Assembly: GCA_030679255.1 (NCBI GenBank)
Contig: JAUXTO010000030.1
Location: 3,420-67,419 of the forward strand
DNA length: 64,000 nt
From: Candidatus Gottesmanbacteria bacterium
Lineage (GTDB): Bacteria; Patescibacteriota; Microgenomatia; UBA10105; UBA927
Direction of reading: 5' to 3'
Part shown: piece by piece, positions 1 through 64,000 of the stretch
Layout of the letters: each line of letters starts with the position of its first letter
Numbering within the stretch: position 1 is the stretch's first letter
Position numbers and translations under genes: made by a program
The notes under the pieces: generated by a model
Told to the model about the DNA's origin: nothing
Seen by the model: only the letters and a program-made list of their open reading frames with translations
Databases searched by the model: none

Positions 1-572
1 TCCTCGACAAATAGTCGATATGTCAACTTCCCATGCATCGGAGAATTTGAAAAATAATTCCGTATGATCGTAGAATCGCTGATAGGCTTCGACTTACTAT
101 CAACATATTCACCATACGATGACCATGGATACCTCTCGAGCTCCAGCCTCAAGGCCAGGCCTTGTGGCTGAGAGTCAAACATTTCTACAGGATTGATGTG
201 AATATATCGAGAAACATGTAACAAATATTCATCAGTATCAATGGCCTTCGCCTTAAATTTACCCTGAAAAACTGCCCCTACCCTCTCATATTTTTTATTG
301 AAGTACATTGTATAGGCAGTATGAAGCCGATGAATAAATCGATCAATTGACTCATCCCCATCTTGACGGAGAAGCAGATGAACATGGTTTGGCATCAGGC
401 AGTAAGCGAGAATGGTAACTTCATGCTTTTCCCGATACTCATGTAGTCGCTTGAGGTACCTTTGATAGTCCTTGGCATCATAAAAAATAGTCTGTTTATT
501 ATGTCCACGGTTATACACGTGATAGTACCCCTGGGCCATAAAAATCGGTAATCTCGCTGACATAATGATCAT
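1..572 (-). CDS. REP-associated tyrosine transposase (RAYT) / IS200-like HUH transposase, partial (C-terminus runs off window start)
   Basis: Minus-strand ORF absent from the supplied track because it is truncated by the window edge. It translates as M(IIM)SARLPIFMAQGYYHVYNRG...LAYCLMPNHVHLLL...YIHINP...YPWSSYGEY, showing the HUH motif (NHVH) and the Tyr-region architecture of IS200/RAYT. It is paralogous to ORF 45346..46080 and carries an in-frame family-1 palindrome (QPQGLALRLE). Confidence 0.7.
   Translation of the reverse strand, partial: MIIMSARLPIFMAQGYYHVYNRGHNKQTIFYDAKDYQRYLKRLHEYREKHEVTILAYCLMPNHVHLLLRQDGDESIDRFIHRLHTAYTMYFNKKYERVGAVFQGKFKAKAIDTDEYLLHVSRYIHINPVEMFDSQPQGLALRLELERYPWSSYGEYVDSKSKPISDSTIIRNYFSNSPMHGKLTYRLFVE
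145..169. repeat. family-1 palindrome (inverse orientation) inside RAYT gene 1..572
   Basis: agcctcaaggccaggccttgtggct encodes QPQGLALRLE on the minus strand. Confidence 0.7.
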
Positions 573-592
573 TATGCACCCATCACCACTCA

Positions 593-616
593 GGCACAAG
601 GCCTGGCCTTGAGGCT
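593..616. repeat. family-1 palindrome between the divergent RAYT and DHH genes
   Basis: ggcacaaggcctggccttgaggct, 20 bp upstream of the RAYT start. Confidence 0.7.
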
Positions 617-653
617 AAACATTCTATACCAGAGAATATGCTATACTTTCAAT

Positions 654-1481
654 ATGAAAACTATTGTTACCCATATCGGACCGGATTTGGATGCCATATC
701 CGCAGTTTGGCTCGTTAAAACGCAATTTCCTGATTGGGAAGAGGCCGCAATCGCCTTTGTACCGGCGGGCACAACTCTTGATAAAAAAAACCCGGATGAA
801 AACCCCGAAATCATCCATGTCGATACAGGATTGGGAAAATTTGATCACCATCAATCGAACGCCGATACGTGCGCCGCACAGCTGGTGTATCACGAAGTCA
901 AAAAAACAAAAGGCGCAGACCCTGCGCTCGAACGGATGACGACGGTGATCAATGATCTGGATCATTTCCGTGAAGTGTTTTACCCCAACCCGACCGCGGA
1001 CTTCTGGGATTTCTCCCTTATCACACAAATAGACGGCTGGCGGCTCCTCTATTCGGATAACCCGATTAAAATAGTCAGTCTCGGCATGGAAGCGCTGGAC
1101 GGCATCTACAAATCATTTCAGAACAAAATCTGGGCGGAAAAGGAACTGGCAGAAAAAGCCGTCCACTTTGAATCTCCCTGGGGCAAAGCGTTCGGCATAG
1201 AAACTACCAACGATGAGGTCGTCCACTTGGGACAGAAAATGGGGTATACCCTCGTCATCCGCCGCGATCCCAAGAAGGGCTACGTCCGGATCAAATCCCT
1301 CCCCAGAGATGACATCGATCTGACTTCCGTCTATAATACGCTTAAAGAAAGGGACCCCGCGGCGACTTGGTTTCTCCACCCGAGCCGCCACATGATCCTT
1401 AACGGGAGCGCCAAAAATCCGGACATGAAGCCGACGACGCTGACATTGGACGAACTGATAACTATTTTAAAAAAACCATGA
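654..1481 (+). CDS. DHH-family phosphoesterase (NrnA-like), putative
   Basis: MKTIVTHIGPDLDAISAVWL is a DHH motif-I-like N-terminus and GKFDHHQS is a DHH motif. The track ORF starts at 609 inside the upstream palindrome, so 654 (MKTIV) is the more likely start. Confidence 0.5.
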   Translation: MKTIVTHIGPDLDAISAVWLVKTQFPDWEEAAIAFVPAGTTLDKKNPDENPEIIHVDTGLGKFDHHQSNADTCAAQLVYHEVKKTKGADPALERMTTVINDLDHFREVFYPNPTADFWDFSLITQIDGWRLLYSDNPIKIVSLGMEALDGIYKSFQNKIWAEKELAEKAVHFESPWGKAFGIETTNDEVVHLGQKMGYTLVIRRDPKKGYVRIKSLPRDDIDLTSVYNTLKERDPAATWFLHPSRHMILNGSAKNPDMKPTTLTLDELITILKKP

Positions 1482-1960
1482 AGCAAGAAATTATCGTCAT
1501 TAATAATCCCGACGCCAAAAACCTGATCTTCGGTCAGTCGCATTTTATTAAAACCGTCGAGGATCTCCACGAAGCATTGGTTAATACAGTTCCGGGCATC
1601 AAATTCGGTCTTGCCTTTTGCGAAGCCTCCGGCCCCAGGCTCATCCGCACAAGCGGCACGGATGAGGCGATGGTAGCATTAGCAGCAACGAACGCCAAAA
1701 CCGTCGGCTGCGGTCATACATTTTTTATATTTCTGGAAAATGCATTCCCTATCAATGTCCTCAATGCCGTAAAAATGGTACCGGAAGTCGTCCGCATCTT
1801 CGCGGCAACTGCCAATCCCCTCGAAGTCATCGTTGCCCGTACAAAGCAGGGTGGGGGGGTCCTGGGCGTCGTCGACGGCGGCCAGCCCGCAGGGATAGAA
1901 AAATCAGCAGATGTGGCATACCGCAAAGATTTTCTCCGAAAAATTGGATATAAACTTTAA
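1478..1960 (+). CDS. small conserved protein, possibly adenosine-specific kinase family (DUF355-like)
   Basis: 160 aa, with motifs GQSHF, GxAFCEASG, GCGHTF, NAFPINVLNA and GVLGVVDG. Assignment is from family memory only and is low confidence. Confidence 0.35.
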   Translation: MKQEIIVINNPDAKNLIFGQSHFIKTVEDLHEALVNTVPGIKFGLAFCEASGPRLIRTSGTDEAMVALAATNAKTVGCGHTFFIFLENAFPINVLNAVKMVPEVVRIFAATANPLEVIVARTKQGGGVLGVVDGGQPAGIEKSADVAYRKDFLRKIGYKL

Positions 1961-1980
1961 AGGGGGTGTAATTTTTATTT

Positions 1981-2172
1981 ATGGTATTTGTCAAAGCACA
2001 ACCGGGAGATACATCAGATTCACTCATCCGAAAGTTTACGCGTAAAGTCCTGACGGAAGGGATCCTCCAGGATCTCAAAAAACGTGAGTTTTATCAAAAA
2101 CCCGCGGAAATCCGCAAAGAAAAAAGCCGTGAGCTCGCTCGGCGGCTCAAGCATCCGCGACGGACGCGCTAA
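1981..2172 (+). CDS. rpsU: 30S ribosomal protein S21
   Basis: 63 aa, basic, with the REFYQKP motif typical of S21. Confidence 0.8.
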   Translation: MVFVKAQPGDTSDSLIRKFTRKVLTEGILQDLKKREFYQKPAEIRKEKSRELARRLKHPRRTR

Positions 2173-2194
2173 CGGTCATCACTACTACGACAGT

Positions 2195-2644
2195 ATGTTG
2201 CTCGATGAGATTAAAACATCAATCACGACAGCCCTCAAAGCCGGGGATGGCAGGCGTGTTGCGACGCTCAGATTTCTAGTGGCAGCTGTTGGCAACCTAG
2301 CCATTGCCAAATACGGAGCCGGGAGTGAAACAGGGCTCACCGTTGCGGACGTGTTGGACGTCATCAAACGCCAGACAAAAACACATAAGGAATCCATAGA
2401 GGCATTTACCAAAGCCGCACGAACAGAACTTGCTGCAAAAGAATCCGAAGAGCTTGCTATTCTGGAGAGTTATCTTCCGCAGCAACTGACGGATGAACAG
2501 CTGAAAAAACTTCTTGAACCTGTTGCCGCTTCAGGAGAAGTCAATTTTGGTTTACTCATGGGTAAAGCCATGGCCGCGGTCAAGGGTCAGGCAGATGGAG
2601 GTAGAGTATCTTCGGTTCTGAAACAAATGCTTCCACCATCATGA
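2195..2644 (+). CDS. GatB/YqeY domain protein
   Basis: MLLDEIKTSITTALKAGD...RFLVAA... is a YqeY-like helical protein. The track ORF start at 2084 overlaps rpsU, so internal M at 2195 is preferred. Confidence 0.7.
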   Translation: MLLDEIKTSITTALKAGDGRRVATLRFLVAAVGNLAIAKYGAGSETGLTVADVLDVIKRQTKTHKESIEAFTKAARTELAAKESEELAILESYLPQQLTDEQLKKLLEPVAASGEVNFGLLMGKAMAAVKGQADGGRVSSVLKQMLPPS

Positions 2645-3039
2645 TCACCATCCTTTTCCAAACCGAAACCCACTATCCGGTGAACCGTAAAAAAGTGAGA
2701 GATGCCCTCATAGCTTCCCTGGAAAAAAAGATCAAACACCCCGTCGAAGTGAGTGTCGCAATTATCGGCGACCGCAAAATGAAGGCGCTCAACCGTACAT
2801 ACCGCAAAATCGATGCCTCTACGGATGTCCTCTCGTTTCCCTTCAATGATCCTGCGTATACCAAAGGTCAGGGATTTGTCGACGCGCCGGATCATGTGCT
2901 TCGTCTGGGCGACATCATCATTTCTTACCCGCAGGCTGTAGCCACAGCAACTGAGGAAAACAAACTCGTCGATGAGGTCATCGTATCACTCGCCCTTCAC
3001 GGCCTGGACCACCTGCTGGGGATCCACCACGAAGAATAA
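2641..3039 (+). CDS. ybeY: rRNA maturation endoribonuclease YbeY
   Basis: C-terminal HGLDHLLGIHH metal-binding motif, 132 aa. Confidence 0.85.
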   Translation: MITILFQTETHYPVNRKKVRDALIASLEKKIKHPVEVSVAIIGDRKMKALNRTYRKIDASTDVLSFPFNDPAYTKGQGFVDAPDHVLRLGDIIISYPQAVATATEENKLVDEVIVSLALHGLDHLLGIHHEE

Positions 3040-3133
3040 ATAAGGAATAATTGAATAAGGAAATAAGTAAATGAAAAACGCTTCTATCATTCATTATTCG
3101 TTTATTCTATTATTTACTTATTCGTTTATTTAA
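3040..3133. repeat. AT-rich ~95-bp interleaved inverted-repeat element (family 5), likely terminator between ybeY and dnaX
   Basis: Arms aataaggaataat / aaataagtaaat pair with cattattcg / atttacttattc. A second copy lies at 27975..28073. Confidence 0.6.
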
Positions 3134-3134
3134 T

Positions 3135-4625
3135 ATGTCTTTCTATCGAATCTATCGCCCGAAGGTATTGGATGAAATAGATAATGCCACGGTCCGGCAC
3201 ACGGTCGAGTTACTCCTCACCAAGCCCAAAACTGAGCTTCCGCATGCATACCTCCTTGTGGGCCCCAGAGGAACCGGTAAAACGACCACCGCGCGTGTCA
3301 TCGCCAAACTTTTCAATTGCGAGCATCCGACCAAATCCGGGGCTCCGTGTGGTAGCTGCGGACCATGTAAAGCAATCGCGGGCGGTCGGCATTTGGATGT
3401 CATGGAGATCGATGCAGCGAGCAATACCGGAGTGGATAATATCCGGGACCTGCGCGACCGCGTGGCCCTCGCTCCTGCTCAGGCCGTATGGAAAATCTAT
3501 ATCATCGACGAGGTACACATGCTTTCGACGGGCGCGTTTAACGCGCTCCTCAAGACGCTCGAGGAGCCCCCGACCCATGCGATTTTTATCCTCGCTACGA
3601 CCGACCCGCAAAAGATCCCGGCGACGGTCGTTTCCCGCTGCCAGGTTGTCTCATTTGGCAAAGCGCAAGCTCCAGATATCACCCACGCGCTTGAGCGGAT
3701 TATCGCGCAGGAAAAGATGAAGATAGACGCCGATGCGCTTTCCCTCATCGTGGACTCTGCGGATGGCTCATTCCGTGACGCCGTCAAAAACCTAGAGCAA
3801 ATCAGTTTTCATAAAGGCACGATTACGGTTGATGTGGTCAGAAGCAATCTGGGCATCGGGGCGCATACAGCCCGTGATACATTTCTTGCTAATATTTTGG
3901 CTCACGACACCAATGCAGCGCTTGGGAACGTCCAAAACGCAGTGAAAGAGGGAATAGACATCAAAGTGTTTCTTGTGGATTGCCTCCGTGAACTTGAACA
4001 CCGTCTGGTAGACCACGTTATCACAAAAAATACCGCCGGAACGATCCACCTCCGGACGCTCATCGAATGTTTCTCCGACGCGTATTCCCAACTTCGTACG
4101 AGCCCGATTCCGGAACTTCCGCTGGAGCTTGCCGTCGTAGAGTATTGTGAACAAAAAAATGAAAAGATTTCTCCGATCATCAATACACCTTTATCCGTCA
4201 TTCCGGGCTTGCTGCGCCCATCCGAAGCTTCCAGCGAAGGAGGGATCCGGAATCCAGTTCCCAAATTGCTGGATCCCGACCCGCTTCGACGTAGCGAGGC
4301 GAGCTCGCTGGCCGGGATGACAAAAAAAGAACCATCATCCGAACCGATTTCCACCGAAACCCTCGGTCTCATCACACGCGAAAAACTTATCGAGCATTGG
4401 AAAGACGTGATCGATGAACTCAAACCCTTTAATCATTCTGTTGCGGGGGTCATGCGCTCCACTAGACCCAAGGAGGTCGTTGATGGTATAGTCACCATAG
4501 AGGCATTTTATAAATTCCATCAGGAAAAATTGTCCGAAGTCAAAACGCGCGAAGTGATTGCAGGGGTTCTCAAAAAATTATTTGGTGAAAAGGTGAGAGT
4601 AGAGGTGGTGCTGGGAAAAAAATAG
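3135..4625 (+). CDS. dnaX: DNA polymerase III subunit gamma/tau
   Basis: Walker A GPRGTGKTT, zinc module CGSCGPC, IDEVHML and SRCQ motifs. Contains a ~124-bp family-3 palindromic element in frame at 4198..4321. Confidence 0.9.
   Translation: MSFYRIYRPKVLDEIDNATVRHTVELLLTKPKTELPHAYLLVGPRGTGKTTTARVIAKLFNCEHPTKSGAPCGSCGPCKAIAGGRHLDVMEIDAASNTGVDNIRDLRDRVALAPAQAVWKIYIIDEVHMLSTGAFNALLKTLEEPPTHAIFILATTDPQKIPATVVSRCQVVSFGKAQAPDITHALERIIAQEKMKIDADALSLIVDSADGSFRDAVKNLEQISFHKGTITVDVVRSNLGIGAHTARDTFLANILAHDTNAALGNVQNAVKEGIDIKVFLVDCLRELEHRLVDHVITKNTAGTIHLRTLIECFSDAYSQLRTSPIPELPLELAVVEYCEQKNEKISPIINTPLSVIPGLLRPSEASSEGGIRNPVPKLLDPDPLRRSEASSLAGMTKKEPSSEPISTETLGLITREKLIEHWKDVIDELKPFNHSVAGVMRSTRPKEVVDGIVTIEAFYKFHQEKLSEVKTREVIAGVLKKLFGEKVRVEVVLGKK
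4198..4321. repeat. family-3 composite palindromic element (GTCATYCCGGC...GCCGGGATGAC) inside dnaX, in frame
   Basis: gtcattccgggc...ggatccggaatcc...ctggatcc...gcgaggcgagc...gccgggatgac. Homologous copies at 8157, 16987, 17507 and 59326. Confidence 0.65.
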
Positions 4626-4719
4626 TGTTGCAGTTCACACTATATTTTATTTCCTAGATTGGGAGTATTTGATTATTGGTACTATTGGGAGTATTCTTTT
4701 CGACGGAAGGAGAAAAGCT

Positions 4720-4986
4720 ATGATGAATCCATTTAAGGCGTTGGGAGACATGAACGCGATGCGCAAGCAAGCCATGGCCATCCAACAGGCGCTCGAAGGC
4801 GAGGAGTTTGAAGTGACCCAGGGCTCTGTCCGCGTCGTTATCACCGGCAACCAAAATGTGAAAGTAGTGGAGGTCGATGGGATGCCAAACGAAGATTTCA
4901 AACGCGCGATCAATGACGCAATCAAAAGAAGCCAACAGGCAGCAGCAGGAAAGTTAGCAGAGTTGTCCAAAAATTTTCAACAGTAA
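4720..4986 (+). CDS. ybaB: nucleoid-associated protein YbaB/EbfC
   Basis: MMNPFKALGDMNAMRKQAMAIQ... is typical YbaB. It follows dnaX as in most bacteria. Confidence 0.8.
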   Translation: MMNPFKALGDMNAMRKQAMAIQQALEGEEFEVTQGSVRVVITGNQNVKVVEVDGMPNEDFKRAINDAIKRSQQAAAGKLAELSKNFQQ

Positions 4987-5100
4987 GCACCTAGCATCAA
5001 AATCCAAGCACCAAACAAGAACAAACAAGAAGTAACTGGGTTGTTTATATATTGATGCTTGTATTTGTTTGTTTGGTACTTGGTGCTTGATGCTTGGAAT
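4985..5100. repeat. family-4 long imperfect hairpin (CCAAGCACCAAA / TTTGGTGCTTGG motifs)
   Basis: Left arm atccaagcaccaaacaagaacaaacaag pairs with right arm cttgtatttgtttgtttggtacttggtgcttgatgcttgg. Related copies at 26163, 43882 and 58254. Confidence 0.6.
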
Positions 5101-5106
5101 TTATAC

Positions 5107-6171
5107 ATGCAGGTTATTGTCACCGGCTCATTGGGCTTCGACTACATCATGGACTTTCCGGGACGGTTTGCCGACCGGATCATGCCGGATAATATCCATA
5201 AACTTTCGTTAAGTTTTCTCGTTGATAAACTTTCTAAACAATTCGGCGGTGTTGCGGGCAACATCGCCTATACACTCAAACTCCTTGGTGTCGATCCTCT
5301 CATTGTCGCCTGTGTAGGCAATGATTTTGCTCCATATAAAACACATCTCAACGATCATCAACTCAGCACGAAATGGATAAAAGAATTTAAAAATGAATCA
5401 TGCAGTCTCTACTCCGTTGTCACTGACCAGGACGATAACCAAATTGGTTCGTATTTCGTGGGAGCCATGAAACATGCAAAAGAATTATCTTTGCAAGACA
5501 TCGTCTTGCGAGGCAAGACGATGTCTTATGAAAATTTCGTCGTCATCTCTCCCACAGATCCCAAAGCTATGATCAAATACGTCAAAGAATGCCGATCACT
5601 CAAGATCCGGTACCTCTATGATCCGGCATTCCAGATTGCGACATTCTCACCAGAGGAACTCAAGGAGGGAATTACCGGCGCGGCCCTTTTCATCGGTAAC
5701 GACTATGAAATCTCCCTTGTGGAAAATCGCCTCGGCATCTCCCATGATGAGCTTCTCGCCATGGCGCCAGTCGTCATCACGACCCTGGGAGCCAAAGGCT
5801 CCATCATCGAGACCCGCAAGGAAGCCATCCACGTTGCTCCCGCCAAACCCAAAAATACCAGCGACCCGACTGGAGCGGGGGACGCCTACCGCGGGGGCTT
5901 CCTCGCCGGATACATAAAAGCTCTAGGCACAAGGCCAGGCCTTGAGGTTAGACAGCTTTCGGTTTCCCCAGGCACAAAACTGCACACTCTAGGCACAAGG
6001 CCTGGCCTTGAGGCTACGTTGTCCGCTGATGAACTTCTTGTCTGCGGTCAGATGGGCTCGGTCGCCGCCGTCTACACGGTCGAGACCTACGGCACCCAGA
6101 CCCACGCCTTCACGAAAAAAGAATTTGCAGCGCGTTATAAGGCCAACTTTGGGCTCCCGATCTCGTTATGA
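5107..6171 (+). CDS. PfkB-family carbohydrate/nucleoside kinase (putative adenosine kinase)
   Basis: PfkB signature DPTGAGDAYRGGFLAGY. Two family-1 palindromes are inserted in frame (GTRPGLEV...GTRPGLEA) after the signature. Neighbouring ahcY suggests an adenosine substrate. Confidence 0.75.
   Translation: MQVIVTGSLGFDYIMDFPGRFADRIMPDNIHKLSLSFLVDKLSKQFGGVAGNIAYTLKLLGVDPLIVACVGNDFAPYKTHLNDHQLSTKWIKEFKNESCSLYSVVTDQDDNQIGSYFVGAMKHAKELSLQDIVLRGKTMSYENFVVISPTDPKAMIKYVKECRSLKIRYLYDPAFQIATFSPEELKEGITGAALFIGNDYEISLVENRLGISHDELLAMAPVVITTLGAKGSIIETRKEAIHVAPAKPKNTSDPTGAGDAYRGGFLAGYIKALGTRPGLEVRQLSVSPGTKLHTLGTRPGLEATLSADELLVCGQMGSVAAVYTVETYGTQTHAFTKKEFAARYKANFGLPISL
5927..5950. repeat. family-1 palindrome GGCACAAGGCCWGGCCTTGAGGYT (copy in PfkB kinase CDS)
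   Basis: ggcacaaggccaggccttgaggtt. Confidence 0.7.
5993..6016. repeat. family-1 palindrome (second copy in PfkB kinase CDS)
   Basis: ggcacaaggcctggccttgaggct. A partial copy ggcacaaaac lies at 5971. Confidence 0.7.
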
Positions 6172-6191
6172 CTTTATAGACTTTATTAACT

Positions 6192-6740
6192 ATGACTCCC
6201 GGCCAAACCATCAAAACATTCACAACTAAAAAAGGCAATACTGTCGTCATCCGGTATCCCAAATGGGAAGATTTGGATGACGTACTCGCCTTTGCCAATA
6301 ATCTTGTTGAAGAAGAAGCTCTCCTTGCCCTTTCCAAAAAACAAACGCGTGCAGAGGAAGCGAAGTGGATGGCGGATACATTTGAAAAAATCGAAACCGG
6401 AAAAAAAATTAAACTTGTGGCCGTGGTGAATGGAAAGTATGCCGGCAACTGCGAGATTCGCATCCATGACAATCGGGAATCTCACGTTGGTGACATCGGC
6501 ATCGCATTGAGCAAAGACTACCGCGATGAAGGTATCGGCGCCGAGCTTCTCACGACACTCATTGCCCAAGGAAAAAACGCTGGTCTCAAACTTCTCATTC
6601 TTTACTGTTATGAAAACAATGATCGCGCTCTCCATCTCTATGAAAAATTGGGATTTACTCGTTCCGGCCTCGTCCCGGGAACCTTCGCATATAAAGGAAG
6701 CTACATTGGAGATGTCACTTTGTACTTGCCTCTCAAATAG
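6192..6740 (+). CDS. GNAT-family N-acetyltransferase
   Basis: 182 aa with an acetyl-CoA binding-like segment (GIGAELL...GK). Confidence 0.7.
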   Translation: MTPGQTIKTFTTKKGNTVVIRYPKWEDLDDVLAFANNLVEEEALLALSKKQTRAEEAKWMADTFEKIETGKKIKLVAVVNGKYAGNCEIRIHDNRESHVGDIGIALSKDYRDEGIGAELLTTLIAQGKNAGLKLLILYCYENNDRALHLYEKLGFTRSGLVPGTFAYKGSYIGDVTLYLPLK

Positions 6741-6814
6741 TTTAGCCCTTTACAACAATATAAAATCCAATAGTTTTGTAAGTATTATAGGGTAAGAAAT
6801 GTACCAATCTACGC

Positions 6815-6843
6815 TTGACACGGTCAAACCAATACTGTTATAC
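6815..6843 (+). promoter_or_regulatory. sigma70-like promoter upstream of ahcY
   Basis: TTGACA, 17-bp spacer, TTATAC, about 30 bp upstream of the ahcY ATG. Confidence 0.4.
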
Positions 6844-6875
6844 ATGAAGATATTCTGTCCAAAGAAAGGAACTAT

Positions 6876-8144
6876 ATGAAAAATTCTCTCTCTCATGATG
6901 TCGCTAATCTCAAACTTGCCCCGGAGGGCAAAAAGAAAATCGAGTGGGCAGGGCAAAACAGCCCGGTCCTCAATCTCATTACAGAAGAATTCTCCAGAAC
7001 CAAACCGCTGAAGGGGCTCACGATCGCCGCATGCCTCCACGTCACAAGCGAAACCGCCAATCTTATGTTGGCGTATGTGGCAGGTGGTGCCAAAGTCGTC
7101 CTGTGTGCCAGCAACCCGTTATCCACGCAGGATATGGTCGCCGCGTCGCTCGTCGTAGACTACGGTATCCCGGTGTTTGCCATCCATGGGGAAGATAAAA
7201 AAACATATTACCAACATCTCAATAAAGCGCTTGATTTCCATCCAAATCTTACTACTGATGATGGAGCGGATCTCGTATCGCTGCTTCATACGGAGCGTAC
7301 CAAGCAGCTTGTTGAACTCATTGGAAGCGCTGAGGAAACCACGACCGGCGTCATCCGACTTAAAGCTATGGCCCACGATAAAGCACTCAAGATTCCTGTC
7401 CTTGCCATCAACGAAAGCGATACGAAGCATCTGTTTGACAACCGCTACGGTACGGGCCAGTCAACGGTGGACGGCATCATCCGGACGACGAATATCCTTC
7501 TTGCCGGCAAACGCGTGGTCGTATGCGGTTACGGCTGGTGCAGCCGGGGCATTGCTTCCCGCATGCGCGGAATGGGCGCAATCGTCACGGTGACGGAAGT
7601 TGATCCCGTCAAAGCACTTGAGGCGGTCATGGACGGATTCACCGTCGATCAGATCGGCCGGGCTGTGCGCTACGGCGACGTATTCGTTTCGGCCACAGGA
7701 GACAAGCAGGTTATCACCCTCGCCCACATGAAACGGATGAAGGATGGCGCGATCCTTGCTAACTCCGGTCACTTCAATGTGGAGTTTGACTATGACGGAC
7801 TCGTGAAACTTGCCAAATCACGAAGGATTTTGCGCAATAATCTCGAGGAGCTCGTCCTTCCAACGGGCAAACGACTCTACGCCCTCGGCGAGGGGAGACT
7901 TATTAATTTGGCAGGCGCCGAAGGACACCCGGCGGAAGTCATGGATATGAGCTTTGCCAACCAGGCCTTGGGAGCCGCGTGGTTTGTGAAGCGCAAGGGC
8001 ACGCTGCAGCCCAAAGTCTACGTGCTTCCGAAAGACGTGGATCAGCGCGTTGCCCGTCTCAAACTCCGTGCCATGGGGATGCGCTTTGACCGGTTGACCC
8101 AAATCCAGCGCAAGTACCTACATAGCTGGACGGAAGGGACATAA
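6876..8144 (+). CDS. ahcY: S-adenosyl-L-homocysteine hydrolase (adenosylhomocysteinase)
   Basis: 422 aa, NAD-binding GYGWCSRG (cf. canonical GYGDVGKG), and an N-terminal substrate domain typical of AhcY. Confidence 0.9.
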   Translation: MKNSLSHDVANLKLAPEGKKKIEWAGQNSPVLNLITEEFSRTKPLKGLTIAACLHVTSETANLMLAYVAGGAKVVLCASNPLSTQDMVAASLVVDYGIPVFAIHGEDKKTYYQHLNKALDFHPNLTTDDGADLVSLLHTERTKQLVELIGSAEETTTGVIRLKAMAHDKALKIPVLAINESDTKHLFDNRYGTGQSTVDGIIRTTNILLAGKRVVVCGYGWCSRGIASRMRGMGAIVTVTEVDPVKALEAVMDGFTVDQIGRAVRYGDVFVSATGDKQVITLAHMKRMKDGAILANSGHFNVEFDYDGLVKLAKSRRILRNNLEELVLPTGKRLYALGEGRLINLAGAEGHPAEVMDMSFANQALGAAWFVKRKGTLQPKVYVLPKDVDQRVARLKLRAMGMRFDRLTQIQRKYLHSWTEGT

Positions 8145-8156
8145 ACGACCACGTTC

Positions 8157-8250
8157 GTCATTCCCGCGTACGCTCGCCTCGCTGGAGCTCCGGCGAAGCG
8201 GGCGGGAATCCAGAGTAAAAACACTGGATCCCGGCCTTCGCCGGGATGAC
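8157..8250. repeat. family-3 composite palindromic element (intergenic copy)
   Basis: gtcattcccgcg...gcgggaatcc agagtaaaaacactgg atcccggccttcgccgggatgac. Imperfect terminal inverted repeats GTCATYCCSGCG. Confidence 0.65.
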
Positions 8251-8259
8251 AATATTTCC

Positions 8260-8802
8260 ATGTCATTGCTATCAATACTATTCACCGCTCTCAACCTTTC
8301 CTTTGCCCTCCTCATTTTTTTCCTGACCCTTGCCTTTGCAACCGGTGCGCCATTCGTGCGGTCCAATAAAAAGGCGGTGGACGCCATGATCCGGCTCGCG
8401 CGCCTCAAGCCCGGCATGAAGGTGTACGATCTGGGCTCCGGCGATGGCACGCTTCTTTTTCGTGCAGCCGACCTTGGAGCAATTGCAGTTGGACTGGAAA
8501 TCAATCCCTTCCTCGTCCTGTGGACAAATATAAAAATTCTTCTCTCATTAGACAGAAATAGAGTTACCGTCCGGTGGCAAAACTTCTGGCGCACCGATAT
8601 TCATGACGCAGACGTCGTCTTCGTCTATCTCCTCCCGTGGCGGATGGAAAAACTCGCAACAAAATTAGAAAATGAACTCAAGCCTGGTAGCCTCGTCATC
8701 TCCAACAGTTTTATTTTCCCAAACTGGAAAATTCTTCGCAGCGATGAATCCAGCCACATCTACGTATTTAAAATTATTGACAACCCATCCTCTTCGGCGT
8801 AA
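8260..8802 (+). CDS. class I SAM-dependent methyltransferase (small, N-terminal TM helix)
   Basis: Motif I VYDLGSGDGTLL and post-I DLGAIAVGLE. Confidence 0.55.
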   Translation: MSLLSILFTALNLSFALLIFFLTLAFATGAPFVRSNKKAVDAMIRLARLKPGMKVYDLGSGDGTLLFRAADLGAIAVGLEINPFLVLWTNIKILLSLDRNRVTVRWQNFWRTDIHDADVVFVYLLPWRMEKLATKLENELKPGSLVISNSFIFPNWKILRSDESSHIYVFKIIDNPSSSA

Positions 8803-8811
8803 AGTAACATT

Positions 8812-9126
8812 ATGATTACTGACGCAGATATCAAGAAACTCAAAAAAGTCTTTGCCACCAAGGATGATCTGAAACAGTTTGCCACCAAGGATGATCTGAA
8901 ACAGTTTGCAACGAAAGAGGACTTCAACACCATGGAAAGAACATTGAGAGGCGATATCGCAAACGACCTTAAGTACATGGAAGCCAGATTAAGAAAAAAC
9001 ATTGTTGACGATGTCGCAGATATGTTGCAGGAGAGTGTTATCAATCTGTTGAGCCAACACGAAGAACGAATCGACCGCTTGGAAAAGCACGTTGGCGGTT
9101 TTCCAGCAATCGCGAGCGCCAGTTGA
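8812..9126 (+). CDS. hypothetical small protein with FATKDDLKQ tandem repeats
   Basis: Three 9-aa repeats (27-bp DNA tandem) followed by a charged helical tail. A paralogue lies at 56988..57269. Confidence 0.5.
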   Translation: MITDADIKKLKKVFATKDDLKQFATKDDLKQFATKEDFNTMERTLRGDIANDLKYMEARLRKNIVDDVADMLQESVINLLSQHEERIDRLEKHVGGFPAIASAS

Positions 9127-9152
9127 CGCACAAGGAAACACTGTGATAAAAT
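9123..9152 (+). promoter_or_regulatory. sigma70-like promoter (TTGACG-18-TGTGATAAAAT)
   Basis: -35 TTGACG and an extended -10 TGtGATAAAAT. Drives a ~140-nt structured untranslated segment upstream of thrS. Confidence 0.4.
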
Positions 9153-9158
9153 ATTATT

Positions 9159-9300
9159 AACTTCCCGATTGCATGAGACCTAACCAACCTCAAAGAGAAG
9201 CGCCCCTTCGGCGAAAAGAAGAGAATGAAGAACCGTTCTAAAATTGCGATGGAACCGTCCGGCAAAAGTCGGGCTCGCAAGGAAGAACGGTTTTATTGGT
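9159..9300 (+). ncRNA. candidate small RNA / structured leader
   Basis: Hairpin gcgccccttcggcg, then a long stem agaaccgtt...gaacggttt closed by TTTTATTGGTTT. No ORF. Confidence 0.25.
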
Positions 9301-9442
9301 TTATGAATAACATGAGGATCACGACTACCACCACTACAACCCAACAATTTGTTGGGAGATGTGTGAGTGGGTAGAAAAGACAATCACCTCCTCAGACATC
9401 CCGCAACAAAGCGGGATTTTTTATAGAGGGGAGGTGAATATA

Positions 9443-9625
9443 ATGAAACCTAGTGAGTTGGAGCTACGTGAAGGAGCAGCAATAGCTATTCATGTAGATG
9501 TTAAGGATGTAAAAATCATAAACGGTATACCTGAATACCGACCTGAACTGGAACCAAAAATGATGTTTGCGGGAGAGGACGAGAGGAGACCATTAACGTT
9601 ACGATCAGATGCTGATGTAATTTAA
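9443..9625 (+). CDS. hypothetical small protein (60 aa)
   Basis: Follows hairpin cccgcaacaaagcgggatttttt and a perfect SD GAGGGGAGGTG. Located upstream of thrS. Confidence 0.3.
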   Translation: MKPSELELREGAAIAIHVDVKDVKIINGIPEYRPELEPKMMFAGEDERRPLTLRSDADVI

Positions 9626-9715
9626 TGTCAAGCTGGAGCCACGGCGGGAGCTAGCCCCGCCGACGCTCCACCTTACATAAATAAAAACTTTTGTATACAA
9701 TGAAAGGAGATCATT

Positions 9716-11596
9716 ATGAAACACAATGACAACGAGTATCTCAACAACATGCGCCATAGTTGCGCGCACTTGCTTGCTCACGCAATAAAGATCCTGTATC
9801 CGGGAGCACTCAATGCCATAGGACCTGCAATAGAACACGGATTCTATCAGGATTTTGATATGGGCAAGTGGAAAATTTCTGAAGAAGATTTCCCCAAGAT
9901 TGAAGCAAAAATGCGAGAGATTCTTCCAAGGTGGGTGAAATTTAGCTTCAACGAAATATCTCTTGCAGAAGCGATACGACTATTCAAAGACAATAAGTAT
10001 AAAGTCGAAATGGCCACAGAATTTGCCGCAGGCGGCAAAAAGCTCATGACTAACGACCCGGGAGACTTTCTGGATCTTTGTAAAATGGGCCATGTCGAAA
10101 ATCCCTCCAAAGAACTCTCGAACTTCGAACTACTCTCCGTCGCCGGCGCTTACTGGCGGGGAAGCGAAAAAAATAAAATGTTGACACGGATTTACGGCAC
10201 CTGTTTCCCGACCAAAGATGAACTCGATGCCCATCTTCATCAATTGGAAGAATCCAAAAAAAGAGATCACCGTAAAATAGGTCAGGATCTGGATTTATTT
10301 TCGACAAACCCACTTACAGGACAGGGTCTTATCCTCTGGCACCCAAAGCTCTCCGTGACCCGAAATATCGTAGAACAATTTTGGAAGGCAGAACATTATA
10401 AGCGGGGATATCAGCTTGTTTATACGCCCCATATCGCAAGCATGGATATGTTTGTCAAAAGCCGTCACCTGTCCAAATACATCAATTCCATGTTTCCCGT
10501 CATGCTGCATGAGTACATCGAGGGAGAGAGTGCTCCGGATTATCAGGTCGACGAGATACTCAAACCCATGAACTGCCCCAATCATATTCAGATATACAAA
10601 CACCGGCCGCGAAGTTACCGCGAGCTACCGTTGAGGATCGGAGAACTTGGGACGGTGTACCGCTATGAACGCGCAGGAGTCCTTCATGGACTAACGAGAG
10701 TACGGGGATTTACCCAGGACGACTCACACATCTTCTGTACATCTGATCAGGTGATCGATGAGGTACGCGGGGTACTCCGGATTATGAAAGATTTTTACGC
10801 GCTGTTTGGCTTTAAGGACTATCAGGCATATATTTCCACCCGTCCGGAAAAATATCTCGGAACCCTTGAGACGTGGCACATGGCCGAAGAATCACTCAAA
10901 AAAGCGGCTGCCGACGAAGGCTTTGATTACAAAATAGACGAAGGTGAAGGGGTATTTTATGGACCAAAAATCGATATCAAAGTCAAAGACTCTATCGGCC
11001 GGGAATGGCAACTCGGTACGGTGCAGTTTGACTTTAACCAGCCATCTCAAGCGGAGACCACGGATGATGAGATCGAAGAGTTTTGGAAGCTCAAGACGTT
11101 TAAACATAAATTCAAGACTAAAGAAGCGATGGCCAAATACCTCCGGAAACTTGGACGAGGATTTAATGTAACGTATGTGGATGCCGATGGAAAAGAAAAA
11201 CAGTGCGTCATGATCCATCGAGTAATTTTCGGCTCTTTGGAACGCTTCTTTGGCATCCTCATCGAACACTACGCCGGAGCGTTTCCTGTGTGGCTTGCCC
11301 CAGTCCAAGTAGCCCTCATTCCGATAGCTGAGCGGCATAATGAAGGGGCAAAAAAGGCCCTACAGGCTCTACGGGACGCGGGGCTACGCGTGGAGCTTGA
11401 TGACCGCAATGAGTCGATGCAGGCCAAAATCAGGAATCACACATTGCAAAAAGTGCCCTACCTGGCTATAATGGGAGATCGTGAGATCCAGGGTGCAACT
11501 GTATCCGTGAGGACCAGGAGCGGCGAGGATCTCGGGGCTATGAGCCTCGAGCAATTTGTCCGCAACGTCAACGACGAGATTGAACGCAAACACTAA
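9716..11596 (+). CDS. thrS: threonine--tRNA ligase
   Basis: N2 editing-domain HxxxH (CAHLLAH), class II core, C-terminal anticodon-binding domain. Lacks the TGS domain and carries a ~35-aa insertion near 11050..11160. Confidence 0.9.
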   Translation: MKHNDNEYLNNMRHSCAHLLAHAIKILYPGALNAIGPAIEHGFYQDFDMGKWKISEEDFPKIEAKMREILPRWVKFSFNEISLAEAIRLFKDNKYKVEMATEFAAGGKKLMTNDPGDFLDLCKMGHVENPSKELSNFELLSVAGAYWRGSEKNKMLTRIYGTCFPTKDELDAHLHQLEESKKRDHRKIGQDLDLFSTNPLTGQGLILWHPKLSVTRNIVEQFWKAEHYKRGYQLVYTPHIASMDMFVKSRHLSKYINSMFPVMLHEYIEGESAPDYQVDEILKPMNCPNHIQIYKHRPRSYRELPLRIGELGTVYRYERAGVLHGLTRVRGFTQDDSHIFCTSDQVIDEVRGVLRIMKDFYALFGFKDYQAYISTRPEKYLGTLETWHMAEESLKKAAADEGFDYKIDEGEGVFYGPKIDIKVKDSIGREWQLGTVQFDFNQPSQAETTDDEIEEFWKLKTFKHKFKTKEAMAKYLRKLGRGFNVTYVDADGKEKQCVMIHRVIFGSLERFFGILIEHYAGAFPVWLAPVQVALIPIAERHNEGAKKALQALRDAGLRVELDDRNESMQAKIRNHTLQKVPYLAIMGDREIQGATVSVRTRSGEDLGAMSLEQFVRNVNDEIERKH

Positions 11597-12113
11597 TCGT
11601 AAATTTTATCGCCTCAACTACCAAATCGCAGCGAGCGAGGTGCGTCTTTTGGACGAAGAGGGGAAGCAGATCGGGGTAGTGAGTAAGCTCGCGGCGCTCC
11701 AAAAAGCCAAAGAGCTGGGGCTTGATATAGTGGAAATTGCACCAAACGCGAAGCCGCCGGTAGCTAAGCTCATTGATTACAAGAAGTTTAAGTATCAGGA
11801 GGCTAAAAAAGAACGTGAGGGGCGGAAAAGTCAAAAAAATGTTGGCGTGAAGGAAATCCGGCTCAGGCCATTTATCGGACAGCATGATTTTGATACCAGG
11901 GTCGCCAAAGCAAAAGAATTTCTAAGCGATGGCAATCAGGTCAAGGTGACACTCTCTTTTAAAGGACGGGAGATGACGCGGAAAGAATTTGGATTTGCCG
12001 TCGTCAAGCGTTTTATAGAGTCACTCGAGTCGATCAAAGTCGTCCGTGAGCCTAAAGTGCTTGGGCGATATATCGAAGCCATGATCGTGAATGATAAAAA
12101 AGGATCCGTATGA
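11580..12113 (+). CDS. infC: translation initiation factor IF-3
   Basis: EVRLLDEEGKQIGVV...KFKYQ is the IF3 N- and C-domain signature. Start is uncertain: track TTG at 11556, a second in-frame TTG at 11580, and ATC at 11625. It overlaps the thrS 3' end, as is common. Confidence 0.8.
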   Translation: MNANTNRKFYRLNYQIAASEVRLLDEEGKQIGVVSKLAALQKAKELGLDIVEIAPNAKPPVAKLIDYKKFKYQEAKKEREGRKSQKNVGVKEIRLRPFIGQHDFDTRVAKAKEFLSDGNQVKVTLSFKGREMTRKEFGFAVVKRFIESLESIKVVREPKVLGRYIEAMIVNDKKGSV

Positions 12114-12304
12114 AAATGAAAACCAAAAAAATTGCAACGAAACGGTTTCGGATGACGAAAAACGGAAAAATCATGCATCGCGTTCAAGGAGCCCGCCACA
12201 TACGGCGTACAAAAAATAAATCGCATCAGCGCCGTCAAGATCGGCCGGCACAAATTTTGACGACACGGTTTGCCAGAGTCATTCGACAGTTTTTAAGTGC
12301 CTAA
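12110..12304 (+). CDS. rpmI: 50S ribosomal protein L35
   Basis: MKMKTKKIATKRF... is basic and 64 aa. Gene order infC-rpmI-rplT. Confidence 0.85.
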   Translation: MKMKTKKIATKRFRMTKNGKIMHRVQGARHIRRTKNKSHQRRQDRPAQILTTRFARVIRQFLSA

Positions 12305-12307
12305 TCT

Positions 12308-12658
12308 ATGAGAGTCAAACGGGGAGTTACCAGTCACGCGAAACACAAAAAGCTCATGGAGGCCAATTCGGGCTACAGGATGACCAAACGCCGCCTCGTA
12401 CGTGTCGCCAAGCAAGCGTATCTCCATGCAGGAGAACACGCCTTCGCCGGACGCAAAAATCGCAAGCGCGATATCCGGGCGCTTTGGATTACCAGAATCT
12501 CCGAAGCGGTCAAACTACAAGGTCTCTCCTATAGTTCCTTCATTTTTCAGCTCAAACAAGCCAATATTTCTCTTGACCGCAAAATCCTCGCCAATCTCGT
12601 GGTCGAAAATCCGGATACATTCACCCATATCGTTGACAACGTGCGATCCGTAAATTAA
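12308..12658 (+). CDS. rplT: 50S ribosomal protein L20
   Basis: MRVKRGVTSHAKHKK...RKNRKRDIRALWI is canonical L20. Confidence 0.9.
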   Translation: MRVKRGVTSHAKHKKLMEANSGYRMTKRRLVRVAKQAYLHAGEHAFAGRKNRKRDIRALWITRISEAVKLQGLSYSSFIFQLKQANISLDRKILANLVVENPDTFTHIVDNVRSVN

Positions 12659-12816
12659 AATATAAATACATGACGACCCAAAAATACTTTACCTATTTCT
12701 TTTTTACCTCCAAACTTGGAGGCTCTTTGGGTTGCATGTAATTAAAAATTAATTTCAAATACCCACAAGAACCTCCGAAAGGAGGTTTTTTAGTGGACTG
12801 AAAGGAGGTGATATTT

Positions 12817-13032
12817 ATGACAGATGTATGTGGTAGTGGACCTTGGAAAAATACTGACGCAGAAGTCATACACGCAGCGCTTTGGTTAGCCAATAGTGGC
12901 GTAAATATTGCGGGATTGTCTGACGGAGAGGTTCTTTTAACATATCAAAGTGTTCGATATCCAATCCTTCCGGATGTATATAGTGTTGATGAACAATCTA
13001 TATCTATTCGGGTCGCTGGAGAACGAAAATAA
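12817..13032 (+). CDS. hypothetical small protein (71 aa)
   Basis: Follows terminator cctccgaaaggaggtttttt and a perfect SD AAAGGAGGTGA. Located upstream of pheS. Confidence 0.3.
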   Translation: MTDVCGSGPWKNTDAEVIHAALWLANSGVNIAGLSDGEVLLTYQSVRYPILPDVYSVDEQSISIRVAGERK

Positions 13033-13074
13033 TCGATCCTCCTTGCGACTCGATCAGGTTATTCGTACAATGAA

Positions 13075-14973
13075 TTGAGAAGAAAAAATATGACCAACCT
13101 TATCTACATGACCGACAGTTACCGGACTGAGCTTGCCGCTCAGGTGGTGTCGTGCATCAAAAAGGGGAGCGGGTGGGAGATAGTGCTCGACCAAACGATT
13201 TTCTACCCGCAGGGGGGCGGGCAACCGTCAGACAAAGGAACGATCAAGGGAAAACAGGGGCTTGCGACGGTCAAGCATGTCCGGATGTTGGGCGATGAGG
13301 TCATCCACGAATGTGCCTTGAATGGGACAATCGATGAAAAGGAGTCGGTTGAATGTTCCATCGATTGGAATGCTCGGTACCACAACATGCGTGCCCATAG
13401 CGCGGGTCACGTCGTCCATGAAGCGGTGAGGCTCGTCGCGCCATATCTGGATCCGATTAAAGGAGAGCACGGAAAATCCGCATATATTGAGTACAAGGGT
13501 TCTCTTCCTGTCGACAAAAAACCACTTATCGAACAACAAGGTAACGACCTAATCCGACAAAATTTGACCCTTAAAACCGAATTTGTGACTCTGGACGAAC
13601 TTCAAAAGAGAGCTTCGTACATTCCTGAGCATCTTCCAAAACACAAGCCGCTTCGCATTCTTTCGGTAGGTAACTATCCACCTATTCCCGATGGGGGTAC
13701 GCAGGTAAAATCCACCGGAGAAATAGGGGAGATAACTATTACTTCAGTGGATAACGCAGATGATCACGTTCGTGTTTACTACGCAATACCTCCAAACGAA
13801 TCCGATGAAACAAAAAACGATACCTGCCAATCAGTCGACTCAACTGTATCAACATCTAGGCACGATACCGGGAATCAAGCAATCAAAGTGGATCAAATTA
13901 TGACCGCCCCGCAATTTATCGGCCTTCTCTTGGATGCTCAACGCAATGCTAAAGAATTTATTACCATTTCAGATAAATCAGCCGAAGAACTTCGATTGCT
14001 TCTTTTAGGCCCGAAAAGCGAACTTGGCCGGCTCACCAAACAAATCCGTCAAGTACCAGCCTCCGATCGAGGGAATGTCGGGGTGGTCGTCAACGAAGTC
14101 AAGAGTTCTATTATTGAGGCCATCGCCATCCACGCCGCTCATTCCACAACTTCAAAGCCTGGCTTTGATTTGAATTGGGCCGATGTAACAATCCCGGGTA
14201 TTCGACCCCCCGAAGGTCATCTGCATATTGTGTCACAGGCGATCACTGAAATCACGCGGATTTTCGAACGGATCGGCTTCACGCGCGTCCGGCACCCGGA
14301 GGTTGACTGGGATTACTATGCGTTTGAGGCGCTTAACATGCCGCCGCACCACCCGGCCCGCGACGAATGGGAAACCTTCTTCATCGACTACCCCGGCAAA
14401 CCTCCAGGCACAAGGCCTGGCCTTGAGGCTACGCGCAGGAAACAAATTGTGCTTACTCCCCACACGAGCAATGGCCAGGTGCGTGAGATGGAAAAGGGAA
14501 AGCTTCCCATCCGCATGATCAACATTGCTAAGTGTTATCGTCGTCAATCCGATGTATCCCACGTCCCGATGTTTCATCAATTTGAAGGCATGTATATTGA
14601 TAAAGGAGTCACCATCGGAGACTTGACTGGAGTATTTAATTTTTTCGTAAAAAATTACTTTGGTCCAGACCGCAATGTCCGTTTACGCCCGTTCCATTTT
14701 CAATTCACCGAGCCTTCTGTTGAAATTGATATCAACTGTGGTATTTGTCTGGGCAAGGGATGTCGATTGTGCAAAGAAGGTTGGCTTGAAATGGCTGGTG
14801 GGGGTATGGTGCACCCAAATGTACTTAAAGCTGGTGGGGTAGATCCGAGCGTCTACAGTGGTTTTGCTTTTGGATGGGGTGTTGAACGCGCCGCCATGAT
14901 GAAATCCGGCACCAAACTCGATGACATCCGATTGCTGTATAGCAATGACATTCGATTTCTCAATCAATTCTAA
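13075..14973 (+). CDS. pheS: AlaX-like tRNA-editing domain fused to phenylalanine--tRNA ligase alpha subunit
   Basis: N-terminal ~270 aa resembles AlaX (YMTDSY...FYPQGGGQPSDKGTI...HSAGHVV...DGGTQVKSTGEIG). C-terminal ~350 aa is PheS (class II motifs, LTPHTSNGQVR, FGWGVERAAM). No stop codon separates them. Family-1 palindrome in frame at 14407..14430. Confidence 0.75.
   Translation: MRRKNMTNLIYMTDSYRTELAAQVVSCIKKGSGWEIVLDQTIFYPQGGGQPSDKGTIKGKQGLATVKHVRMLGDEVIHECALNGTIDEKESVECSIDWNARYHNMRAHSAGHVVHEAVRLVAPYLDPIKGEHGKSAYIEYKGSLPVDKKPLIEQQGNDLIRQNLTLKTEFVTLDELQKRASYIPEHLPKHKPLRILSVGNYPPIPDGGTQVKSTGEIGEITITSVDNADDHVRVYYAIPPNESDETKNDTCQSVDSTVSTSRHDTGNQAIKVDQIMTAPQFIGLLLDAQRNAKEFITISDKSAEELRLLLLGPKSELGRLTKQIRQVPASDRGNVGVVVNEVKSSIIEAIAIHAAHSTTSKPGFDLNWADVTIPGIRPPEGHLHIVSQAITEITRIFERIGFTRVRHPEVDWDYYAFEALNMPPHHPARDEWETFFIDYPGKPPGTRPGLEATRRKQIVLTPHTSNGQVREMEKGKLPIRMINIAKCYRRQSDVSHVPMFHQFEGMYIDKGVTIGDLTGVFNFFVKNYFGPDRNVRLRPFHFQFTEPSVEIDINCGICLGKGCRLCKEGWLEMAGGGMVHPNVLKAGGVDPSVYSGFAFGWGVERAAMMKSGTKLDDIRLLYSNDIRFLNQF
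14407..14430. repeat. family-1 palindrome inside pheS (encodes GTRPGLEA)
   Basis: ggcacaaggcctggccttgaggct. Confidence 0.7.
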
Positions 14974-14979
14974 CAACCT

Positions 14980-15405
14980 ATGACGGATACAGAGGTACAA
15001 GACAAAAAAATAGTCATTGTTATCAGTGCAAACTTAGCAATAGGACAAGCCGCCAACCGGGCAGCGGTCCTGGCAACTGGCCTAGCTGCTCATGTTCCGA
15101 ATATGATCGGAGTCGATCTTGCGACAAAAGATGGCAAAACACTCTTGGGCTATACGCAAATCCCGATTCCTATTCTGACGACGAAACCCGACACGTCTCT
15201 TTCGGCACTTGTCGATAAAAGCCAGGAACTAGGATGTACGGTTATTCTCTTTTTGTCCAGAGTCCAGGGAATGACGTCGTATGAAGAATATATACAATCG
15301 ATAGGCCAAACCAATTATCAAGACTTGGATATAGACGCAATTGCGCTCTACGGAGACAAAAAATCGGTGACAAAAATTACCGGCAATCTGCCGTCATTAC
15401 GATAA
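14980..15405 (+). CDS. DUF2000 / PTH2-like small protein
   Basis: 141 aa. KKIVIVISANLAIGQAANRAAVLATGLA matches the DUF2000 pattern, a peptidyl-tRNA hydrolase 2-like fold. Lies between pheS and pheT. Confidence 0.45.
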   Translation: MTDTEVQDKKIVIVISANLAIGQAANRAAVLATGLAAHVPNMIGVDLATKDGKTLLGYTQIPIPILTTKPDTSLSALVDKSQELGCTVILFLSRVQGMTSYEEYIQSIGQTNYQDLDIDAIALYGDKKSVTKITGNLPSLR

Positions 15406-15408
15406 ATT

Positions 15409-17496
15409 ATGAATATATTAGTACCAGATTCATGGTTGCGAGAATTCCTTATTACAAAGGCAACTCCGCAGCAAATCAAGGAATACCTCTCTTTGTGCGG
15501 TCCATCGGTTGAACGGATGCATGAGGAGGATGGGGAATTCATTTATGACATCGAGGTTACGGGCAACCGCCCGGATTCAATGTCCATAGTGGGTATCGCG
15601 CGAGAAGCGGCAGCCATCCTCCCACGCTTTGAAATTGCGGCAAAATTACAAAATGATCCCTATTCACAAAACTACGCACAAAAGGTGAGACCTTTTGAGG
15701 CTAATAATTTGACAAAAAAACTCGTTATCAAAACCGATCCGATCCTCAATCCGCGTTGGACGAGCGTCGTTATGGATAACGTGAAGGTGGGGCCGTCGCC
15801 AGTATGGCTTCAAAAACGGCTCGAGGCAACGGGGATCCGCTCGCTGAACACGATTGTCGATGTGACCAATTACATCATGCGGGCCTATGGTCAACCGGTT
15901 CATGCGTTTGACTACGACCAGGTACTGCCAAAAAATGGCGTTTCCACCATGATCCTTCGTGCCTCAAAAAAAGGAGAGCGGGTGATCACTCTCGATGGCA
16001 AAACGCACATCCTGCCCGGTGATGACATCGTCATAGAGGACGGATCAGGGAGACTTATCGACCTATGCGGCATCATGGGCGCCCAAAATTCATCGGTAAA
16101 AAGCACAACGAAAACCATTGTCCTCTTTATGCAAACGTACGAACCCACGCACATCAGAAAAACCAGCATGTCTTTGGCCCATCGAACAGAAGCAGCCGAT
16201 CTTTTTGAAAAGGGGCTCGATCCGGAACTGGTTTTGCCCTCGGTTCTCAAAGGAATTGAACTTATCGCCCAGGTTGCTGGAGGAAAAGTCTCAAGTAAAA
16301 TTTACGATATCTACCCCAAACCGTATAAATCATCTACTGTTTCCGCCTCTCGGACAAAGTCTGATGCCTACATCGGCAAACGTCTGAAAGACAAAGAGAT
16401 TGCCGATATTCTCAAACCCCTCGGTTTCCAAGCAAAAGTCACCAAAGACAGTATCACGGTCACGGTTCCCAGTTTCCGCCGGGATGTGACGATTGACGTC
16501 GACATCATCGAGGAACTGGCACGCATCTACGGCTACCACAACATCACGTCGACCCTTCCGGACACCGCCCCGCCCGTCGTTATACCCGATCAATCACTTA
16601 GTTGGGAGGAAGAAATCAAAGTGCGACTGCGCGATTGGGGATACACCGAAACCTACACCTACTCCATGATTTCCGAAGAACTTATGGATATCTTTGGATT
16701 GGACAAATCTAAAGCGTATAAAATTGCCAATCCATTATCCAACGAATGGGTCTACATGCGACCCAGCCTCTGGCCCAGCATGCTTTCTACCGTCAAACAA
16801 AACATGAATATAACACAAAATCTAAGACTCTTTGAGTTGAGTATGGTATATGATTACCGACGCGGCGATCTTCCCGACGAAAAGCCCGTTTTACTCATTG
16901 CGTGGACAGGAGATAAATTTTATGAAGCGAAGGGACTCGCGGAGGCAATTCTTGATTTGCTTGGTATCGGGATACCTGCCGAATCTGTCATCCCGGCGAA
17001 CGCCGGGATCCAGAGTACAAAAAAACTGGATCCTCGGGTCAAGCCCGAGGATGACAAGCAACTCGATTGGTACGGCGCACAACGACTATCATTTGGTAGT
17101 TTTGGATCCATCGGACTCGTTCACCAGAAATTTCTTGATGCATTACAAATTCATACACCCGTAACCATCCTGGAATTGGATGTTGCAGAGCTTGTCAAGT
17201 ATGCGCGCTCCACCAAGCAATACATCCCCATCCCAAAATATCCTGCAAGCTACGAGGACCTAGCATTCGTGTTGCCACCACAGACACCCGTCGGCCCCAT
17301 GATTGCCGCGCTCAAATCCGCACACTCATTAGTGAGCGACGTTTCACTCTTAGATCAATTTGAAACCACGACCACCTTTCACATCACCTATCTTTCATTG
17401 GAAAAAAATTTGACAACTGAAGATATCCGCCCCATCCGCGAGAAGCTCATCGCCATGGCCCAAAAGAAATTCAACGCGCAGCTCAAGACAGTGTAA
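15409..17496 (+). CDS. pheT: phenylalanine--tRNA ligase beta subunit
   Basis: MNILVPDSWLREFL N-terminus, B3/4 and B5 domains, C-terminal FDX-ACB-like domain. 695 aa, so likely lacks the tRNA-binding B2 domain. 69-bp family-3 element in frame at 16987..17055. Confidence 0.9.
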   Translation: MNILVPDSWLREFLITKATPQQIKEYLSLCGPSVERMHEEDGEFIYDIEVTGNRPDSMSIVGIAREAAAILPRFEIAAKLQNDPYSQNYAQKVRPFEANNLTKKLVIKTDPILNPRWTSVVMDNVKVGPSPVWLQKRLEATGIRSLNTIVDVTNYIMRAYGQPVHAFDYDQVLPKNGVSTMILRASKKGERVITLDGKTHILPGDDIVIEDGSGRLIDLCGIMGAQNSSVKSTTKTIVLFMQTYEPTHIRKTSMSLAHRTEAADLFEKGLDPELVLPSVLKGIELIAQVAGGKVSSKIYDIYPKPYKSSTVSASRTKSDAYIGKRLKDKEIADILKPLGFQAKVTKDSITVTVPSFRRDVTIDVDIIEELARIYGYHNITSTLPDTAPPVVIPDQSLSWEEEIKVRLRDWGYTETYTYSMISEELMDIFGLDKSKAYKIANPLSNEWVYMRPSLWPSMLSTVKQNMNITQNLRLFELSMVYDYRRGDLPDEKPVLLIAWTGDKFYEAKGLAEAILDLLGIGIPAESVIPANAGIQSTKKLDPRVKPEDDKQLDWYGAQRLSFGSFGSIGLVHQKFLDALQIHTPVTILELDVAELVKYARSTKQYIPIPKYPASYEDLAFVLPPQTPVGPMIAALKSAHSLVSDVSLLDQFETTTTFHITYLSLEKNLTTEDIRPIREKLIAMAQKKFNAQLKTV
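16987..17055. repeat. family-3 palindromic element inside pheT (69 bp, in frame)
   Basis: gtcatcccggcgaacgccgggatcc agagtacaaaaaaactgg atcctcgggtcaagcccgaggatgac. Two small hairpins flank a spacer. Encodes VIPANAGIQSTKKLDPRVKPEDD. Confidence 0.7.
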
Positions 17497-17506
17497 TGCA
17501 AATTTT

Positions 17507-17564
17507 GTCATCCCCGACCCGCTTCGCCGGAGCGTCAGCGAGGCGAGCGTACGCCGGAAATGAC
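17507..17564. repeat. family-3 palindromic element module (intergenic, after pheT)
   Basis: gtcatccccgacccgcttcgccggagcgtcagcgaggcgagcgtacgccggaaatgac. Confidence 0.55.
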
Positions 17565-17572
17565 ATACTTTA

Positions 17573-20233
17573 TTAGGGGCTAACCGTTGGAGTGAGTGTT
17601 GGCGTTTGCGTTGGTGTCAACGTTGGTGTAGGGGTCGGCGTTGGAAACGGCTGATTGACACTTATTTTTATCTCCCACTCGGCGACATTCCCTTTCGTAT
17701 CGATGGCTTTGGCTTTTATCGTATGCACGCCATCAGTCTTCATATCAATTGTCTCTGAAGCTTGGCTCCCGGACACTTCGCGCTCCCGATTGCCGTCGAC
17801 ATAAATTTCTATTTTATCCACCCCATTGCCACTTCCTGCCTCTACCCGGATCTTGACCTCTCTTGAGTTGACCTGCGTTTCATTTCCCGGCTCTTTGATG
17901 GATACGGCGATTGGGTCACTGGATGAAGAGGTCTCCGTCGGCGGATGAAACTTCGCATCAGTTTGGAGTCCCAGCCAGACATTAATCCCATCCTGCCAGC
18001 GGTTTTTGCCATCTGAGGAAGCCGGATCATCTTCGCTCAATACCACAAACGCACGCGTGTCATACTCACCTTTGGCTATCTGTACGGCGTTGGCAAGTTT
18101 ATTGCTATCACTTTTGGATACCTTTACATCTTTATAGATAGACGCAGCGGAAGTTGGCTCCGTGCCTTTCACAAACCGCTCTTTCCGAGTCGGGTTCCCA
18201 TCTTTGGGCGTCCCGCCTCCATAACTGTCTATCTCAAGCTCCATGATGCCACTTGGACGAACAAACGGTTCGTCCGGCCTCGTGGCCAGTGCATCCCGCA
18301 TAATCCGGTTCCAGATGGGGGCCGCGCCCGTCACGCCGGAGGCTAAACTTGGATGCATCGGAGAGTTATCGTTATTGCCCACCCATGTTCCGACGACGAC
18401 GGATGGCGTGTATCCCATCGCCCAGTTATCCCGTTTGTCATCCGTCGTACCGGTCTTGGCTGCGACTGTCTTGCCTGGAATAAAAATATAAGATCGTAAA
18501 CCAAATACTTCTTTGCGCGCGTCATTATCAGAAAGGATATCGCTCACGAGGTAGGCGATTTCGGGGCTCATCACCCGTCGTCCGGATGTGGGCTTGTGTT
18601 CATAAAGCATTTTTCCTTTGCTATCGACTACTTTGAGAAGTGCCACAGTTTCATATCGTTCTCCGGCTGCGGCCAACACCCCAAATGCCTGGGTGAGTTC
18701 TAAAAGTTTTACCTCGCCACCACCGAGCGTCAGAGACAATCCAATGCGTTTAAGATTTTCGTCCGTGGGCTCGAGGGAGTTAAGCCCCATGTCGTAAGCG
18801 AGCCGCAAGCTGTCGCGCACTCCAACGAGCGCGCTCACCTTGACGGCAATCGTATTGATGGAATTGGCGAGCGCGTACCGCAGCTGCATAGGTCCCCGGA
18901 ATTTGTTGTCATAATTTTTAGGATTGTACTCGGGTTTGGTCGTATCCCCGGAAGGATATTTGGTATCGACATCCATGAGAAGGGTCGCAGTGGTGTATCC
19001 TTTCTTAAAAGCTGCCGCGTACATGATGGGTTTGATGGCCGACCCCGGCTGCCGGAGTCCTTGGGTAACCACATTAAATTTATAACCCCCTGAGTCCGTC
19101 GCCGAGTAATCTTTCGAGCCGACCATCGCAAGGATTTCTCCCGTCTTGGGATCGATGACGATAGCAGCTCCATTGCCGACTTTCAATTTTTTCGCTTTTT
19201 CCACTTCCTCCGAGACGGCTACCTGCGCTTTTTCTTGGAGTTTCCAGTCAAGGGACGTCGTCACCGTGAGCCCTCCTCCTGCCACTAACTTTTCTCCAAA
19301 CTTATCATTGAGAAGTTGCCGGACATATGCCACAAAGTGCGGCGCGCGCAGTCCCTCATTGCCTTTGGCAAATTGTATTGTTTCCAAATCAGCTCTGGCT
19401 TTTTCTTCCTGGGCCCCAGATATATATCCATCATCCTTCATGCGGCGGAGCACATGCTGCGAGCGTCCCACATACGCCTTAGGATCCCCGGAAAAAGGCG
19501 AATAGCGGCTGGGGGATTGGGGAAGTCCGGCGATAATAGCAGCTTCCACAAGGGTCAATTCCCGCACCGGCTTACTAAAGTACTGTTCGCTTGCCGCCTC
19601 GACCCCCACGGCCGTCCCGCCATACGGCGCTTCATTGAGGTACATACGCAGAATATCATCCTTGGTATATTTGCGTTCGATCTGGATGGCAAGAATTGCT
19701 TCTTTTATCTTGCGTGGGACGGTACGCTCCTGAGTGAGCAATACATTCTTGACCAGTTGTTGGGTGAGCGTCGATCCTCCCTGGAGATTACGGAAAACAA
19801 AAATATTGAGCAGTGCCCGCAGTATCCCGGTCCGGGAGAGTCCCTGATGTTTATAAAAGTCTTTGTCTTCTACGGCAATCGTTGCGTCTTTGAGTTGTTG
19901 CGGGATGTCTTCCCATTTGACGAGGATCCTGTTTTGGTCTTCAAAGATGTCATAGAGTTTCTCGCCGTTGCGATCCAGGACTACCGTCGAGAGCCCGTCG
20001 CTTCGCTTCACTTTATCCGGCCGGGGTAAGTCTTTCGCGTACCAGGCAAACACAATGCCGACGGAAAGCACACTCCCAAGAAACAGAAAAAACGCTCCGA
20101 TGGCAATGGCCGACCACGTCTTCATTTTGAGTCGTCCCGATCCGAAAGTTTTTTTCCATTGCCTCTGAAAATGTGCTTCTCTCCACATGCTTCTATTGTA
20201 CGTGGATGATGGGCGACTTGCAATTTTCGTCAA
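17573..20233 (-). CDS. class A penicillin-binding protein (PBP1A-type transglycosylase/transpeptidase) with C-terminal extension
   Basis: GT51 motifs EDKDFYKHQG and GGSTLTQQL. Transpeptidase motifs SAIKP and KTGTT. C-terminal PT-rich tail PTPTPTPTLTPTQTPTLTPT. The likely start is an internal M (MKTWSAIAIG) at 20125. Confidence 0.9.
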   Translation of the reverse strand: MTKIASRPSSTYNRSMWREAHFQRQWKKTFGSGRLKMKTWSAIAIGAFFLFLGSVLSVGIVFAWYAKDLPRPDKVKRSDGLSTVVLDRNGEKLYDIFEDQNRILVKWEDIPQQLKDATIAVEDKDFYKHQGLSRTGILRALLNIFVFRNLQGGSTLTQQLVKNVLLTQERTVPRKIKEAILAIQIERKYTKDDILRMYLNEAPYGGTAVGVEAASEQYFSKPVRELTLVEAAIIAGLPQSPSRYSPFSGDPKAYVGRSQHVLRRMKDDGYISGAQEEKARADLETIQFAKGNEGLRAPHFVAYVRQLLNDKFGEKLVAGGGLTVTTSLDWKLQEKAQVAVSEEVEKAKKLKVGNGAAIVIDPKTGEILAMVGSKDYSATDSGGYKFNVVTQGLRQPGSAIKPIMYAAAFKKGYTTATLLMDVDTKYPSGDTTKPEYNPKNYDNKFRGPMQLRYALANSINTIAVKVSALVGVRDSLRLAYDMGLNSLEPTDENLKRIGLSLTLGGGEVKLLELTQAFGVLAAAGERYETVALLKVVDSKGKMLYEHKPTSGRRVMSPEIAYLVSDILSDNDARKEVFGLRSYIFIPGKTVAAKTGTTDDKRDNWAMGYTPSVVVGTWVGNNDNSPMHPSLASGVTGAAPIWNRIMRDALATRPDEPFVRPSGIMELEIDSYGGGTPKDGNPTRKERFVKGTEPTSAASIYKDVKVSKSDSNKLANAVQIAKGEYDTRAFVVLSEDDPASSDGKNRWQDGINVWLGLQTDAKFHPPTETSSSSDPIAVSIKEPGNETQVNSREVKIRVEAGSGNGVDKIEIYVDGNREREVSGSQASETIDMKTDGVHTIKAKAIDTKGNVAEWEIKISVNQPFPTPTPTPTLTPTQTPTLTPTVSP

Positions 20234-20239
20234 AATGTG

Positions 20240-20640
20240 GTATAAGTATTCGTTACAAGTTAATAAAAGCGTTGAAGGAGACGAAGTAATTGCTTAAAGG
20301 TGACAACGATAGAGAGGGAGCGGTTGGTGCAAGACTCCCCGAACTTAAAGTAATGAATTACTCTCCCGAGCTGTAAGGTGAACGTGCTAGTGTTACTATT
20401 TTTCTAAACCCTAGTATTACTAACTTTTTCCGGGTAAGCCCGTTATAGCGGAATGATTGTGTTGCCTGAAGCAAAGCAATCTATGAGGCTAAGTTATAAC
20501 CGACCTCTGGTCGGTTTATTTGTGGCTAAATAACGATAGTCACGACTTAGCAAACCAAGGTGGTACCGTCCCCCGCGAAGCGGGGAGCCCTTGTAAATTT
20601 CCAAGCATGTCTTGGGGATTTGCAAGGGCTTTTTTTATGG
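20240..20640 (+). ncRNA. candidate structured ncRNA region ending in a strong intrinsic terminator
   Basis: 400-bp ORF-free interval. Hairpin ccccgcgaagcgggg, then gcccttgtaaat...atttgcaagggc plus a T7 tract at 20585..20636. No recognisable RNase P, tmRNA or SRP motifs. Confidence 0.25.
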
Positions 20641-20648
20641 AAAATTTA

Positions 20649-20737
20649 GCTGAGGTGGCAGAGTTTGGCAATTGCCCCTGACTGTAAATCAGGTGCCCTA
20701 CAGGGCTTCGGAGGTTCAATTCCTCCCCTCAGCACCA
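20649..20737 (+). tRNA. tRNA-Tyr (GTA), class II with long variable arm, CCA encoded
   Basis: Acceptor GCTGAGG/CCTCAGC, anticodon loop cuGUAaa, long variable arm, T-arm GGTTCAATTCC, 3' ACCA. Confidence 0.85.
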
Positions 20738-20761
20738 ATATAAATAATAAAGGAGATTAAT

Positions 20762-21568
20762 ATGAAAAATAATGAACTTGTAACAGCAAACATAAATAAG
20801 CAATCATTCCAACCGACCCCCGGTGATCGCATTCCAGAACGCGTGGAAATTTTTGATCCAAGGGAGGCGATCACATACATCGAAGGATGTGATTTTCCTC
20901 GGACATCTGATTACGCGATTGTCGCTGCAGAAATTGCACTCGGGTTCGGTGATGGAATTGGCATCAATGGTCATATCGTTGAGGTCTGCCCCGGCCCGGG
21001 TAATCTCTGCGAGGAGCTATTAGATGTTGGAGCGAAAAAAGTAACCGGCATTGATGGAAGTCCGGTTATGATTGCTCATGTAAATAACAAATTCCGTGAC
21101 CAGATTGACGCCGGACAAATGGATTTCAAGCTTGGCTTGGCTCAGCATCTCCCGTTGGCGGACGATAGCATCGACGGAATTGTCAACTTTAACTCGTTTC
21201 ATCAGTTCGCCGACGACGGACGGGCATTCGAGGCACTTCAAGAAATGGTGCGCGTGCTCAAACCAGGCGGATGGGGACTTGTGAGAGATTTTAAAAGAGG
21301 AGCATCTCAAGAGGCTATAGATAAAAGACTTGAAAAAACGAAAGAGGAAATTAAACCGTTATTGCTTGACTCGCTTACCGCAGCGTTTACATCAGATGAA
21401 TTTATAAATTTTCTAAATCAAATACCAGGAATAGCTTTTGAAGTGGAGGACACGAAAAATCCATGGCGTTTGTCAGAGCGAATTTGTGAAAGGATGAGAA
21501 ACGATCCGGTAGCGCATTGGATGGATTTTCTGATATCACAAAATGTAAAATTTTGGAAATTAATATAG
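20762..21568 (+). CDS. class I SAM-dependent methyltransferase
   Basis: Motif I VEVCPGPGNL, post-I VTGIDGSP, motif II-like VLKPGGWGLV. Confidence 0.6.
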   Translation: MKNNELVTANINKQSFQPTPGDRIPERVEIFDPREAITYIEGCDFPRTSDYAIVAAEIALGFGDGIGINGHIVEVCPGPGNLCEELLDVGAKKVTGIDGSPVMIAHVNNKFRDQIDAGQMDFKLGLAQHLPLADDSIDGIVNFNSFHQFADDGRAFEALQEMVRVLKPGGWGLVRDFKRGASQEAIDKRLEKTKEEIKPLLLDSLTAAFTSDEFINFLNQIPGIAFEVEDTKNPWRLSERICERMRNDPVAHWMDFLISQNVKFWKLI

Positions 21569-21578
21569 GAGGTAATTT

Positions 21579-22691
21579 ATGAAAAATATGAACACAAATA
21601 AGTTTCGAGCAGATGTCGTTGGGAGCATGCTCCGACCTAAATTTCTTTTAGACGCACAGGAGCGCCTAAAGAAAGGAAAAATTACTAATGCAGAGTTGAC
21701 GCTCGCTGAAGACAAAGCAGTCAAGGAAGCCGTTGCCATCCAAGAAAAAATCGGCATGGATGTCGTGACGGATGGGGAAATGCGCCGACCGGTATTTTGC
21801 CACAACTTTGTGAAAGCATGCGATGGATTTGCCTGGAACGTGCCCGGCAATACCGTCATATGGTTTGACATGAAAGGGAACAAGATTATTGATCCGGTGA
21901 CCGTGGGTGTCGTGAAAAGAATTGAAAAGAAACATGATATTTCTGTTGATGAATTCTCATTTCTTCGTGGTATCACGGATAAACCGATTAAAGTTACGAT
22001 TCCTAGTCCCACCATGATGAGCTACTACTTCGTTCCCGGAATTTCTAATAAAGTCCACCCATCACCCATTGGATTTCTCCATGAAGTTACTCGGATATTG
22101 AAGGAGAGCGTTGATGAGCTCGAGCGCATCGGTGTCACGCACATACAGGTCGACGCACCAGACTTTGGCATGCTCCTTGATCCCGTGCAGCAGGAATGGT
22201 TTGCGCATAAAGGATTTGAGCCTGAAACGCTCATCCATGAAGGCGTTGAGATGATTAATGTGGTGCTCAGCGGCTTTTCAGGGACAAAAGCGCTCCATAT
22301 TTGCCGAGGCAACGATAAAAACCGTTTTATGGCGAAGGGTGGATACGAACAAATCTCCCGTGTCGTATTTAAAAAGGCTCGGGTAGATAGACTACTATTG
22401 GAATTTGATAGTGAAAGGGCAGGGGACTTTTCACCGTTACGACATGTGCCAAAAGATAAAATGGTGGTCTTGGGTCTTATTACGACGAAATCACCAGTGC
22501 TTGAGGAACCACAAGTAATAATACGAAGGATCAAGGAAGCATCTCAATTCATACCGATTGAGCGGCTTGCACTAAGCACGCAATGCGGCTTTGCGTCTGT
22601 TGCTAAAGGCAACAATATGACTTTTCAGGATCAGGAAAAAAAGTTACGACTGGTTGTCCATGTAGCGAGACGAGTATGGAAGGACAAGTAG
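21579..22691 (+). CDS. cobalamin-independent methionine synthase (MetE C-terminal-domain type, ~370 aa)
   Basis: 370 aa, with an N-terminus, a central HICRGN and a C-terminal STQCGFA matching the UROD/MetE-like fold. Follows a methyltransferase and sits near ahcY. Confidence 0.65.
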   Translation: MKNMNTNKFRADVVGSMLRPKFLLDAQERLKKGKITNAELTLAEDKAVKEAVAIQEKIGMDVVTDGEMRRPVFCHNFVKACDGFAWNVPGNTVIWFDMKGNKIIDPVTVGVVKRIEKKHDISVDEFSFLRGITDKPIKVTIPSPTMMSYYFVPGISNKVHPSPIGFLHEVTRILKESVDELERIGVTHIQVDAPDFGMLLDPVQQEWFAHKGFEPETLIHEGVEMINVVLSGFSGTKALHICRGNDKNRFMAKGGYEQISRVVFKKARVDRLLLEFDSERAGDFSPLRHVPKDKMVVLGLITTKSPVLEEPQVIIRRIKEASQFIPIERLALSTQCGFASVAKGNNMTFQDQEKKLRLVVHVARRVWKDK

Positions 22692-22730
22692 GAAGGTTGT
22701 TTTAAGTATGTTATAGTATACAAAAGAAGT

Positions 22731-23915
22731 ATGGATGCAATTGAGGAATTATTAACAAGAGGGGTTGAGAATATTATTCCGGACAAAGAAAAACTCCGGA
22801 AGCTTTTGGTGAGTGGGAAGAAGCTCAATATCTACTTAGGTATCGACCCTACAGCGACCAATATTCACATTGGCCACGCGGTACCATTACGGAAGCTCAA
22901 TGCATTTGCCCAGGAAGGACATAATGTCACGTTTCTTATCGGAGACTTTACCGCGCTCATCGGGGATACGTCGGATAAAGATACAGAACGACCCATATTA
23001 ACGAGTGAACAAATTGAAACAAACTTTCAAACGTACAAAAAACAAGCGGAAAAAGTGTTGGATTTTTCCAAAGTGAAGGTCCGATTCAATAGCGAGTGGC
23101 TTAAGGATCTAAAATTTGCTGAAATTGTCAAGCTTACCCAACACTTCTCTGCTGGGGATTTTGTCGGCAGGGAACTTATTAAAAATCGCCTGAACTCCGG
23201 AAAGAAAGTCGGGCTCCACGAGCTTCTCTATCCCATAATGCAAGGATACGATAGTTTTCACATGGATACCGATATCCAGCTCGGTGGCACAGATCAAACA
23301 TTCAATATGCAAGCAGGACGGGTGCTTCAAAAAGATTTACGTAGTAAAGAATCGTTTATCATTGCCAACGGATTCCTTGAAGGAACGGACGGCCGTAAAA
23401 TGAGTAAGTCCTGGGGAAATGCCATATGGCTTACCGATCTTCCTAACGACATGTTTGGTAAGGTCATGTCTCTCCGCGATGAGCTCATCATCAACTACCT
23501 GACGCTCGCGACCAGTACCCCGCTCGGGGAAATTGAAAAAATGCATGCACGGCTTACGATGGGGGAGAATCCAATGGTGATAAAGAAGATTCTTGCTCAC
23601 AGGATCGTAACTGAGCTCCACTCGGAAACTTCTGCCGACCAAGCACAAACTTGGTTTGAAGAGCTGCATCAGCAAAAAAATACAACAAATGTTGATCTTC
23701 CCATCATTGCTCTCCCTTCAGGGGCAACTATCATTGACGCGCTCTCTGGCGATCCCTTCAATCAATCAACGACAGAAATAAAACGCAACATTAGCACGGG
23801 AAGCGTGGACATCAATGACCAAACAATCACCCGGGAAATGTCAAAAACGTTACTCAAAAATAATGATATAATCAAATTTGGTACAAAAAAAATTGTCAAG
23901 GTGAAACTCAAATAA
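22731..23915 (+). CDS. tyrS: tyrosine--tRNA ligase
   Basis: HIGH motif (HIGHAV), KMSKS, and the GGTDQTFNMQAGRVL segment typical of TyrRS. Confidence 0.85.
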   Translation: MDAIEELLTRGVENIIPDKEKLRKLLVSGKKLNIYLGIDPTATNIHIGHAVPLRKLNAFAQEGHNVTFLIGDFTALIGDTSDKDTERPILTSEQIETNFQTYKKQAEKVLDFSKVKVRFNSEWLKDLKFAEIVKLTQHFSAGDFVGRELIKNRLNSGKKVGLHELLYPIMQGYDSFHMDTDIQLGGTDQTFNMQAGRVLQKDLRSKESFIIANGFLEGTDGRKMSKSWGNAIWLTDLPNDMFGKVMSLRDELIINYLTLATSTPLGEIEKMHARLTMGENPMVIKKILAHRIVTELHSETSADQAQTWFEELHQQKNTTNVDLPIIALPSGATIIDALSGDPFNQSTTEIKRNISTGSVDINDQTITREMSKTLLKNNDIIKFGTKKIVKVKLK

Positions 23916-23917
23916 GT

Positions 23918-24025
23918 ATGAACTTCTTCAGAAAACATGAACTGTTTTGGAAAGTGATCGTCGTCATCGCAAGCCTCGCGCTTATCGCGTCCTCCTTCGC
24001 GCCACTCCTCTTCGGTGGGTTATAA
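23918..24025 (+). CDS. hypothetical 35-aa hydrophobic peptide
   Basis: MNFFRKHELFWKVIVVIASLALIASSFAPLLFGGL has a single predicted TM helix. Weak call. Confidence 0.2.
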   Translation: MNFFRKHELFWKVIVVIASLALIASSFAPLLFGGL

Positions 24026-24032
24026 TAGGAGA

Positions 24033-26153
24033 ATGGATCTCACCCTTGCCACTCCCGTCCAATATGTCCCCCGCGTAGGACCGGCACGAGCCAAGCTCCT
24101 GGCCAAACTCGGAATCGAAACGGTCCACGACCTTCTGTATTACATTCCGTTCCGCTATGATGATTTCTCGATTGTGTCTCCGATTGCCAAAGTACGTCCG
24201 GGTGAAACGGTCACAATTGGCGGCACGGTCACGGCATTTCATAACGCCTTCACCAAATCCGGCAAAAAAATGCAGGAGGTAAAAGTAAGCGACGAGAGTG
24301 GCACACTTGAGGTCATCTGGTTTAATCAGCCCTTCCTCGTCCGGGTTTTACCGGTTGGTACCATCGTTCGACTTGCCGGCAAAATTGACTGGTACGGCCA
24401 CAAACTCGTCATGTCCTCTCCCTCCTACGAGGTGACAGGGCGAGACCCTGTCAATGTACCTCCTGCTTATTCAGCGATATCGCCAATAATGACAGGGTCT
24501 CGCCCTGTCATTCAAAGTCTTCATACCGGCCGGCTTGTTCCGGTCTATTCAGAAACTGCAGGGCTGACGTCCAAATGGTTGCGGGGCAGGATTTCATTTG
24601 TTTTAGAAACGGTCTTAAAACATCTGAACGATACTATACCGGAGTCTGTCCAATCCGATCACCATCTCGTGCCACTCGCTCGTGCAATTCAATCAGTTCA
24701 CTTTCCGGATTCGATCGTACGGTCCGAAACCGCACGCCGGCGGCTCGCGTTTGATGAACTATTTTTCCTACAACTGCGCGCATGGCATGAACGTCGCGTC
24801 TGGGAACTATCAAAAAAATCCCATGCGTGCAGGATAGACGAAAAAAAAGTCACCGAACTCATCGCCTCGCTCCCGTTTACCCTGACGGATGATCAACATG
24901 GATCGATTAAAGAAATCTTGCATGATTTGACGAGAACCTACCCCATGAACCGGCTGCTGGAAGGCGATGTGGGATCCGGTAAAACCGTCGTTGCGATGAT
25001 TGCCATGTATGTAGCCCATCTCAATGGGTTACAGTCTGTCCTTATGGCGCCCACACAAATACTGGCGGAACAACATCATAAAACTATTAAAGGTTTTCTT
25101 GAACCGTTCGGTATCTCTGTTGCCTTAATCACCGGAAATCGAAGCATGAATCAGGAATCAGGAATCAGGGTAAAACTGCATCCCGGTATTCTCGTCGGTA
25201 CTCATGCCCTCCTCTCTAAAAAAATCAAATACCAACGGTTGGGTCTTGTGGTCATCGATGAACAACAACGCTTCGGGGTCGTGCAACGAGGGACACTCGA
25301 AGAAATGACGAAGCGGGGAAATACTCCCCATTTGCTCACCATGACCGCAACTCCCATTCCGCGGACTATTGCCCGTACGATCATGGGAAATCTGGACCTC
25401 TCGGTTCTGGCAACCATACCCGGCGGCCGGAAAAAAATTAAAACGTGGGTCGTTCCGAACGAAAAGCGGGACAAAAGCTATCCCTGGATCACGCAGCAAA
25501 TCAACCAAACCGGCGGCCAAGTATTCGTCATCTGTCCCCTGATCGATGAATCAGAAACCCTTTTCACCGCAAAGGCCGCCACAACCGAATATATCCGTCT
25601 CAAATCCCTATTTCCGGAACTTCAACTTGGCCTCCTCCATGGCCGCATGAAACCAAAAGAAAAAACTGAAGTTCTCGACGCATTCCGGCGGGGTGACATC
25701 CACATGCTTGTGGCCACCCCCGTCGTCGAGGTAGGTATCGACATACCCAACGCAACAATCATGGTCATCGAGGCGGCCGAACGCTTCGGCCTGTCCCAAC
25801 TCCACCAACTCCGCGGCCGGGTAGGGAGGGGAGACCTGCAGTCATATTGTTTATTGTTTACCGAACAGGGAGAAGAACGTACCCTCACCCGTCTCAAATC
25901 CATGGAAACCACGCATAGCGGGCCGGTCCTGGCGGACATAGACCTCCAACTTCGGGGTCCGGGTGAGCTTTTCGGCACGCGCCAACATGGGATACCGGAC
26001 CTCCATGTAGCGCGTTGGACGGATACAGCCCTTATCGCTGAAACAGGAAAATCCGTGAAAGAATTGGTGGCCAGTGACCCCTCCCTCACTGCTTTTCCCC
26101 TCTTGAGAGACAAGCTCGGAGAGAGTACAATAAAAACTATAACAGTTGATTAA
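24033..26153 (+). CDS. recG: ATP-dependent DNA helicase RecG
   Basis: Wedge domain, helicase motif I GDVGSGKT, DEQQRFG, motif VI QLRGRVGRG. Two family-2 palindromes (24433, 24490) and an AATCAGG x3 tandem (25147) lie in frame. An alternative start is 24015. Confidence 0.9.
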   Translation: MDLTLATPVQYVPRVGPARAKLLAKLGIETVHDLLYYIPFRYDDFSIVSPIAKVRPGETVTIGGTVTAFHNAFTKSGKKMQEVKVSDESGTLEVIWFNQPFLVRVLPVGTIVRLAGKIDWYGHKLVMSSPSYEVTGRDPVNVPPAYSAISPIMTGSRPVIQSLHTGRLVPVYSETAGLTSKWLRGRISFVLETVLKHLNDTIPESVQSDHHLVPLARAIQSVHFPDSIVRSETARRRLAFDELFFLQLRAWHERRVWELSKKSHACRIDEKKVTELIASLPFTLTDDQHGSIKEILHDLTRTYPMNRLLEGDVGSGKTVVAMIAMYVAHLNGLQSVLMAPTQILAEQHHKTIKGFLEPFGISVALITGNRSMNQESGIRVKLHPGILVGTHALLSKKIKYQRLGLVVIDEQQRFGVVQRGTLEEMTKRGNTPHLLTMTATPIPRTIARTIMGNLDLSVLATIPGGRKKIKTWVVPNEKRDKSYPWITQQINQTGGQVFVICPLIDESETLFTAKAATTEYIRLKSLFPELQLGLLHGRMKPKEKTEVLDAFRRGDIHMLVATPVVEVGIDIPNATIMVIEAAERFGLSQLHQLRGRVGRGDLQSYCLLFTEQGEERTLTRLKSMETTHSGPVLADIDLQLRGPGELFGTRQHGIPDLHVARWTDTALIAETGKSVKELVASDPSLTAFPLLRDKLGESTIKTITVD
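24433..24453. repeat. family-2 palindrome TGACAGGG-NNNNN-CCCTGTCA (in recG, encodes VTGRDPV)
   Basis: tgacagggcgagaccctgtca. Confidence 0.75.
24490..24510. repeat. family-2 palindrome (in recG, encodes MTGSRPV)
   Basis: tgacagggtctcgccctgtca. Confidence 0.75.
25147..25168. repeat. heptamer micro-tandem repeat (GAATCAG)x3 inside recG
   Basis: gaatcaggaatcaggaatcagg. Confidence 0.6.
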
Positions 26154-26162
26154 ATCTCAATG

Positions 26163-26240
26163 TCCAAATCACAATGACCAACAAGGAGTAAGGATTTTGT
26201 AATTTATTGGTCATTGAGATTTGGATATTGGGATTTGAAA
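26163..26240. repeat. family-4 hairpin (tccaaatcacaatgaccaa ... ttggtcattgagatttgga), recG terminator region
   Basis: 18-bp stem with one mismatch. The downstream atttgga/atttgaa units link it to the 43882 and 58254 copies. Confidence 0.55.
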
Positions 26241-26250
26241 CAAAGCGTAT

Positions 26251-26457
26251 ATGGCTCCATTACCCAAACGAAGACATAGCTCGAGACGCGGAGGCAAACG
26301 GAATGCCGCCTGGCTCAAGGCATTTACCCTCCCGAGTATCATCGCGTGCGGCCAATGTGGGATGTTCCGCATCCCTCACCGTGCATGCAAATCCTGCGGA
26401 TGGTATGACGGAAAAGTCACCGTACCACAAAAAGTCAAACATACCAAAAAGAAATAA
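26251..26457 (+). CDS. rpmF: 50S ribosomal protein L32
   Basis: N-terminal PKRRHSSRR and Zn-ribbon CGQCG...CKSCG. Confidence 0.85.
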   Translation: MAPLPKRRHSSRRGGKRNAAWLKAFTLPSIIACGQCGMFRIPHRACKSCGWYDGKVTVPQKVKHTKKK

Positions 26458-26463
26458 GCGTCC

Positions 26464-26814
26464 ATGAAAACCTCCCAAGATCCCCGTCACCAACATCGGA
26501 TTGACCGGATGCAACAGTTATTTGCTCACGCGTTTCAGGCAAGTACTGCAGATCATTCTATTGCTGATATCCTGCCGCATATTAGTGCCCTCGATAGCGC
26601 GGTACAAGATGCAGCCCCGGAGTGGCCAACGGATAAAATTGCTAAAATTGATCTTGCTATTTTGCGTCTTGCCGCCTATGAACTCGTCATCGAAAAAAAA
26701 GAACCCCCTAAAGTCATCATCGATGAAGCCATCGAGCTTGCTAAATCGTATGGTAATGAAAACAGTCCAAAATTTGTCAACGGCGTATTAGGTACCATAC
26801 TAAAAACACTATGA
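26464..26814 (+). CDS. nusB: transcription antitermination factor NusB
   Basis: 116 aa, all-helical, C-terminal FVNGVLG motif. Confidence 0.75.
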   Translation: MKTSQDPRHQHRIDRMQQLFAHAFQASTADHSIADILPHISALDSAVQDAAPEWPTDKIAKIDLAILRLAAYELVIEKKEPPKVIIDEAIELAKSYGNENSPKFVNGVLGTILKTL

Positions 26815-27497
26815 CATTTGACGATCTCCAAAAAACAATCGGTGTCACGTTTACGGATCCGGAGCTTTTAAAAGCTGCATTTTATCACCGCTCGTACCTC
26901 AACGAATCGCACGGAGTGAATGAGTCCAACGAACGGTTGGAATTTTTAGGCGATGCCGTATTATCATTTCACACTTCGCATTTTCTCTATGCCAAATACC
27001 CTACGGAACCCGAGGGGACACTCACCAATATCAGAAGCAGTCTCGTCAAAACCAAAAGCCTTGCCGATAGCGCGCACGAACTTCACCTTGGGGATCTCTT
27101 ATTTTTAAGCCGCGGCGAAGAAGATTCCGGAGGACGCACCAATAGTTCGCTCCTTGCGGACACCTTTGAGGCTCTATTGGGTGCCATATTTCTGGATCAA
27201 GGTAGTACGGTTGCCCGGGAATTTTTAGAAAAACATCTCTATCTCAAAGTCGAGGATATCGTAAAAAATAAATCCTACATTGATTATAAAAGTCTCCTAC
27301 AGGAAATCATCCAAAGTGAAAGCCGTATCTCACCCACGTATACGGTCACAAAAAGCGAAGGACCGGATCATGCGAAGACATTTTGGGTTGAAGCAAAAGC
27401 CGAAACCCGGGTGCTTGGCAGTGGCATGGGCAAATCCAAACAAGAAGCGGAAAATGCCGCCGCGACGAATGCGCTTGCCGCAATGGGCAAACTTTGA
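26811..27497 (+). CDS. rnc: ribonuclease III
   Basis: Signature ERLEFLGDAVL and a C-terminal dsRBD. Confidence 0.9.
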   Translation: MTFDDLQKTIGVTFTDPELLKAAFYHRSYLNESHGVNESNERLEFLGDAVLSFHTSHFLYAKYPTEPEGTLTNIRSSLVKTKSLADSAHELHLGDLLFLSRGEEDSGGRTNSSLLADTFEALLGAIFLDQGSTVAREFLEKHLYLKVEDIVKNKSYIDYKSLLQEIIQSESRISPTYTVTKSEGPDHAKTFWVEAKAETRVLGSGMGKSKQEAENAAATNALAAMGKL

Positions 27498-27512
27498 TAG
27501 AATGGTGGTTCT

Positions 27513-27740
27513 ATGGTAAAAATCCGTCTCACGCAAACAGGCACAAAAAATAGAAAAACCTATAGACTCGTTGCTATGGAAGAAGGAAAACGACGCGATG
27601 GACGGGCAATAGAAATTTTAGGCTTTTATAATCCGCTCGTCCAACCCCCCCAAGTGAGCATCAAACGTGACCGTGTGGACTACTGGCTTTCCGTCGGGGC
27701 CCAGCTGACGCCAGCCGCAGAGAAGTTAGTAAAAAACTAA
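27513..27740 (+). CDS. rpsP: 30S ribosomal protein S16
   Basis: MVKIRLTQTGTKNRKTYRLV is canonical S16. Confidence 0.9.
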   Translation: MVKIRLTQTGTKNRKTYRLVAMEEGKRRDGRAIEILGFYNPLVQPPQVSIKRDRVDYWLSVGAQLTPAAEKLVKN

Positions 27741-27741
27741 T

Positions 27742-27990
27742 ATGAAAGATACCCTCCTTTTTCTCGTGGCCTCAATTGTGGATCATCCCGATGACGTATC
27801 CGTCATCGAAGAGATCAATGAAGATCGTACGATTCTTCGCCTAACCTGCCACCCTGAAGACATGGGTAAAGTCATCGGAAAAAGCGGCCGGATCATCCGG
27901 GCAATCCGGGATCTGGTCAAACTCATCGCGGCCAAACGCGGAGTATACGCCGATGTGGAGTTAGTAGAAAATAATCCAATAAAGGAATAA
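27742..27990 (+). CDS. KH-domain RNA-binding protein (YlqC/UPF0109 family)
   Basis: VIGKSGRIIRAIRDL is a KH GxxG-type motif. Sits in the canonical position after rpsP. Confidence 0.8.
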   Translation: MKDTLLFLVASIVDHPDDVSVIEEINEDRTILRLTCHPEDMGKVIGKSGRIIRAIRDLVKLIAAKRGVYADVELVENNPIKE

Positions 27991-28073
27991 TAGAATAAAC
28001 AAATAAGAGAATACAAATACTGCAGCTCCATTTGATTATTCCATTATTTCGTTATTCTCTTATTCGTTTATTA
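27975..28073. repeat. family-5 AT-rich interleaved inverted-repeat element (second copy)
   Basis: ggaataat ... aataagagaata ... attattcc ... tattctcttatt (A-B-A'-B' order). Overlaps the stop of the KH gene. Confidence 0.55.
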
Positions 28074-28083
28074 TCCTCCTTGT

Positions 28084-28776
28084 ATGCTCATCACGATCCT
28101 CACCCTCTTCCCTGAAATGTTTATCGGCCCATTCGACTACTCGATCGTCAAGCGCGCGCAGGGTAAAGGAAAGGTAACCATACAAACAATCAATATCCGT
28201 GACTATGCCAATGACGCATATAAATCCGTTGACGACCGCCCCTACGGCGGGGGAGTGGGGATGATTATGAGAGTCGATGTGATCGACCGGGCGCTACAAC
28301 AGACAATAAACAATAAGCAAAAAACAACAACGAAAATAGTTCTTCTTGATCCTCGCGGCACTACCTTCACGCAAGCGAAAGCCAGGACGCTCGCCAAACT
28401 CGACCATCTCGTTCTCATCTGCGGACACTATGAGGGCATTGATGAACGGGTGAAATCGCTCGTCGATGAGTCTCTTTCTATCGGCGATTATGTCCTTACG
28501 GGCGGAGAACTTCCTGCAATGGTCATGACCGATGCAATCGTCCGCCTTCTCCCCGGTGTATTAAAAGAAGGGGTCACTCAATCCGAATCGTATTCATTCG
28601 AAATTCGAAATTCGAAATTCGAAATTCCAATGTTAGAATATCCCCAATACACCCGTCCAGAAGTATACAACGGCATGAAGGTGCCGGAAGTTCTCCTCTC
28701 CGGTAATCATAAAAAAATAGAGCAGTGGAAAAAAGATCACGCTACCGCGAAAAAGGGTCGCGTTTACCGCCCGTAA
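28084..28776 (+). CDS. trmD: tRNA (guanine37-N1)-methyltransferase
   Basis: SPOUT-family TrmD motifs. Contains a (TTCGAAA)x4 tandem in frame at 28598..28625. Confidence 0.9.
   Translation: MLITILTLFPEMFIGPFDYSIVKRAQGKGKVTIQTINIRDYANDAYKSVDDRPYGGGVGMIMRVDVIDRALQQTINNKQKTTTKIVLLDPRGTTFTQAKARTLAKLDHLVLICGHYEGIDERVKSLVDESLSIGDYVLTGGELPAMVMTDAIVRLLPGVLKEGVTQSESYSFEIRNSKFEIPMLEYPQYTRPEVYNGMKVPEVLLSGNHKKIEQWKKDHATAKKGRVYRP
28598..28625. repeat. heptamer micro-tandem repeat (TTCGAAA)x4 inside trmD
   Basis: ttcgaaattcgaaattcgaaattcgaaa encodes FEIRNSKFEI. Confidence 0.65.
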
Positions 28777-29482
28777 CTGGCGTGAGAGATTCTGTGAAAC
28801 CCCCAGATACATCCGGATATTGGATGATTTTAGCAAGAATTGCTTCTTCTTTTTGAGAAAGCGGGGTAACCTGCGCCTGTATGCTCCCGACTTTCGTCGG
28901 CAATGGTTGATAGAAAGCAGTAAGGGCAAGCCGCACCTGGGTGACTCCTGTGGCGCTTATGGATATATCAAAATTCGTCACGTCAAATATCCTCCGGATA
29001 GCATTAATTTTTCCGACAAAACCCCTGATCTGATCGTACGTTCCGGATGCGGTAAGCACAAACGGGAGCGCACTGGCACCAATCTTTTTTTCTGACGCGC
29101 TCTGCCGGATAGTGGCAGACATACTTGCGAGTGTTCCGGGGCTTGCGAGACTCAAGTCAATGATACTGACCCCGGTCTGTTGAGAGAGTCCCTCGATAGT
29201 GCTAAAAACCGTCGGTACGGACTTTTCCTGAGGTACTGCCGACACAAGAAGAATAAGCCTATCTCGGATATCCTCCTCGTTGAGGGCCACAAGAAGCGCA
29301 AGTTTACCCTGAAGCGCACCCACATCCCTCTCTACCGCTTTGAGACTATCATAGAGATCGCCGGTTGCCCGGATGCCGGGAATGACCGCAAATACCAGGG
29401 CAAGCGTCCCAAAAAACAAAATGACTCCGGATATCACAAATCCCTGATATGTACGTAAAAATCTTCTGATATATCGATCCAT
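28742..29482 (-). CDS. pilO: type IV pilus assembly protein PilO-like
   Basis: N-terminal TM helix plus coiled coil. Sits downstream of pilM-pilN in the same operon orientation. Confidence 0.5.
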   Translation of the reverse strand: MDRYIRRFLRTYQGFVISGVILFFGTLALVFAVIPGIRATGDLYDSLKAVERDVGALQGKLALLVALNEEDIRDRLILLVSAVPQEKSVPTVFSTIEGLSQQTGVSIIDLSLASPGTLASMSATIRQSASEKKIGASALPFVLTASGTYDQIRGFVGKINAIRRIFDVTNFDISISATGVTQVRLALTAFYQPLPTKVGSIQAQVTPLSQKEEAILAKIIQYPDVSGGFTESLTPVTGGKRDPFSR

Positions 29483-29483
29483 A

Positions 29484-30029
29484 TTAAAATATCGGTGTAA
29501 AGATCAGTGATACTTTTACCACACCATCCTTCTGGTACTGCACGGATTCAAGAATTGGGTTGGCAATTGTTTTACGGGCTACTTCCGTGAGTACGCGTTC
29601 GACGACACGGAACGTGTCTTCTAGTGTCTTGTTGGTAATACTTAAATTTACTTCATCGTTCTCACCGACGGAAAACGAGGTTCTGGTCCCCGAAGCCGTA
29701 ATACGGTCAATCAAATCCAATACACCGAGCCACGAACGCTGCCCTTCCAGAATCCGACCCGTTATCGCGATCCTATCTTTAAGTGACGCAAAAAGTCCTT
29801 CCTTGCGCAGTTGTCCGCCTATGGCCGTCATAAGGGTCTGTTTTTGCGCGGACATAGCCGCGAATTGACTGCGTAGGATTGCGTAACCTATTCCAAAAAA
29901 TAATCCTGATAACACGAGAACGATGAGAAGGACTATGCTTATGGTGCGCAGTTGCCCATCTATGGCGACCCATTGCGGCGTGAGCATAGTCTTGGCTTTT
30001 AGAAGATTAATATCGGAGGATTTTGCCAT
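29484..30029 (-). CDS. pilN: type IV pilus assembly protein PilN-like
   Basis: MAKSSDINLL start, single TM, ~180 aa. Follows pilM. Confidence 0.55.
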   Translation of the reverse strand: MAKSSDINLLKAKTMLTPQWVAIDGQLRTISIVLLIVLVLSGLFFGIGYAILRSQFAAMSAQKQTLMTAIGGQLRKEGLFASLKDRIAITGRILEGQRSWLGVLDLIDRITASGTRTSFSVGENDEVNLSITNKTLEDTFRVVERVLTEVARKTIANPILESVQYQKDGVVKVSLIFTPIF

Positions 30030-30054
30030 ACATGTACCCGATTCACGATCGCTT

Positions 30055-31074
30055 TCATCGAAACGCAAGTCCCACAGCAACACTAAATACCGGTCCCTCG
30101 GCGTCGAGCACATGAAATCGGGGATCGCGCACAATCCCTATCCATGGATTGGCCAACTGCACCTCTATACCAAGTTTTTCAGCCATATAGACGACCATAC
30201 CGGGAACTTTAGCCGTGCCTCCCGATATGATTGCCACGCCGATATTTTCCTCTTTATATTTTTCCTGATAATAAGCAACCGCCCGCTTCATTTCGTTGAT
30301 GATCGTATCCATGATGGGGGAGACGGCCGTCAACAATTTTCCTTCAAGTTTATCTTTTTCTATGCCGTATGTTTTCTTAAATTCCTCTGCTTGAGAAATT
30401 TCAAACCCAAATGCTTGAGCAACAGCCCGGGAGAGCGCTTCTCCTCCGGAACTAATCGACCGCGTGAAAGAAAAAATACCATTCCGTAAGATGGCCAGAT
30501 CCGTCGTCTGGGCGCCCAGACTCACGATCATAACCGTCCGCACAGAACTTGTGGACCGGATAAGCGACCGGGATGCGGCGATGATCTCCGTCTCGACGGC
30601 GACAGGAGTCAATTCCGCGAGCTCCAGTATCGTGACATATTTTTCCACAAGCGTCTTTGGGCTGGCGACCAGCAATACATCCATTTTATTTGTTCCGGTT
30701 TCGCGGGCCTCCCGAAGGATCGTAAAGTCGACCGTCACCTGATCCAATGGCAGGGGAATATACTGTTCCGCTTCCCATTTTATGGCGCTCGTCAATTCCC
30801 GGTCGGATAGCTGCGGCACTTCAATAACCCGGGTAAATACCTGAGACTCGGGGAGAGCGATATTCACATTTTTCGTGATTGCACCCGTTTCTTTCCATAA
30901 CTTTTTTACCACAGAGGCAATACTCTCCAAATCTTCCGGATTGACGGCGAGCAGTGCTTTGGGTGGGGTGGGAATGGATCCGGCAGCCATAAGCACCGCC
31001 TCATCTTTGCGGCGGCCTATTTCCACGAGTTTAATGCTATGCGATCCGATGTCCAATCCAATAATTGAATCCAT
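30055..31074 (-). CDS. pilM: type IV pilus assembly ATPase-fold protein PilM
   Basis: Actin-like ATPase with IIGLDIGSHSIKLVE N-terminus, 339 aa. Confidence 0.85.
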   Translation of the reverse strand: MDSIIGLDIGSHSIKLVEIGRRKDEAVLMAAGSIPTPPKALLAVNPEDLESIASVVKKLWKETGAITKNVNIALPESQVFTRVIEVPQLSDRELTSAIKWEAEQYIPLPLDQVTVDFTILREARETGTNKMDVLLVASPKTLVEKYVTILELAELTPVAVETEIIAASRSLIRSTSSVRTVMIVSLGAQTTDLAILRNGIFSFTRSISSGGEALSRAVAQAFGFEISQAEEFKKTYGIEKDKLEGKLLTAVSPIMDTIINEMKRAVAYYQEKYKEENIGVAIISGGTAKVPGMVVYMAEKLGIEVQLANPWIGIVRDPRFHVLDAEGPVFSVAVGLAFR

Positions 31075-31080
31075 ATGGGA

Positions 31081-31926
31081 TTAATGTCCAAACGATCCTT
31101 GGCTATAGATGACGGAATCAAAGACTGAAGGCGGGGAACGATACTGTTGATAGACGACGATTTTACGGGTAATTCCATTTCCGCTCGTTCCTGTAGATTC
31201 TAATTTGCTTCCCTGTAGGGCAAGCGCGCTTGTGGTATTGACCGCAATGGAAGCGTCTGCATAAAGTGGGACGATGCGGACCATGAGGAGAGTATCAGAC
31301 GCCGGCACGACAGCCGGGGTAAACGAACCAAACGTGATGGTTTGTTTATACGTTGTACCCGTTCCCGCACCGCATCCTCCCGTGCTTGCCGTCACACCGG
31401 AAAATTTATTCGTAAGCGCGCGGGTACTATCGGAATCATACGATCCCCGTGCCATCCGATAGAGTCCCCCAGCAGTCTTATAGACAATTGCGACACTCAA
31501 TGCAGGCGTGACACTCTCCTGACTCCAACATACATCGATCGTCGGGCTGGTATACGTGGGAGTTTCTATGAGCGTACCATCAGCGTTGTGATTGACGAGC
31601 CACAAGGTCTCCGTCGTCCCACGGCTAACCTTTTTGGGAAACACGTACGCTCCGAGAGCGCCTCCAATATCTGCTTTTGCCACTGCATACGTTACTCCCG
31701 CGGTGAGCACTTGAGCACCACTAGTTCCAACTCCAGTTTTGAGTGCTTCCTCAATACCAGCCTCTGCGGCGCTGAATGCGCGGGAAGATTCCGTAATTTG
31801 ATTGCTGATGGCCACATCAGTCGTCGACCTACCGATGAGGGAGAGGGCAATCGTGGTAGCAATGGACAACACCAATAAACTGATGAGAACAATTTGTCCG
31901 GATTGACGCGTTTGCGTTTTGTTCAT
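31081..31926 (-). CDS. pilus-associated protein with PilX-like N-terminal TM segment
   Basis: RQSGQIVLISLLVLSIATTIALSLI resembles the PilX_N hydrophobic segment, with no GF prepilin cleavage site. The rest is Ser/Thr/Gly-rich. Confidence 0.4.
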   Translation of the reverse strand: MNKTQTRQSGQIVLISLLVLSIATTIALSLIGRSTTDVAISNQITESSRAFSAAEAGIEEALKTGVGTSGAQVLTAGVTYAVAKADIGGALGAYVFPKKVSRGTTETLWLVNHNADGTLIETPTYTSPTIDVCWSQESVTPALSVAIVYKTAGGLYRMARGSYDSDSTRALTNKFSGVTASTGGCGAGTGTTYKQTITFGSFTPAVVPASDTLLMVRIVPLYADASIAVNTTSALALQGSKLESTGTSGNGITRKIVVYQQYRSPPSVFDSVIYSQGSFGH

Positions 31927-31970
31927 AGATATATCTATTGTAGTCAGAATCGGAAATTGATTGCAAGAGC

Positions 31971-32510
31971 TTATTGACTCCGGATCCCTATACTGGTCTG
32001 AAACGTCGTACTTGCTTTTTCAAACTGATCGACTGGCGTGCCCTTTTGAGATACTTGAAACGAAACTTTAAGACTTCGGGGTACTTGGGCTATCGCGGTA
32101 CAATAAAATACAAGCGAATCCGTATCGCACGATGTGCCGCCAAGCGTCACGGCATTACTCGTGAGATATTCGGTGGCTGATGCGCTCACCGATGCCAGTC
32201 GAGAGATCGATCCGTCCATTTGACACATAAACGTCGTCGTCAGCCCATCAGGATTGACAATCGCGGCGCTCAGGGTTGCGACACTCCCGTCACTTGAACA
32301 CGTTGCCGTCAGTGTGCGGGCGTTACGGATCATCCGATCCATGACAGCCAACGTATATTCACCGTTTTGTTTCACATCAGTCATCCGCTCAACTTTGGTA
32401 TTACTTCGCGACGTCGTAAAAAATGCTTGTGCCAGGAGCACGCCCAACCCCGATACGATCGCGACCGATACCAGAAGTTCTATGAGTGTAAACCCTTTAT
32501 TTTTTTTCAT
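31971..32510 (-). CDS. prepilin-type N-terminal cleavage/methylation domain protein (minor pilin-like)
   Basis: KGFTLIELLVSVAIV class III signal peptide. Confidence 0.8.
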   Translation of the reverse strand: MKKNKGFTLIELLVSVAIVSGLGVLLAQAFFTTSRSNTKVERMTDVKQNGEYTLAVMDRMIRNARTLTATCSSDGSVATLSAAIVNPDGLTTTFMCQMDGSISRLASVSASATEYLTSNAVTLGGTSCDTDSLVFYCTAIAQVPRSLKVSFQVSQKGTPVDQFEKASTTFQTSIGIRSQ

Positions 32511-32511
32511 A

Positions 32512-32970
32512 TCATTTCCATTGCGTAAAATAGGTGGTGACGGGCACGGTAAATGTTTTATTTCCGTCTATCCATGACACGACGACGTCGACCTTCATTT
32601 TCTTATCAATCTCGATCCAGGTCAAGGTCACTGTCCTTGTATAAACAGTATCAATATTCGTACTACAAGAGCCGGACATCGCCGTCCATACACCAGCTTT
32701 ATTCAAGCACCACGAGAGAGGGGAGACCCCGCCATAGGTAAAAAATGTCGTCCACCCGCTATCCCGGAGGTTCCGGGTAACCTCTATAGCCTCCTGAGCG
32801 TATTGGACAGCCTGGCTGCGGGCTTTTCCATATTGAGATGCCTTAAGAGTCACACTCGTGCCAAAAATAAGCCCGGTGACGAGAAGCACGACAACGCCGA
32901 TAGCGACCACCACCTCAGCGAGCGTCTGCCCGGATTGATATTCAGAATGGTTATGTTGATTCTTTTTCAC
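32512..32970 (-). CDS. pilin-like protein with non-canonical prepilin signal
   Basis: SGQTLAEVVVAIGVVVLLV resembles a pseudopilin GxTLxE N-terminus. Confidence 0.5.
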   Translation of the reverse strand: MKKNQHNHSEYQSGQTLAEVVVAIGVVVLLVTGLIFGTSVTLKASQYGKARSQAVQYAQEAIEVTRNLRDSGWTTFFTYGGVSPLSWCLNKAGVWTAMSGSCSTNIDTVYTRTVTLTWIEIDKKMKVDVVVSWIDGNKTFTVPVTTYFTQWK

Positions 32971-32992
32971 TTTGTTACTTTGTTACTTTGTT

Positions 32993-33466
32993 TTACTGTA
33001 CAAGGGTCACTTCACTCATATCGCCGCTTTTCATAACCGTAAACCGGAGGGTTTGGGATGCTCCGACGATAGTGACCGTCACATCGCTATCAGCTCCCTG
33101 CGTCAGTACGCGAAAAAGCATGTCCGCAGGAACCGGGGAAAATGTATTGCCGCTTTCGAGTGTGTAGGTTTGTGCGCTTCCAGCAGGACCGTCAGAACAC
33201 TGTGCTTGAATGGCGTACGTATTGGAGGTGAAACTCACCCGATATCCCAACAATTGAGTACAACCATTCCCTGGTTTATCCCCATTATACGCCCGGGATT
33301 GGGCAAGCCGGAGATTGTTTTTGACCGTGAGCACTGCCGATCTGGTCTTCTGCGCGTCATTGTAGGTATTGTAGTTGACGATCACTCCGCCCGTGATAAG
33401 CATCACAATGGCTACAGAAACCAAAAGTTCGATGAGGGTGAACCCATTAGGGGCTTTTTGCGCCAT
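32993..33466 (-). CDS. prepilin-type N-terminal cleavage/methylation domain protein
   Basis: NGFTLIELLVSVAIV. Confidence 0.8.
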   Translation of the reverse strand: MAQKAPNGFTLIELLVSVAIVMLITGGVIVNYNTYNDAQKTRSAVLTVKNNLRLAQSRAYNGDKPGNGCTQLLGYRVSFTSNTYAIQAQCSDGPAGSAQTYTLESGNTFSPVPADMLFRVLTQGADSDVTVTIVGASQTLRFTVMKSGDMSEVTLVQ

Positions 33467-33896
33467 AATTGTGACTATTCGTTGTATCAGGTGTACACGT
33501 ATCTGCAGGGTTTACTTCCGATTCAATAAGCGCGCTCATACAATATCCGTAATAATTGCCTCCTGATGGATTTGCGGGTTGATAGCGATAGGTTTGGGTG
33601 GATTTGGGATCTGATGGGATAGCAGGAAGATAACTACTCACCAATGTTGTGCTCAGGCATGAAGCATCATTCCAACTTGGTGACACATTCGCGCAGCCCT
33701 GGGAGGAACCAGGGTAATACCCCGTATCGGCCCTGTACATCTCGAGCCCACTACGCAATTGCTCAATATCTCCCTTTCGTTTTGCGTCCCGTGACCGTTT
33801 ATTCACAGATCCGTACGATACGACACCGATCGAAATAAGAATAGCAATGATAGACACAGCGATAAGTAATTCAATGAGGGTAAATCCTTTTTTCAT
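33447..33896 (-). CDS. type IV pilin (GspG/PilA-like)
   Basis: MKKGFTLIELLIAVSIIAILISIGV plus a C-terminal Cys pair. Confidence 0.8.
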   Translation of the reverse strand: MKKGFTLIELLIAVSIIAILISIGVVSYGSVNKRSRDAKRKGDIEQLRSGLEMYRADTGYYPGSSQGCANVSPSWNDASCLSTTLVSSYLPAIPSDPKSTQTYRYQPANPSGGNYYGYCMSALIESEVNPADTCTPDTTNSHNYGAKSP

Positions 33897-33900
33897 AATC

Positions 33901-34305
33901 TTACTGAACATTTTTTACACAATATCTTCCAACATATCCGGTAGTCAATGTGTCGGAGACATCGCAACCCGCTACGCTATTTGTTTCACCCTCAAGTTCC
34001 GCGCATACGCAATAAATCGAACTCGTACAATCATTATCTTCCACATAGGTAGTACTTTTCTTGGGATCAGTGGGCAAACCGTTGGGTAAATAACTTGTCC
34101 CCGGAGAACAATTTGAAGGGTATGATCCACCAAAATCTGCGTTATATTGTTCCATTGCGCTTTGAATCGCTTTCAGATCACTTTTTCTCCGGCTATCCCT
34201 GGTTTTTTTCTGTGCCGTGGTGTATGCAAATGTCGCAATCGAAACGAGTATGCCGATGACGGCAATGACAATGAGTAACTCGATAAGCGTAAATCCACGT
34301 TTCAT
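33901..34305 (-). CDS. type IV pilin
   Basis: MKRGFTLIELLIVIAVIGILVSIA. Its ATG overlaps the pilD stop as ATGA. The track ORF's upstream extension to 34608 overlaps pilD and is discounted. Confidence 0.8.
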   Translation of the reverse strand: MKRGFTLIELLIVIAVIGILVSIATFAYTTAQKKTRDSRRKSDLKAIQSAMEQYNADFGGSYPSNCSPGTSYLPNGLPTDPKKSTTYVEDNDCTSSIYCVCAELEGETNSVAGCDVSDTLTTGYVGRYCVKNVQ

Positions 34306-35033
34306 AGTATATTCATCCACCATTGGATTAATTGCTTCCCCCAACCCAAAGCGATGATCGTTCCCAACACAAGAAACGGACCAAACGCAATGTGTGCGCG
34401 GAGCTGGGTTTTGCCCGTTAAAATAAGTATGACACCCACTACCGCACCCGTCAAGAATGCGAGGTAGGAAGCGACTATAATATTTGGAAAACCAAGAAGT
34501 AATCCCATCAGAAACGCAAATTTCACATCCCCCAGTCCCATACCTTTTCCGCGTGTCACAAGCCATAAAAGGAAAAAAAATCCTCCCGCGCCAAGAGCCG
34601 ATAGCCACAAGGCCTGGCCTTGAAGGAGGACGCCGACTATCCCAATGATGACCATGCTATCCGGAATGATCTGGTATTTAAAATCAGCAACGAAGATCAC
34701 CAGCAGTGAACAAAAAAACAGCAGCCATCCCACCAAAGCCAGGCTTTGGGGAAATTCTAAAGCCTGGCTTTGAAGATAAACAAATCCCACAGCCGTCACC
34801 AATTCCACCACCGGATACTGCCAGAATAATTTTTCATGACATCTCCGGCATCGACCACGTTGGAGAAAAAAAGAGAGAAGGGGAATGAGCTCATACCACC
34901 GAAGCACTTTTTTACAATGATCGCAAACAGACCGTCCTGTGATCACATCTTCCCCCCGCGGCAGCCGGTCAATGAGGACATTGAGAAACGATCCTACTGC
35001 CAGACCAAAGATAAATACTATCAATTCCATCAT
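34302..35033 (-). CDS. pilD: prepilin peptidase (A24 family, PilD)
   Basis: N-terminal Zn-finger CDHC...CRRCH and polytopic TM domain. Three in-frame family-1-type palindromes (LQSQALEF, PQSLAL, LQGQALWLS). Confidence 0.85.
   Translation of the reverse strand: MMELIVFIFGLAVGSFLNVLIDRLPRGEDVITGRSVCDHCKKVLRWYELIPLLSFFLQRGRCRRCHEKLFWQYPVVELVTAVGFVYLQSQALEFPQSLALVGWLLFFCSLLVIFVADFKYQIIPDSMVIIGIVGVLLQGQALWLSALGAGGFFFLLWLVTRGKGMGLGDVKFAFLMGLLLGFPNIIVASYLAFLTGAVVGVILILTGKTQLRAHIAFGPFLVLGTIIALGWGKQLIQWWMNIL
34604..34627. repeat. family-1 palindrome variant inside pilD
   Basis: agccacaaggcctggccttgaagg. Confidence 0.65.
34734..34775. repeat. two family-1-related palindromes (CCAAAGCCAGGCTTTGG and AAAGCCTGGCTTTGAAG) inside pilD
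   Basis: ccaaagccaggctttgg gga aattc taaagcctggctttgaag. Core AARGCCWGGCYTT shared with GGCACAAGGCCTGGCCTTGAGG. Confidence 0.6.
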
Positions 35034-35066
35034 TTCTTAGTATAATCGCTACATCGGACTATTACT

Positions 35067-37322
35067 ATGAAGATCATCAAGCGATACATCTGGGATATCC
35101 TGGCGCTCACTGCAATAGCAACGGTTATTGGTATTTTTTTCTTCCGCTTCTTTTGGCCGGAACCGCAATTACTCGTTACTCCGGATTTTGGCAGAAGCGA
35201 TGCCTGGCATTTCAGCTTTGCGACGAAATTTGCGCTCTCTGAAAGTCTATCCCGCGGACAACTCCCGCTCTGGGAACCCCGGATGGGAATGGGGTTTCCA
35301 TTGTTTGCTGAAGGCCAAGTAGGCGCGCTCTTTCTCCCCAATCTCCTCCTCATGACTCTCCCGAGTCTGACAGGGTTGAACCCTGTCACCGCTTATAATG
35401 CTACGTACGTTATTCTGTTTCTCACATTGGGGTGGGGGATGTATGCATGGCTTCGCGTCATTGGATGTTCGCGGTTGGCGAGTTTATTCGGGGGGGTAAC
35501 CATCATGTTCTCCGGACAAACCATCCCTCGGCTGCCGCATCATACCCTTCTTCAATCCCTGAGCATGACGCCGATCCTCCTGGCGCTTGCTTATCGCGTT
35601 CTTACGGGAAAAAGTGCTATCTGGATATCCTTATTCGCCCTCGGCTTAAGCCAACAGCTCTTCACCGGGTCGCCGCAACCAGCGCTCCTCACGCTTTTCA
35701 TGATTGGCATATACACCGTCCTGACCTGCTATAGACAGGGTCTCGCCCTGTCACTTAAGCCTGTACTGCGCATACTATTGAGTATACTACTGGCTATCGG
35801 CATGTCTGCTATTCAACTATTGCCATCAGCTGAAATGCTCTCCCAATCCACATCCCCCCAGGGTTTTTCGCCGGAAGAGGCAAGCTATTATTCTCTTCCG
35901 CTCGTTCATCTGAAAACACTTGTGAGCCCGTTCATCCTGGGTAACCCCAAAAACGGAACATACCCACCATTTACCACATTTGACGGGAGTATTTTTTGGG
36001 AAAATAACCTGTACATCGGATGGCTACCATTCATTCTCGCGATCTTCGGCATTATTAGCCTCGCAAGGCAGTGCCTTGTAGCCTCGCAAGGCAGTGCCTT
36101 AAAAAATAAATATCTACCCATTTTTTTTCTCGTAACACTTATCGCATCATTCCTCCTTATGCTCGGAAAGTATTCTCCCGTTTATCTCGTCTATTCCGTC
36201 TGGCCGCTCAATCTTTTTCGGGTTCCATCCAGGTTTGCCTGGATATTCCTCATGACCATCGTATCTGCTTCTGCGTGGGTTATAACGCAAATGACCGGAA
36301 GGACCGGAAGATGGAATAAACTCTTTTCTGTGATCGTGAGCATTGTGGTCGGCATTCATGCGTATCAACTCATGGGTACCTGGTGGGACTATCACGCAAT
36401 CGCATCGGCACGTCTCTGGCTCGCCGCATCACCATTGATGAAAAAAATACAAGCTACCAAGGGCCCGGTCCGCACGATCGGCGTGGAACTCGTCCACAAC
36501 AAACAATTTCTCAAAACGGGGTGGACTCCCAATGCCGACACCTATCGATTCCTCACAAACGTTCCTTCTCCCAATGGCAATATCTACTGGAATATAACCC
36601 AGTCGGATGTCTATGCCGGCCGATTTCTCAAACGGTCATCTCTCGTAGAATCACTCTTAGGATCAGAATTAAAATCATCGGAAACCGTGGCAACAATAAG
36701 TGCCACGGCCAAACGCCTGCTTGATCTTTATCATGGCAATATCCTCGTGAGTACAATTCCCTTAGATATAAAAAATCCACTCTCAACGCTCGACGCGACC
36801 ACAAGCGCTGGGGTCACCATCACGGCGTATCGCAACGCGCAAGCGCTGCCCAGGGCCTATCTTGCCACACAAACAGTATTTACCCCGACTCTTTCCAAAG
36901 CTGCCGATACTCTGGCAAATCAATCGTTTATACCGGGAGTAAGCGTTCTCATCCACGACCAATCGCTTGTGCTGAATTCCGGAAATGATGAAGAAGGAGG
37001 AACGGTCAACATTACGCAGGATACACCGACGCGCGTCATGATGACGGCCAATGTCTCGGCGCCGCAAGCTATTCTCGTCTTTGGTGATACCTCTTATCCG
37101 GGGTGGAGGGCATCGATCAATGGAATGCAAACTCCGATCTATCCCGTCAACATCAAGGAGCGGGGAATTCTACTCACAAAAGGCAACCATGAAATAATTT
37201 GGACTTATGAACCCCTGGCATTTATCTTCGGCGCACGGATTTCGCTCGTGACCCTCATCCTGACTATTGCCCTCCCAATGGTATTTCCTCTTTTTGCCGC
37301 GCGGCTTCGTACATCCGCATAA
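35067..37322 (+). CDS. large polytopic membrane protein, YfhO-like (putative glycosyltransferase)
   Basis: 751 aa, >12 predicted TM helices, then a large extracytoplasmic C-terminal domain. Two family-2 palindromes in frame at 35368 and 35734. Confidence 0.4.
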   Translation: MKIIKRYIWDILALTAIATVIGIFFFRFFWPEPQLLVTPDFGRSDAWHFSFATKFALSESLSRGQLPLWEPRMGMGFPLFAEGQVGALFLPNLLLMTLPSLTGLNPVTAYNATYVILFLTLGWGMYAWLRVIGCSRLASLFGGVTIMFSGQTIPRLPHHTLLQSLSMTPILLALAYRVLTGKSAIWISLFALGLSQQLFTGSPQPALLTLFMIGIYTVLTCYRQGLALSLKPVLRILLSILLAIGMSAIQLLPSAEMLSQSTSPQGFSPEEASYYSLPLVHLKTLVSPFILGNPKNGTYPPFTTFDGSIFWENNLYIGWLPFILAIFGIISLARQCLVASQGSALKNKYLPIFFLVTLIASFLLMLGKYSPVYLVYSVWPLNLFRVPSRFAWIFLMTIVSASAWVITQMTGRTGRWNKLFSVIVSIVVGIHAYQLMGTWWDYHAIASARLWLAASPLMKKIQATKGPVRTIGVELVHNKQFLKTGWTPNADTYRFLTNVPSPNGNIYWNITQSDVYAGRFLKRSSLVESLLGSELKSSETVATISATAKRLLDLYHGNILVSTIPLDIKNPLSTLDATTSAGVTITAYRNAQALPRAYLATQTVFTPTLSKAADTLANQSFIPGVSVLIHDQSLVLNSGNDEEGGTVNITQDTPTRVMMTANVSAPQAILVFGDTSYPGWRASINGMQTPIYPVNIKERGILLTKGNHEIIWTYEPLAFIFGARISLVTLILTIALPMVFPLFAARLRTSA
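35368..35388. repeat. family-2 palindrome variant (TGACAGGGTTGAACCCTGTCA)
   Basis: Encodes LTGLNPVT inside the YfhO-like CDS. Confidence 0.7.
35734..35754. repeat. family-2 palindrome
   Basis: agacagggtctcgccctgtca encodes RQGLALSL. Confidence 0.7.
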
Positions 37323-39240
37323 GTTCACGAGCTTTTTCTTTGTTGTTACACGCATCGCGCTGAGCCACACTTTCATACAGCGTAAGGGCAATATCAGGAA
37401 CGAGACTTGCCTGACGTGCGTGGACAAAAGCAGCGAGGGCTTCATCACACTGGCCATCAAATAATTCTGCAAGTCCCAAATACGTGTAACCATCCTGTTC
37501 TTCTATATCACTTTTATAGAGTATTGCTTGCTGAAAATATCGTTTCGCATCAAGAAGTTTTCCTCCGCGGAGAAGAATTTTTCCGATGGTGATACGGCTA
37601 TCGGCATACACGCTCAACACATCCGAAAGCATGAGATGATGATACCGGCTAAGAATTCCACTGCGTGGATCTTGAAAGGTACTCCAAAGCCGATCGTTCA
37701 TGTCGATATACGCGGCAAGCGCAGGCAGTTCGTCTTTCTTCGTGAGTTTATACACGAGTCCATATGGCACCCAAAACCATCCGTCGTCTATAGCAAATGT
37801 CGTATTACTATAGATGGGGACGCGGTCACGGTTCGCGCCGACGAACGCTTTTGCAAATGCGCCTGGAGCACTTTCCGGCACGATAAGATCCCCAAACCTC
37901 TGCTTGATGATCATCGGATAATCGGCACTCCATAACCGGTTTGCGTGAATGAGCGCGATATCCGGTCTCCACCCTAACCCATACCGCACATATTGACTGA
38001 CAAAAAGCGGCGTGTCACGGCTCACCAAAAGAAGAGACCCCGCCGGCAATCCCGCCATGATATCCTTTCCCAATGCATCGGCCGTACGATCTGACCGGAG
38101 TCCCCAAAACCTCCAAATTGTCATTGATACCATCGATATCGAAAACAACAATACACCAGCAGTGATCGCTAGCCTCAAAAGGTGAGACCTTTTAAGGCTA
38201 AATTTACGTATAGCTGAAACACCAACTCCCATGAGTATCGAAAGAAGTGTATATGACGGTAATAAAAATCGTTCGTATGTCCCTAAACTAAACCGGTTCA
38301 TGAGGGGGAAACTCGCATAAAAGAAAAATCCGGGTCCTATGAACAGTATCGCCAAAAAAAGAAACCAGAAAGCCGTGCGTTTCTGCCGCCATAATTGGAC
38401 AAACCCCGCAGTCGCAAAGAGCACCCCTACCCAGGACAAATCCATCAGAACGAATTGCCCGTACGCTTTCAACTGGAGCAATCGGTGAATCGGGAGCGCA
38501 CCATAAAACCCGTTGGCGACGAATGATCCGTAATCCTGCCGTGTCAAAAGCCGTAGAAATCCCGGAACATCAACTGCCCGGTCCCAATTGATGATTGCCC
38601 CTCCCCGGGCGGCGATCGGTATATATAAGTATGGAAGTAGTCCAAGCAGAAAAAATATTGCACACAATAGAGAGACTTTTTTGAGACTTTTGACGTGACT
38701 CCAAATGAACCATCCTATCGAAGGAACCAAAAACAACATCACATGATGATGCGTGAGTGACAGTCCAAATATAAATGAAAAAAGGAAGAGATAGCGACTG
38801 TTCCGTGTTTCACTCCAAAGAATCAAGAGATAAACTATGAGAACAACAAACAAATCAAATAACGCAAATACTTCCGGGGTTGTGCTATAAAGAAAAAAAG
38901 GATAATTTCCGCCGAGCATAAGGACGGCAAAGAGTCCGGCGCTTGCCGAGCTTCCTAACCGTCGGACAATGAGATAAACAAACCCTAGTGTAAGCGCGTG
39001 TGGTATCGAAGACATGAGACCAGCGCGCCAAGCAGGAGTAAATAAAGGCATTCTCGTTGCGAGCCATACCAACCACGTGTAGAGCGGATACCCCGGCGGG
39101 TGGGGGACACCAAATTCGTAGGCTGCCGTGACCAAATCTCCACTATCACCGCCAAAAATTCCCGTTGCTTGAAAAAGAAGATACACGACCAATGCTCCGG
39201 CAGCTATGACCATTGCAATAGCCATCGTTGACCATTTCAT
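37264..39240 (-). CDS. DUF2723/TMEM260-like membrane glycosyltransferase-fold protein with C-terminal TPR repeats
   Basis: N-terminal GDSGDLVTAAYEFGVPHPPGYPLYTWL motif of the DUF2723 (GT-C-like) family, many TM helices, and a C-terminal TPR-like region. Likely start MKWSTMAIA. Confidence 0.55.
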   Translation of the reverse strand: MKWSTMAIAMVIAAGALVVYLLFQATGIFGGDSGDLVTAAYEFGVPHPPGYPLYTWLVWLATRMPLFTPAWRAGLMSSIPHALTLGFVYLIVRRLGSSASAGLFAVLMLGGNYPFFLYSTTPEVFALFDLFVVLIVYLLILWSETRNSRYLFLFSFIFGLSLTHHHVMLFLVPSIGWFIWSHVKSLKKVSLLCAIFFLLGLLPYLYIPIAARGGAIINWDRAVDVPGFLRLLTRQDYGSFVANGFYGALPIHRLLQLKAYGQFVLMDLSWVGVLFATAGFVQLWRQKRTAFWFLFLAILFIGPGFFFYASFPLMNRFSLGTYERFLLPSYTLLSILMGVGVSAIRKFSLKRSHLLRLAITAGVLLFSISMVSMTIWRFWGLRSDRTADALGKDIMAGLPAGSLLLVSRDTPLFVSQYVRYGLGWRPDIALIHANRLWSADYPMIIKQRFGDLIVPESAPGAFAKAFVGANRDRVPIYSNTTFAIDDGWFWVPYGLVYKLTKKDELPALAAYIDMNDRLWSTFQDPRSGILSRYHHLMLSDVLSVYADSRITIGKILLRGGKLLDAKRYFQQAILYKSDIEEQDGYTYLGLAELFDGQCDEALAAFVHARQASLVPDIALTLYESVAQRDACNNKEKARELMRMYEAARQKEEIPLGGQ

Positions 39241-39254
39241 GAGGAGTTGGAGAT

Positions 39255-39764
39255 TTATTGTACGCAGTAATAACAATCTGTACCTGCGGTGCCACCTGTC
39301 TGTGACTTACAGGTAGCCCCTGATGTCTGTCCGTCTGAGGCAAACAACGTCACCGGGTCTTCCTGGAATGATTTGGATTCCGGTTTAAAACAGGATGCAA
39401 CATGTTCAGAGCTCGTCGATGTAATGAAAATCTTGGACAAATTCCCAGTCCCTGCTAAATCGATAAATCGTGCCTTGAGCTCTCCTGCATTTATCAAATC
39501 TGTAATTTCGCTCCCCATCGAATTGACGGGTTTAGCCGTAAACGAGGTACCGGTTCCCCACATAAAATTACCTTTCGTAGCATACGCCCGGAGATTCGCA
39601 TTATAAAATTCAGCCGTGGTGTTGCGAAGCGATGTATCCCGGCCTTTTTTCAATTGTTCAAATGGATCAATCGTGGCCAATAGTCCTACAGCCAGTGATC
39701 CGAGAAGCGCTATGACGATAAGAAGTTCAATGAGGGTGAAACCTTTTTGCAAATGTTTTATCAT
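39255..39764 (-). CDS. type IV pilin (candidate major pilin)
   Basis: MIKHLQKGFTLIELLIVIALLGSLAVGLLA. Sits immediately downstream of pilC. Confidence 0.8.
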   Translation of the reverse strand: MIKHLQKGFTLIELLIVIALLGSLAVGLLATIDPFEQLKKGRDTSLRNTTAEFYNANLRAYATKGNFMWGTGTSFTAKPVNSMGSEITDLINAGELKARFIDLAGTGNLSKIFITSTSSEHVASCFKPESKSFQEDPVTLFASDGQTSGATCKSQTGGTAGTDCYYCVQ

Positions 39765-39817
39765 AATTATTTCCTCTCTATCTGGTGTATCACCCATGAA
39801 TATATCTTGTCAATAGG

Positions 39818-41029
39818 TCACTTGAACTGGGCCGTCAGATTATAAATCGGCGTGATGACGGAAATGACGATAAACCCGACCCCAACCCCCAATACAATCA
39901 TAATGATGGGTTCTATGGCCGTCGTCAAACCCCGGACAAGGTGCTCGGATTCGCTTTCAAAATACCGGGAAAGCTTGACAAGCGTATCATCGAGTTTCCC
40001 CGTTTCTTCACCAACTTTCATCATCTGAGAGACAATCGGCGGGAAAACGTCGTACTGGGCAAACGTATCCCCTAAGGGAAAACCCTTCTCCACTTTTTTA
40101 CTGATTTCATCGATAGCATTACGGAAACGGACATTGCCCAACGAATCCCGGAGCGTCTGGAGTCCCTGTAAAATATGAATACCAGCACTGATAAGCATAG
40201 CCAAGGTTCGCGTAAACTCGACCAGGAGTACTTTTTTCGTAAGATCACCAAACAAAGGTAATTTTAGGGTAATACTGTCCACCATGAGTTCACCAATAGG
40301 AGTTTTCTTCCACTTGCCGTATGCGATGGAGAGCCCCACCATGATGGCGATCATGAGCCACCAAAAATGCACAAAAAACGTTGAGAGTGATATGAGAATT
40401 TTCGTGGGAGTCGGTAAATCAATGCCAAAATCTTTATAGAGATCCGTGAGTTTCGGGACGACCACCGTCATCATGACCATGACGACGGCGACCATACCGA
40501 TCATGATGATGACCGGATAGACCATGGCCCCTTTCACTTTGCTCCGGAATTCGGCCTGAGATTCGAGCGTGTCAGCCAGTCGCGCGAGCACTTTATCGAG
40601 GGTACCGGAAGATTCACCGGCGCGAACGAGCGCAATATAAATAGGACTAAACGCTTCAGGGTACTTGGCTAATGAATCTCCTAAATTTCCGCCGCCCGTG
40701 ATTTGCACCTCAACATCGGCGATCAAACGGACAAACGCAGGATTCGTAGTCTGTGAGCGAAGAATCGTGAGCGCATCCGGAAGCGATAGACCGGCGACAA
40801 TCATGGTGGCAAGCTGCCGGGTAAAGGCAACCACATCCCCATAGCCGACTTTTTTAAACTTCGCAAGGATATCCGAAACTCCGGATTGTGCGTGGGTTTC
40901 TTTGATGGAAACGACAAAAAGCTCCCGGGACCGAAGCAATTTGACGGCACTATCCGCGCTTGGGGATTCTACGGTGCCGTCTGCCACCTCCCCATCTTTA
41001 TCCCGCGCTTTGTAGGTAAAAAAAGCCAT
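39818..41029 (-). CDS. pilC: type IV pilus platform protein PilC (GspF family)
   Basis: 403 aa with duplicated GspF domains and three TM segments. Confidence 0.9.
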   Translation of the reverse strand: MAFFTYKARDKDGEVADGTVESPSADSAVKLLRSRELFVVSIKETHAQSGVSDILAKFKKVGYGDVVAFTRQLATMIVAGLSLPDALTILRSQTTNPAFVRLIADVEVQITGGGNLGDSLAKYPEAFSPIYIALVRAGESSGTLDKVLARLADTLESQAEFRSKVKGAMVYPVIIMIGMVAVVMVMMTVVVPKLTDLYKDFGIDLPTPTKILISLSTFFVHFWWLMIAIMVGLSIAYGKWKKTPIGELMVDSITLKLPLFGDLTKKVLLVEFTRTLAMLISAGIHILQGLQTLRDSLGNVRFRNAIDEISKKVEKGFPLGDTFAQYDVFPPIVSQMMKVGEETGKLDDTLVKLSRYFESESEHLVRGLTTAIEPIIMIVLGVGVGFIVISVITPIYNLTAQFK

Positions 41030-41030
41030 C

Positions 41031-42086
41031 TTACATTCCCTTCAGCAGTCGATTCATGTCCTCTGGCCGGAGCGCGTAGGAGATGGCCGTTTCCGCCGAT
41101 ATTTTGCCTTCTTTCACGGCTTTGGCAAGGGCGGTTTCCAAAAGCATCATGCCGAGCTCACCCGACGTTTGAATGATGTTATCGACGAGATGACTCTTTC
41201 CTTCGCGGATGGTTGTCCGGACCGCAGGACTTGCCGTGAGTACTTCAGCGATAGCCACACGGCCACCTCCTGCCGCAGGAATCAGACGCTGTGCGAGGAT
41301 TCCTTCTAGGACGCTCGAGAGCTGCATGCGGACCTGGGGTTGTTGATTTTCCGGAAAAACGTCGACGATGCGGTCGATGCTCTGAGCTGCGGAGTTGGTG
41401 TGGAGGGTGGCAAAGACTAAATGTCCGGTTTCGGCAACCGTGAGGGCCGCAGCGATCGTTTCATAATCGCGCATTTCGCCGACGAGCACGACATCCGGAT
41501 CTTCCCGGAGCGAACTTCTCAGTGCCGCGTTCCATGAATGCGTATCGCTATGCATTTCGCGTTGGGACACGATCGAAAGACCCTTCGGATAAATAAACTC
41601 AATCGGATCCTCGACGGTGACTATGTGATTGGCCGTCTTCATATTGATCGTGTTGATCATGGCAGCCAAGGTCGTCGATTTTCCATGACCCGTGGGCCCG
41701 GTGACGAGGACCAAACCCTGGCGGAGCTTCACAAATTCGTGACAAATAGCAGGGAGACCCAATTCATCAATTGTTTTAATTTTGGCCGGAATGAGGCGGA
41801 ATGAGGCGGCAATCGTACCTTGCTGATAATACAAATTGGTACGGAACCGGCCCGTATCGCTTGTCACCGAGAGATCAATTTCTTTATTCGTCGTAAGCAG
41901 TTCTTTTTGTTCCGGAGTGAGCACGCCCGTCGCAAGCCCCTCGGTATCCTGGGACGTCAAAACGGATTCAGAAGGAATAGGTGCAAGTTTCCCACTGACC
42001 CGCATCATGGGGGGAAATCCGACAATAAAGTGGAGATCATTGGCTTCAAGCCGTGCGGCTTCAGAAAAAAGTTGTTGGATATCCAT
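41031..42086 (-). CDS. pilT: type IV pilus retraction ATPase PilT
   Basis: 351 aa. Walker A GPTGHGKSTT. Close N-terminal match to the PilT consensus. AIRxLIRE-type motif AVRTTIREGK. Confidence 0.85.
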   Translation of the reverse strand: MDIQQLFSEAARLEANDLHFIVGFPPMMRVSGKLAPIPSESVLTSQDTEGLATGVLTPEQKELLTTNKEIDLSVTSDTGRFRTNLYYQQGTIAASFRLIPAKIKTIDELGLPAICHEFVKLRQGLVLVTGPTGHGKSTTLAAMINTINMKTANHIVTVEDPIEFIYPKGLSIVSQREMHSDTHSWNAALRSSLREDPDVVLVGEMRDYETIAAALTVAETGHLVFATLHTNSAAQSIDRIVDVFPENQQPQVRMQLSSVLEGILAQRLIPAAGGGRVAIAEVLTASPAVRTTIREGKSHLVDNIIQTSGELGMMLLETALAKAVKEGKISAETAISYALRPEDMNRLLKGM

Positions 42087-42092
42087 AAAGTA

Positions 42093-43814
42093 TTAATCCT
42101 GCGCCACGCGCAAGACTTCTTCAAGGGTCGTCACCGCTTCAATCGCTTTGAGATACCCATCCTGTTTCATAGTAATCATGCCCTCGTGTATGGCAAGTTT
42201 TTCTATCTCCGCCATGGGAGCACGCTGCAAAATAAGCTTACTGAGCGTATCGCTTACCGGAAATACTTCATAGATACCCATGCGTCCGAGATACCCCGAT
42301 CCGCCACAGGATTGACACGGTTGGCCATTGACCGTACCCGTTCCGCGATACAGTTTAATCGGTTTATCCGATGGGATGAGGTTACCAAGCACATTCCGGA
42401 TATCCGCGGCAACCGCCGCATCAGGATCATATTCTTCTTTGCAGGTTGGGCATACGCGCCGTGAAATGCGCTGCCCGACGACAGCGTTAAGCGCCGAGGC
42501 GACGAGAAATGGTTCTGCACCAAGATCCAGAAGCCGGGGGATGGCGCCGGCCGCGTTATTGGTGTGCAGCGTCGAAAAAACCAAATGTCCGGTGAGAGCA
42601 GCCTGTATGGCCAAGTCCGTCGTTTCCGTGTCGCGGATTTCTCCGACCAGGATGATGTTCGGGTCTTGGCGGAGAAAAGACCGGAGTCCCGTGGCAAACG
42701 TGAGACCAGCCGCAGGATTTATTTGCACCTGATTGACCCCGCTGATTTCATACTCAACCGGATCCTCAAGCGTCATGATATTGACCCGGGGATTATTGAG
42801 TTTAGCAAGGACTGCGTAAAGTGTGGTCGTTTTCCCCGAACCCGTCGGCCCGGTGACGAGATTGATGCCATGCGGCCGGGAAATACTCGTCTCTAAATTT
42901 TTGAGGGACAAACCGCGCAGTCCCAACTCCTGCATGGTGGGAATCCCGCCGGATTTTTTGAGAAGCCGCATGACCACTTTTTCGCCGTGAACTGTGGGGA
43001 GCGTCGATACCCGAAGATCCACTTCATTATCTCCCATTTTAAAGTTAAAGCGTCCATCCTGCGGGATACGCTTCTCGTCAATTTTCAAATCTGCGAGTAT
43101 TTTGATCCGGGACACAACCGCGTCTTGGAGCCCTCTGGGGAGCGCCAACCGTTCCTGCAAAATTCCATCGACGCGATAGCGTACCCGTGTCTCTCCGATT
43201 TGCGGTTCGATGTGGATATCCGAAGCGCGTATCCGCATCGCCTGCTCAAGAACCGCAGATACAATTTGAGCAATCGGCGCTTCACGGATAACCTCACCGA
43301 GTTTCCCGGCTTCATAGGTCTTTATCGCCGACGGGGTCGTTTCTTTAAGCGCCGCAGTAACATCTGCACCAAGATTTTGGTTATAGAGCTCATTGATGTG
43401 GGCGATGATATCCTCGCTCGTTGCCATGAAGGGCTTAATGGTCTTCCCGGATTTCTTTTCCAAAAATTCTATAACCTGAAAGTCTAAGGGGTCTTTCATA
43501 GCCACGGACAATAGTTTCGTCGGTTCATCAAAAAGAAAAGGAATGAGCACATACCGCCGGGCAACAGGCTCAGGGATAAATTCGACAACATCCGGAGAAA
43601 TTGCTTTACCCTCAAGCATGACAAACGGGATATTGAGCGCCTTGGCCCGGGCGGCAACGAGAACCGCATCGGAGACGAATTGTCGTTTAGAGAGGAGCGA
43701 TTCAATGGGAGTACCGGTATTGAGCGATTCTAGCCGAATGGCGTCCGCCTGCGCCTGAGTAAGGTGGGCGTCAGCGGTCAGTATGGTCAGTAATTCCTGG
43801 GCAGTCGTGGGCAT
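42093..43814 (-). CDS. pilB: type IV pilus assembly ATPase PilB (GspE family)
   Basis: 573 aa. Walker A GPTGSGKTTT. Tetracysteine Zn motif CPTCK...CQSCGGSGY. Confidence 0.9.
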   Translation of the reverse strand: MPTTAQELLTILTADAHLTQAQADAIRLESLNTGTPIESLLSKRQFVSDAVLVAARAKALNIPFVMLEGKAISPDVVEFIPEPVARRYVLIPFLFDEPTKLLSVAMKDPLDFQVIEFLEKKSGKTIKPFMATSEDIIAHINELYNQNLGADVTAALKETTPSAIKTYEAGKLGEVIREAPIAQIVSAVLEQAMRIRASDIHIEPQIGETRVRYRVDGILQERLALPRGLQDAVVSRIKILADLKIDEKRIPQDGRFNFKMGDNEVDLRVSTLPTVHGEKVVMRLLKKSGGIPTMQELGLRGLSLKNLETSISRPHGINLVTGPTGSGKTTTLYAVLAKLNNPRVNIMTLEDPVEYEISGVNQVQINPAAGLTFATGLRSFLRQDPNIILVGEIRDTETTDLAIQAALTGHLVFSTLHTNNAAGAIPRLLDLGAEPFLVASALNAVVGQRISRRVCPTCKEEYDPDAAVAADIRNVLGNLIPSDKPIKLYRGTGTVNGQPCQSCGGSGYLGRMGIYEVFPVSDTLSKLILQRAPMAEIEKLAIHEGMITMKQDGYLKAIEAVTTLEEVLRVAQD

Positions 43815-43881
43815 ACTCCATCCATTATCAACTAGCGATCATATATAATGCAAGATGCGGGAACAAACCGGAGCGCAAAAA

Positions 43882-44010
43882 TTCCAAGCACCAAGCAACA
43901 AATACCAAACAAACTCAAAGCACCAATGTGCAAAAAAATAAAACGGTTTCGAACATTTGAATTTGGAATTTTGTATTTGTTTGGAATTTGGTGCTTGAGA
44001 TTTGGAATTT
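43882..44010. repeat. family-4 long hairpin (ccaagcaccaagcaacaaataccaaacaaa ... tttgtatttgtttggaatttggtgcttgag)
   Basis: Intergenic, between pilB and holB. Confidence 0.6.
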
Positions 44011-44023
44011 AAATTTTAAATGT

Positions 44024-44725
44024 ATGCATGCATATATCATTACTGGGGGCACAACCAAAGAGCGTAGTGAAAAAATTCAATCGCTTTTACAAGAGCGTGC
44101 TATTTCTCCGCACGACATTACGACCATTCTCCCTGATCCCAGCACAATCGGTATCGATCCGATCCGCGCGGTGCTACCTCGACTATCTGTGAGTCCGATG
44201 GGTGGTACTACTCACGCGGTAATCATACATTTGGCTCATACCATGACCCCCGAGGCCCAAAATGCATTCCTCAAAACACTCGAAGAGCCGCCTGGCGAAG
44301 CGATAATCTATCTGGAAACCGATCAGCCTGAAGCCCTCCTGCCGACGATTCTGTCCCGCTGTCAGATCATCCGTCTCACCGACAATAGTGACAGGGTCTC
44401 GCCCTGTCAAAAAGATCTGGATGCATCGGCCCAGTGTTTAAAAACCATTTATCAACTCCTCGCGGCTTCAGTGGGGGAGCGGCTTAAAATCATCGATATC
44501 TCCGTCAAAACCCGTGACGATGCCCTCGCCTTCGTCAATCAGTGCATTCAATCCCTTCACCATCATCTTCGCATGACAGGGTCTCGCCCTGTCACCCTTC
44601 CTCCCTCCTTAAATCTTTCTCAAACAATATCCGCTAAACTTCTCCGTTCTCTCCTCACCGCCCGCACTCAAATCCAGGGTAACATCACCCCCAAACTCGC
44701 CCTTGACGCTGTTTTTCTCTCCTGA
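44024..44725 (+). CDS. holB: DNA polymerase III delta' subunit
   Basis: MHAYIITGG, LKTLEEPP and SRCQ motifs. Two family-2 palindromes in frame (44389, 44574). The TGA stop lies inside a third copy (44723). Confidence 0.7.
   Translation: MHAYIITGGTTKERSEKIQSLLQERAISPHDITTILPDPSTIGIDPIRAVLPRLSVSPMGGTTHAVIIHLAHTMTPEAQNAFLKTLEEPPGEAIIYLETDQPEALLPTILSRCQIIRLTDNSDRVSPCQKDLDASAQCLKTIYQLLAASVGERLKIIDISVKTRDDALAFVNQCIQSLHHHLRMTGSRPVTLPPSLNLSQTISAKLLRSLLTARTQIQGNITPKLALDAVFLS
44389..44409. repeat. family-2 palindrome in holB (encodes DRVSPCQ)
   Basis: tgacagggtctcgccctgtca. Confidence 0.75.
44574..44594. repeat. family-2 palindrome in holB (encodes MTGSRPVT)
   Basis: tgacagggtctcgccctgtca. Confidence 0.75.
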
Positions 44726-44743
44726 CAGGGTTCAACCCTGTCA
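44723..44743. repeat. family-2 palindrome variant supplying the holB stop codon
   Basis: cTGAcagggttcaaccctgtca. Confidence 0.7.
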
Positions 44744-44879
44744 ATCTTCTTTCCCCTGTGCCTATCCCAAAGCTACAACTTCCCAGCAACAATGACCTAT
44801 CCAGGTAACACCATCGACGCGAAACGAATAACATGAAGAAAAAGTTGACAGAGGAGGAGGGGGAGTATGATTTCCGATA

Positions 44880-45356
44880 ATGTATGTACTTATTCCAACA
44901 TCACTGGGAGGAGAGCGCAGCAGTGAACCACCATATGCAAGAACCCCGTTAGATGAAATTCCTGACGATCGGTGGGGAAATATATGGCTGAAGATGAATC
45001 GTCGTCCATACAGTGGTGTGCGCTTGGAATTTGATAGTGAAGAAGCTCGAATACTTGAACAGGCGGGATTGTTTAATCGTTTAATCGGTGGAAAAAAACC
45101 GAACACTGAACACCTAATTACAATTTTAACAGAAACTTTTACACAAGAAGCTGATGGACCAAGCAAAAATGTAACATTTGTTAGACTTACCGGAAAGTTT
45201 GATCAAACTTCAGGCCCAACAACTCCTGACGATACCGTCTTAGGCACAGTCTTTCCCCATGCTTTAACTGATCATTTCAAGCCATTGTTCACAAAATTAG
45301 TTAATAGCGGACGTGCTACAGTTCCAAAGGCATTGCTCAATTCTGTCAATCAATAG
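44880..45356 (+). CDS. hypothetical protein
   Basis: 158-aa ORF with an upstream G-rich RBS and no recognisable motifs. Confidence 0.35.
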   Translation: MYVLIPTSLGGERSSEPPYARTPLDEIPDDRWGNIWLKMNRRPYSGVRLEFDSEEARILEQAGLFNRLIGGKKPNTEHLITILTETFTQEADGPSKNVTFVRLTGKFDQTSGPTTPDDTVLGTVFPHALTDHFKPLFTKLVNSGRATVPKALLNSVNQ

Positions 45357-46080
45357 CCATCTTCCCAATCACGAACTTCGAATCCTCGCCGTAGTCCTCG
45401 ACAAAACTCTCATACGATAGGAAATCCCGATAATCTCTGCGTTGTGCCGATCGAAAATAATCTAAGATATGCTCCGGATGCAACCACGAGGCTTGCTTCA
45501 AGCGCAGATAATACGGATAACTCGAGTATGGATACTCCCTCACACTGACAGGGCGAGACCCTGTCACTTCTTTTGGATTCAAGTGAATGTACCGGGTGAC
45601 ATGAAGGAGATACGAATCGCGATCAATGTACGCCGCTTTATATGGCCCTTGAAACAATGTTCCAATTCGCTTATATCGCTTATTGAAATACATGGAATAG
45701 CTCGTACATATAGCTTGAAGGAAGTTTGCCATACCGTAAGATTCTTTTTGATAAAGCACCAAGTGAAAATGGTTTGGCATCAAACAGTAGGCGAGAAGGG
45801 AGACTTCTTCAGCAAATGAACGCAGTGGCCGTATTCTGACAGGGCGAGACCCTGTCATTTTATCTAACGGATGCTCCAAAACCTTTTTAGGATCCAATTG
45901 AGGAGAAAGGTATGCCTTTAAGAAGCTTAAAAACACCCGATAATCCTGATCGTCAAGGAATATCAACCGCTTTTCGACACCACGATTGTATGCGTGGTAA
46001 TTGCCACCCGCAACATAAAGCTTCACGGTATTTTGCGAAGGCATACACCGATAATAATTGACAGGGCGAGACCTTGTCAA
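45346..46080 (-). CDS. REP-associated tyrosine transposase (RAYT) / IS200-like HUH transposase
   Basis: YHAYNRG...LAYCLMPNHFHLVL...YIHLNP...YPYSSY has the HUH motif and Tyr region. Paralogous to ORF 1..572. Three family-2 palindromes in frame (45546, 45837, 46059), so the true start may be M at 46044. Confidence 0.75.
   Translation of the reverse strand: MTRSRPVNYYRCMPSQNTVKLYVAGGNYHAYNRGVEKRLIFLDDQDYRVFLSFLKAYLSPQLDPKKVLEHPLDKMTGSRPVRIRPLRSFAEEVSLLAYCLMPNHFHLVLYQKESYGMANFLQAICTSYSMYFNKRYKRIGTLFQGPYKAAYIDRDSYLLHVTRYIHLNPKEVTGSRPVSVREYPYSSYPYYLRLKQASWLHPEHILDYFRSAQRRDYRDFLSYESFVEDYGEDSKFVIGKMAID
45546..45566. repeat. family-2 palindrome inside RAYT gene (encodes VTGSRPVSV)
   Basis: tgacagggcgagaccctgtca. 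Confidence 0.75.
45837..45857. repeat. family-2 palindrome inside RAYT gene (encodes MTGSRPVRI)
   Basis: tgacagggcgagaccctgtca. Confidence 0.75.
46059..46079. repeat. family-2 palindrome variant at RAYT 5' end
   Basis: tgacagggcgagaccttgtca. Confidence 0.7.
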
Positions 46081-46112
46081 TTATTTTCTCCAAATCCTAC
46101 AATAAGCTATAG

Positions 46113-48131
<2,019 letters not shown>

Positions 48132-48242
48132 TAATGGAATCATCGAATTACGAATGAAGCCCGAATATACAAATACATTGATACCGTATCATTCGTATAT
48201 TCGAATTGATTCGATATTCGATGATAGTAAAAGGAGGAATGT

Positions 48243-48758
48243 ATGAACAAATTAACCGCGGGAAAAAATCCTCCCGCACAAATCAATGTTTTTGTAGAAA
48301 TCCCGCAGGGCGGGGATATCAAATACGAACTGGATAAAGAAACAGGCGTCGTATTCGTGGACCGCTTTCTCTACACGGCATTCCGGTATCCGTTTAACTA
48401 CGGTTTTGTTCCGGGAACCATGGCAAAAGATGGCGATCCCGTGGATGTCCTCGTATTAAGTGACAAATCCGTCGCTCCGGGCACCGTGATCCCGGCTGTC
48501 CCTATCGGGATGCTCGAGATGGAAGACGAAGAGGGGATAGATACCAAAATCCTCGCTGTCCCGACCCTCAAGGTTGATCCGTATTACGGCGCATGGAAGG
48601 ATATCGCCGATGTACCGCAAGCGATCAAAGATAAAATCAAGCACTTCTTCGAGCACTACAAAGAGCTCGAACCTGGCAAGTGGGTCAAGATCAAGGATTG
48701 GAAAGGGAAAGACGCCGCAATGGAAGACATAAAAAATGCCATCCCGGCGAGCAAATAA
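48243..48758 (+). CDS. ppa: inorganic pyrophosphatase
   Basis: Family I PPase motifs [11 protein letters not shown] and DGDPVDVLV. Confidence 0.9.
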
Positions 48759-48871
48759 AATTAAGTCCGGCTTCACTTTCTCTCTGCTATAACGCTTATG
48801 GTTTGAGGGGAATGAAACCGAAGACGGATCTTAATTTTCGTTTGCGATGCAAAGGGATGGTTTGACGACGT

Positions 48872-51484
48872 ATGAACATCGGTAAAATCGTTCCATCAGA
48901 AATAGTGACGGAGATGCAGCGGGCATATCTCGACTACGCCATGAGCGTCATCGTCGCGCGTGCCCTCCCTGATGTACGAGATGGCCTCAAACCCGTCCAC
49001 CGCAGGATCCTTTACGCCATGCACGCCATGGGAATGTCCCATACGAGCCGCTATACCAAATCCGCCAAGGTCGTCGGAGAGGTCCTCGGCAAATACCACC
49101 CCCACGGCGATGCGCCGGTCTATGAGGCAATGGTGCGTCTCGCACAGAATTTTGCCATGCGCTACATGCTTATTGATGGCCAGGGTAATTTTGGATCTGT
49201 TGACGGCGATCCGCCTGCTGCCATGCGGTATACCGAATGCCGGCTTTCGTCCATTGCCTCAGAAATGCTCCTGGATATCGAAAAGGAAACCGTAAAATTT
49301 TCTCCAAACTTTGATAATACCATCAAGGAGCCTGATTTTCTTCCGGCCAAACTCCCGAACCTCCTCCTCATGGGATCGGAGGGTATCGCCGTCGGCATGG
49401 CCACTAAAATTCCGCCGCATAATCTCTCCGAAGTAGCCGATGCCATCGGCATGATGATCGGAAAAGCGAGGATTGAAAAGTCATCAGTCATCAGCCCGCC
49501 TGCAGGCGCCTGGAGCGCCAGCGACTGGCGGGCAGGTCATCAGTCTTCAGATAAACAACCGATCGAAGGTCTGATAGCTGAAGACAGAAAGCTGACGACT
49601 ATCCACTTTGACACCACGGTCGAAGATCTCATGGAGCACATTCAGGGACCGGATTTCCCGACCGGCGGAATCATTTATGACGTCAGTGAAATTAAAAACG
49701 CCTACGCCACCGGACGCGGTAAGATCGTCATGCGGGGACGGGCTGAAATAGAAGACATCGGTGGCGGCAAAAGCGCCATCATCATTAGCGAACTCCCGTA
49801 TCAGGTCAATAAGGCTCTCCTCGTCGTTAAAATTGCCGATCTCGTGAAAGATAAAAAAATCGAAGGCATTAGTGATCTCCGGGACGAGAGCGACCGGCGG
49901 GGTATCCGGGTCTACGTCGAGCTTAAACGTGATGCCAAACCCAAGCAGGTCCTCAATAACCTCTATAAGCACACCAATCTCCAGACCACGTTTCCGGTCA
50001 ATATGGTAGCGCTTGTGGATAACACGCCACAGACGTGTAGCCTGAAACTCATTCTCGAAGAATATATCAAACACCGCCATGATGTAGTACGAAAAAGAAG
50101 TGAATTTGAGCTCAAAGAAGCCCGCGCTCGGGAACATATTTTAGAGGGTCTCAAGATTGCCGTCGATCATATTGATGAAGTGATTGCCATTATCAAAAAA
50201 AGCGAAAGCGCGGATGTTGCCAAAACCAAACTTATGACCCGCTTCAAGCTTTCTGAAATTCAATCAACCGCAATTTTGGACATGCAGCTCCGGCGCTTGG
50301 CAGCCCTCGAGCGGCAAAAGATCGACGATGAACTGGCTATGATCCGCGAAACGATCGCCTACCTCCTTGATCTTCTCGAGCATCCGCAAAAAATTCTCAA
50401 TGTGGTACGTGATGAGCTTCTCAAACTCAAAGAAAAGTACGGCGATAACCGCAAAACCAAAGTGTTTAAAAGCAAAGTCGGCGAGTTTAGCGACGAACAA
50501 CTCATCCCCAACGAAGAAGTCATTATCACCATGAGCCAGTCCGGCTATATCAAGCGGGTCCCCCGGACCACATTCAAGATGCAGGAACGCGGCGGCAAAG
50601 GAGTGATCGGTATGGCGACGAAAGAAGAAGACGCGATTGATCAATTGATTGTCGCCCAAACCCACGACAATATGCTCTTTATTACGGACCGCGGACGCGT
50701 CTATCAAGTCCGCGTCTGGGACATCCCGGAGGGGAGCCGCCAGAGCAAAGGCCAGGCGGTCGTCAATCTCATCAATATCGAGTCCGGTGAGCGCGTAACG
50801 AGCATCCTCGCCTACAGCCTGAAAAAGGATCAACAGAAGGAACAAGGGGTCAAACACATTCTGATGGCCACCAAAAACGGCACGGTGAAAAAATCCAAAC
50901 TCACGGAGTACGAAAATATCCGCAGAAGCGGCATTGTCGCGATCAAACTCGAATCCGGCTCACCGAAAGGCGAAGCGAGTGATGAACTCGCCTGGGCGAG
51001 ACTAACAAGCGGGGAAGATGATATCCTGCTCGTGACGCACGAAGGCAAATCCATCCGATTTGGGGAAAGCGAAGTCCGGCCGACGGCCAGGGACACCATG
51101 GGAGTGCGGGGAGTATTACTGACAAAAGGTGACTTTGTCGTATCCGTCGATGTCATCGATACGCATACCAAAGGTGCCGACTTTTTGACGATCATGGAAA
51201 AGGGGATCGGCAAAAAAACCGCGATCCGCGACTTCCCCAAACAACGCCGCGGCGGGCAGGGGATCAAAGTCGCCCAAGTCAAAGATAAAACCGGCAAAGT
51301 CGTCGTTTCCCAGATCGTCCCCTCTGATTGCGAAAGTGTGATCCTCACCTCGACCAAAGGCCAGGTCGTCAAGCTCCCGATCACCTCAGTACCAAGATTA
51401 GGCCGAGCAACTTCCGGAGTTATATTGATGCGCTTCACCGACAAATCCGACACCATCGCAGCGGCTACTTGTCTTGCGAAATAA
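48872..51484 (+). CDS. gyrA: DNA gyrase subunit A
   Basis: Active-site region AAMRYTE with catalytic Tyr, and a C-terminal beta-pinwheel. A ~70-bp palindromic insert flanked by GTCATCAG direct repeats lies in frame at 49480..49550. Confidence 0.9.
49480..49550. repeat. palindromic insert with flanking direct heptamer repeats inside gyrA
   Basis: gtcatcagtcatcag cccgcc tgcaggcgcctggagcgccagcgac tggcggg ca ggtcatcagtcttcag encodes [22 protein letters not shown], which is absent from typical GyrA. Confidence 0.6.
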
Positions 51485-51497
51485 ACGCTCACACGCC

Positions 51498-52001
51498 ATG
51501 AAACAAACCAGACTGCAAAATGCCGCGTATATCCGTAATTTCGTTTTTGGGGTCGAGGATAGTTTAGTGTCTACCGTGGGCCTCCTGTCCGGCATTGCCG
51601 TGGGTGGCGTGGAGCGTTCGCAGATTATCCTCACCGGCATCGTTCTCCTTTTTGTGGAGGCTTTCTCCATGGCGATGGGAAGTTTGCTTTCCGAACAATC
51701 AGCCCAGGAATATTTGAGCCGCAAAGAGGTCTCCATGCGCGCATCGGCGACGGACAGCGTTATCATGTTTGTCTCCTACTTCCTCGCGGGTCTTATCACA
51801 CTTGCTCCGTACTTCACTATGGAATCAAAATCAGCGCTTCCGATTTCCATCGCGCTCTCATTGGGTTCTCTCTTCCTTTTGGGTATCGTGAGTGCCAAAA
51901 TCTTTGGCATCAACATACTCAAAAGCGGCATCAGGACGCTTGCCATGGGTGGCTTTGCCATACTCGTCGGCGTCCTCGTCAGTCTCGTCGTTGCGAAATA
52001 A
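51498..52001 (+). CDS. VIT1/CCC1-family membrane protein (putative iron/manganese transporter)
   Basis: About 5 TM helices. N-terminal FVFGVEDSLVSTVGLLSGIA is typical of the VIT family. Confidence 0.55.
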   Translation: MKQTRLQNAAYIRNFVFGVEDSLVSTVGLLSGIAVGGVERSQIILTGIVLLFVEAFSMAMGSLLSEQSAQEYLSRKEVSMRASATDSVIMFVSYFLAGLITLAPYFTMESKSALPISIALSLGSLFLLGIVSAKIFGINILKSGIRTLAMGGFAILVGVLVSLVVAK

Positions 52002-52034
52002 TAAACCAACCAGGATTCTTGCTACAATAGATAC

Positions 52035-54452
52035 ATGCATGCCTCGACCGTATCTTCTCGTCATGGATTAACCACTGATGAAGCACGACTGCGGCTCGTT
52101 CACTATGGACAAAACCTATTACCGGAAAAACCGTCCTTCACTGCCGTATCCATCTTCATCCATCAATTCACGAGTCCCCTGATATACATCTTGTTGGGAG
52201 CCGCCGCCATCACCGTACTCCTGCGGGACTTTGTTGATGCGGCAGTCATCGGCATGGCCGTATTGGTCAATACCATCCTCGGATTTATACAGGAATATAA
52301 AGCGGAAACAGCGCTTCTCTCTCTGAAAAAAATCCTGACGCCGCAAGCGAAAGTTATCCGCGATGGCAAGCCTGTTACGATTGCAGCCTCTTTGCTCGTA
52401 CCGGGAGATCTCGTCCTCCTGACATCAGGAGAACGCGTACCGGGCGATGGCACTGTGGTCGAGGCTGTCCGGCTATTTATCAACGAATCGTGGCTCACCG
52501 GAGAAAGCGTTCCGGTCGAAAAAAATACCCCGACCAGTCCAAGCCAATTGAATCCAAATAACGCGGTCTCCATGGGTACTGTAGTCGCCTCCGGAAGAGG
52601 ACTCATCAAGATTACCGCGACTGGAATGCATACAGTAATTGGCACGATGGCCCAAACGCTCAACCAAACGAAAAAAGAAGACACGCCACTGCAAAAAGAA
52701 ATTTCCGGGCTTGCGCGCACACTCGCCGTGATCGTAGTCGTATTGTGTGGATTACTGTTCATCCTCGGGGTGCTTCACGGACAAGCATTCGTCGTGATGG
52801 CCTCGACGGTCGTGGCCATCGCGGTTTCCGCTATACCGGAAGGGCTCGCCGTATCCCTAACGGTGATCCTTGCGATAGGCATGCAACGCGTCATGAAAAG
52901 AAACGCGTTGGTCAGAAAAATGGTCGCCGCTGAAACGTTGGGCTCTATCTCGACGATATGTGTCGATAAAACCGGCACGATTACCCAAGGGGTGATGTCG
53001 GTCGTCAAAAGTGACCTGACAGACACCACACAGGCGATGCGGGCCGCCGTCCTTGCAAACAATCTTGAAGAACCGCTCGAAATTGCCTTGTGGGACTTTA
53101 CCAGAACCCTGGGTCAGGGTGATCCACAACAGATTGCCGATACCCACAAACGTATCTCTGAGCTGCCCTTTGACAGTGTCAATAAATATATGAGCGTCAC
53201 GACGCGTGATGGTGTATGGACCAAAGGCGCGCCGGAGGTCGTTCTTGCGATGAGTGATCTCCCGAAACATACCCAGTCTATCTGGATGCAAAAAGTTACG
53301 AAGTGGGGATCAGAGGGACTGAGGGTGCTTGGGCTCCTTCATAACAAAACGTTTCTGGGGATCATCGGCATTGCCGATCCGGTGCGGGAGGGTGTCGCCG
53401 ACGCAGTCGCCCATGTCCAAGAAGCCGGAGTAGCCATCACGATGGTCACGGGAGATTACCGTGCCACCGCCCAGTCCGTGCTTTCCGCCATTGGACTGCC
53501 AATCAAAAACCCTGAACATGAAATTATGGAAGGCCATGAAGTAGCGAGCATCACTGAGGATGAACTTGTCGCACGGGTCCGCGGTATCCGGCTTTTTTGC
53601 CGGGTGAGTCCAGACCAAAAACTGAAGATTGTCTCAGCGCTCCAAAAAGCCGGGGAGGTCGTCGCCATGACCGGAGACGGCGTCAATGATGCGGTAGCCA
53701 TAAAAAAAGCGGATATCGGGATTGTCGTCTCTGGGGCCTCAGACGTTGCCCGGGAGACTGCCGATATCGTGCTTCTCGATTCTAACTTTAAGACCATTGT
53801 CGCAGCGATCCAGGAAGGACGGGCAATCTATGACAACATCCGGAAGGTTACATTTTATTTACTTTCTAATTCTTTCGTAGAAATATCCTTAATCGCCACA
53901 ACGATCGTCCTCGGACTTCCACTGCCGCTTACTGCCATCCAGATTCTCTGGATTAACCTGGTCGATGACGGGATCCCCACGCTTGCGTTGGCTACCGATC
54001 CCAGAAGCCATGATTTGATGCGCAGTAAGCCGCGGCTCAAATCCGCGCCGATTGTCGACCGGAGGATGGGCATCCTGATTGTATGCATTAGTGGAGTGAT
54101 CGCAAGCGTATCCCTTGCCGTGTTTCTCTGGACCGGTGGGGAAAGAACGATTGCCTTGAGCCGCACCATGGTGTTTACGCTTGTGGCCATAAGCACACTC
54201 GTCTATGTCTTCAGCTGCAGAAGTGTCGACCGGCCTATGAAACTTATATCAGTATTCCATAATCGGTGGCTTCTGGGGTCAGTAGCTATGGGATTTGCGC
54301 TCCAACTCTTTGCCGTCTATCATCCGTGGGGCAACCTCGCATTTGGAACCGTGCCGCTGTCTGCTACCTCCTGGGCTGTCATCCTTGGCGCAAGCGTCCT
54401 CATCATGGGTATGATTGAAGGAATGAAGCGGTTTAACAAAATAACAAATTAA
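52035..54452 (+). CDS. P-type cation-transporting ATPase (P2-type, Ca2+/Mg2+-like)
   Basis: Phosphorylation site CVDKTGTIT, hinge TGDGVNDAVA, TGES motif, 10 TM topology. Confidence 0.9.
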   Translation: MHASTVSSRHGLTTDEARLRLVHYGQNLLPEKPSFTAVSIFIHQFTSPLIYILLGAAAITVLLRDFVDAAVIGMAVLVNTILGFIQEYKAETALLSLKKILTPQAKVIRDGKPVTIAASLLVPGDLVLLTSGERVPGDGTVVEAVRLFINESWLTGESVPVEKNTPTSPSQLNPNNAVSMGTVVASGRGLIKITATGMHTVIGTMAQTLNQTKKEDTPLQKEISGLARTLAVIVVVLCGLLFILGVLHGQAFVVMASTVVAIAVSAIPEGLAVSLTVILAIGMQRVMKRNALVRKMVAAETLGSISTICVDKTGTITQGVMSVVKSDLTDTTQAMRAAVLANNLEEPLEIALWDFTRTLGQGDPQQIADTHKRISELPFDSVNKYMSVTTRDGVWTKGAPEVVLAMSDLPKHTQSIWMQKVTKWGSEGLRVLGLLHNKTFLGIIGIADPVREGVADAVAHVQEAGVAITMVTGDYRATAQSVLSAIGLPIKNPEHEIMEGHEVASITEDELVARVRGIRLFCRVSPDQKLKIVSALQKAGEVVAMTGDGVNDAVAIKKADIGIVVSGASDVARETADIVLLDSNFKTIVAAIQEGRAIYDNIRKVTFYLLSNSFVEISLIATTIVLGLPLPLTAIQILWINLVDDGIPTLALATDPRSHDLMRSKPRLKSAPIVDRRMGILIVCISGVIASVSLAVFLWTGGERTIALSRTMVFTLVAISTLVYVFSCRSVDRPMKLISVFHNRWLLGSVAMGFALQLFAVYHPWGNLAFGTVPLSATSWAVILGASVLIMGMIEGMKRFNKITN

Positions 54453-54462
54453 CAATTTAACT

Positions 54463-55398
54463 ATGAATCTGTGGATTCAGATCAGCATCCTGATTGTATC
54501 CGGTATGGTATTAACCGGAGCGGCTCACCTGGTCGTCAAACAAAGCACGCGTCTCGCCCACATGGTTGGGCTTTCAAATTTTACGGTTGGATTTCTTCTT
54601 CTGGGCATCTTCACGTCTATGCCGGAACTCTTTGTGGCCATGCAGTCGGTTCACGACGGGATTCCTCAATTGTCAGCCGGCAACCTGCTTGGCGGATCGA
54701 TCCTTCTGCTCTCATTTGTCATGGGGACGACCGCGGTACTACTCGGACAAGTCAGATTGGATCACCGGTTAAGCGGCAAGGAACTCGTGGTGATGATGGG
54801 GGTCATCGCCGCGCCGGTTGCCGTCCTCTGGGATGAACGGCTCACGCGGCCCGAGGGACTGTTTCTCGTGAGCGTGTATATTCTTCACGCATTTGTGCTT
54901 AACCAGGATGACAGGAAGATGCACCGAAAAAATAATGTCGTCAGCGCCAAAGGACTCAGCAGTCATCTGGCTCTCCTTGCCGTAGGGGTGGGCATGATGT
55001 TTCTTTCCTCACGGTTTATTGTATCGGGTGCTGAGAATATCATGAAGACATTCGCCATTGCACCCGTCGTCTTTGGGCTATTTTTCCTCTCTCTTGGCAC
55101 CAATCTTCCGGAACTTGCCTTAGCCTTTGAAGGCATACGCAAGCGGAGCAAAGAAATCGCCTTTGGGGATTTTTTAGGTAGCAGTGCTGCCAACACCCTG
55201 ATTTTGGGACTACTCGGACTGGTCATGCCCTTCAGCGGGTCTGGCAACGGAAAAATCCTGGGAGCGCTTCTATGGCTGACCTGCATATCCGCCTATTTTC
55301 TCTGGGCCGTCTCATCCGGACGGACGGTTTCGAGAAAAGAGGGCATCGGGCTCCTTATCTTTTATTTCATTTTTGTCATATACGAACTGGCCGTCTAG
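54463..55398 (+). CDS. CaCA-family cation/Ca2+ exchanger (YrbG-like)
   Basis: Two alpha-repeat regions (GNLLGGSILL / GSSAANTLILG) and ~10 TM helices. Confidence 0.7.
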   Translation: MNLWIQISILIVSGMVLTGAAHLVVKQSTRLAHMVGLSNFTVGFLLLGIFTSMPELFVAMQSVHDGIPQLSAGNLLGGSILLLSFVMGTTAVLLGQVRLDHRLSGKELVVMMGVIAAPVAVLWDERLTRPEGLFLVSVYILHAFVLNQDDRKMHRKNNVVSAKGLSSHLALLAVGVGMMFLSSRFIVSGAENIMKTFAIAPVVFGLFFLSLGTNLPELALAFEGIRKRSKEIAFGDFLGSSAANTLILGLLGLVMPFSGSGNGKILGALLWLTCISAYFLWAVSSGRTVSRKEGIGLLIFYFIFVIYELAV

Positions 55399-55423
55399 CC
55401 ATCACGTGCTATACTCACACACA

Positions 55424-56281
55424 ATGAACATTGACGGAAAATTTCTAGCCGAACAAATTCTCAAAAAGCTTCGGGCGGGGGTCATCAAGCTAAAACAAAA
55501 AGGGGTAACGCCGACCATCGCCGTCATCCAAGTTGGGGATGATCCCGGCTCTACCGCCTACATCCGGCAAAAACAAAAAGCAGCGGAACAGATTGGAGCG
55601 AAGCTTTTATTGAGTCGTCAGTCGTCAGTCGTCAGTCGTCAGCAATTAGAGAACAGTATCAAACAATACAACAACGATCCCAAAGTCCACGGCATCATCC
55701 TCCAACGCCCGTTACCCGGAGTTTTAGATGCACAAAGTACATCACTATGTAGTGCTATACTTCCTACAAAAGACGTTGATGGTTTTCTTCCCGATTCTCC
55801 CTACCGCGTCCCTGTCGCCTCCGCTGTCATCACGATACTCCGATTTGCTTTTTCCCAATTAGACCAATTAGCCCCATTAGACCAATTTGACTCATGGCTC
55901 GAAAAACAATCCATCGTCGTCCTCGGTAGGGGAGACACCGCCGGAAAACCAATCGCAGACCTGCTCATCAAACGAGACTGCAATGTCACCGTCGTCCACT
56001 CCCAAACTCCCAATCCCGACACAATCACCAAAACGGCGGATGTCCTGATCAGTTGCGTGGGGAAAACGAATATTGTACGACGTGATACCATAAAACCAGG
56101 CATCGTTCTCATAAGTGTCGGGATCACTCGGGGGGCTGACGGCAAACTCCACGGAGACTATGAGGAAGACCACATCAAGGATCTCGCTTCATTATATACT
56201 CCAACTCCTGGGGGAGTCGGTCCGGTAAACGTCGCCTGCCTCATGGAAAACCTGCTTCAAGCCGCAAGTAATGTACTATAG
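55424..56281 (+). CDS. folD: bifunctional methylenetetrahydrofolate dehydrogenase / methenyltetrahydrofolate cyclohydrolase
   Basis: IDGKFLA...PTIAVIQVGDDPGS...YIRQK...HGIILQRPLP motifs. In-frame (GTCGTCA)x4 at 55614 and a 9-mer x3 tandem at 55855. Confidence 0.85.
   Translation: MNIDGKFLAEQILKKLRAGVIKLKQKGVTPTIAVIQVGDDPGSTAYIRQKQKAAEQIGAKLLLSRQSSVVSRQQLENSIKQYNNDPKVHGIILQRPLPGVLDAQSTSLCSAILPTKDVDGFLPDSPYRVPVASAVITILRFAFSQLDQLAPLDQFDSWLEKQSIVVLGRGDTAGKPIADLLIKRDCNVTVVHSQTPNPDTITKTADVLISCVGKTNIVRRDTIKPGIVLISVGITRGADGKLHGDYEEDHIKDLASLYTPTPGGVGPVNVACLMENLLQAASNVL
55614..55642. repeat. heptamer micro-tandem repeat (GTCGTCA)x4 inside folD
   Basis: gtcgtcagtcgtcagtcgtcagtcgtcagc encodes RQSSVVSRQQ. 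Confidence 0.65.
55855..55888. repeat. nonamer tandem repeat x3 inside folD
   Basis: ccaattagaccaattagccccattagaccaattt encodes QLDQLAPLDQFD. Confidence 0.55.
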
Positions 56282-56341
56282 GTCTTGTTCAATGCGAGCC
56301 GTAAGCGTACAATATCTTGTATCCACGCCCTCATTTATCCT

Positions 56342-56944
56342 ATGGGAAGATCACAGATCGCACCAATTTTACAACCCGATGACACGACGTGCGGCCCGTC
56401 CGCCCTCAAACTTGCGCTGGAAATTTTAGGGAAACGTAAATCACTCACGGCTCTTATCGAGCTTTGCAAAACCAACAGAAACGGGACATCCACAAAAAAA
56501 CTCATTGAGGCAATCAATGCATTGGGATTTTCCGTGCTTGCGGTCGAATACGCGACCCTCACACATCTCCAGAGCGCACTTAAATATCCGACCAGCCAGC
56601 CCCGCGCAGTACTCGTCTCGTATCTTTATGATCTCGATGAAAAAGAAGAACCCCATCCCGATTCGGGACACTGGGCGGTCGTATCTACATACTCGGCCAG
56701 AAACAGCAGGATTGTGCTCCTCGACAGCGCAAGCGGCAAAAAGAAATCGTATGCATGGAAAGAATTCCGGGACCGCTGGATGGACTTTGATCTCAAACGG
56801 AAAAAAATCAAAAAAGGCAGAAAGGAATTCAAACTCGTCCGCCGCTGGCAGGAGCAATTACTGTTGGTAATTGCTAAGGATCCGAAATATCTTCCAAAAT
56901 TTAAAATCCAAACCGCGAAGTATTTTCTTGCTGCCGAAAACTGA
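56342..56944 (+). CDS. papain-like cysteine peptidase, C39-like domain protein
   Basis: QPDDTTCGPSALKLALEILG matches the C39/C39-like Q...CG..A catalytic-Cys motif, with a later His-containing segment PDSGHWAVV. Start is ambiguous between 56285 and 56342. Confidence 0.5.
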   Translation: MGRSQIAPILQPDDTTCGPSALKLALEILGKRKSLTALIELCKTNRNGTSTKKLIEAINALGFSVLAVEYATLTHLQSALKYPTSQPRAVLVSYLYDLDEKEEPHPDSGHWAVVSTYSARNSRIVLLDSASGKKKSYAWKEFRDRWMDFDLKRKKIKKGRKEFKLVRRWQEQLLLVIAKDPKYLPKFKIQTAKYFLAAEN

Positions 56945-56987
56945 CCGCTTGCAAATCAAAAATGTCCTGTTCTATACTTGGCATACT

Positions 56988-57269
56988 ATGACAAACGCGA
57001 TGCCCATCACGAAGGATGACCTCAAAACAGTACTCAAGGAACTCAATATTGCAACAAAGGACGATCTCAAACCATTTGCAACAAAGGACGATCTCAAAGG
57101 ACTTTCCACAAAAGATGATCTTCTCCACCTCGAACGAAGGCTCAAGCTCCGTATGGGCAAACACCGCAATGAAATCTTTACCATGGTTGGCAATCTGGCA
57201 ACCAGTACTCCGAGCCGTCGTGAATTTGAGAGCCTCAAAAGTCAAAGTCGCTTTATCGCACACTCGTAG
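56988..57269 (+). CDS. hypothetical small protein with TKDDLK tandem repeats (paralogue of 8812..9126)
   Basis: ITKDDLK, ATKDDLK, ATKDDLK, STKDDLL followed by ERRLKLRMGKHR. Confidence 0.5.
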   Translation: MTNAMPITKDDLKTVLKELNIATKDDLKPFATKDDLKGLSTKDDLLHLERRLKLRMGKHRNEIFTMVGNLATSTPSRREFESLKSQSRFIAHS

Positions 57270-58248
57270 ACCTTCGGAGACACGACTCCACGATCTCCCG
57301 GATAAAATCAGCGAAGGTCATCCCCGCGGCTTTATACGAAACCGTCATCCCATAATCATCGCTGTCTCCGAGTCCCGGATTGGCGTTGGCTTCTAAAATA
57401 AATACCTCGTCGTCGCGCGTCCGGATATCGAGTCGCGAATAATCGGCAAATCCCATATCGATAAACGCTTTATGGCTTATTCGATTGATCTTCTCCAAAA
57501 AAGACAAGCTCAAGTGCGCTAAACGTACGGAGGATTCTTTATAATCCGCGTGGGTTTCATCCCACCGGCTCCCGTAGGTGAGAAATGCACCGGTTCCCTG
57601 TGTGGTAAACAGTATTTCTGCCGGGTGTAGCACTGCAAGACCGTTTTTTTTCTGAATAATTGTCACCTGAAACTCCCGCCCCACGATAAATTCCTCCACA
57701 TACACAGATTGTTTAAACGTTTGCATCCGGTCGTTCGTCACGCGGATAAGTTCATCTGCATTTTTCACGACTGCATCTTTGGTGAGCCCCACACTACAAT
57801 GTTGGAGTCCGAGTTTAACGATCGCGGGATAAACAAAATCGTCGCGTACGGATTCATTACCTGTCTCAAATTTCTGCCATCTGGGAGTGGGCAACCCAGC
57901 GGCCTCCATGGCCGCTTTCATGCGGCTTTTATCATTGCACACCGCAAGCGCAGCGTTCGATGATCCGGTGTAGGCAATGCCGGTAGCGTCCAATGCTTCC
58001 ATGGCACGAACAAGTAATGACCCGTCCAATCCATCCCATTCTAAAAGATTAAAAATAACGTCGGCCCGGATATTTCGTATCTGATCAATTGTGTCCTCGG
58101 ATATGGGTAAGAGTACGACGGTGACCCCTTTAAGGACAAGCGCTTCCGCCACTTCATCCGCGGATTCTTTCGTATCCTCATCCGTGGCTAAAAATGGGCT
58201 TGCAAGCGCCCGACGGGTGGGAAGACTGTAAATGATAGCGATTTTCAT
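57253..58248 (-). CDS. D-alanine--D-alanine ligase family ATP-grasp protein
   Basis: MKIAIIYS..., ATP-grasp fold motifs and C-terminal EANANPGL. Family-level call. Confidence 0.65.
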   Translation of the reverse strand: MKIAIIYSLPTRRALASPFLATDEDTKESADEVAEALVLKGVTVVLLPISEDTIDQIRNIRADVIFNLLEWDGLDGSLLVRAMEALDATGIAYTGSSNAALAVCNDKSRMKAAMEAAGLPTPRWQKFETGNESVRDDFVYPAIVKLGLQHCSVGLTKDAVVKNADELIRVTNDRMQTFKQSVYVEEFIVGREFQVTIIQKKNGLAVLHPAEILFTTQGTGAFLTYGSRWDETHADYKESSVRLAHLSLSFLEKINRISHKAFIDMGFADYSRLDIRTRDDEVFILEANANPGLGDSDDYGMTVSYKAAGMTFADFIREIVESCLRRSTSVR

Positions 58249-58253
58249 ATAAA

Positions 58254-58384
58254 TACCAAGCACCAAATTCCAAGTATCAAACAAATTCCAATTTCAATCC
58301 GCCAGTTGGCGGACTAAACGTTTTGAACATTGGTGCTTAGAATTTTGATATTGTTTGGAATTTGGTGCTTGTGATTTGGAATTT
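58254..58384. repeat. family-4 long hairpin with central gccagttggcgg stem-loop
   Basis: ataccaagcaccaaattccaagtatcaaacaaattccaa ... ttgatattgtttggaatttggtgcttgtgatttggaat. Confidence 0.6.
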
Positions 58385-58389
58385 CGCTT

Positions 58390-59313
58390 TCATTTCCGAT
58401 GAAAGCGTTGGTGTATCTCCCGCAACTGTGGATTGGTGATGTGTGTATAAATTTGCGTCGTCGACACATTTTTATGTCCGAGTAGTTCTTGGATTGCGCG
58501 TAGGTCAGCGCCACTACTGAGAAGATCCGTTGCAAAACTATGCCGCAACCCGTGGGGAGTAATTTTGACGGGTAACCGGGCCTTCTTCACATACTTTTCA
58601 ACCGACCGCTGGACGCTCCTGGGCGAGAGTCTTCTCGATTCCCCGGTTTTATCGTCCTCGTCCGGCGTTTTCCCAGAGTAGCGGATAAACATGGGCTTCC
58701 ACGCGTCATCGCGGCTCTTGAGATACCGCCCGAGCCACTCGGCGGCTGTATCGGACACAAACACGACTCTCGAGCGTCGGCCTTTCCCGATAATGCCAAA
58801 TTCTTTGCGCTCTAAATTAATCTGATCACGGTTAAGCGACACGAGTTCCGAAACCCGCAGACCAGTCGAAAACAAAAGCTCGAGAATTGCTTTATCCCGA
58901 AATCCCTCAGGAGTACTGATTTCGGGCATATTGAGAAGTCGTTCGACGCCGTCCCGTTCCAAAAATTTAATGCTGTGGCTTTCTGCCTTCCCGAGCTCGA
59001 CCATTTCCGGGGCGACAACCGGAATGCCGCGCTTGATGAGGAATTTGAGAAACGACCGGAGGGCAATCAGATGATAATTTTGCGTCACGCGTTTGAGCGT
59101 CAGTTCATGGGAATCCGTATAGCGGGATAAAAACAACCGGTACTCGCGTATTTTTTCCGGAGTAATGTCGCTAGGGGAGAGTACTTGGCCCCCCAGAAAG
59201 CCCAAAAACCGCTCCATATAGTGTTTATAATTGCGGATCGTAAGCTTGGAAACATTTCGCTCGAGTTCAAGATATTCCAGAAAATCAATAAGCAACTGGG
59301 AAAGATCCTTCAT
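58390..59313 (-). CDS. site-specific tyrosine recombinase XerC/XerD family
   Basis: C-terminal catalytic region HGLRHSFATDLL...LLGHKNVSTTQIYTHI (R-H-R-Y). Confidence 0.85.
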   Translation of the reverse strand: MKDLSQLLIDFLEYLELERNVSKLTIRNYKHYMERFLGFLGGQVLSPSDITPEKIREYRLFLSRYTDSHELTLKRVTQNYHLIALRSFLKFLIKRGIPVVAPEMVELGKAESHSIKFLERDGVERLLNMPEISTPEGFRDKAILELLFSTGLRVSELVSLNRDQINLERKEFGIIGKGRRSRVVFVSDTAAEWLGRYLKSRDDAWKPMFIRYSGKTPDEDDKTGESRRLSPRSVQRSVEKYVKKARLPVKITPHGLRHSFATDLLSSGADLRAIQELLGHKNVSTTQIYTHITNPQLREIHQRFHRK

Positions 59314-59325
59314 AAAGTGTATGTT

Positions 59326-59423
59326 GTCATCCTCGGGCTTGACCCGAGGATCCAGTCAAAACCCCCCTGGATTCCCGCCCGCTTCGCCAAAGCGACGGCG
59401 AGGCGAGCCTTCGCGGGAATGAC
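59326..59423. repeat. family-3 composite palindromic element (intergenic, opposite orientation to the 8157 copy)
   Basis: gtcatcctcgggcttgacccgaggatcc agtcaaaacccccctgg attcccgcccgcttcgccaaagcgacggcgaggcgagccttcgcgggaatgac. Confidence 0.65.
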
Positions 59424-59488
59424 GATCACTATAAGAATGTACGACATCACGAATATTGTCAAGCACCAGTCTGATATACTGTACATAT

Positions 59489-60409
59489 ATGACCCTCGGT
59501 ATCAAAGTCGGCGTCCAAAAACAAAGCTTCGTGGATCTCACCCAAACGAACGCTCCGTTTGCTGAGGTCTGGTTCAATGTCTCACAGGCAGATGAGTATT
59601 CAGCACTCTTTGACGAGCTAAAACGACGTCATATGCAGGTAGGACTCCATTTCTGGGGAGCGCTCTCAGACGGCACTTGGACCAATATCGCATATCCGGA
59701 TACGGATCTTATCAATGAGTCCCTTTCCATGATCAAAAAAACCATCGATATGGCAGCCCGTCACAAATTTCAGTATGTCAATATCCATCCCGGATGCGCC
59801 GCCCGCGTGGGTATTGATTTTGAAAAAACCCGGATGGATTTACGCAGCGCGCCTATTCCGTTTGAGCAATCGATCCCATTATTTGTAGAAAACGCGCAAA
59901 CACTGCACGAATATGCACAAGCCCGTGGTATTATTTTTACTGTAGAAACGCTCCCGGCGCGCGTAGTGAAAGGTTGGTATGACCATGCGGCACGAGCTAA
60001 TCCCACGATGATCATGAATGTCTATGAACTACCCATAGCTGCCCTTGAGGCGGCCGCGGGAGCCGGACTTTGGATTGCCAATGATTTTGGCCATACCGCA
60101 GCGATCCCATCCGATAATCCCAGAGATCTCTGGACGTATCTCAAGGAAAAAACAGTCAACCTCTCTCCACAGACCCGGCTCATCCATTTGGGATTTGTCA
60201 CGCCGCCGTGGAACGGCACCGATATCCATAATATGTTGGATCCGAAATTATTGAATTCTGATGATGCGATGCCGAATAAACTTCAGATGATTGAACTTCT
60301 GAAACTCTTTAAAAATAGGGACGATATCTGGATACTCACCGAACCCAATGGCGGGCATACGGAGAACTACTTTTTAGCTCAAAAAATCCTCGCCGAAGCC
60401 CTAGAATAA
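59489..60409 (+). CDS. sugar phosphate isomerase/epimerase (xylose isomerase-like TIM barrel) family protein
   Basis: About 300 aa with a central HPG and metal-ligand-like E/D/H spacing typical of the AP endonuclease 2 / TIM-barrel family. Family-level call. Confidence 0.45.
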   Translation: MTLGIKVGVQKQSFVDLTQTNAPFAEVWFNVSQADEYSALFDELKRRHMQVGLHFWGALSDGTWTNIAYPDTDLINESLSMIKKTIDMAARHKFQYVNIHPGCAARVGIDFEKTRMDLRSAPIPFEQSIPLFVENAQTLHEYAQARGIIFTVETLPARVVKGWYDHAARANPTMIMNVYELPIAALEAAAGAGLWIANDFGHTAAIPSDNPRDLWTYLKEKTVNLSPQTRLIHLGFVTPPWNGTDIHNMLDPKLLNSDDAMPNKLQMIELLKLFKNRDDIWILTEPNGGHTENYFLAQKILAEALE

Positions 60410-60498
60410 CCATTGCTATTTTAGCTTCAAATTCAAGCCCCTGTATTGCCCTAAGAAGGGTTTATAGGGATGAAGTGATGAATATATACACGGAACAA

Positions 60499-61029
60499 TT
60501 ATTTTCTATGAAACTTCTCAAACACTGCACGATTTCTTGATACGGATTCTTGCCGCCACTGGTAATAAAGATCACCACGGGAAAATATATGTAACACAAG
60601 ATTTGTCTCATCGGCAAACGGATATGAAATATTACCAATCCATAAAATCTTTGGTTCATCGAGAAAAATTGATACACATGACGGATCAGTCGTCCCGCAT
60701 TCAATAATATATTGACCATTTGCTGACCGTATATCCGGATGAAGACCAATAAAATACGTCTCACTCAAGGCCTCAGCCTGATATGTTTTATATAAATAAT
60801 CGCATGCAACCTGTTTGAGCGCCATGTGACCTTTTTCCTGCGGTCCTAAACCATCAACGGAAACAATAGAATCACAAATCGCTCTATAGGTATCCTTGGT
60901 AATCATCGGCTCTGATCGATAGACCACCGCGCCACGATCTAAAGCGATAAGGAGCCCATCAAGCACATCCCATGCTGTAGCCGCAGGATAGCCGGAGTAA
61001 AAAACATTTTGTAGTTCCTCCGATGTCAT
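60499..61029 (-). CDS. hypothetical protein
   Basis: 176 aa with no recognised motif. Overlaps the upstream recombinase gene by 4 bp, so probably co-transcribed. Confidence 0.4.
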   Translation of the reverse strand: MTSEELQNVFYSGYPAATAWDVLDGLLIALDRGAVVYRSEPMITKDTYRAICDSIVSVDGLGPQEKGHMALKQVACDYLYKTYQAEALSETYFIGLHPDIRSANGQYIIECGTTDPSCVSIFLDEPKILWIGNISYPFADETNLVLHIFSRGDLYYQWRQESVSRNRAVFEKFHRK

Positions 61030-62045
61030 CGTGGTACATCCTTCAGCGGATGAAACTTGTGATGCGTCTCCTCGGCATACCGATCCGACGCATGGACATA
61101 CCGGGTCGTCGTATCAAGCGATTCATGACCCAAAAGAATTTGAATGGCAGCTGGATTGGCGCCTGCTTCCGCCAAATATGTAGCAAAACCATGCCGGAGG
61201 GCATGCGCGCTCACGGGAACATTGATATGCAACTGTAATCTATACCACTTCAGGCGCTCCTGAAAATAATTATTTGAAATATGCTGCTTAATCGATAATC
61301 TTCCGCGGCCTCGGTATGCAATAAAAAGAGCAGGAATCCGATCATGACGAATACGAAGATACGCATCAAGATGCGCTTTAGCGCGCTCGGTCAAATAAAC
61401 AAACCGTTCTTTTTTACCTTTTCCAAGGATAAAAATTTTTCCGCTGTCATCTATTTGTTCACGCAGAAGGTTCGTAAGCTCCGATATACGCATCCCCGTG
61501 GCAAATAACAACTCAAGCATGGCTCGATTTCGTAATTTCACCCGAGGATCCTTTTCTAAACGCAACGGCGCTTCAATAAACCGGATAAGTTCAGAAAGTT
61601 CAGCCACCTTGGGATGCCTATGTACCGTTTTGACCAACTTTACGACTTCCGGAGGTATGGGAATTTTGTGATCCATGTCAATAAGAAACGTCAAATACCT
61701 CCGTAGCGTCGATAGCATGCGGTTGATGCTGGTTCCGGATAGCTCTCTTGTATTTTTCAGGCCTTCTACGGGCGTTATGCGGTCCACTGAAGATAGGTAC
61801 GCTTTGTAGTATTCAAGTGTCTTTTTATCAATCGCGTCAAAGGCAATATTTGCATCGGCAAGAAACCCAGCGAAGGTCATAAGATCCCGTTCATAATTAT
61901 AGACGGTTTCGGCTGAATAGCGGTTACTCTTCAGAAAGAGGAGAAAGTCGTCCAGAAGCGGAAGTGTTTCCTTACTGATTGTTTTTGCTTGCCCAACAGG
62001 GGATTGTATCGGAGATTGAATTGGAGCATCATTTGTCGTATTCAT
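61026..62045 (-). CDS. site-specific tyrosine recombinase XerC/XerD family
   Basis: HALRHGFATYLAEAGANPAAIQILLGHESLDTTTRYVHA catalytic region, plus an N-terminal SAM-like core-binding domain. Confidence 0.85.
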   Translation of the reverse strand: MNTTNDAPIQSPIQSPVGQAKTISKETLPLLDDFLLFLKSNRYSAETVYNYERDLMTFAGFLADANIAFDAIDKKTLEYYKAYLSSVDRITPVEGLKNTRELSGTSINRMLSTLRRYLTFLIDMDHKIPIPPEVVKLVKTVHRHPKVAELSELIRFIEAPLRLEKDPRVKLRNRAMLELLFATGMRISELTNLLREQIDDSGKIFILGKGKKERFVYLTERAKAHLDAYLRIRHDRIPALFIAYRGRGRLSIKQHISNNYFQERLKWYRLQLHINVPVSAHALRHGFATYLAEAGANPAAIQILLGHESLDTTTRYVHASDRYAEETHHKFHPLKDVPR

Positions 62046-62750
62046 ATCGAGTGTAAGGGATATTATACTCGATAATAAAACTCATTCCTTCCTATGTCAA
62101 TACGTCAAAATCCATTGGCTACGGGAGTAAACCAATCCGAAAACGAAACTTTTTAAGAATCATCAAAAGCAGAGGACGGAAGATCACCGATCTGGAATCA
62201 GCGAATAATGCTCCTCATAGCAGCCTGAACGCCTTTTATCGTCTTTAAAGCATTCCATACTGTGTGAGCTTCGTATTACGAACCCCTCTTTCGGGTGTTT
62301 TATTGGTCACTAAATATAGAGCGTAATAACGCGCCAAACTAGTAGTTGTGAGGCTAAGTACAGAACAACCAACACTCCTCGAGAAGCGTGTATACGTCGA
62401 TTCGGTTTTATTTAGATTGTTCTTATGCGCTAAACATGAATATTTGAGGCTAATTTCCCACGGAGATCACTGTGTGCTAGATTACTTGTAGAGCGTAGTA
62501 ACAAGCTAAACGATCAATTCACCGCATACAAAGTGTGTTCAATCGACGAGCGGGAGGTAGCAGTCCTGTTCTATCGCCTGCTAGGCTTGGACTCCCGAGC
62601 GCACACGCTTGTGAAAAGTAGCTCTGGATGTCGTGAAATTATTTATCCACACAGGCCTATAATTATATAATTATATATATTCAGCCTCATGGATACGGTA
62701 TCAAACTATATCAGTTCGACTCCGCTCACTACAGGCACCCCACTCCCCCT

Positions 62751-63575
62751 CTATACAAACCCCCGCCACTTTGTGGCTACCAACAAGATTATGAAAACAA
62801 TTGCGGCGACCGATCCGAACTCTATCGCGGTCTTTTTATACAGTTTATCCTCAAGATACTGTTGCGCCATACCGACAGCGCAATACGTACAGGTAGTGAG
62901 AAATAACACGACTAAAGCTTGTTGTACGGGCCAAAATGCTAATATCCAGGCAAGTTCTCCTAAAACGATAGCAACACACCCACTGATCTGCCACACTCGC
63001 CTACTCACGCGCGGCTCGAGCGTAACCGACCACAAGGACTGTACGACTAATACGAAAGTCACTATCCCTACGGCCAGAGCATTCAAACCCACGGATAAAC
63101 GGAATGATAGAACGGTCGATACGAGAAGAAAATAGGTGATCAAAGTCAAAAGAAATCCGACAGAATGTGCAGCGCGCAGGAGCGCAATAGAACGCTCAGC
63201 GGCTACATTATAAATATTTTCTGTCAAGATAAGCGCGTACATGCCGACCGCGTAAAGAGCCGCAACCGGGAGGCGGGTCAGCCAACGCACCGGCAACAAA
63301 AAATAGAAAAGCAGCACCGCAGCAGTAAAAAGCGTGGGGAGAGTGAGCAAGGTAAGCCATTCGGCGCCCCGAAGGTCTTCCCGTAACCCAAAAGCGCAAA
63401 GAAAATAGGTGGCAATACTAAAGGTGACTACCAATGGATAGCGTAGTTCCCCAGAGACGACTTGGGTCACCATAAGTCCCACGGTTAGGAGGAGGGTGAT
63501 GGCCACAAACTGCTGGCGCTTCGAGAGCGAAATTTTTCTTTCCCAACGATGAAAATATTTCCGGAAATAATGCAT
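62751..63575 (-). CDS. polytopic membrane protein, hypothetical
   Basis: 274 aa with about 8 hydrophobic helices and no motif recognised. Confidence 0.45.
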   Translation of the reverse strand: MHYFRKYFHRWERKISLSKRQQFVAITLLLTVGLMVTQVVSGELRYPLVVTFSIATYFLCAFGLREDLRGAEWLTLLTLPTLFTAAVLLFYFLLPVRWLTRLPVAALYAVGMYALILTENIYNVAAERSIALLRAAHSVGFLLTLITYFLLVSTVLSFRLSVGLNALAVGIVTFVLVVQSLWSVTLEPRVSRRVWQISGCVAIVLGELAWILAFWPVQQALVVLFLTTCTYCAVGMAQQYLEDKLYKKTAIEFGSVAAIVFIILLVATKWRGFV

Positions 63576-63578
63576 ATC

Positions 63579-64000
63579 TTACTCTTCCACATTCGTAAAT
63601 ACGCGCTGCACATCATCCGAATCTTCGAGTGTACCCACAAGCCGCTCAAGTATCGCTTTCTCATGGCCTTCCAAGGGCATCGTCGTTTTTGGCTGGTAGA
63701 CCACATCGGCATGGGCAGCCATAACACCTTTTTCCTCTAATGCACTTTTCACGGAAAAAAGTGAGGAGACCTCGGTAAAAAGTACATACCCATCTGCCTC
63801 CTCGATACAATCGCGGGCTCCCGCATTGATGGCCACCTCAAGCAGGGTATCATAGACAATCCCCTCTTTGGAAACGACAAGGATACCGACAGAGTCAAAT
63901 ATATAGTGTACCGAACCCGGAGGCCCCAAATGGCCTTCATGTTTCTCTAATATATTTCTGATCACCGAAACGGTCCGTTGACGGTTATCCGTCACCGCTT
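63579..64000 (-). CDS. YebC/PmpR-family transcriptional regulator (partial, N-terminus beyond window end)
   Basis: The C-terminal two-thirds matches YebC: VIRNILEKHEGHLG...GSVHYIF...DVQRVFTNVE. Confidence 0.75.
   Translation of the reverse strand, partial: AVTDNRQRTVSVIRNILEKHEGHLGPPGSVHYIFDSVGILVVSKEGIVYDTLLEVAINAGARDCIEEADGYVLFTEVSSLFSVKSALEEKGVMAAHADVVYQPKTTMPLEGHEKAILERLVGTLEDSDDVQRVFTNVEE

Follow-up and report, generated by a model that had tools for sequence, protein, structure and literature searches.

The 21-base palindrome that recurs through part of the 64-kb stretch of DNA analysed here (the window) is probably the REP-type hairpin partner of RAYT1, a vertically inherited RAYT-like Y1/HUH transposase in the metagenome-assembled genome of a Candidatus Gottesmanbacteria bacterium (Patescibacteria/CPR). 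The direct observations behind this reading are the identities of the parts, the insertion of the palindrome relative to orthologues, the synteny of the transposase gene, a strong reading frame bias and a blockwise turnover of the hairpin loops.

Palindrome copies and their host genes

The palindrome has the form TGACAGGG-N5-CCCTGTCA. The search pattern TGACAGGGNNNNNCCCTGTCA has exactly 10 matches in the window, 8 perfect and 2 with one mismatch, starting at positions 24433, 24490, 35368, 35733, 44389, 44574, 44723, 45546, 45837 and 46059. Sequence shuffles give a chance expectation of 0.01, and the ten copies listed in the earlier note are confirmed. They are confined to 24.4–46.1 kb of the window, a low and clustered density, and 8 of the 10 lie inside genes. 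Rescanning the window with a tolerance of three mismatches gave no additional copy, decayed ones included. The loop is TCTCG or CGAGA in eight copies and TTGAA or TTCAA in two. Each copy folds as DNA into a hairpin of 8–9 bp (−8 to −8.6 kcal/mol, z about −5), which agrees with the 8-bp stem previously proposed. No family in Rfam matches the 21-bp palindrome. Many independent assemblies also contain it, and the independent Logan assembly from run SRR13727518 matches the window at 100% identity across 9,995 nt with six copies; an assembly artefact as the source of the palindrome is therefore ruled out.

The recG gene (24033..26153, + strand; Pfam and NCBIfam, 800 bits; start 24033 most likely on the basis of an NCBI protein of 706 aa) carries two copies, both identified by motif scan and orthologue alignment, at 24433..24453 (loop CGAGA, peptide VTGRDPV) and 24490..24510 (loop TCTCG, peptide MTGSRPV). 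Together they form an inverted, REPIN-like doublet (24433..24510) of 78 nt, or 26 codons, with a 36-nt spacer, which folds as a single long hairpin (−29.3 kcal/mol, z −10.7). The insert follows SPSYE, where the wedge domain ends. At precisely this position RecG orthologues have an empty site (E-IGS-N), a single copy or the inverted doublet; the doublet state is also found in P0122, P0154 and P0160, the other orthologues being single or empty.

The YfhO-like membrane protein gene (35067..37322, + strand), assigned by a weak YfhO profile match, contains a copy at 35368..35388 (loop TTGAA, peptide LTGLNPV) and another at 35733..35753 (AGACAGGG...). The latter is read in the frame that would contain TGA, and its sole mismatch is a T to A change that removes this stop (AGA CAG GGT CTC GCC CTG TCA, peptide RQGLALS). 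P0247 has a degenerate orthologue of this copy with the peptide RQDLALS.

Three copies are associated with holB, the gene for DNA polymerase III delta' (44024..44725, + strand; Pfam, NCBIfam and orthologues), for which 44024 is the most likely start, based on a 233-aa gene called on an identical contig. The copy at 44389..44409 (loop TCTCG) uses the second open frame (peptide DRVSPCQ), and its orthologue in L119 is decayed, with 3 mismatches. The copy at 44574..44594 (site B, peptide MTGSRPV) has the loop TCTCG, which is replaced by TTCAA in the L119 orthologue and by CCAGG in that of L145. The third copy (44723..44743, loop TTCAA) supplies the TGA stop codon of holB, as had been claimed; L119 has an equal arrangement, and at gene ends the palindrome's TGA acts as the stop codon. 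The HolB proteins of L122 and L124 align without REP segments. Compared with orthologues that lack the element, the YfhO copies, like those of RecG and HolB, are added segments in loops of variable length.

The palindrome unit is exactly 7 codons long, and on each strand a TGA stop is present in just one of its three frames; copies in permissive loops therefore survive. The frame encoding T-G-x-x-P-V was used at 24 genic sites compared with 1 in the other open frame, and at 21 compared with 2 in another count; pooled, about 27 independent genic sites use it and 1–2 the other. The suspected frame bias is thus real, and most genic copies in the window have the peptide type ascribed to all of them, the exceptions being 44389 and 35733. 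Selection retains almost only the frame xTG-ACA-GGG-NNN-NNC-CCT-GTC, which yields a turn-like peptide. Of 39 exact copies in Patescibacteria loci, 25 fall within stretches of 150 aa or more that contain no stop, and in Ktedonobacterales the figure for intragenic copies is 13 of 93; the copies of the window's own genome were counted over 64 kb plus fragments. The compact genome probably leaves little intergenic room.

RAYT1 and its hairpins

Six of the ten copies lie within about 1 kb of, or in, the RAYT1 gene (45346..46044, − strand), which is located between holB and gyrB and was identified as a Y1/HUH transposase by Pfam, NCBIfam, predicted structure and synteny. The true start of its 244-aa open reading frame is M13 (MPSQNTV..., position 46044), a start that 120 homologues share. 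The protein matches Pfam Y1_Tnp, and its sole NCBIfam match is REP_Tyr_transpos (NF047646), at 37.8–38 bits, below the curated cut-off of 80 bits. Across 78 sequences, residues H92 and H94 (HUH) and Y152 do not vary. The AF2 model (pLDDT 84) has its best PDB match in 4ER8 (E 1.6e-5, TM 0.68), the E. coli TnpAREP bound to a REP hairpin, which outranks the TnpA proteins of IS608 and ISDra2. Five species (the window, L119-121, L122, L124/125 and L145) share the placement of the gene between gyrB and holB, and the palindrome and RAYT1 families co-occur across Microgenomates. Profiles, structural match, synteny and flanking hairpins all support the proposal that the hairpins form a REP-like family and that the Y1 transposase is their cognate RAYT-type enzyme.

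Two copies lie inside the gene: site 1 at 45837..45857, in a loop before the HUH strand (HPLDK-MTGSRPV-RIRPL), and site 2 at 45546..45566, in the loop that follows the helix with the catalytic Tyr (RYIHLNPKE-VTGSRPV-SVREYPYSSY). The third copy that the earlier note placed inside RAYT1 (46059..46079, one mismatch) is in fact 14 nt upstream of the start codon, and the distance from upstream hairpin to ATG is 13–14 nt in four species (the window, L119, L122 and L124). A further REP copy overlaps the RAYT stop codon in L119, L122, L124 and L012 and has been lost in the window and L145. Both internal sites hold a 7-aa segment in 120 of 120 homologues (52–100% identity) and are never gapped; the loop dipeptide is usually equal at the two sites within a protein and differs between proteins. 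While the upstream copy does flank the gene, the notion that the palindrome invaded it does not hold up, and from these alignments the internal and upstream copies are best described as ancient built-in features, not recent invasions.

A second RAYT gene, RAYT2 (3-572, − strand), is truncated by the end of the window and scores 66.8 bits against the REP_Tyr_transpos cut-off of 80. A different palindrome occurs upstream of it and, in frame, at the post-tyrosine site that is also occupied in RAYT1. Two palindrome families of the window are thus each clustered near, flanking and inside their own RAYT paralogue.

Loop turnover and its possible causes

Comparison of five orthologous copies between the window and L145 (85% nucleotide identity) shows differences at 1 of 80 stem positions and 9 of 25 loop positions. 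At orthologous sites the loops change blockwise, 3–5 of 5 bases at a time, while the stems stay identical. In L119, L122 and L124 the dominant loop of the genome is the loop inside its own RAYT, and an LN-type RecG insert (L129) and an LN-type RAYT (L120) come from one Hainich sample with equal coverage. The holB and RecG sites are common to species 15–30% divergent in DNA, and near-identical genomes yielded no insertion polymorphism, every analysed site being common to diverged species. The earlier description of the system as active or recently active is thus not sustained in the sense of new insertions; homogenisation of loops is seen instead. Old sites with perfect stems, whose loops switch as blocks to match the transposase of each genome, point to copy-replacement. 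Because the holB stop copy and the YfhO copy of the window retain the TTGAA-type loop, homogenisation is incomplete, and judging from these sequences it is probably ongoing.

These results lead us to propose that the palindrome copies fold into their hairpins in single-stranded DNA, and that RAYT1 would bind the hairpin, cut at its foot and rejoin the ends. Hairpin cassettes could thus be copied to new places, above all over existing copies. We infer that RAYT1 is the agent of both copying and overwriting and that the process is still running. The flanks of 25 oriented copies have no conserved sequence beyond a weak A(−2)/T(+2). The GTAG or CGTC tag that marks classical REPs is missing from the palindrome foot, and neither a target motif nor a target duplication is visible around the copies. 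Given the missing tag and the score of RAYT1 below the NCBIfam cut-off, the biochemistry may differ from that of E. coli TnpAREP. It is possible, though doubtful, that in Patescibacteria the in-frame hairpins of RAYT serve as fixed-loop "master copies", with two unrelated palindromes for the two paralogues of the window, and that the enzyme continuously overwrites all dispersed loop cassettes, those in essential proteins included; repeat and enzyme would then co-evolve as a vertical unit.

The persistence of sites across species 15–30% diverged could also mean that the copies are frozen relics, that is, old insertions left by a now domesticated RAYT, selected as DNA or RNA structural signals and no longer copied today. 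Candidate roles would be binding of RAYT or another protein, pausing of translation or transcription, and regulation of RAYT through the hairpin 14 nt before the ATG. The fixed hairpin-to-ATG distance, the syntenic, host-gene-like position of RAYT and the lack of decayed copies in the window even at 3 mismatches fit this scenario. We consider it unlikely, however, as selection acting copy by copy leaves unexplained both the blockwise loop changes with identical stems and the uniformity of loops within genomes. In close relatives RecG may be empty or carry one copy or two, and it is difficult to see what function copies in loops of unrelated proteins would have in common.

Loop turnover could, on the other hand, proceed by recombination or template switching without an enzyme, the Y1 protein being a bystander to hairpin-promoted template switching or short-patch gene conversion at replication. 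The stems provide 8 bp of identity on either side of the loop, the loop flips (TCTCG/CGAGA and TTGAA/TTCAA) would be the expected product of switching within a strand at a perfect palindrome, and the lack of a visible transposase-type target motif or tag points in the same direction. Yet this scenario is distinctly improbable in view of the two palindrome families that each accompany their own RAYT paralogue, the co-occurrence of hairpin and RAYT1 families across Microgenomates, and a best structural match of RAYT1 to an enzyme solved with such a hairpin. Uptake signals of other bacteria are also found inside genes in tolerated frames, and type IV pilus genes are present in the window, so that the palindrome might be imagined as a DNA uptake signal or another protein recognition signal (related to competence, nucleoid or restriction) enriched genome-wide. 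This is very improbable: ten clustered copies are a low density for such a signal, the loop varies between related genomes while the stems are constant, the palindrome is closely tied to the RAYT gene, and the same hairpin in Ktedonobacterales carries a GTAG tag and forms REPIN-like doublets.

Relation to known repeat systems

The RAYT1 system resembles REP/REPIN-RAYT systems (E. coli TnpAREP 4ER8, Pseudomonas REPINs and the GTAG/CGTC REPs of PMC3733652) in combining a short GC-rich hairpin with a Y1/HUH transposase whose gene is conserved in position and bordered by its own repeats, and the inverted doublet in recG adds to the likeness. In Ktedonobacterales the palindrome's hairpin has an adjoining GTAG tag and a REPIN-like architecture. 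Di Nocera et al. 2013 (PMC3733652) described intragenic REPs, some in replication or repair genes and some donating stop codons, and both features recur in the window. The novelty here is a REP variant; intragenic REPs as such have been known since that work. Unlike classical REPs, the window palindrome lacks the tag and any conserved flank and is fully symmetric, its 21 bases making up exactly 7 codons. Classical REPs are mostly extragenic, whereas the Patescibacteria copies are mostly intragenic (25/39), nearly all in one frame and in a CPR host. RAYT1 also differs from known RAYTs in carrying the hairpin in frame at two conserved sites and in scoring below the NCBIfam RAYT cut-off.

The likeness to IS200/IS605 elements (IS608 and ISDra2 TnpA) consists in the fold and catalytic motifs of RAYT1 and in the bracketing of its gene by hairpins. 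RAYT1, however, occupies a fixed chromosomal place in five species and is no multi-copy mobile unit, and the dispersed copies in the window are bare hairpins, not whole elements.

Rickettsia palindromic elements (RPEs) are not known to have a cognate transposase gene. They occur as in-frame palindromic inserts in functional housekeeping genes of a reduced genome, at fold-compatible positions (PMC10969869, PMC3733652). The "RPE-like" label of the earlier note is apt inasmuch as the window palindromes also lie in frame in functional housekeeping genes. It is an analogy only, since RPEs, compared here by description only, are about 150 bp long and restricted to Rickettsia (2024 review, PMC10969869), whereas the window unit has 21 bp and a cognate RAYT.

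Because the identical stem occurs, GTAG-tagged, in REPIN-like doublets of Ktedonobacterales, the partnership of hairpin and RAYT may be older than the split between Patescibacteria and Chloroflexota. The 3' arm with the TTGAA loop (TTGAACCCTGTCA) encodes L-N-P-V. In canonical relatives this motif comes after the catalytic tyrosine, a hint that the transposase's own coding sequence may have given rise to the hairpin.

If confirmed, these findings would extend REP-RAYT biology to the ultra-small CPR bacteria and show the fate of REPs in a genome with almost no intergenic space, which is a life inside proteins. The system could serve as a natural test case for the way in which a Y1 enzyme might copy or overwrite a minimal hairpin, with a frame-neutral unit and loop variants matched to enzyme variants, and for studying the tolerance of proteins to recurrent 7-aa inserts and dating REP-RAYT partnerships. 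Further palindrome families are present inside gyrB and pheT in the window. Palindrome families add 7–26 residues to RecG, HolB, GyrB, PheT and other proteins, and can mislead the alignment and annotation of CPR proteins.

Copies of the palindrome and their reading frames

A search of the whole window for TGACAGGGNNNNNCCCTGTCA, with up to two mismatches allowed, recovered all ten copies exactly where the earlier note had placed them, against 0.01 predicted from shuffled sequences. No copy in the window has more than one mismatch and none is decayed; a search with three mismatches yields no extra site. The loop is TCTCG or its complement CGAGA in eight copies and TTGAA/TTCAA in the other two. 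As single-stranded DNA every copy folds into a hairpin of 8–9 bp (about −8 kcal/mol, z about −5), in line with the 8-bp stem proposed earlier. No conserved flank, tag or target duplication was found around the copies, an Rfam scan of the window returned a single tRNA and no family for the palindrome, and our literature search found no prior description of the motif, nor of RAYTs or REPINs in Patescibacteria/CPR.

The earlier note had allowed that the copies might be sequencing or assembly artefacts. An assembly artefact is excluded because a stretch of 9,995 nt, with six of the copies, matches an independent Logan assembly of run SRR13727518 at 100% identity, and the same element is found repeatedly in many unrelated assemblies. 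The RecG protein of a Candidatus Gottesmanbacteria MAG at NCBI (P0121) is also 100% identical to that of the window.

Pfam and NCBIfam confirm RecG and HolB as host proteins, together with a Y1_Tnp protein and, by a weak match, a YfhO-like one. The palindrome opens with TGA on both strands, which leaves one closed and two open frames per strand. Six copies, at 24433 and 24490 in recG, 35368 in the YfhO-like gene, 44574 in holB, and 45546 and 45837 in the transposase gene RAYT1, are read as xTG ACA GGG NNN NNC CCT GTC, or (M/V/L)TGxxPV. The claim that every genic copy is read in this way holds for these six and fails for two others: copy 44389 in holB uses the second open frame (DRVSPCQ), and copy 35733 in the YfhO-like gene lies in the closed frame, where its sole mismatch, T to A, converts TGA to AGA (RQGLALS). 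Copy 44723 at the 3' end of holB does supply the TGA stop codon of that gene, as had been noted. Genic copies divide between frames 24 to 1 in Patescibacteria loci and 21 to 2 in metagenome loci, or approximately 27 to 1–2 when independent genic sites are counted in both sets. Comparison locus L134 (3610–3675) has a single 245-aa ORF with two copies 45 nt apart whose loops differ, one being CGAGA and the other TTGAA. The peptide SYEVTGRDPVNVPPAYSAISPIMTGSRPVIQ is an example spanning an insert.

A motif acting at the protein level was considered and rejected, because the stem does not vary at third codon positions, some copies lie between genes or form stop codons, and the element is used on both strands. 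The idea that stem mutations preserving G-T wobble pairs mark a sense strand, and hence a constraint on RNA, was dropped, as it is contradicted by the copy at 46059. A third possibility, that inserts were seeded at pre-existing P-V codons, fits the YfhO site but not the empty sites of RecG and HolB.

Alignments with orthologues show that the genic copies are in-frame insertions, as the earlier note had proposed. Among RecG orthologues at 59–79% identity, the site after SPSYE is empty (E-IGS-N) in many, holds one copy with an RD, PG, LN or SN loop (named after the encoded dipeptide) in several, holds an inverted doublet of 21+36+21 nt in four, and carries unrelated palindromic inserts in others. 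Two blocks align to Thermotoga maritima RecG (1GM5), and the site lies between them, where the wedge domain ends; it is a recurrent landing or tolerance spot. Neither internal segment is present in the HolB orthologues of two comparison loci, L122 and L124. Both YfhO copies sit in length-variable loops; the first is common to orthologue P0243, and the second is present in degenerate form in P0247. The unrelated RecG inserts include EGSHTSMDGSMRSF and QPQGPALS (proteins P0147–P0152, P0162, P0172 and P0173), and in locus L128 (10001–12103) the site holds a GC-rich GCCCGCC...GGCGGGC hairpin. QPQGPALS was considered as the present palindrome read in the TGA frame, but more probably belongs to the second family described below.

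The RAYT1 transposase and its built-in hairpins

The HUH histidines and the tyrosine of RAYT1 (45346–46044, minus strand) are invariant in 78 sequences. Its AlphaFold2 model (pLDDT 84) has as best fold match 4ER8, the E. coli TnpAREP bound to its REP hairpin, followed by the IS608 and ISDra2 TnpA proteins. This match required a fold search: a profile search gave marginal IS200-family matches only, and a single-sequence phmmer search of the PDB gave none. With the curated NCBIfam RAYT model the protein scores 38 bits, below the 80-bit cut-off. In RAYT relatives, YIHxNP and YPWSSY are canonically 10 aa apart, with a range of 8 to 29 aa. RAYT1 is located between gyrB and holB in the window and in loci L119–121, L122, L124/125 and L145; in keeping this fixed position it behaves as a RAYT and not as an insertion sequence. 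A 158-aa ORF without Pfam match (44880–45356, plus strand) separates it from holB; a gene is called at this position also in L119 (151 aa), L124 (138 aa) and L145 (142 aa), and not in L122.

Three copies had been placed inside this gene, as invaders. Only two are internal, since the real start is MPSQNTV, supported by 120 homologues, and copy 46059 lies 14 nt upstream of it, within a mechanical ORF only. At both internal sites (45837, site 1; 45546, site 2) all 120 homologues, at 52–100% identity, have a 7-aa segment, which in 97 of them reads xTGxxPV at one site at least. Because both sites are always filled and never gapped, the internal copies are old, fixed features and not invasions. Both sites are loops in the AlphaFold2 model, site 2 directly following the helix of the catalytic tyrosine. 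In L119, L122 and L124 each RAYT gene has four hairpins, one placed 13–14 nt upstream of the ATG, two in frame and one forming the TGA stop codon; the last has been lost in the window and in L145. All four positions are also occupied in locus L012, where the upstream copy ends 12 nt before the ATG and the ORF is split in two.

Loop turnover, distribution and known systems

The window, L119 and L145 share orthologous holB copies whose loops differ. On the holB coding strand, site A has TCTCG in the window and a decayed copy in L119; site B has TCTCG, TTCAA and CCAGG in the window, L119 and L145, respectively, and the stop-codon copy TTCAA, TTCAA and CCTCG. Between the window and L145, which share about 85% identity in background DNA, the five copies common to both show 1 difference in 80 stem bases and 9 in 25 loop bases. 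In L119, L122 and L124 the dominant loop of the genome is the one within its own RAYT gene, and an LN-type RecG insert and an LN-type RAYT come from one Hainich sample, with equal coverage. Perfect stems, block-wise loop replacement and uniformity within genomes together amount to concerted evolution of the copies, which needs a copy-and-replace process. We infer that the RAYT carries this out; the clustering of copies (six of ten in the RAYT1 gene or within about 1 kb) and a parallel second system in the window support such a role. With the TCTCG variant, a scan of metagenomes yielded only 14 loci, too few for a population test.

The stem, with varying loops, also occurs in Beckwith-, Blackburn-, Woese-, Shapiro- and other Gottesmanbacteria, and 25 of 39 copies in Patescibacteria loci lie within long stop-free stretches. 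The identical stem is found in Ktedonobacterales with a 5' GTAG tag (GTAG-TGACAGGG REPINs); it lies mainly outside genes there, with 13 of 93 copies in long stop-free stretches. Inverted doublets there, CATGACAGGGGCAAGCCCTGTCACTACTATA...TATAGTAGTGACAGGGCTTGCCCCTGTCATG in Ktedonobacterales/Chloroflexia, span roughly 95–100 nt with about 74 nt from one copy start to the next, and the loop is GCAAG/CTTGC in L008, L010, L015, L017, L018, L024 and about 45 further loci of Ktedonobacterales/Chloroflexia MAGs. A tblastn search of 53 Ktedonobacterales loci found no RAYT1 homologue, so it is only the hairpin that links the two phyla. Isolated matches in other phyla were dismissed, about 140–280 being expected by chance in 596 Gb, and some "Gammaproteobacteria" MAGs appear to be mislabelled relatives. 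L122 (CAYNJY010000005.1), titled "uncultured Gammaproteobacteria", is syntenic with the window (gyrB-RAYT-holB-pilB...); the CAYIWI and CAYNJY MAGs (L122, L023, L044, L057, L060, L071) appear mislabelled.

The hairpin and RAYT1 work like known REP-RAYT pairs, but three features of that family are absent here, namely the tag, the extragenic location and a score above the curated NCBIfam cut-off. Intragenic REPs as such are already known: Di Nocera et al. (2013; PMC3733652) reported REPs within genes, many of them for replication and repair, REP ends supplying stop codons, and GTAG REPs from Chloroflexi. The classic in-frame palindromes are the Rickettsia palindromic elements (PMC10969869). We found no earlier description of such a system in a CPR host, of a 7-codon unit that lacks a tag, of genic copies read almost exclusively in one frame, of hairpins that form part of the transposase gene, or of loop cassettes tracking the enzyme.

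Other palindromes and repeats in the window

A second RAYT (3–572, minus strand; 66.8 bits with the NCBIfam model) is cut by the window edge. A second palindrome, GGCACAAGGCC-W-GGCCTTGAGGCT, occurs a short way upstream of this gene (598–610) and in frame within it (151–163, after YIHINPVEMFDS, read QPQGLALR), at the post-tyrosine site equivalent to site 2 of RAYT1. Four further copies within long ORFs, in a PfkB kinase (5931–5943 and 5997–6009), pheS (14412–14424) and a pilin-like gene (34609–34621), read LGTRPGLEA and similar. A repeat of about 40 nt, CCCGCTTCGCCGGAGCGnCAGCGAGGCGAGC, occurs at 8164–8203, 17509–17548, 59369–59408 and in gyrB (46649–46688), where it forms a 10-aa segment common to L119 and absent from GyrB of L122 and L124. 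Two hairpin families, ATCCCGGC-N4-GCCGGGAT and ATCCTCGGG-N5-CCCGAGGAT, are represented at 8228–8247, 16990–17009, 17030–17052 and 59329–59351; two such hairpins in pheT form a 20-aa insert missing from three orthologues. Since a second family and the GyrB and PheT hairpin segments accompany the first, in-frame palindromes are a general trait of this genome.

A PfkB-family ORF contains a perfect hairpin with a 15-bp stem, AAGACATCGTCTTGC GAG GCAAGACGATGTCTT (5495–5527). AT-rich blocks, AAATTCCAAGCACCAA... and ...TTTGGAATTTGGTGCTTGAGATTTGGAATTT, are repeated at 4985–5102, 26207–26239, 43879–44010 and 58251–58384, some just upstream of genes, holB included, and could be promoter or leader elements. 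An 8-nt-periodic array of the TTATTCGTTTATTC type is present at 3082–3146 and 28024–28088, and two different ORFs contain a tandem duplication of 27 nt (8851–8904 and 57048–57101).

Follow-up and report, generated by a model that had tools for sequence, protein, structure and literature searches.

The window, a 64-kb stretch from the tiny genome of a Patescibacteria bacterium, contains only two Y1 genes. Both are RAYT-like HUH/Y1 transposases, they are different paralogs (about 45% identity), and each holds copies of one palindrome family only, with an in-frame copy at the same homologous site of the protein. With moderate confidence, we explain this arrangement as cognate repeats that are recurrently placed, and continually homogenized, in a loop that tolerates them, within a gene that is itself embedded in repeats. 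The two genes are:

45346..46044, minus strand: gene 2, RAYT-like HUH/Y1 transposase of 232 aa (the mechanical ORF extends to 46080)
1..563, minus strand: gene 1, paralogous RAYT-like transposase; 187 of about 206 codons are in the window and the remainder is beyond its left edge

Pfam Y1_Tnp matches both proteins (E = 3e-9 for gene 2 and 7e-16 for gene 1, whose full-length counterpart is P0121). The HUH motif of gene 2 is H92-F-H94 and its catalytic tyrosine is Y152, in RYIHLNP. The tyrosine lies 58 residues past the HUH motif, and about 58-67 aa is the normal spacing (PMC6006769). The best-scoring NCBIfam model is NF047646 (REP_Tyr_transpos), at 38 bits for gene 2 and 65 bits for a gene 1 ortholog (P0123), both short of its curated cut-off of 80 bits; the IS200 model scores far below it (E = 0.0019). 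The AlphaFold2 model of gene 2 (pLDDT 85) has as its best PDB match in a fold search the E. coli TnpA-REP structure 4er8 (E = 2.5e-6). Neither protein, nor a profile of 94 sequences, gave a significant RAYT match in sequence searches of the PDB, so the link to 4er8 is by fold search only. The gene 2 family also has an additional clade-specific segment of about 35 aa. Gene 1 had originally been given as 1..572, but its start is at 563.

The gene 2 palindrome, which we term REP-B, is TGACAGGG-N5-CCCTGTCA, and the gene 1 palindrome, REP-A, is CAAGGCC-N-GGCCTTG. REP-A copies have [CGT]TAG at the foot of the stem; REP-B lacks such a tag and its stem begins TGACA. REP-B has 8 matches in the window vs. 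0.00 expected (100 shuffles), and REP-A has 6 sites (8 if matches on both strands are counted) vs. 0 expected. Exact TGACAGGGCGAGACCCTGTCA copies lie at 45546-45566 and 45837-45857, and a one-mismatch copy at 46059-46079. The copies at the two genes are:

46059..46079: upstream REP-B copy of gene 2, with one mismatch, in the promoter and outside the protein (probable ATG at 46044)
45837..45857: gene 2 site 1, REP-B copy read in frame as M-TGSRPV-R, within a loop of the clade-specific ~35-aa segment
45546..45566: gene 2 site 2, REP-B copy read in frame as V-TGSRPV-S, within the linker that joins the catalytic-tyrosine helix to YPYSSY
45343..45349, minus strand: decayed fourth REP-B, of which only the arm TTGACAG remains, containing the TGA stop
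588..619: upstream REP-A copy of gene 1, with the second CCTCAAGGCCAGGCCTTGTGG family copy at 594-614
141..172: gene 1 site 2, in-frame REP-A copy (S-QPQGLAL-R), inverted relative to the upstream copy, with CCTCAAGGCCAGGCCTTGTGG at 147-167

Alignment puts the in-frame site-2 copies of both genes between RYIHxNP and YP[WY]SSY, and each belongs to the gene's own repeat family (REP-B in gene 2, REP-A in gene 1), as the original prediction stated. It had placed the hairpin before the catalytic tyrosine, but the hairpin actually follows the helix of that residue, which is the Y of RYIHxNP, where the Pfam Y1_Tnp match ends. Of the two further copies attributed to gene 2, the one at 45837 is indeed in the protein, but the one at 46059 is upstream of the probable ATG. 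It had also been suggested to model whether the insert sits in a surface loop: in the AlphaFold2 model of gene 2, both site 1 (pLDDT about 75) and the site-2 linker (residues 161-173) are coils with lower model confidence. As single-stranded DNA, site 2 of gene 2 folds at −8.9 kcal/mol (z-score −4.6), and the folding energy of the gene 1 site-2 hairpin is −13.1 kcal/mol. In gene 1, CAG replaces the canonical TAG tag at site 2; TAG in that frame is a stop codon. The term "inserted" is only partly apt: in the gene 2 family, hairpin-bearing linkers are 10-14 aa long, and those of hairpin-free relatives are already 8-11 aa. The reading frames at site 2 differ between the two genes (CAA-GGC in gene 1 vs. 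ACA-GGG in gene 2, by codons), all three frames are found across clades, and indels adjoin the hairpin in orthologs. As all three frames are occupied, the site has been hit or refreshed repeatedly, which lends support to the shared insertion hotspot that was one of the two explanations first offered.

The repeats also lie at the ends of the genes. The predicted −35 box of gene 2 is the REP-B arm TTGACA (46080-46075), the predicted −10 box is TATTAT (46056-46051), and the promoter TTGACA-18-TATTAT has 11/12 consensus matches. The −10 box ends 6 nt before the ATG, so the sequence suggests that the mRNA is probably leaderless. The −35 box is at −36 to −31 in 12 of the 13 gene 2 orthologs with a defined start, and the orthologs examined for this position have no Shine-Dalgarno sequence. 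The opposite strand of the upstream palindrome reads TTGACA-18-TATTTT toward gyrB. For gene 1, the predicted promoter consists of TTGTGC from the REP-A arm (599-594, minus strand), a 17-nt spacer, and CATAAT (576-571), which ends 7 nt ahead of the ATG at 563; this layout is repeated in three gene 1 ortholog loci (L170-L172). At the other end, a complete REP-B is present in 10 of 14 scanned gene 2 orthologs (copies at +689 to +701, including that of L169, which is 7 nt beyond the stop), and in 9 of those 10 the TGA with which it begins serves as the stop codon. The terminal copy of the gene 1 family bears the TAG stop; the terminal copy of gene 1 itself is beyond the window edge.

Close orthologs came from exact-protein look-ups, as a scan of metagenomes yielded few close relatives. 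Gene 2 lies between gyrB and holB in at least 7 genomes and is single-copy in relatives, and gene 1 lies between a YbeY-DnaX-PfkB block and ProRS in 3 genomes. The four-hairpin layout (−35 box, site 1, site 2, and stop codon) is common to syntenic orthologs of 60-91% identity (13-14 for gene 2 and 3 for gene 1). Third positions of 12 stem codons are 100% conserved, vs. a mean of 0.48 at 18 other conserved four-fold codons, and the third codon positions of the site-1 stem are invariant across 13 gene 2 orthologs. The segment is thus constrained as DNA. It is old in both clades, yet it is palindromic in relatives and tracks each genome's own repeat, rather than being an ancestral peptide segment without a palindrome in relatives.

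The loops of the hairpins change in concert: 0.58-0.68 of within-genome pairs have the same loop vs. 0.23 of between-genome pairs, and orientation flips occur. We considered whether loops are homogenized only within the RAYT gene and rejected this, as agreement is 0.68 within the gene vs. 0.58 against other copies at the same locus. Loop homogenization is genome-wide and is not specific to the transposase gene.

In a survey of 145 family loci, the profile of hairpin positions has REP peaks at four places only: the upstream region, site 1, site 2, and the stop codon. (Another hairpin peak, at residues 85-89, is not a REP but a by-product of coding for AYCLMP, GGCATA..TATGCC.) An upstream hairpin was found in 77/145 loci and a downstream hairpin in 81/145. 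As to the suggested check of homologs for presence and variation of the insert, the site-2 hairpin is perfect in 37/145, and its loops vary between genomes. We tested 80 loci for matches between internal and flanking DNA. At 31/80 loci (0.96 expected), an 11-mer of site 2 is also present in the flanks of that gene; for site 1 this is so at 20/80 (1.5 expected). For distant flanks, 11-mer matches were dropped because 17/80 are expected by chance, and exact stem-pattern counts were used instead.

Intragenic copies are not special to the transposase genes. The 64 kb contain 8-10 REP-B and 6 REP-A copies, partly as inverted doublets (24433/24490 and 5927/5993), and every copy away from the RAYT promoters lies inside, or at the end of, an ORF with a Pfam domain. 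The extragenic location that is typical of REPs and REPINs is thus not seen among the window's copies outside these promoters. Besides both RAYT genes, those for RecG, PfkB, PheS, HolB, the A24 peptidase, and a YfhO-like protein contain palindromes that keep the reading frame open:

24433..24510: in-frame, REPIN-like doublet of inverted REP-B copies, RecG gene
35367-35388 and 35733-35753: two REP-B copies, in frame in a gene for a YfhO-like membrane protein
44389, 44574, and 44722 (44389..44743): three REP-B copies, inside holB or at its end
5927..6013: in-frame doublet of inverted REP-A copies, PfkB kinase gene
14408..14428: in-frame REP-A copy, PheS fusion gene
34605..34625: in-frame REP-A copy, gene for the A24 prepilin peptidase

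In the copy at 35733-35753, the outer T is changed to A, which abolishes a TGA stop in the host's reading frame. The positions of the holB copies are conserved among orthologs, and these REPs are as perfectly conserved as those of the RAYT genes. REP-coded and REP-free holB segments are equal in length. Together with the small gain in linker length at site 2, this implies that plain insertion is not the whole story.

Our preferred explanation is that each RAYT gene has been built into its own REP family. One copy would serve as the −35 box of a probably leaderless promoter, one would supply the stop codon in orthologs (it has decayed in gene 2, and the end of gene 1 is off the window), and one (gene 1) or two (gene 2) would be translated in surface loops. 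The internal copies would be genuine cognate REPs that were placed, and re-placed, in a permissive linker, and homogenization of the DNA would keep them free of mismatches and identical to the other REPs of the genome. Most likely this would occur through RAYT-dependent replacement or conversion of hairpins at fixed sites, a process that would also maintain the in-frame REPs of housekeeping genes. We infer that RAYT drives the renewal of REPs, that the loops presumably just tolerate the REP-encoded peptide, and that the promoter REP may permit autoregulation. Counting against this explanation, copy density shows no decay with distance from the gene, the hairpins bring little gain in length, and 21-nt repeats would be short substrates for conversion of the RecA type.

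A second explanation, possible but tentative, is that the internal hairpins are selected cis-elements that set RAYT output, either via RAYT or via the hairpin in mRNA or single-stranded DNA. They could act by autorepression at the REP-borne −35 box, by translational pausing, or by control of mRNA decay, with selection for recognition keeping their cognate identity. This would fit the perfect conservation of stems at synonymous sites, the fixed distance of the REP-borne −35 box from the ATG in orthologs of both families, and the recurrence of a cognate site-2 REP in many clades, in differing frames, and in both paralogs. It would also fit the density of cognate REPs, which is 2.9 per kb at the RAYT gene vs. 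0.03 per kb in the ±10 kb flanks. Cognate REPs are 20- to 100-fold enriched in or at the RAYT gene relative to neighboring DNA, with no gradient with distance, and because copy density does not decay, the enrichment is not explained by simple spill-over, in which a transposase would act close to the gene that encodes it. However, the site-2 copy is dispensable, as whole clades with flanking REPs have none, such as the Saccharibacteria type, whose linker is 5 aa long (0/17 loci). Also, the holB REPs are equally conserved and their loops are about as homogenized (0.58 vs. 0.68). Finally, the sense strand at site 2 has no T-run, so the hairpin is not an intrinsic terminator.

A regulatory role for the internal hairpins is plausible. 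A functional role was the other explanation first offered. In its boldest form, the copies in the promoter (as the −35 box), in the coding sequence, and at the stop codon would let RAYT sense and limit its own output, or would mark the locus as a "home" source of new REPs; we consider this possible but less likely than not. If it were so, site 2 would be actively re-acquired whenever REP specificity drifts, and the substrate of a RAYT could be read directly from its own ORF. We also considered a truncated, hyperactive isoform made at site 2, and rejected it: the short proteins among the database entries end elsewhere, and a sense-strand terminator is absent. Of the E. coli deletions, Δ152 alone is hyperactive, whereas Δ131 and Δ144 are defective (PMC8266576), which also counts against this idea.

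Third, site 2 could be the right-end hairpin of an IS200-like ancestor, absorbed by read-through of the stop and the addition of a C-terminal domain, and then coevolving with the enzyme. IS200/IS605 transposases end shortly past the catalytic-tyrosine helix, and here the Pfam Y1_Tnp domain ends at site 2. Also, the site-2 and stop-codon copies of the gene 1 family share a frame relative to the REP (CAG vs. the TAG stop). We consider this improbable because the YPxSS-type C-terminal region also occurs in RAYTs that lack the site-2 hairpin, and clades of this family with the canonical NPxVAGL linker have no hairpin at site 2. To our knowledge, the E. coli RAYT is such a case, with a YPxSS-type region and no site-2 hairpin. 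In addition, site-2 hairpins occur in three reading frames, and within gene 2 the frame of the site-2 copy is not that of the stop-codon copy.

Fourth, a single ancient insertion per gene could have been inherited passively, with neither renewal nor a hotspot. The copies do have the same position in all close orthologs. This reading is very improbable and already contradicted, as stems are perfect although synonymous sites elsewhere are saturated, loops change in concert and flip, three frames are used, and indels adjoin the hairpin. Finally, that the palindromes are chance or a by-product of conserved peptides (the motifs TGxxPV and QGxAL are conserved within each clade) can be dismissed as wholly improbable and already contradicted, as the same 21-mers occur in unrelated genes and in non-coding promoter DNA, hairpin-free relatives have unrelated residues in the linker, third codon positions are invariant, and shuffled sequence is expected to give 0 matches.

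RAYTs and REPs are a model for a domesticated transposase that lives with non-autonomous elements, and this locus bears on how specificity coevolves and how REPs are renewed. As these candidate-phyla bacteria carry the substrate at fixed places in the gene, changes in enzyme and hairpin can be read in parallel in thousands of genomes. The concerted loop changes and flips at orthologous sites make in-place replacement of hairpins testable. For annotation, REP-coded peptides (such as TGxxPV and QGxAL) occur in many proteins, and REP-borne TTGACA may seed promoters.

The original prediction knew of no precedent. Our full-text literature search likewise turned up no account of RAYT genes with cognate REPs inside them, or of a conserved internal site, and we did not find the hairpin-embedded transposase, an arrangement common to many relatives, described. 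There are partial precedents, though, in intragenic REPs, Rickettsia elements, and gene-end REPs. Rickettsia palindromic elements (RPEs, reportedly described by Ogata in 2000) resemble the dispersed copies, as do intragenic REPs, in that short palindromes are read through in functional housekeeping genes (DNA repair, replication, and tRNA synthetases), and RPEs also share a reduced host genome. They are set apart by host lineage and by length, as the elements here are much shorter (21-32 nt singlets and doublets of about 80 nt). Here, a cognate transposase is identifiable and itself hosts the element at a recurrent site. REPs that are almost entirely intragenic in tiny genomes broaden what is seen in Rickettsia to include a system whose candidate mobilizer is known. 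Intragenic GTAG/CGTC REPs, and REPs that overlap the ends of RAYT genes, are known (Di Nocera 2013, PMC3733652).

Like IS200/IS605 elements (IS608 and ISDra2), the system has a Y1 HUH enzyme with subterminal hairpins on both sides of its gene, and similar single-stranded-DNA chemistry could cut out a hairpin and insert it again at a fixed target. In contrast, the genes here are syntenic and single-copy rather than multi-copy mobile units (the IS200/IS605 hallmark, several whole elements that are near-identical and lie at non-syntenic positions, was not found), the proteins have a C-terminal domain, and hairpins lie inside the ORF.

The closest likeness is to the "REPtrons" of Proteobacteria, RAYT/TnpA-REP with REP, REPIN, and BIME (Nunvar 2010, PMC2817692; Bertels and Rainey 2011, PMC3116915; Ton-Hoang 2012, PMC3333891; Messing 2012, PMC3479197). 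Shared features are a single-copy, vertically inherited HUH/Y1 transposase bracketed by cognate palindromes, which are also dispersed, sometimes as inverted doublets; a separate REP family for each paralog; and a predicted fold closest to 4er8. The TAG tag at the stem foot, present in REP-A but not in REP-B copies, is a partial likeness to the 5' GTAG tetranucleotide of REP hairpins. Unlike in REPtrons, the proteins score under the RAYT cut-off of NCBIfam, an extra segment is present in the gene 2 family, and the dispersed copies seen here are all intragenic and apparently few (about 0.03-0.1 per kb). Flanking REPs here provide the −35 box and the stop codon, and at conserved sites inside the ORF cognate REPs are themselves translated in frame.

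The window carries two paralogous RAYT-like genes (RAYT, REP-associated tyrosine transposase), each with its own, or cognate, palindrome family (REP-A for gene 1, REP-B for gene 2). Site 1 is an in-frame hairpin within a clade-specific segment of about 35 amino acids, and site 2 is an in-frame hairpin in the linker between RYIHxNP and YP[WY]SSY. The features at the two genes are:

45346-46044, minus strand: gene 2, a 232-codon ORF (counted mechanically from a TTG, the ORF extends to 46080)
45546-45566: site-2 REP-B inside gene 2, exact copy of TGACAGGGCGAGACCCTGTCA
45837-45857: site-1 REP-B inside gene 2, exact copy of TGACAGGGCGAGACCCTGTCA
46059-46079: REP-B copy with one mismatch to TGACAGGGCGAGACCCTGTCA
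1-563, minus strand: gene 1, truncated by the window edge
147-167: REP-A inside gene 1, CCTCAAGGCCAGGCCTTGTGG
594-614: second REP-A copy, of the CCTCAAGGCCAGGCCTTGTGG family

The TGACAGGGCGAGACCCTGTCA pattern has eight matches in the window (0.00 expected from shuffled sequence), and the REP-A family has six sites (0 expected by chance). As single-stranded DNA, the hairpins have folding energies of −8.6 to −13.1 kcal/mol. Both proteins match Pfam Y1_Tnp; the best NCBIfam model is REP_Tyr_transpos (38 bits for gene 2 and 65 bits for a gene 1 orthologue, under the 80-bit cut-off), and the IS200 model scores far more poorly. On re-reading, the REP-encoded peptides quoted in the original prediction were correct. 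However, the prediction placed the hairpin just before the catalytic tyrosine region, which is wrong. In an AlphaFold2 model of gene 2 (pLDDT 85), RYIHLNP lies on a helix (residues 143-160). Tyrosine Y152 is 58 residues past the HUH motif, which is within the usual spacing (PMC6006769), and the Pfam domain ends there, so site 2 comes after the catalytic-tyrosine helix. Among solved structures, the closest match to this model is E. coli TnpA-REP with a bound REP hairpin (4er8, E = 2.5e-6); the IS608 and ISDra2 transposases rank below it. The prediction had also asked whether the insert sits in a surface loop. Coil of lower confidence is modeled at both sites, over residues 161-173 for site 2 and about residues 60-80 for site 1.

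Patescibacteria contain thousands of gene 2 homologues, almost all of 225-235 amino acids. In their alignments both internal sites read [VLM]TGxxPV, and the variable "loop" residues co-vary between the sites (SRP/SRP, PGP/PGP, LHP/LHP, SDP/SDP). At the DNA level we compared 13-14 orthologous loci (60-91% identity). Wherever the flank is long enough, gyrB is on one side and holB on the other, and this conserved position implies that gene 2 is single-copy and vertically inherited. Its hairpins are neither a recent insertion nor peculiar to the window's genome. Nearly all of these orthologues share four hairpins:

start 36 nt 5' of the ATG: hairpin 1
+180 to +192: hairpin 2 (site 1)
+471 to +483: hairpin 3 (site 2)
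+689 to +701: hairpin 4, overlapping the stop codon

(In the window, the stop-codon hairpin of gene 2 is reduced to the arm TTGACAG, which includes the TGA stop.) The stem TGACAGGG/CCCTGTCA is constant across orthologues. The 5-nt loop varies among genomes (TCTCG, CCTGG, TTGAA, TCTGA, TCTTG, and others), and within one genome it is mostly identical or reverse complemented.

Conservation at the stems acts on the DNA. When the codons of 13 gene 2 orthologues are aligned, none of the 12 stem codons varies at its third position. Among 18 other Thr/Gly/Pro/Val/Ala codons that are conserved in this gene, the majority fraction at the third position averages 0.48 and is at most 0.85. Also, hairpin-free relatives have unrelated residues in the linker, and the protein does not need the REP-encoded linker peptides.

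The gene 1 family has a similar design, with REPs at −47, at +399 (site 2, encoding QG[LPR]AL), and across the stop codon, and its position is syntenic in relatives. As originally proposed, both genes carry their own REP at the same homologous site, and in both families it is kept in syntenic orthologues. In distant homologues of gene 1 (about 50% identity), QGxAL is missing and the linker is shorter by 5-7 amino acids.

The original prediction also asked whether the insert is present or variable in homologues. We surveyed loci of 37-72% identity, 80 from genomes and 80 from metagenomes, and placed GC-rich perfect hairpins (stem of at least 6 bp) on an alignment of 145 genes. Against a background of about 1 per five-residue bin, hairpins concentrate at just four places. 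Upstream, 77 loci have one between −60 and −16; about 20 have one at site 1 and 37 at site 2; and 81 have one immediately past the stop codon. The hairpin sequences are genome-specific (e.g., CAAGGA-cca, CGAGGA-gac, CAGGTA-tca, or CAGGGC-cag), and a given gene has the same sequence at between two and four of the places. At 31 of 80 loci, an exact 11-mer is common to site 2 and the immediate flanks of the same gene, as compared with 0.96 expected and a maximum of 4 with the flanks of another locus (200 permutations); for site 1, it is 20 of 80 loci, with 1.5 expected. Different clades use all three reading frames at site 2 (gene 2 and gene 1 of the window themselves differ, ACA|GGG versus CAA|GGC), and codon indels adjoin the hairpin even between close orthologues, which implies that site 2 was occupied or refreshed several times independently. 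Finally, clades with a minimal 5-amino-acid linker or the canonical NPxVAGL linker have flanking REPs without a site-2 copy, so the internal copy is dispensable. (Many of the metagenome-assembled genomes with this Patescibacteria-type gene, including L002, L004-L006, L008, and others, are titled "uncultured Gammaproteobacteria," "Nanoarchaeia," or "Bathyarchaeia"; these labels or the binning are probably wrong.)

All other REP copies in the window are in frame inside genes with Pfam support, and none is intergenic:

24433-24510: RecG, inverted REP-B doublet, in frame
35367-35753: YfhO-like protein, two REP-B copies, in frame
44389-44743: HolB, three REP-B copies
5927-6013: PfkB, inverted REP-A doublet, in frame
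14408-14428: PheS fusion, one REP-A copy, in frame
34605-34625: prepilin peptidase (A24), one REP-A copy, in frame

Because the stem is ACAGGG/CCCTGT, T-G-x-x-P-V is read from both orientations in the commonest frame. The copy at 35733-35753 is in the frame where the stem's TGA would be a stop; with A in place of its outermost T (AGACAGGG), the ORF stays open. The holB copies are at the same positions in orthologues (spaced 149 and 182-185 nt) with equally perfect stems, and REP-coded and REP-free versions of the segment can be equal in length. At one site, PfkB orthologues vary between a doublet, a singlet, and a remnant. Within one RAYT gene, 43 of 63 pairs of copies have agreeing loops; when RAYT copies are paired with the other copies of their locus it is 39 of 67, and between genomes only 254 of 1113. 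Loop homogenization is therefore genome-wide and not confined to the RAYT gene.

The window contains other repeats as well. A GC-rich family of 40-59 nt, CCCGCTTCGCCGGAGCG.CAGCGAGGCGAGC, is at 46649-46688 (in gyrB, translated in frame) and at 8155-8213, 17509-17559, and 59367-59425 (at gene ends, in both orientations). Another two families of hairpins, ATCCCGGC-N4-GCCGGGAT and ATCCTCGGG-N5-CCCGAGGAT (8228-8247, 16990-17009, 17030-17052, and 59329-59351), have common flanks ACTGGATCC…GGATGACAA and may be REPs whose transposase is outside the window. AT-rich tracts with units like TTGGTGCTTGGAATTT, in both orientations, are intergenic beside gene starts (4985-5115, 43866-44010, 58251-58384, and 26207-26239). 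A 27-nt unit, TTTGCCACCAAGGATGATCTGAAACAG, in tandem duplicate at 8851-8904 and 57048-57101 (74% identity between places), is probably a coding repeat common to two paralogous genes.

The best-supported reading, to which we give about an even chance, is that the internal copies are true cognate REPs, repeatedly placed in a permissive linker of a REP-embedded gene and kept perfect by genome-wide homogenization of the DNA. Excision and re-insertion that depend on RAYT, or an exchange of strands, at fixed sites would account for four observations: positions are fixed, loops flip, in-frame copies differ in presence or absence, and the copies match the REPs that the genome currently carries.

The main alternative, which is possible though we are inclined to doubt it, is that the internal copies are selected cis-elements for autoregulation. 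Three observations favor this. Cognate hairpins are enriched at the gene: across 69 loci they number 2.9 per kb there, versus 0.03 per kb within 10 kb on either side (21 copies in 676 kb of flank). Their density does not fall with distance, and simple proximity spill-over does not explain the enrichment. The hairpins also recur at the site, and they overlap the promoter. The upstream REP-B arm of gene 2 is TTGACA; 18 nt separate it from TATTAT, whose end is 6 nt 5' of the ATG (11 of 12 consensus matches). Of the 13 orthologues whose start is defined, 12 keep the distance to the ATG (the exception is locus L164), and no Shine-Dalgarno sequence was found in these orthologues, which points to a probably leaderless mRNA. 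In the gene 1 family the REP arm supplies TTG[TA]GC; the spacer from there to CATAAT is 17 nt, and CATAAT ends 7 nt before the ATG. The stop codon comes from the terminal REP: gene 2 orthologues use the TGA of TGACAGGG, and gene 1 orthologues use REP-A's TAG tag; site-2 REP-A has CAG at the TAG-tag position, in the same frame as the terminal copy. On the other hand, the site-2 copy is dispensable and the holB copies are equally conserved, which argues against autoregulation.

Some other features of the locus are worth recording. Every REP-B copy contains a potential −35 hexamer, and at 46051-46087, between gene 2 and gyrB, near-consensus pairs are on both strands (TTGACA-18-TATTAT toward gene 2 and TTGACA-18-TATTTT toward gyrB). 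Antisense to gene 2, on the plus strand, both internal REPs score as terminator-like and have T-rich runs after them (45546-45576 and 45837-45867); the runs arise from Lys-Glu codons and are not kept in orthologues. A 158-amino-acid ORF without a Pfam match (44880-45356, plus strand) is convergent with gene 2, sharing the final 11 nt of that gene; orthologous loci have an ORF of 132-177 amino acids in its place.

The remaining explanations are minor. A single insertion, since frozen, would fit the conserved positions among orthologues and sits poorly with the repeated occupation of site 2. The hairpin could be the retained right end of an IS200-like ancestor. Chance is improbable given the match counts, and a peptide motif was rejected because of the invariant third positions and the unrelated linkers of hairpin-free relatives.

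In the open-access literature, we found no account of RAYT genes in which cognate REPs are translated at a conserved internal site, or of in-frame REPs in Patescibacteria; REPs overlapping the ends of RAYT genes ("5'ov/3'ov") have been described (PMC3733652). The present system works like the RAYT-REP "REPtron" (PMC2817692, PMC3333891, PMC3479197), which is combined here with features of the in-frame palindromic elements of Rickettsia and of intragenic REPs (PMC3733652). Like the Rickettsia elements, the dispersed REPs of this Patescibacteria genome are in frame in housekeeping genes.
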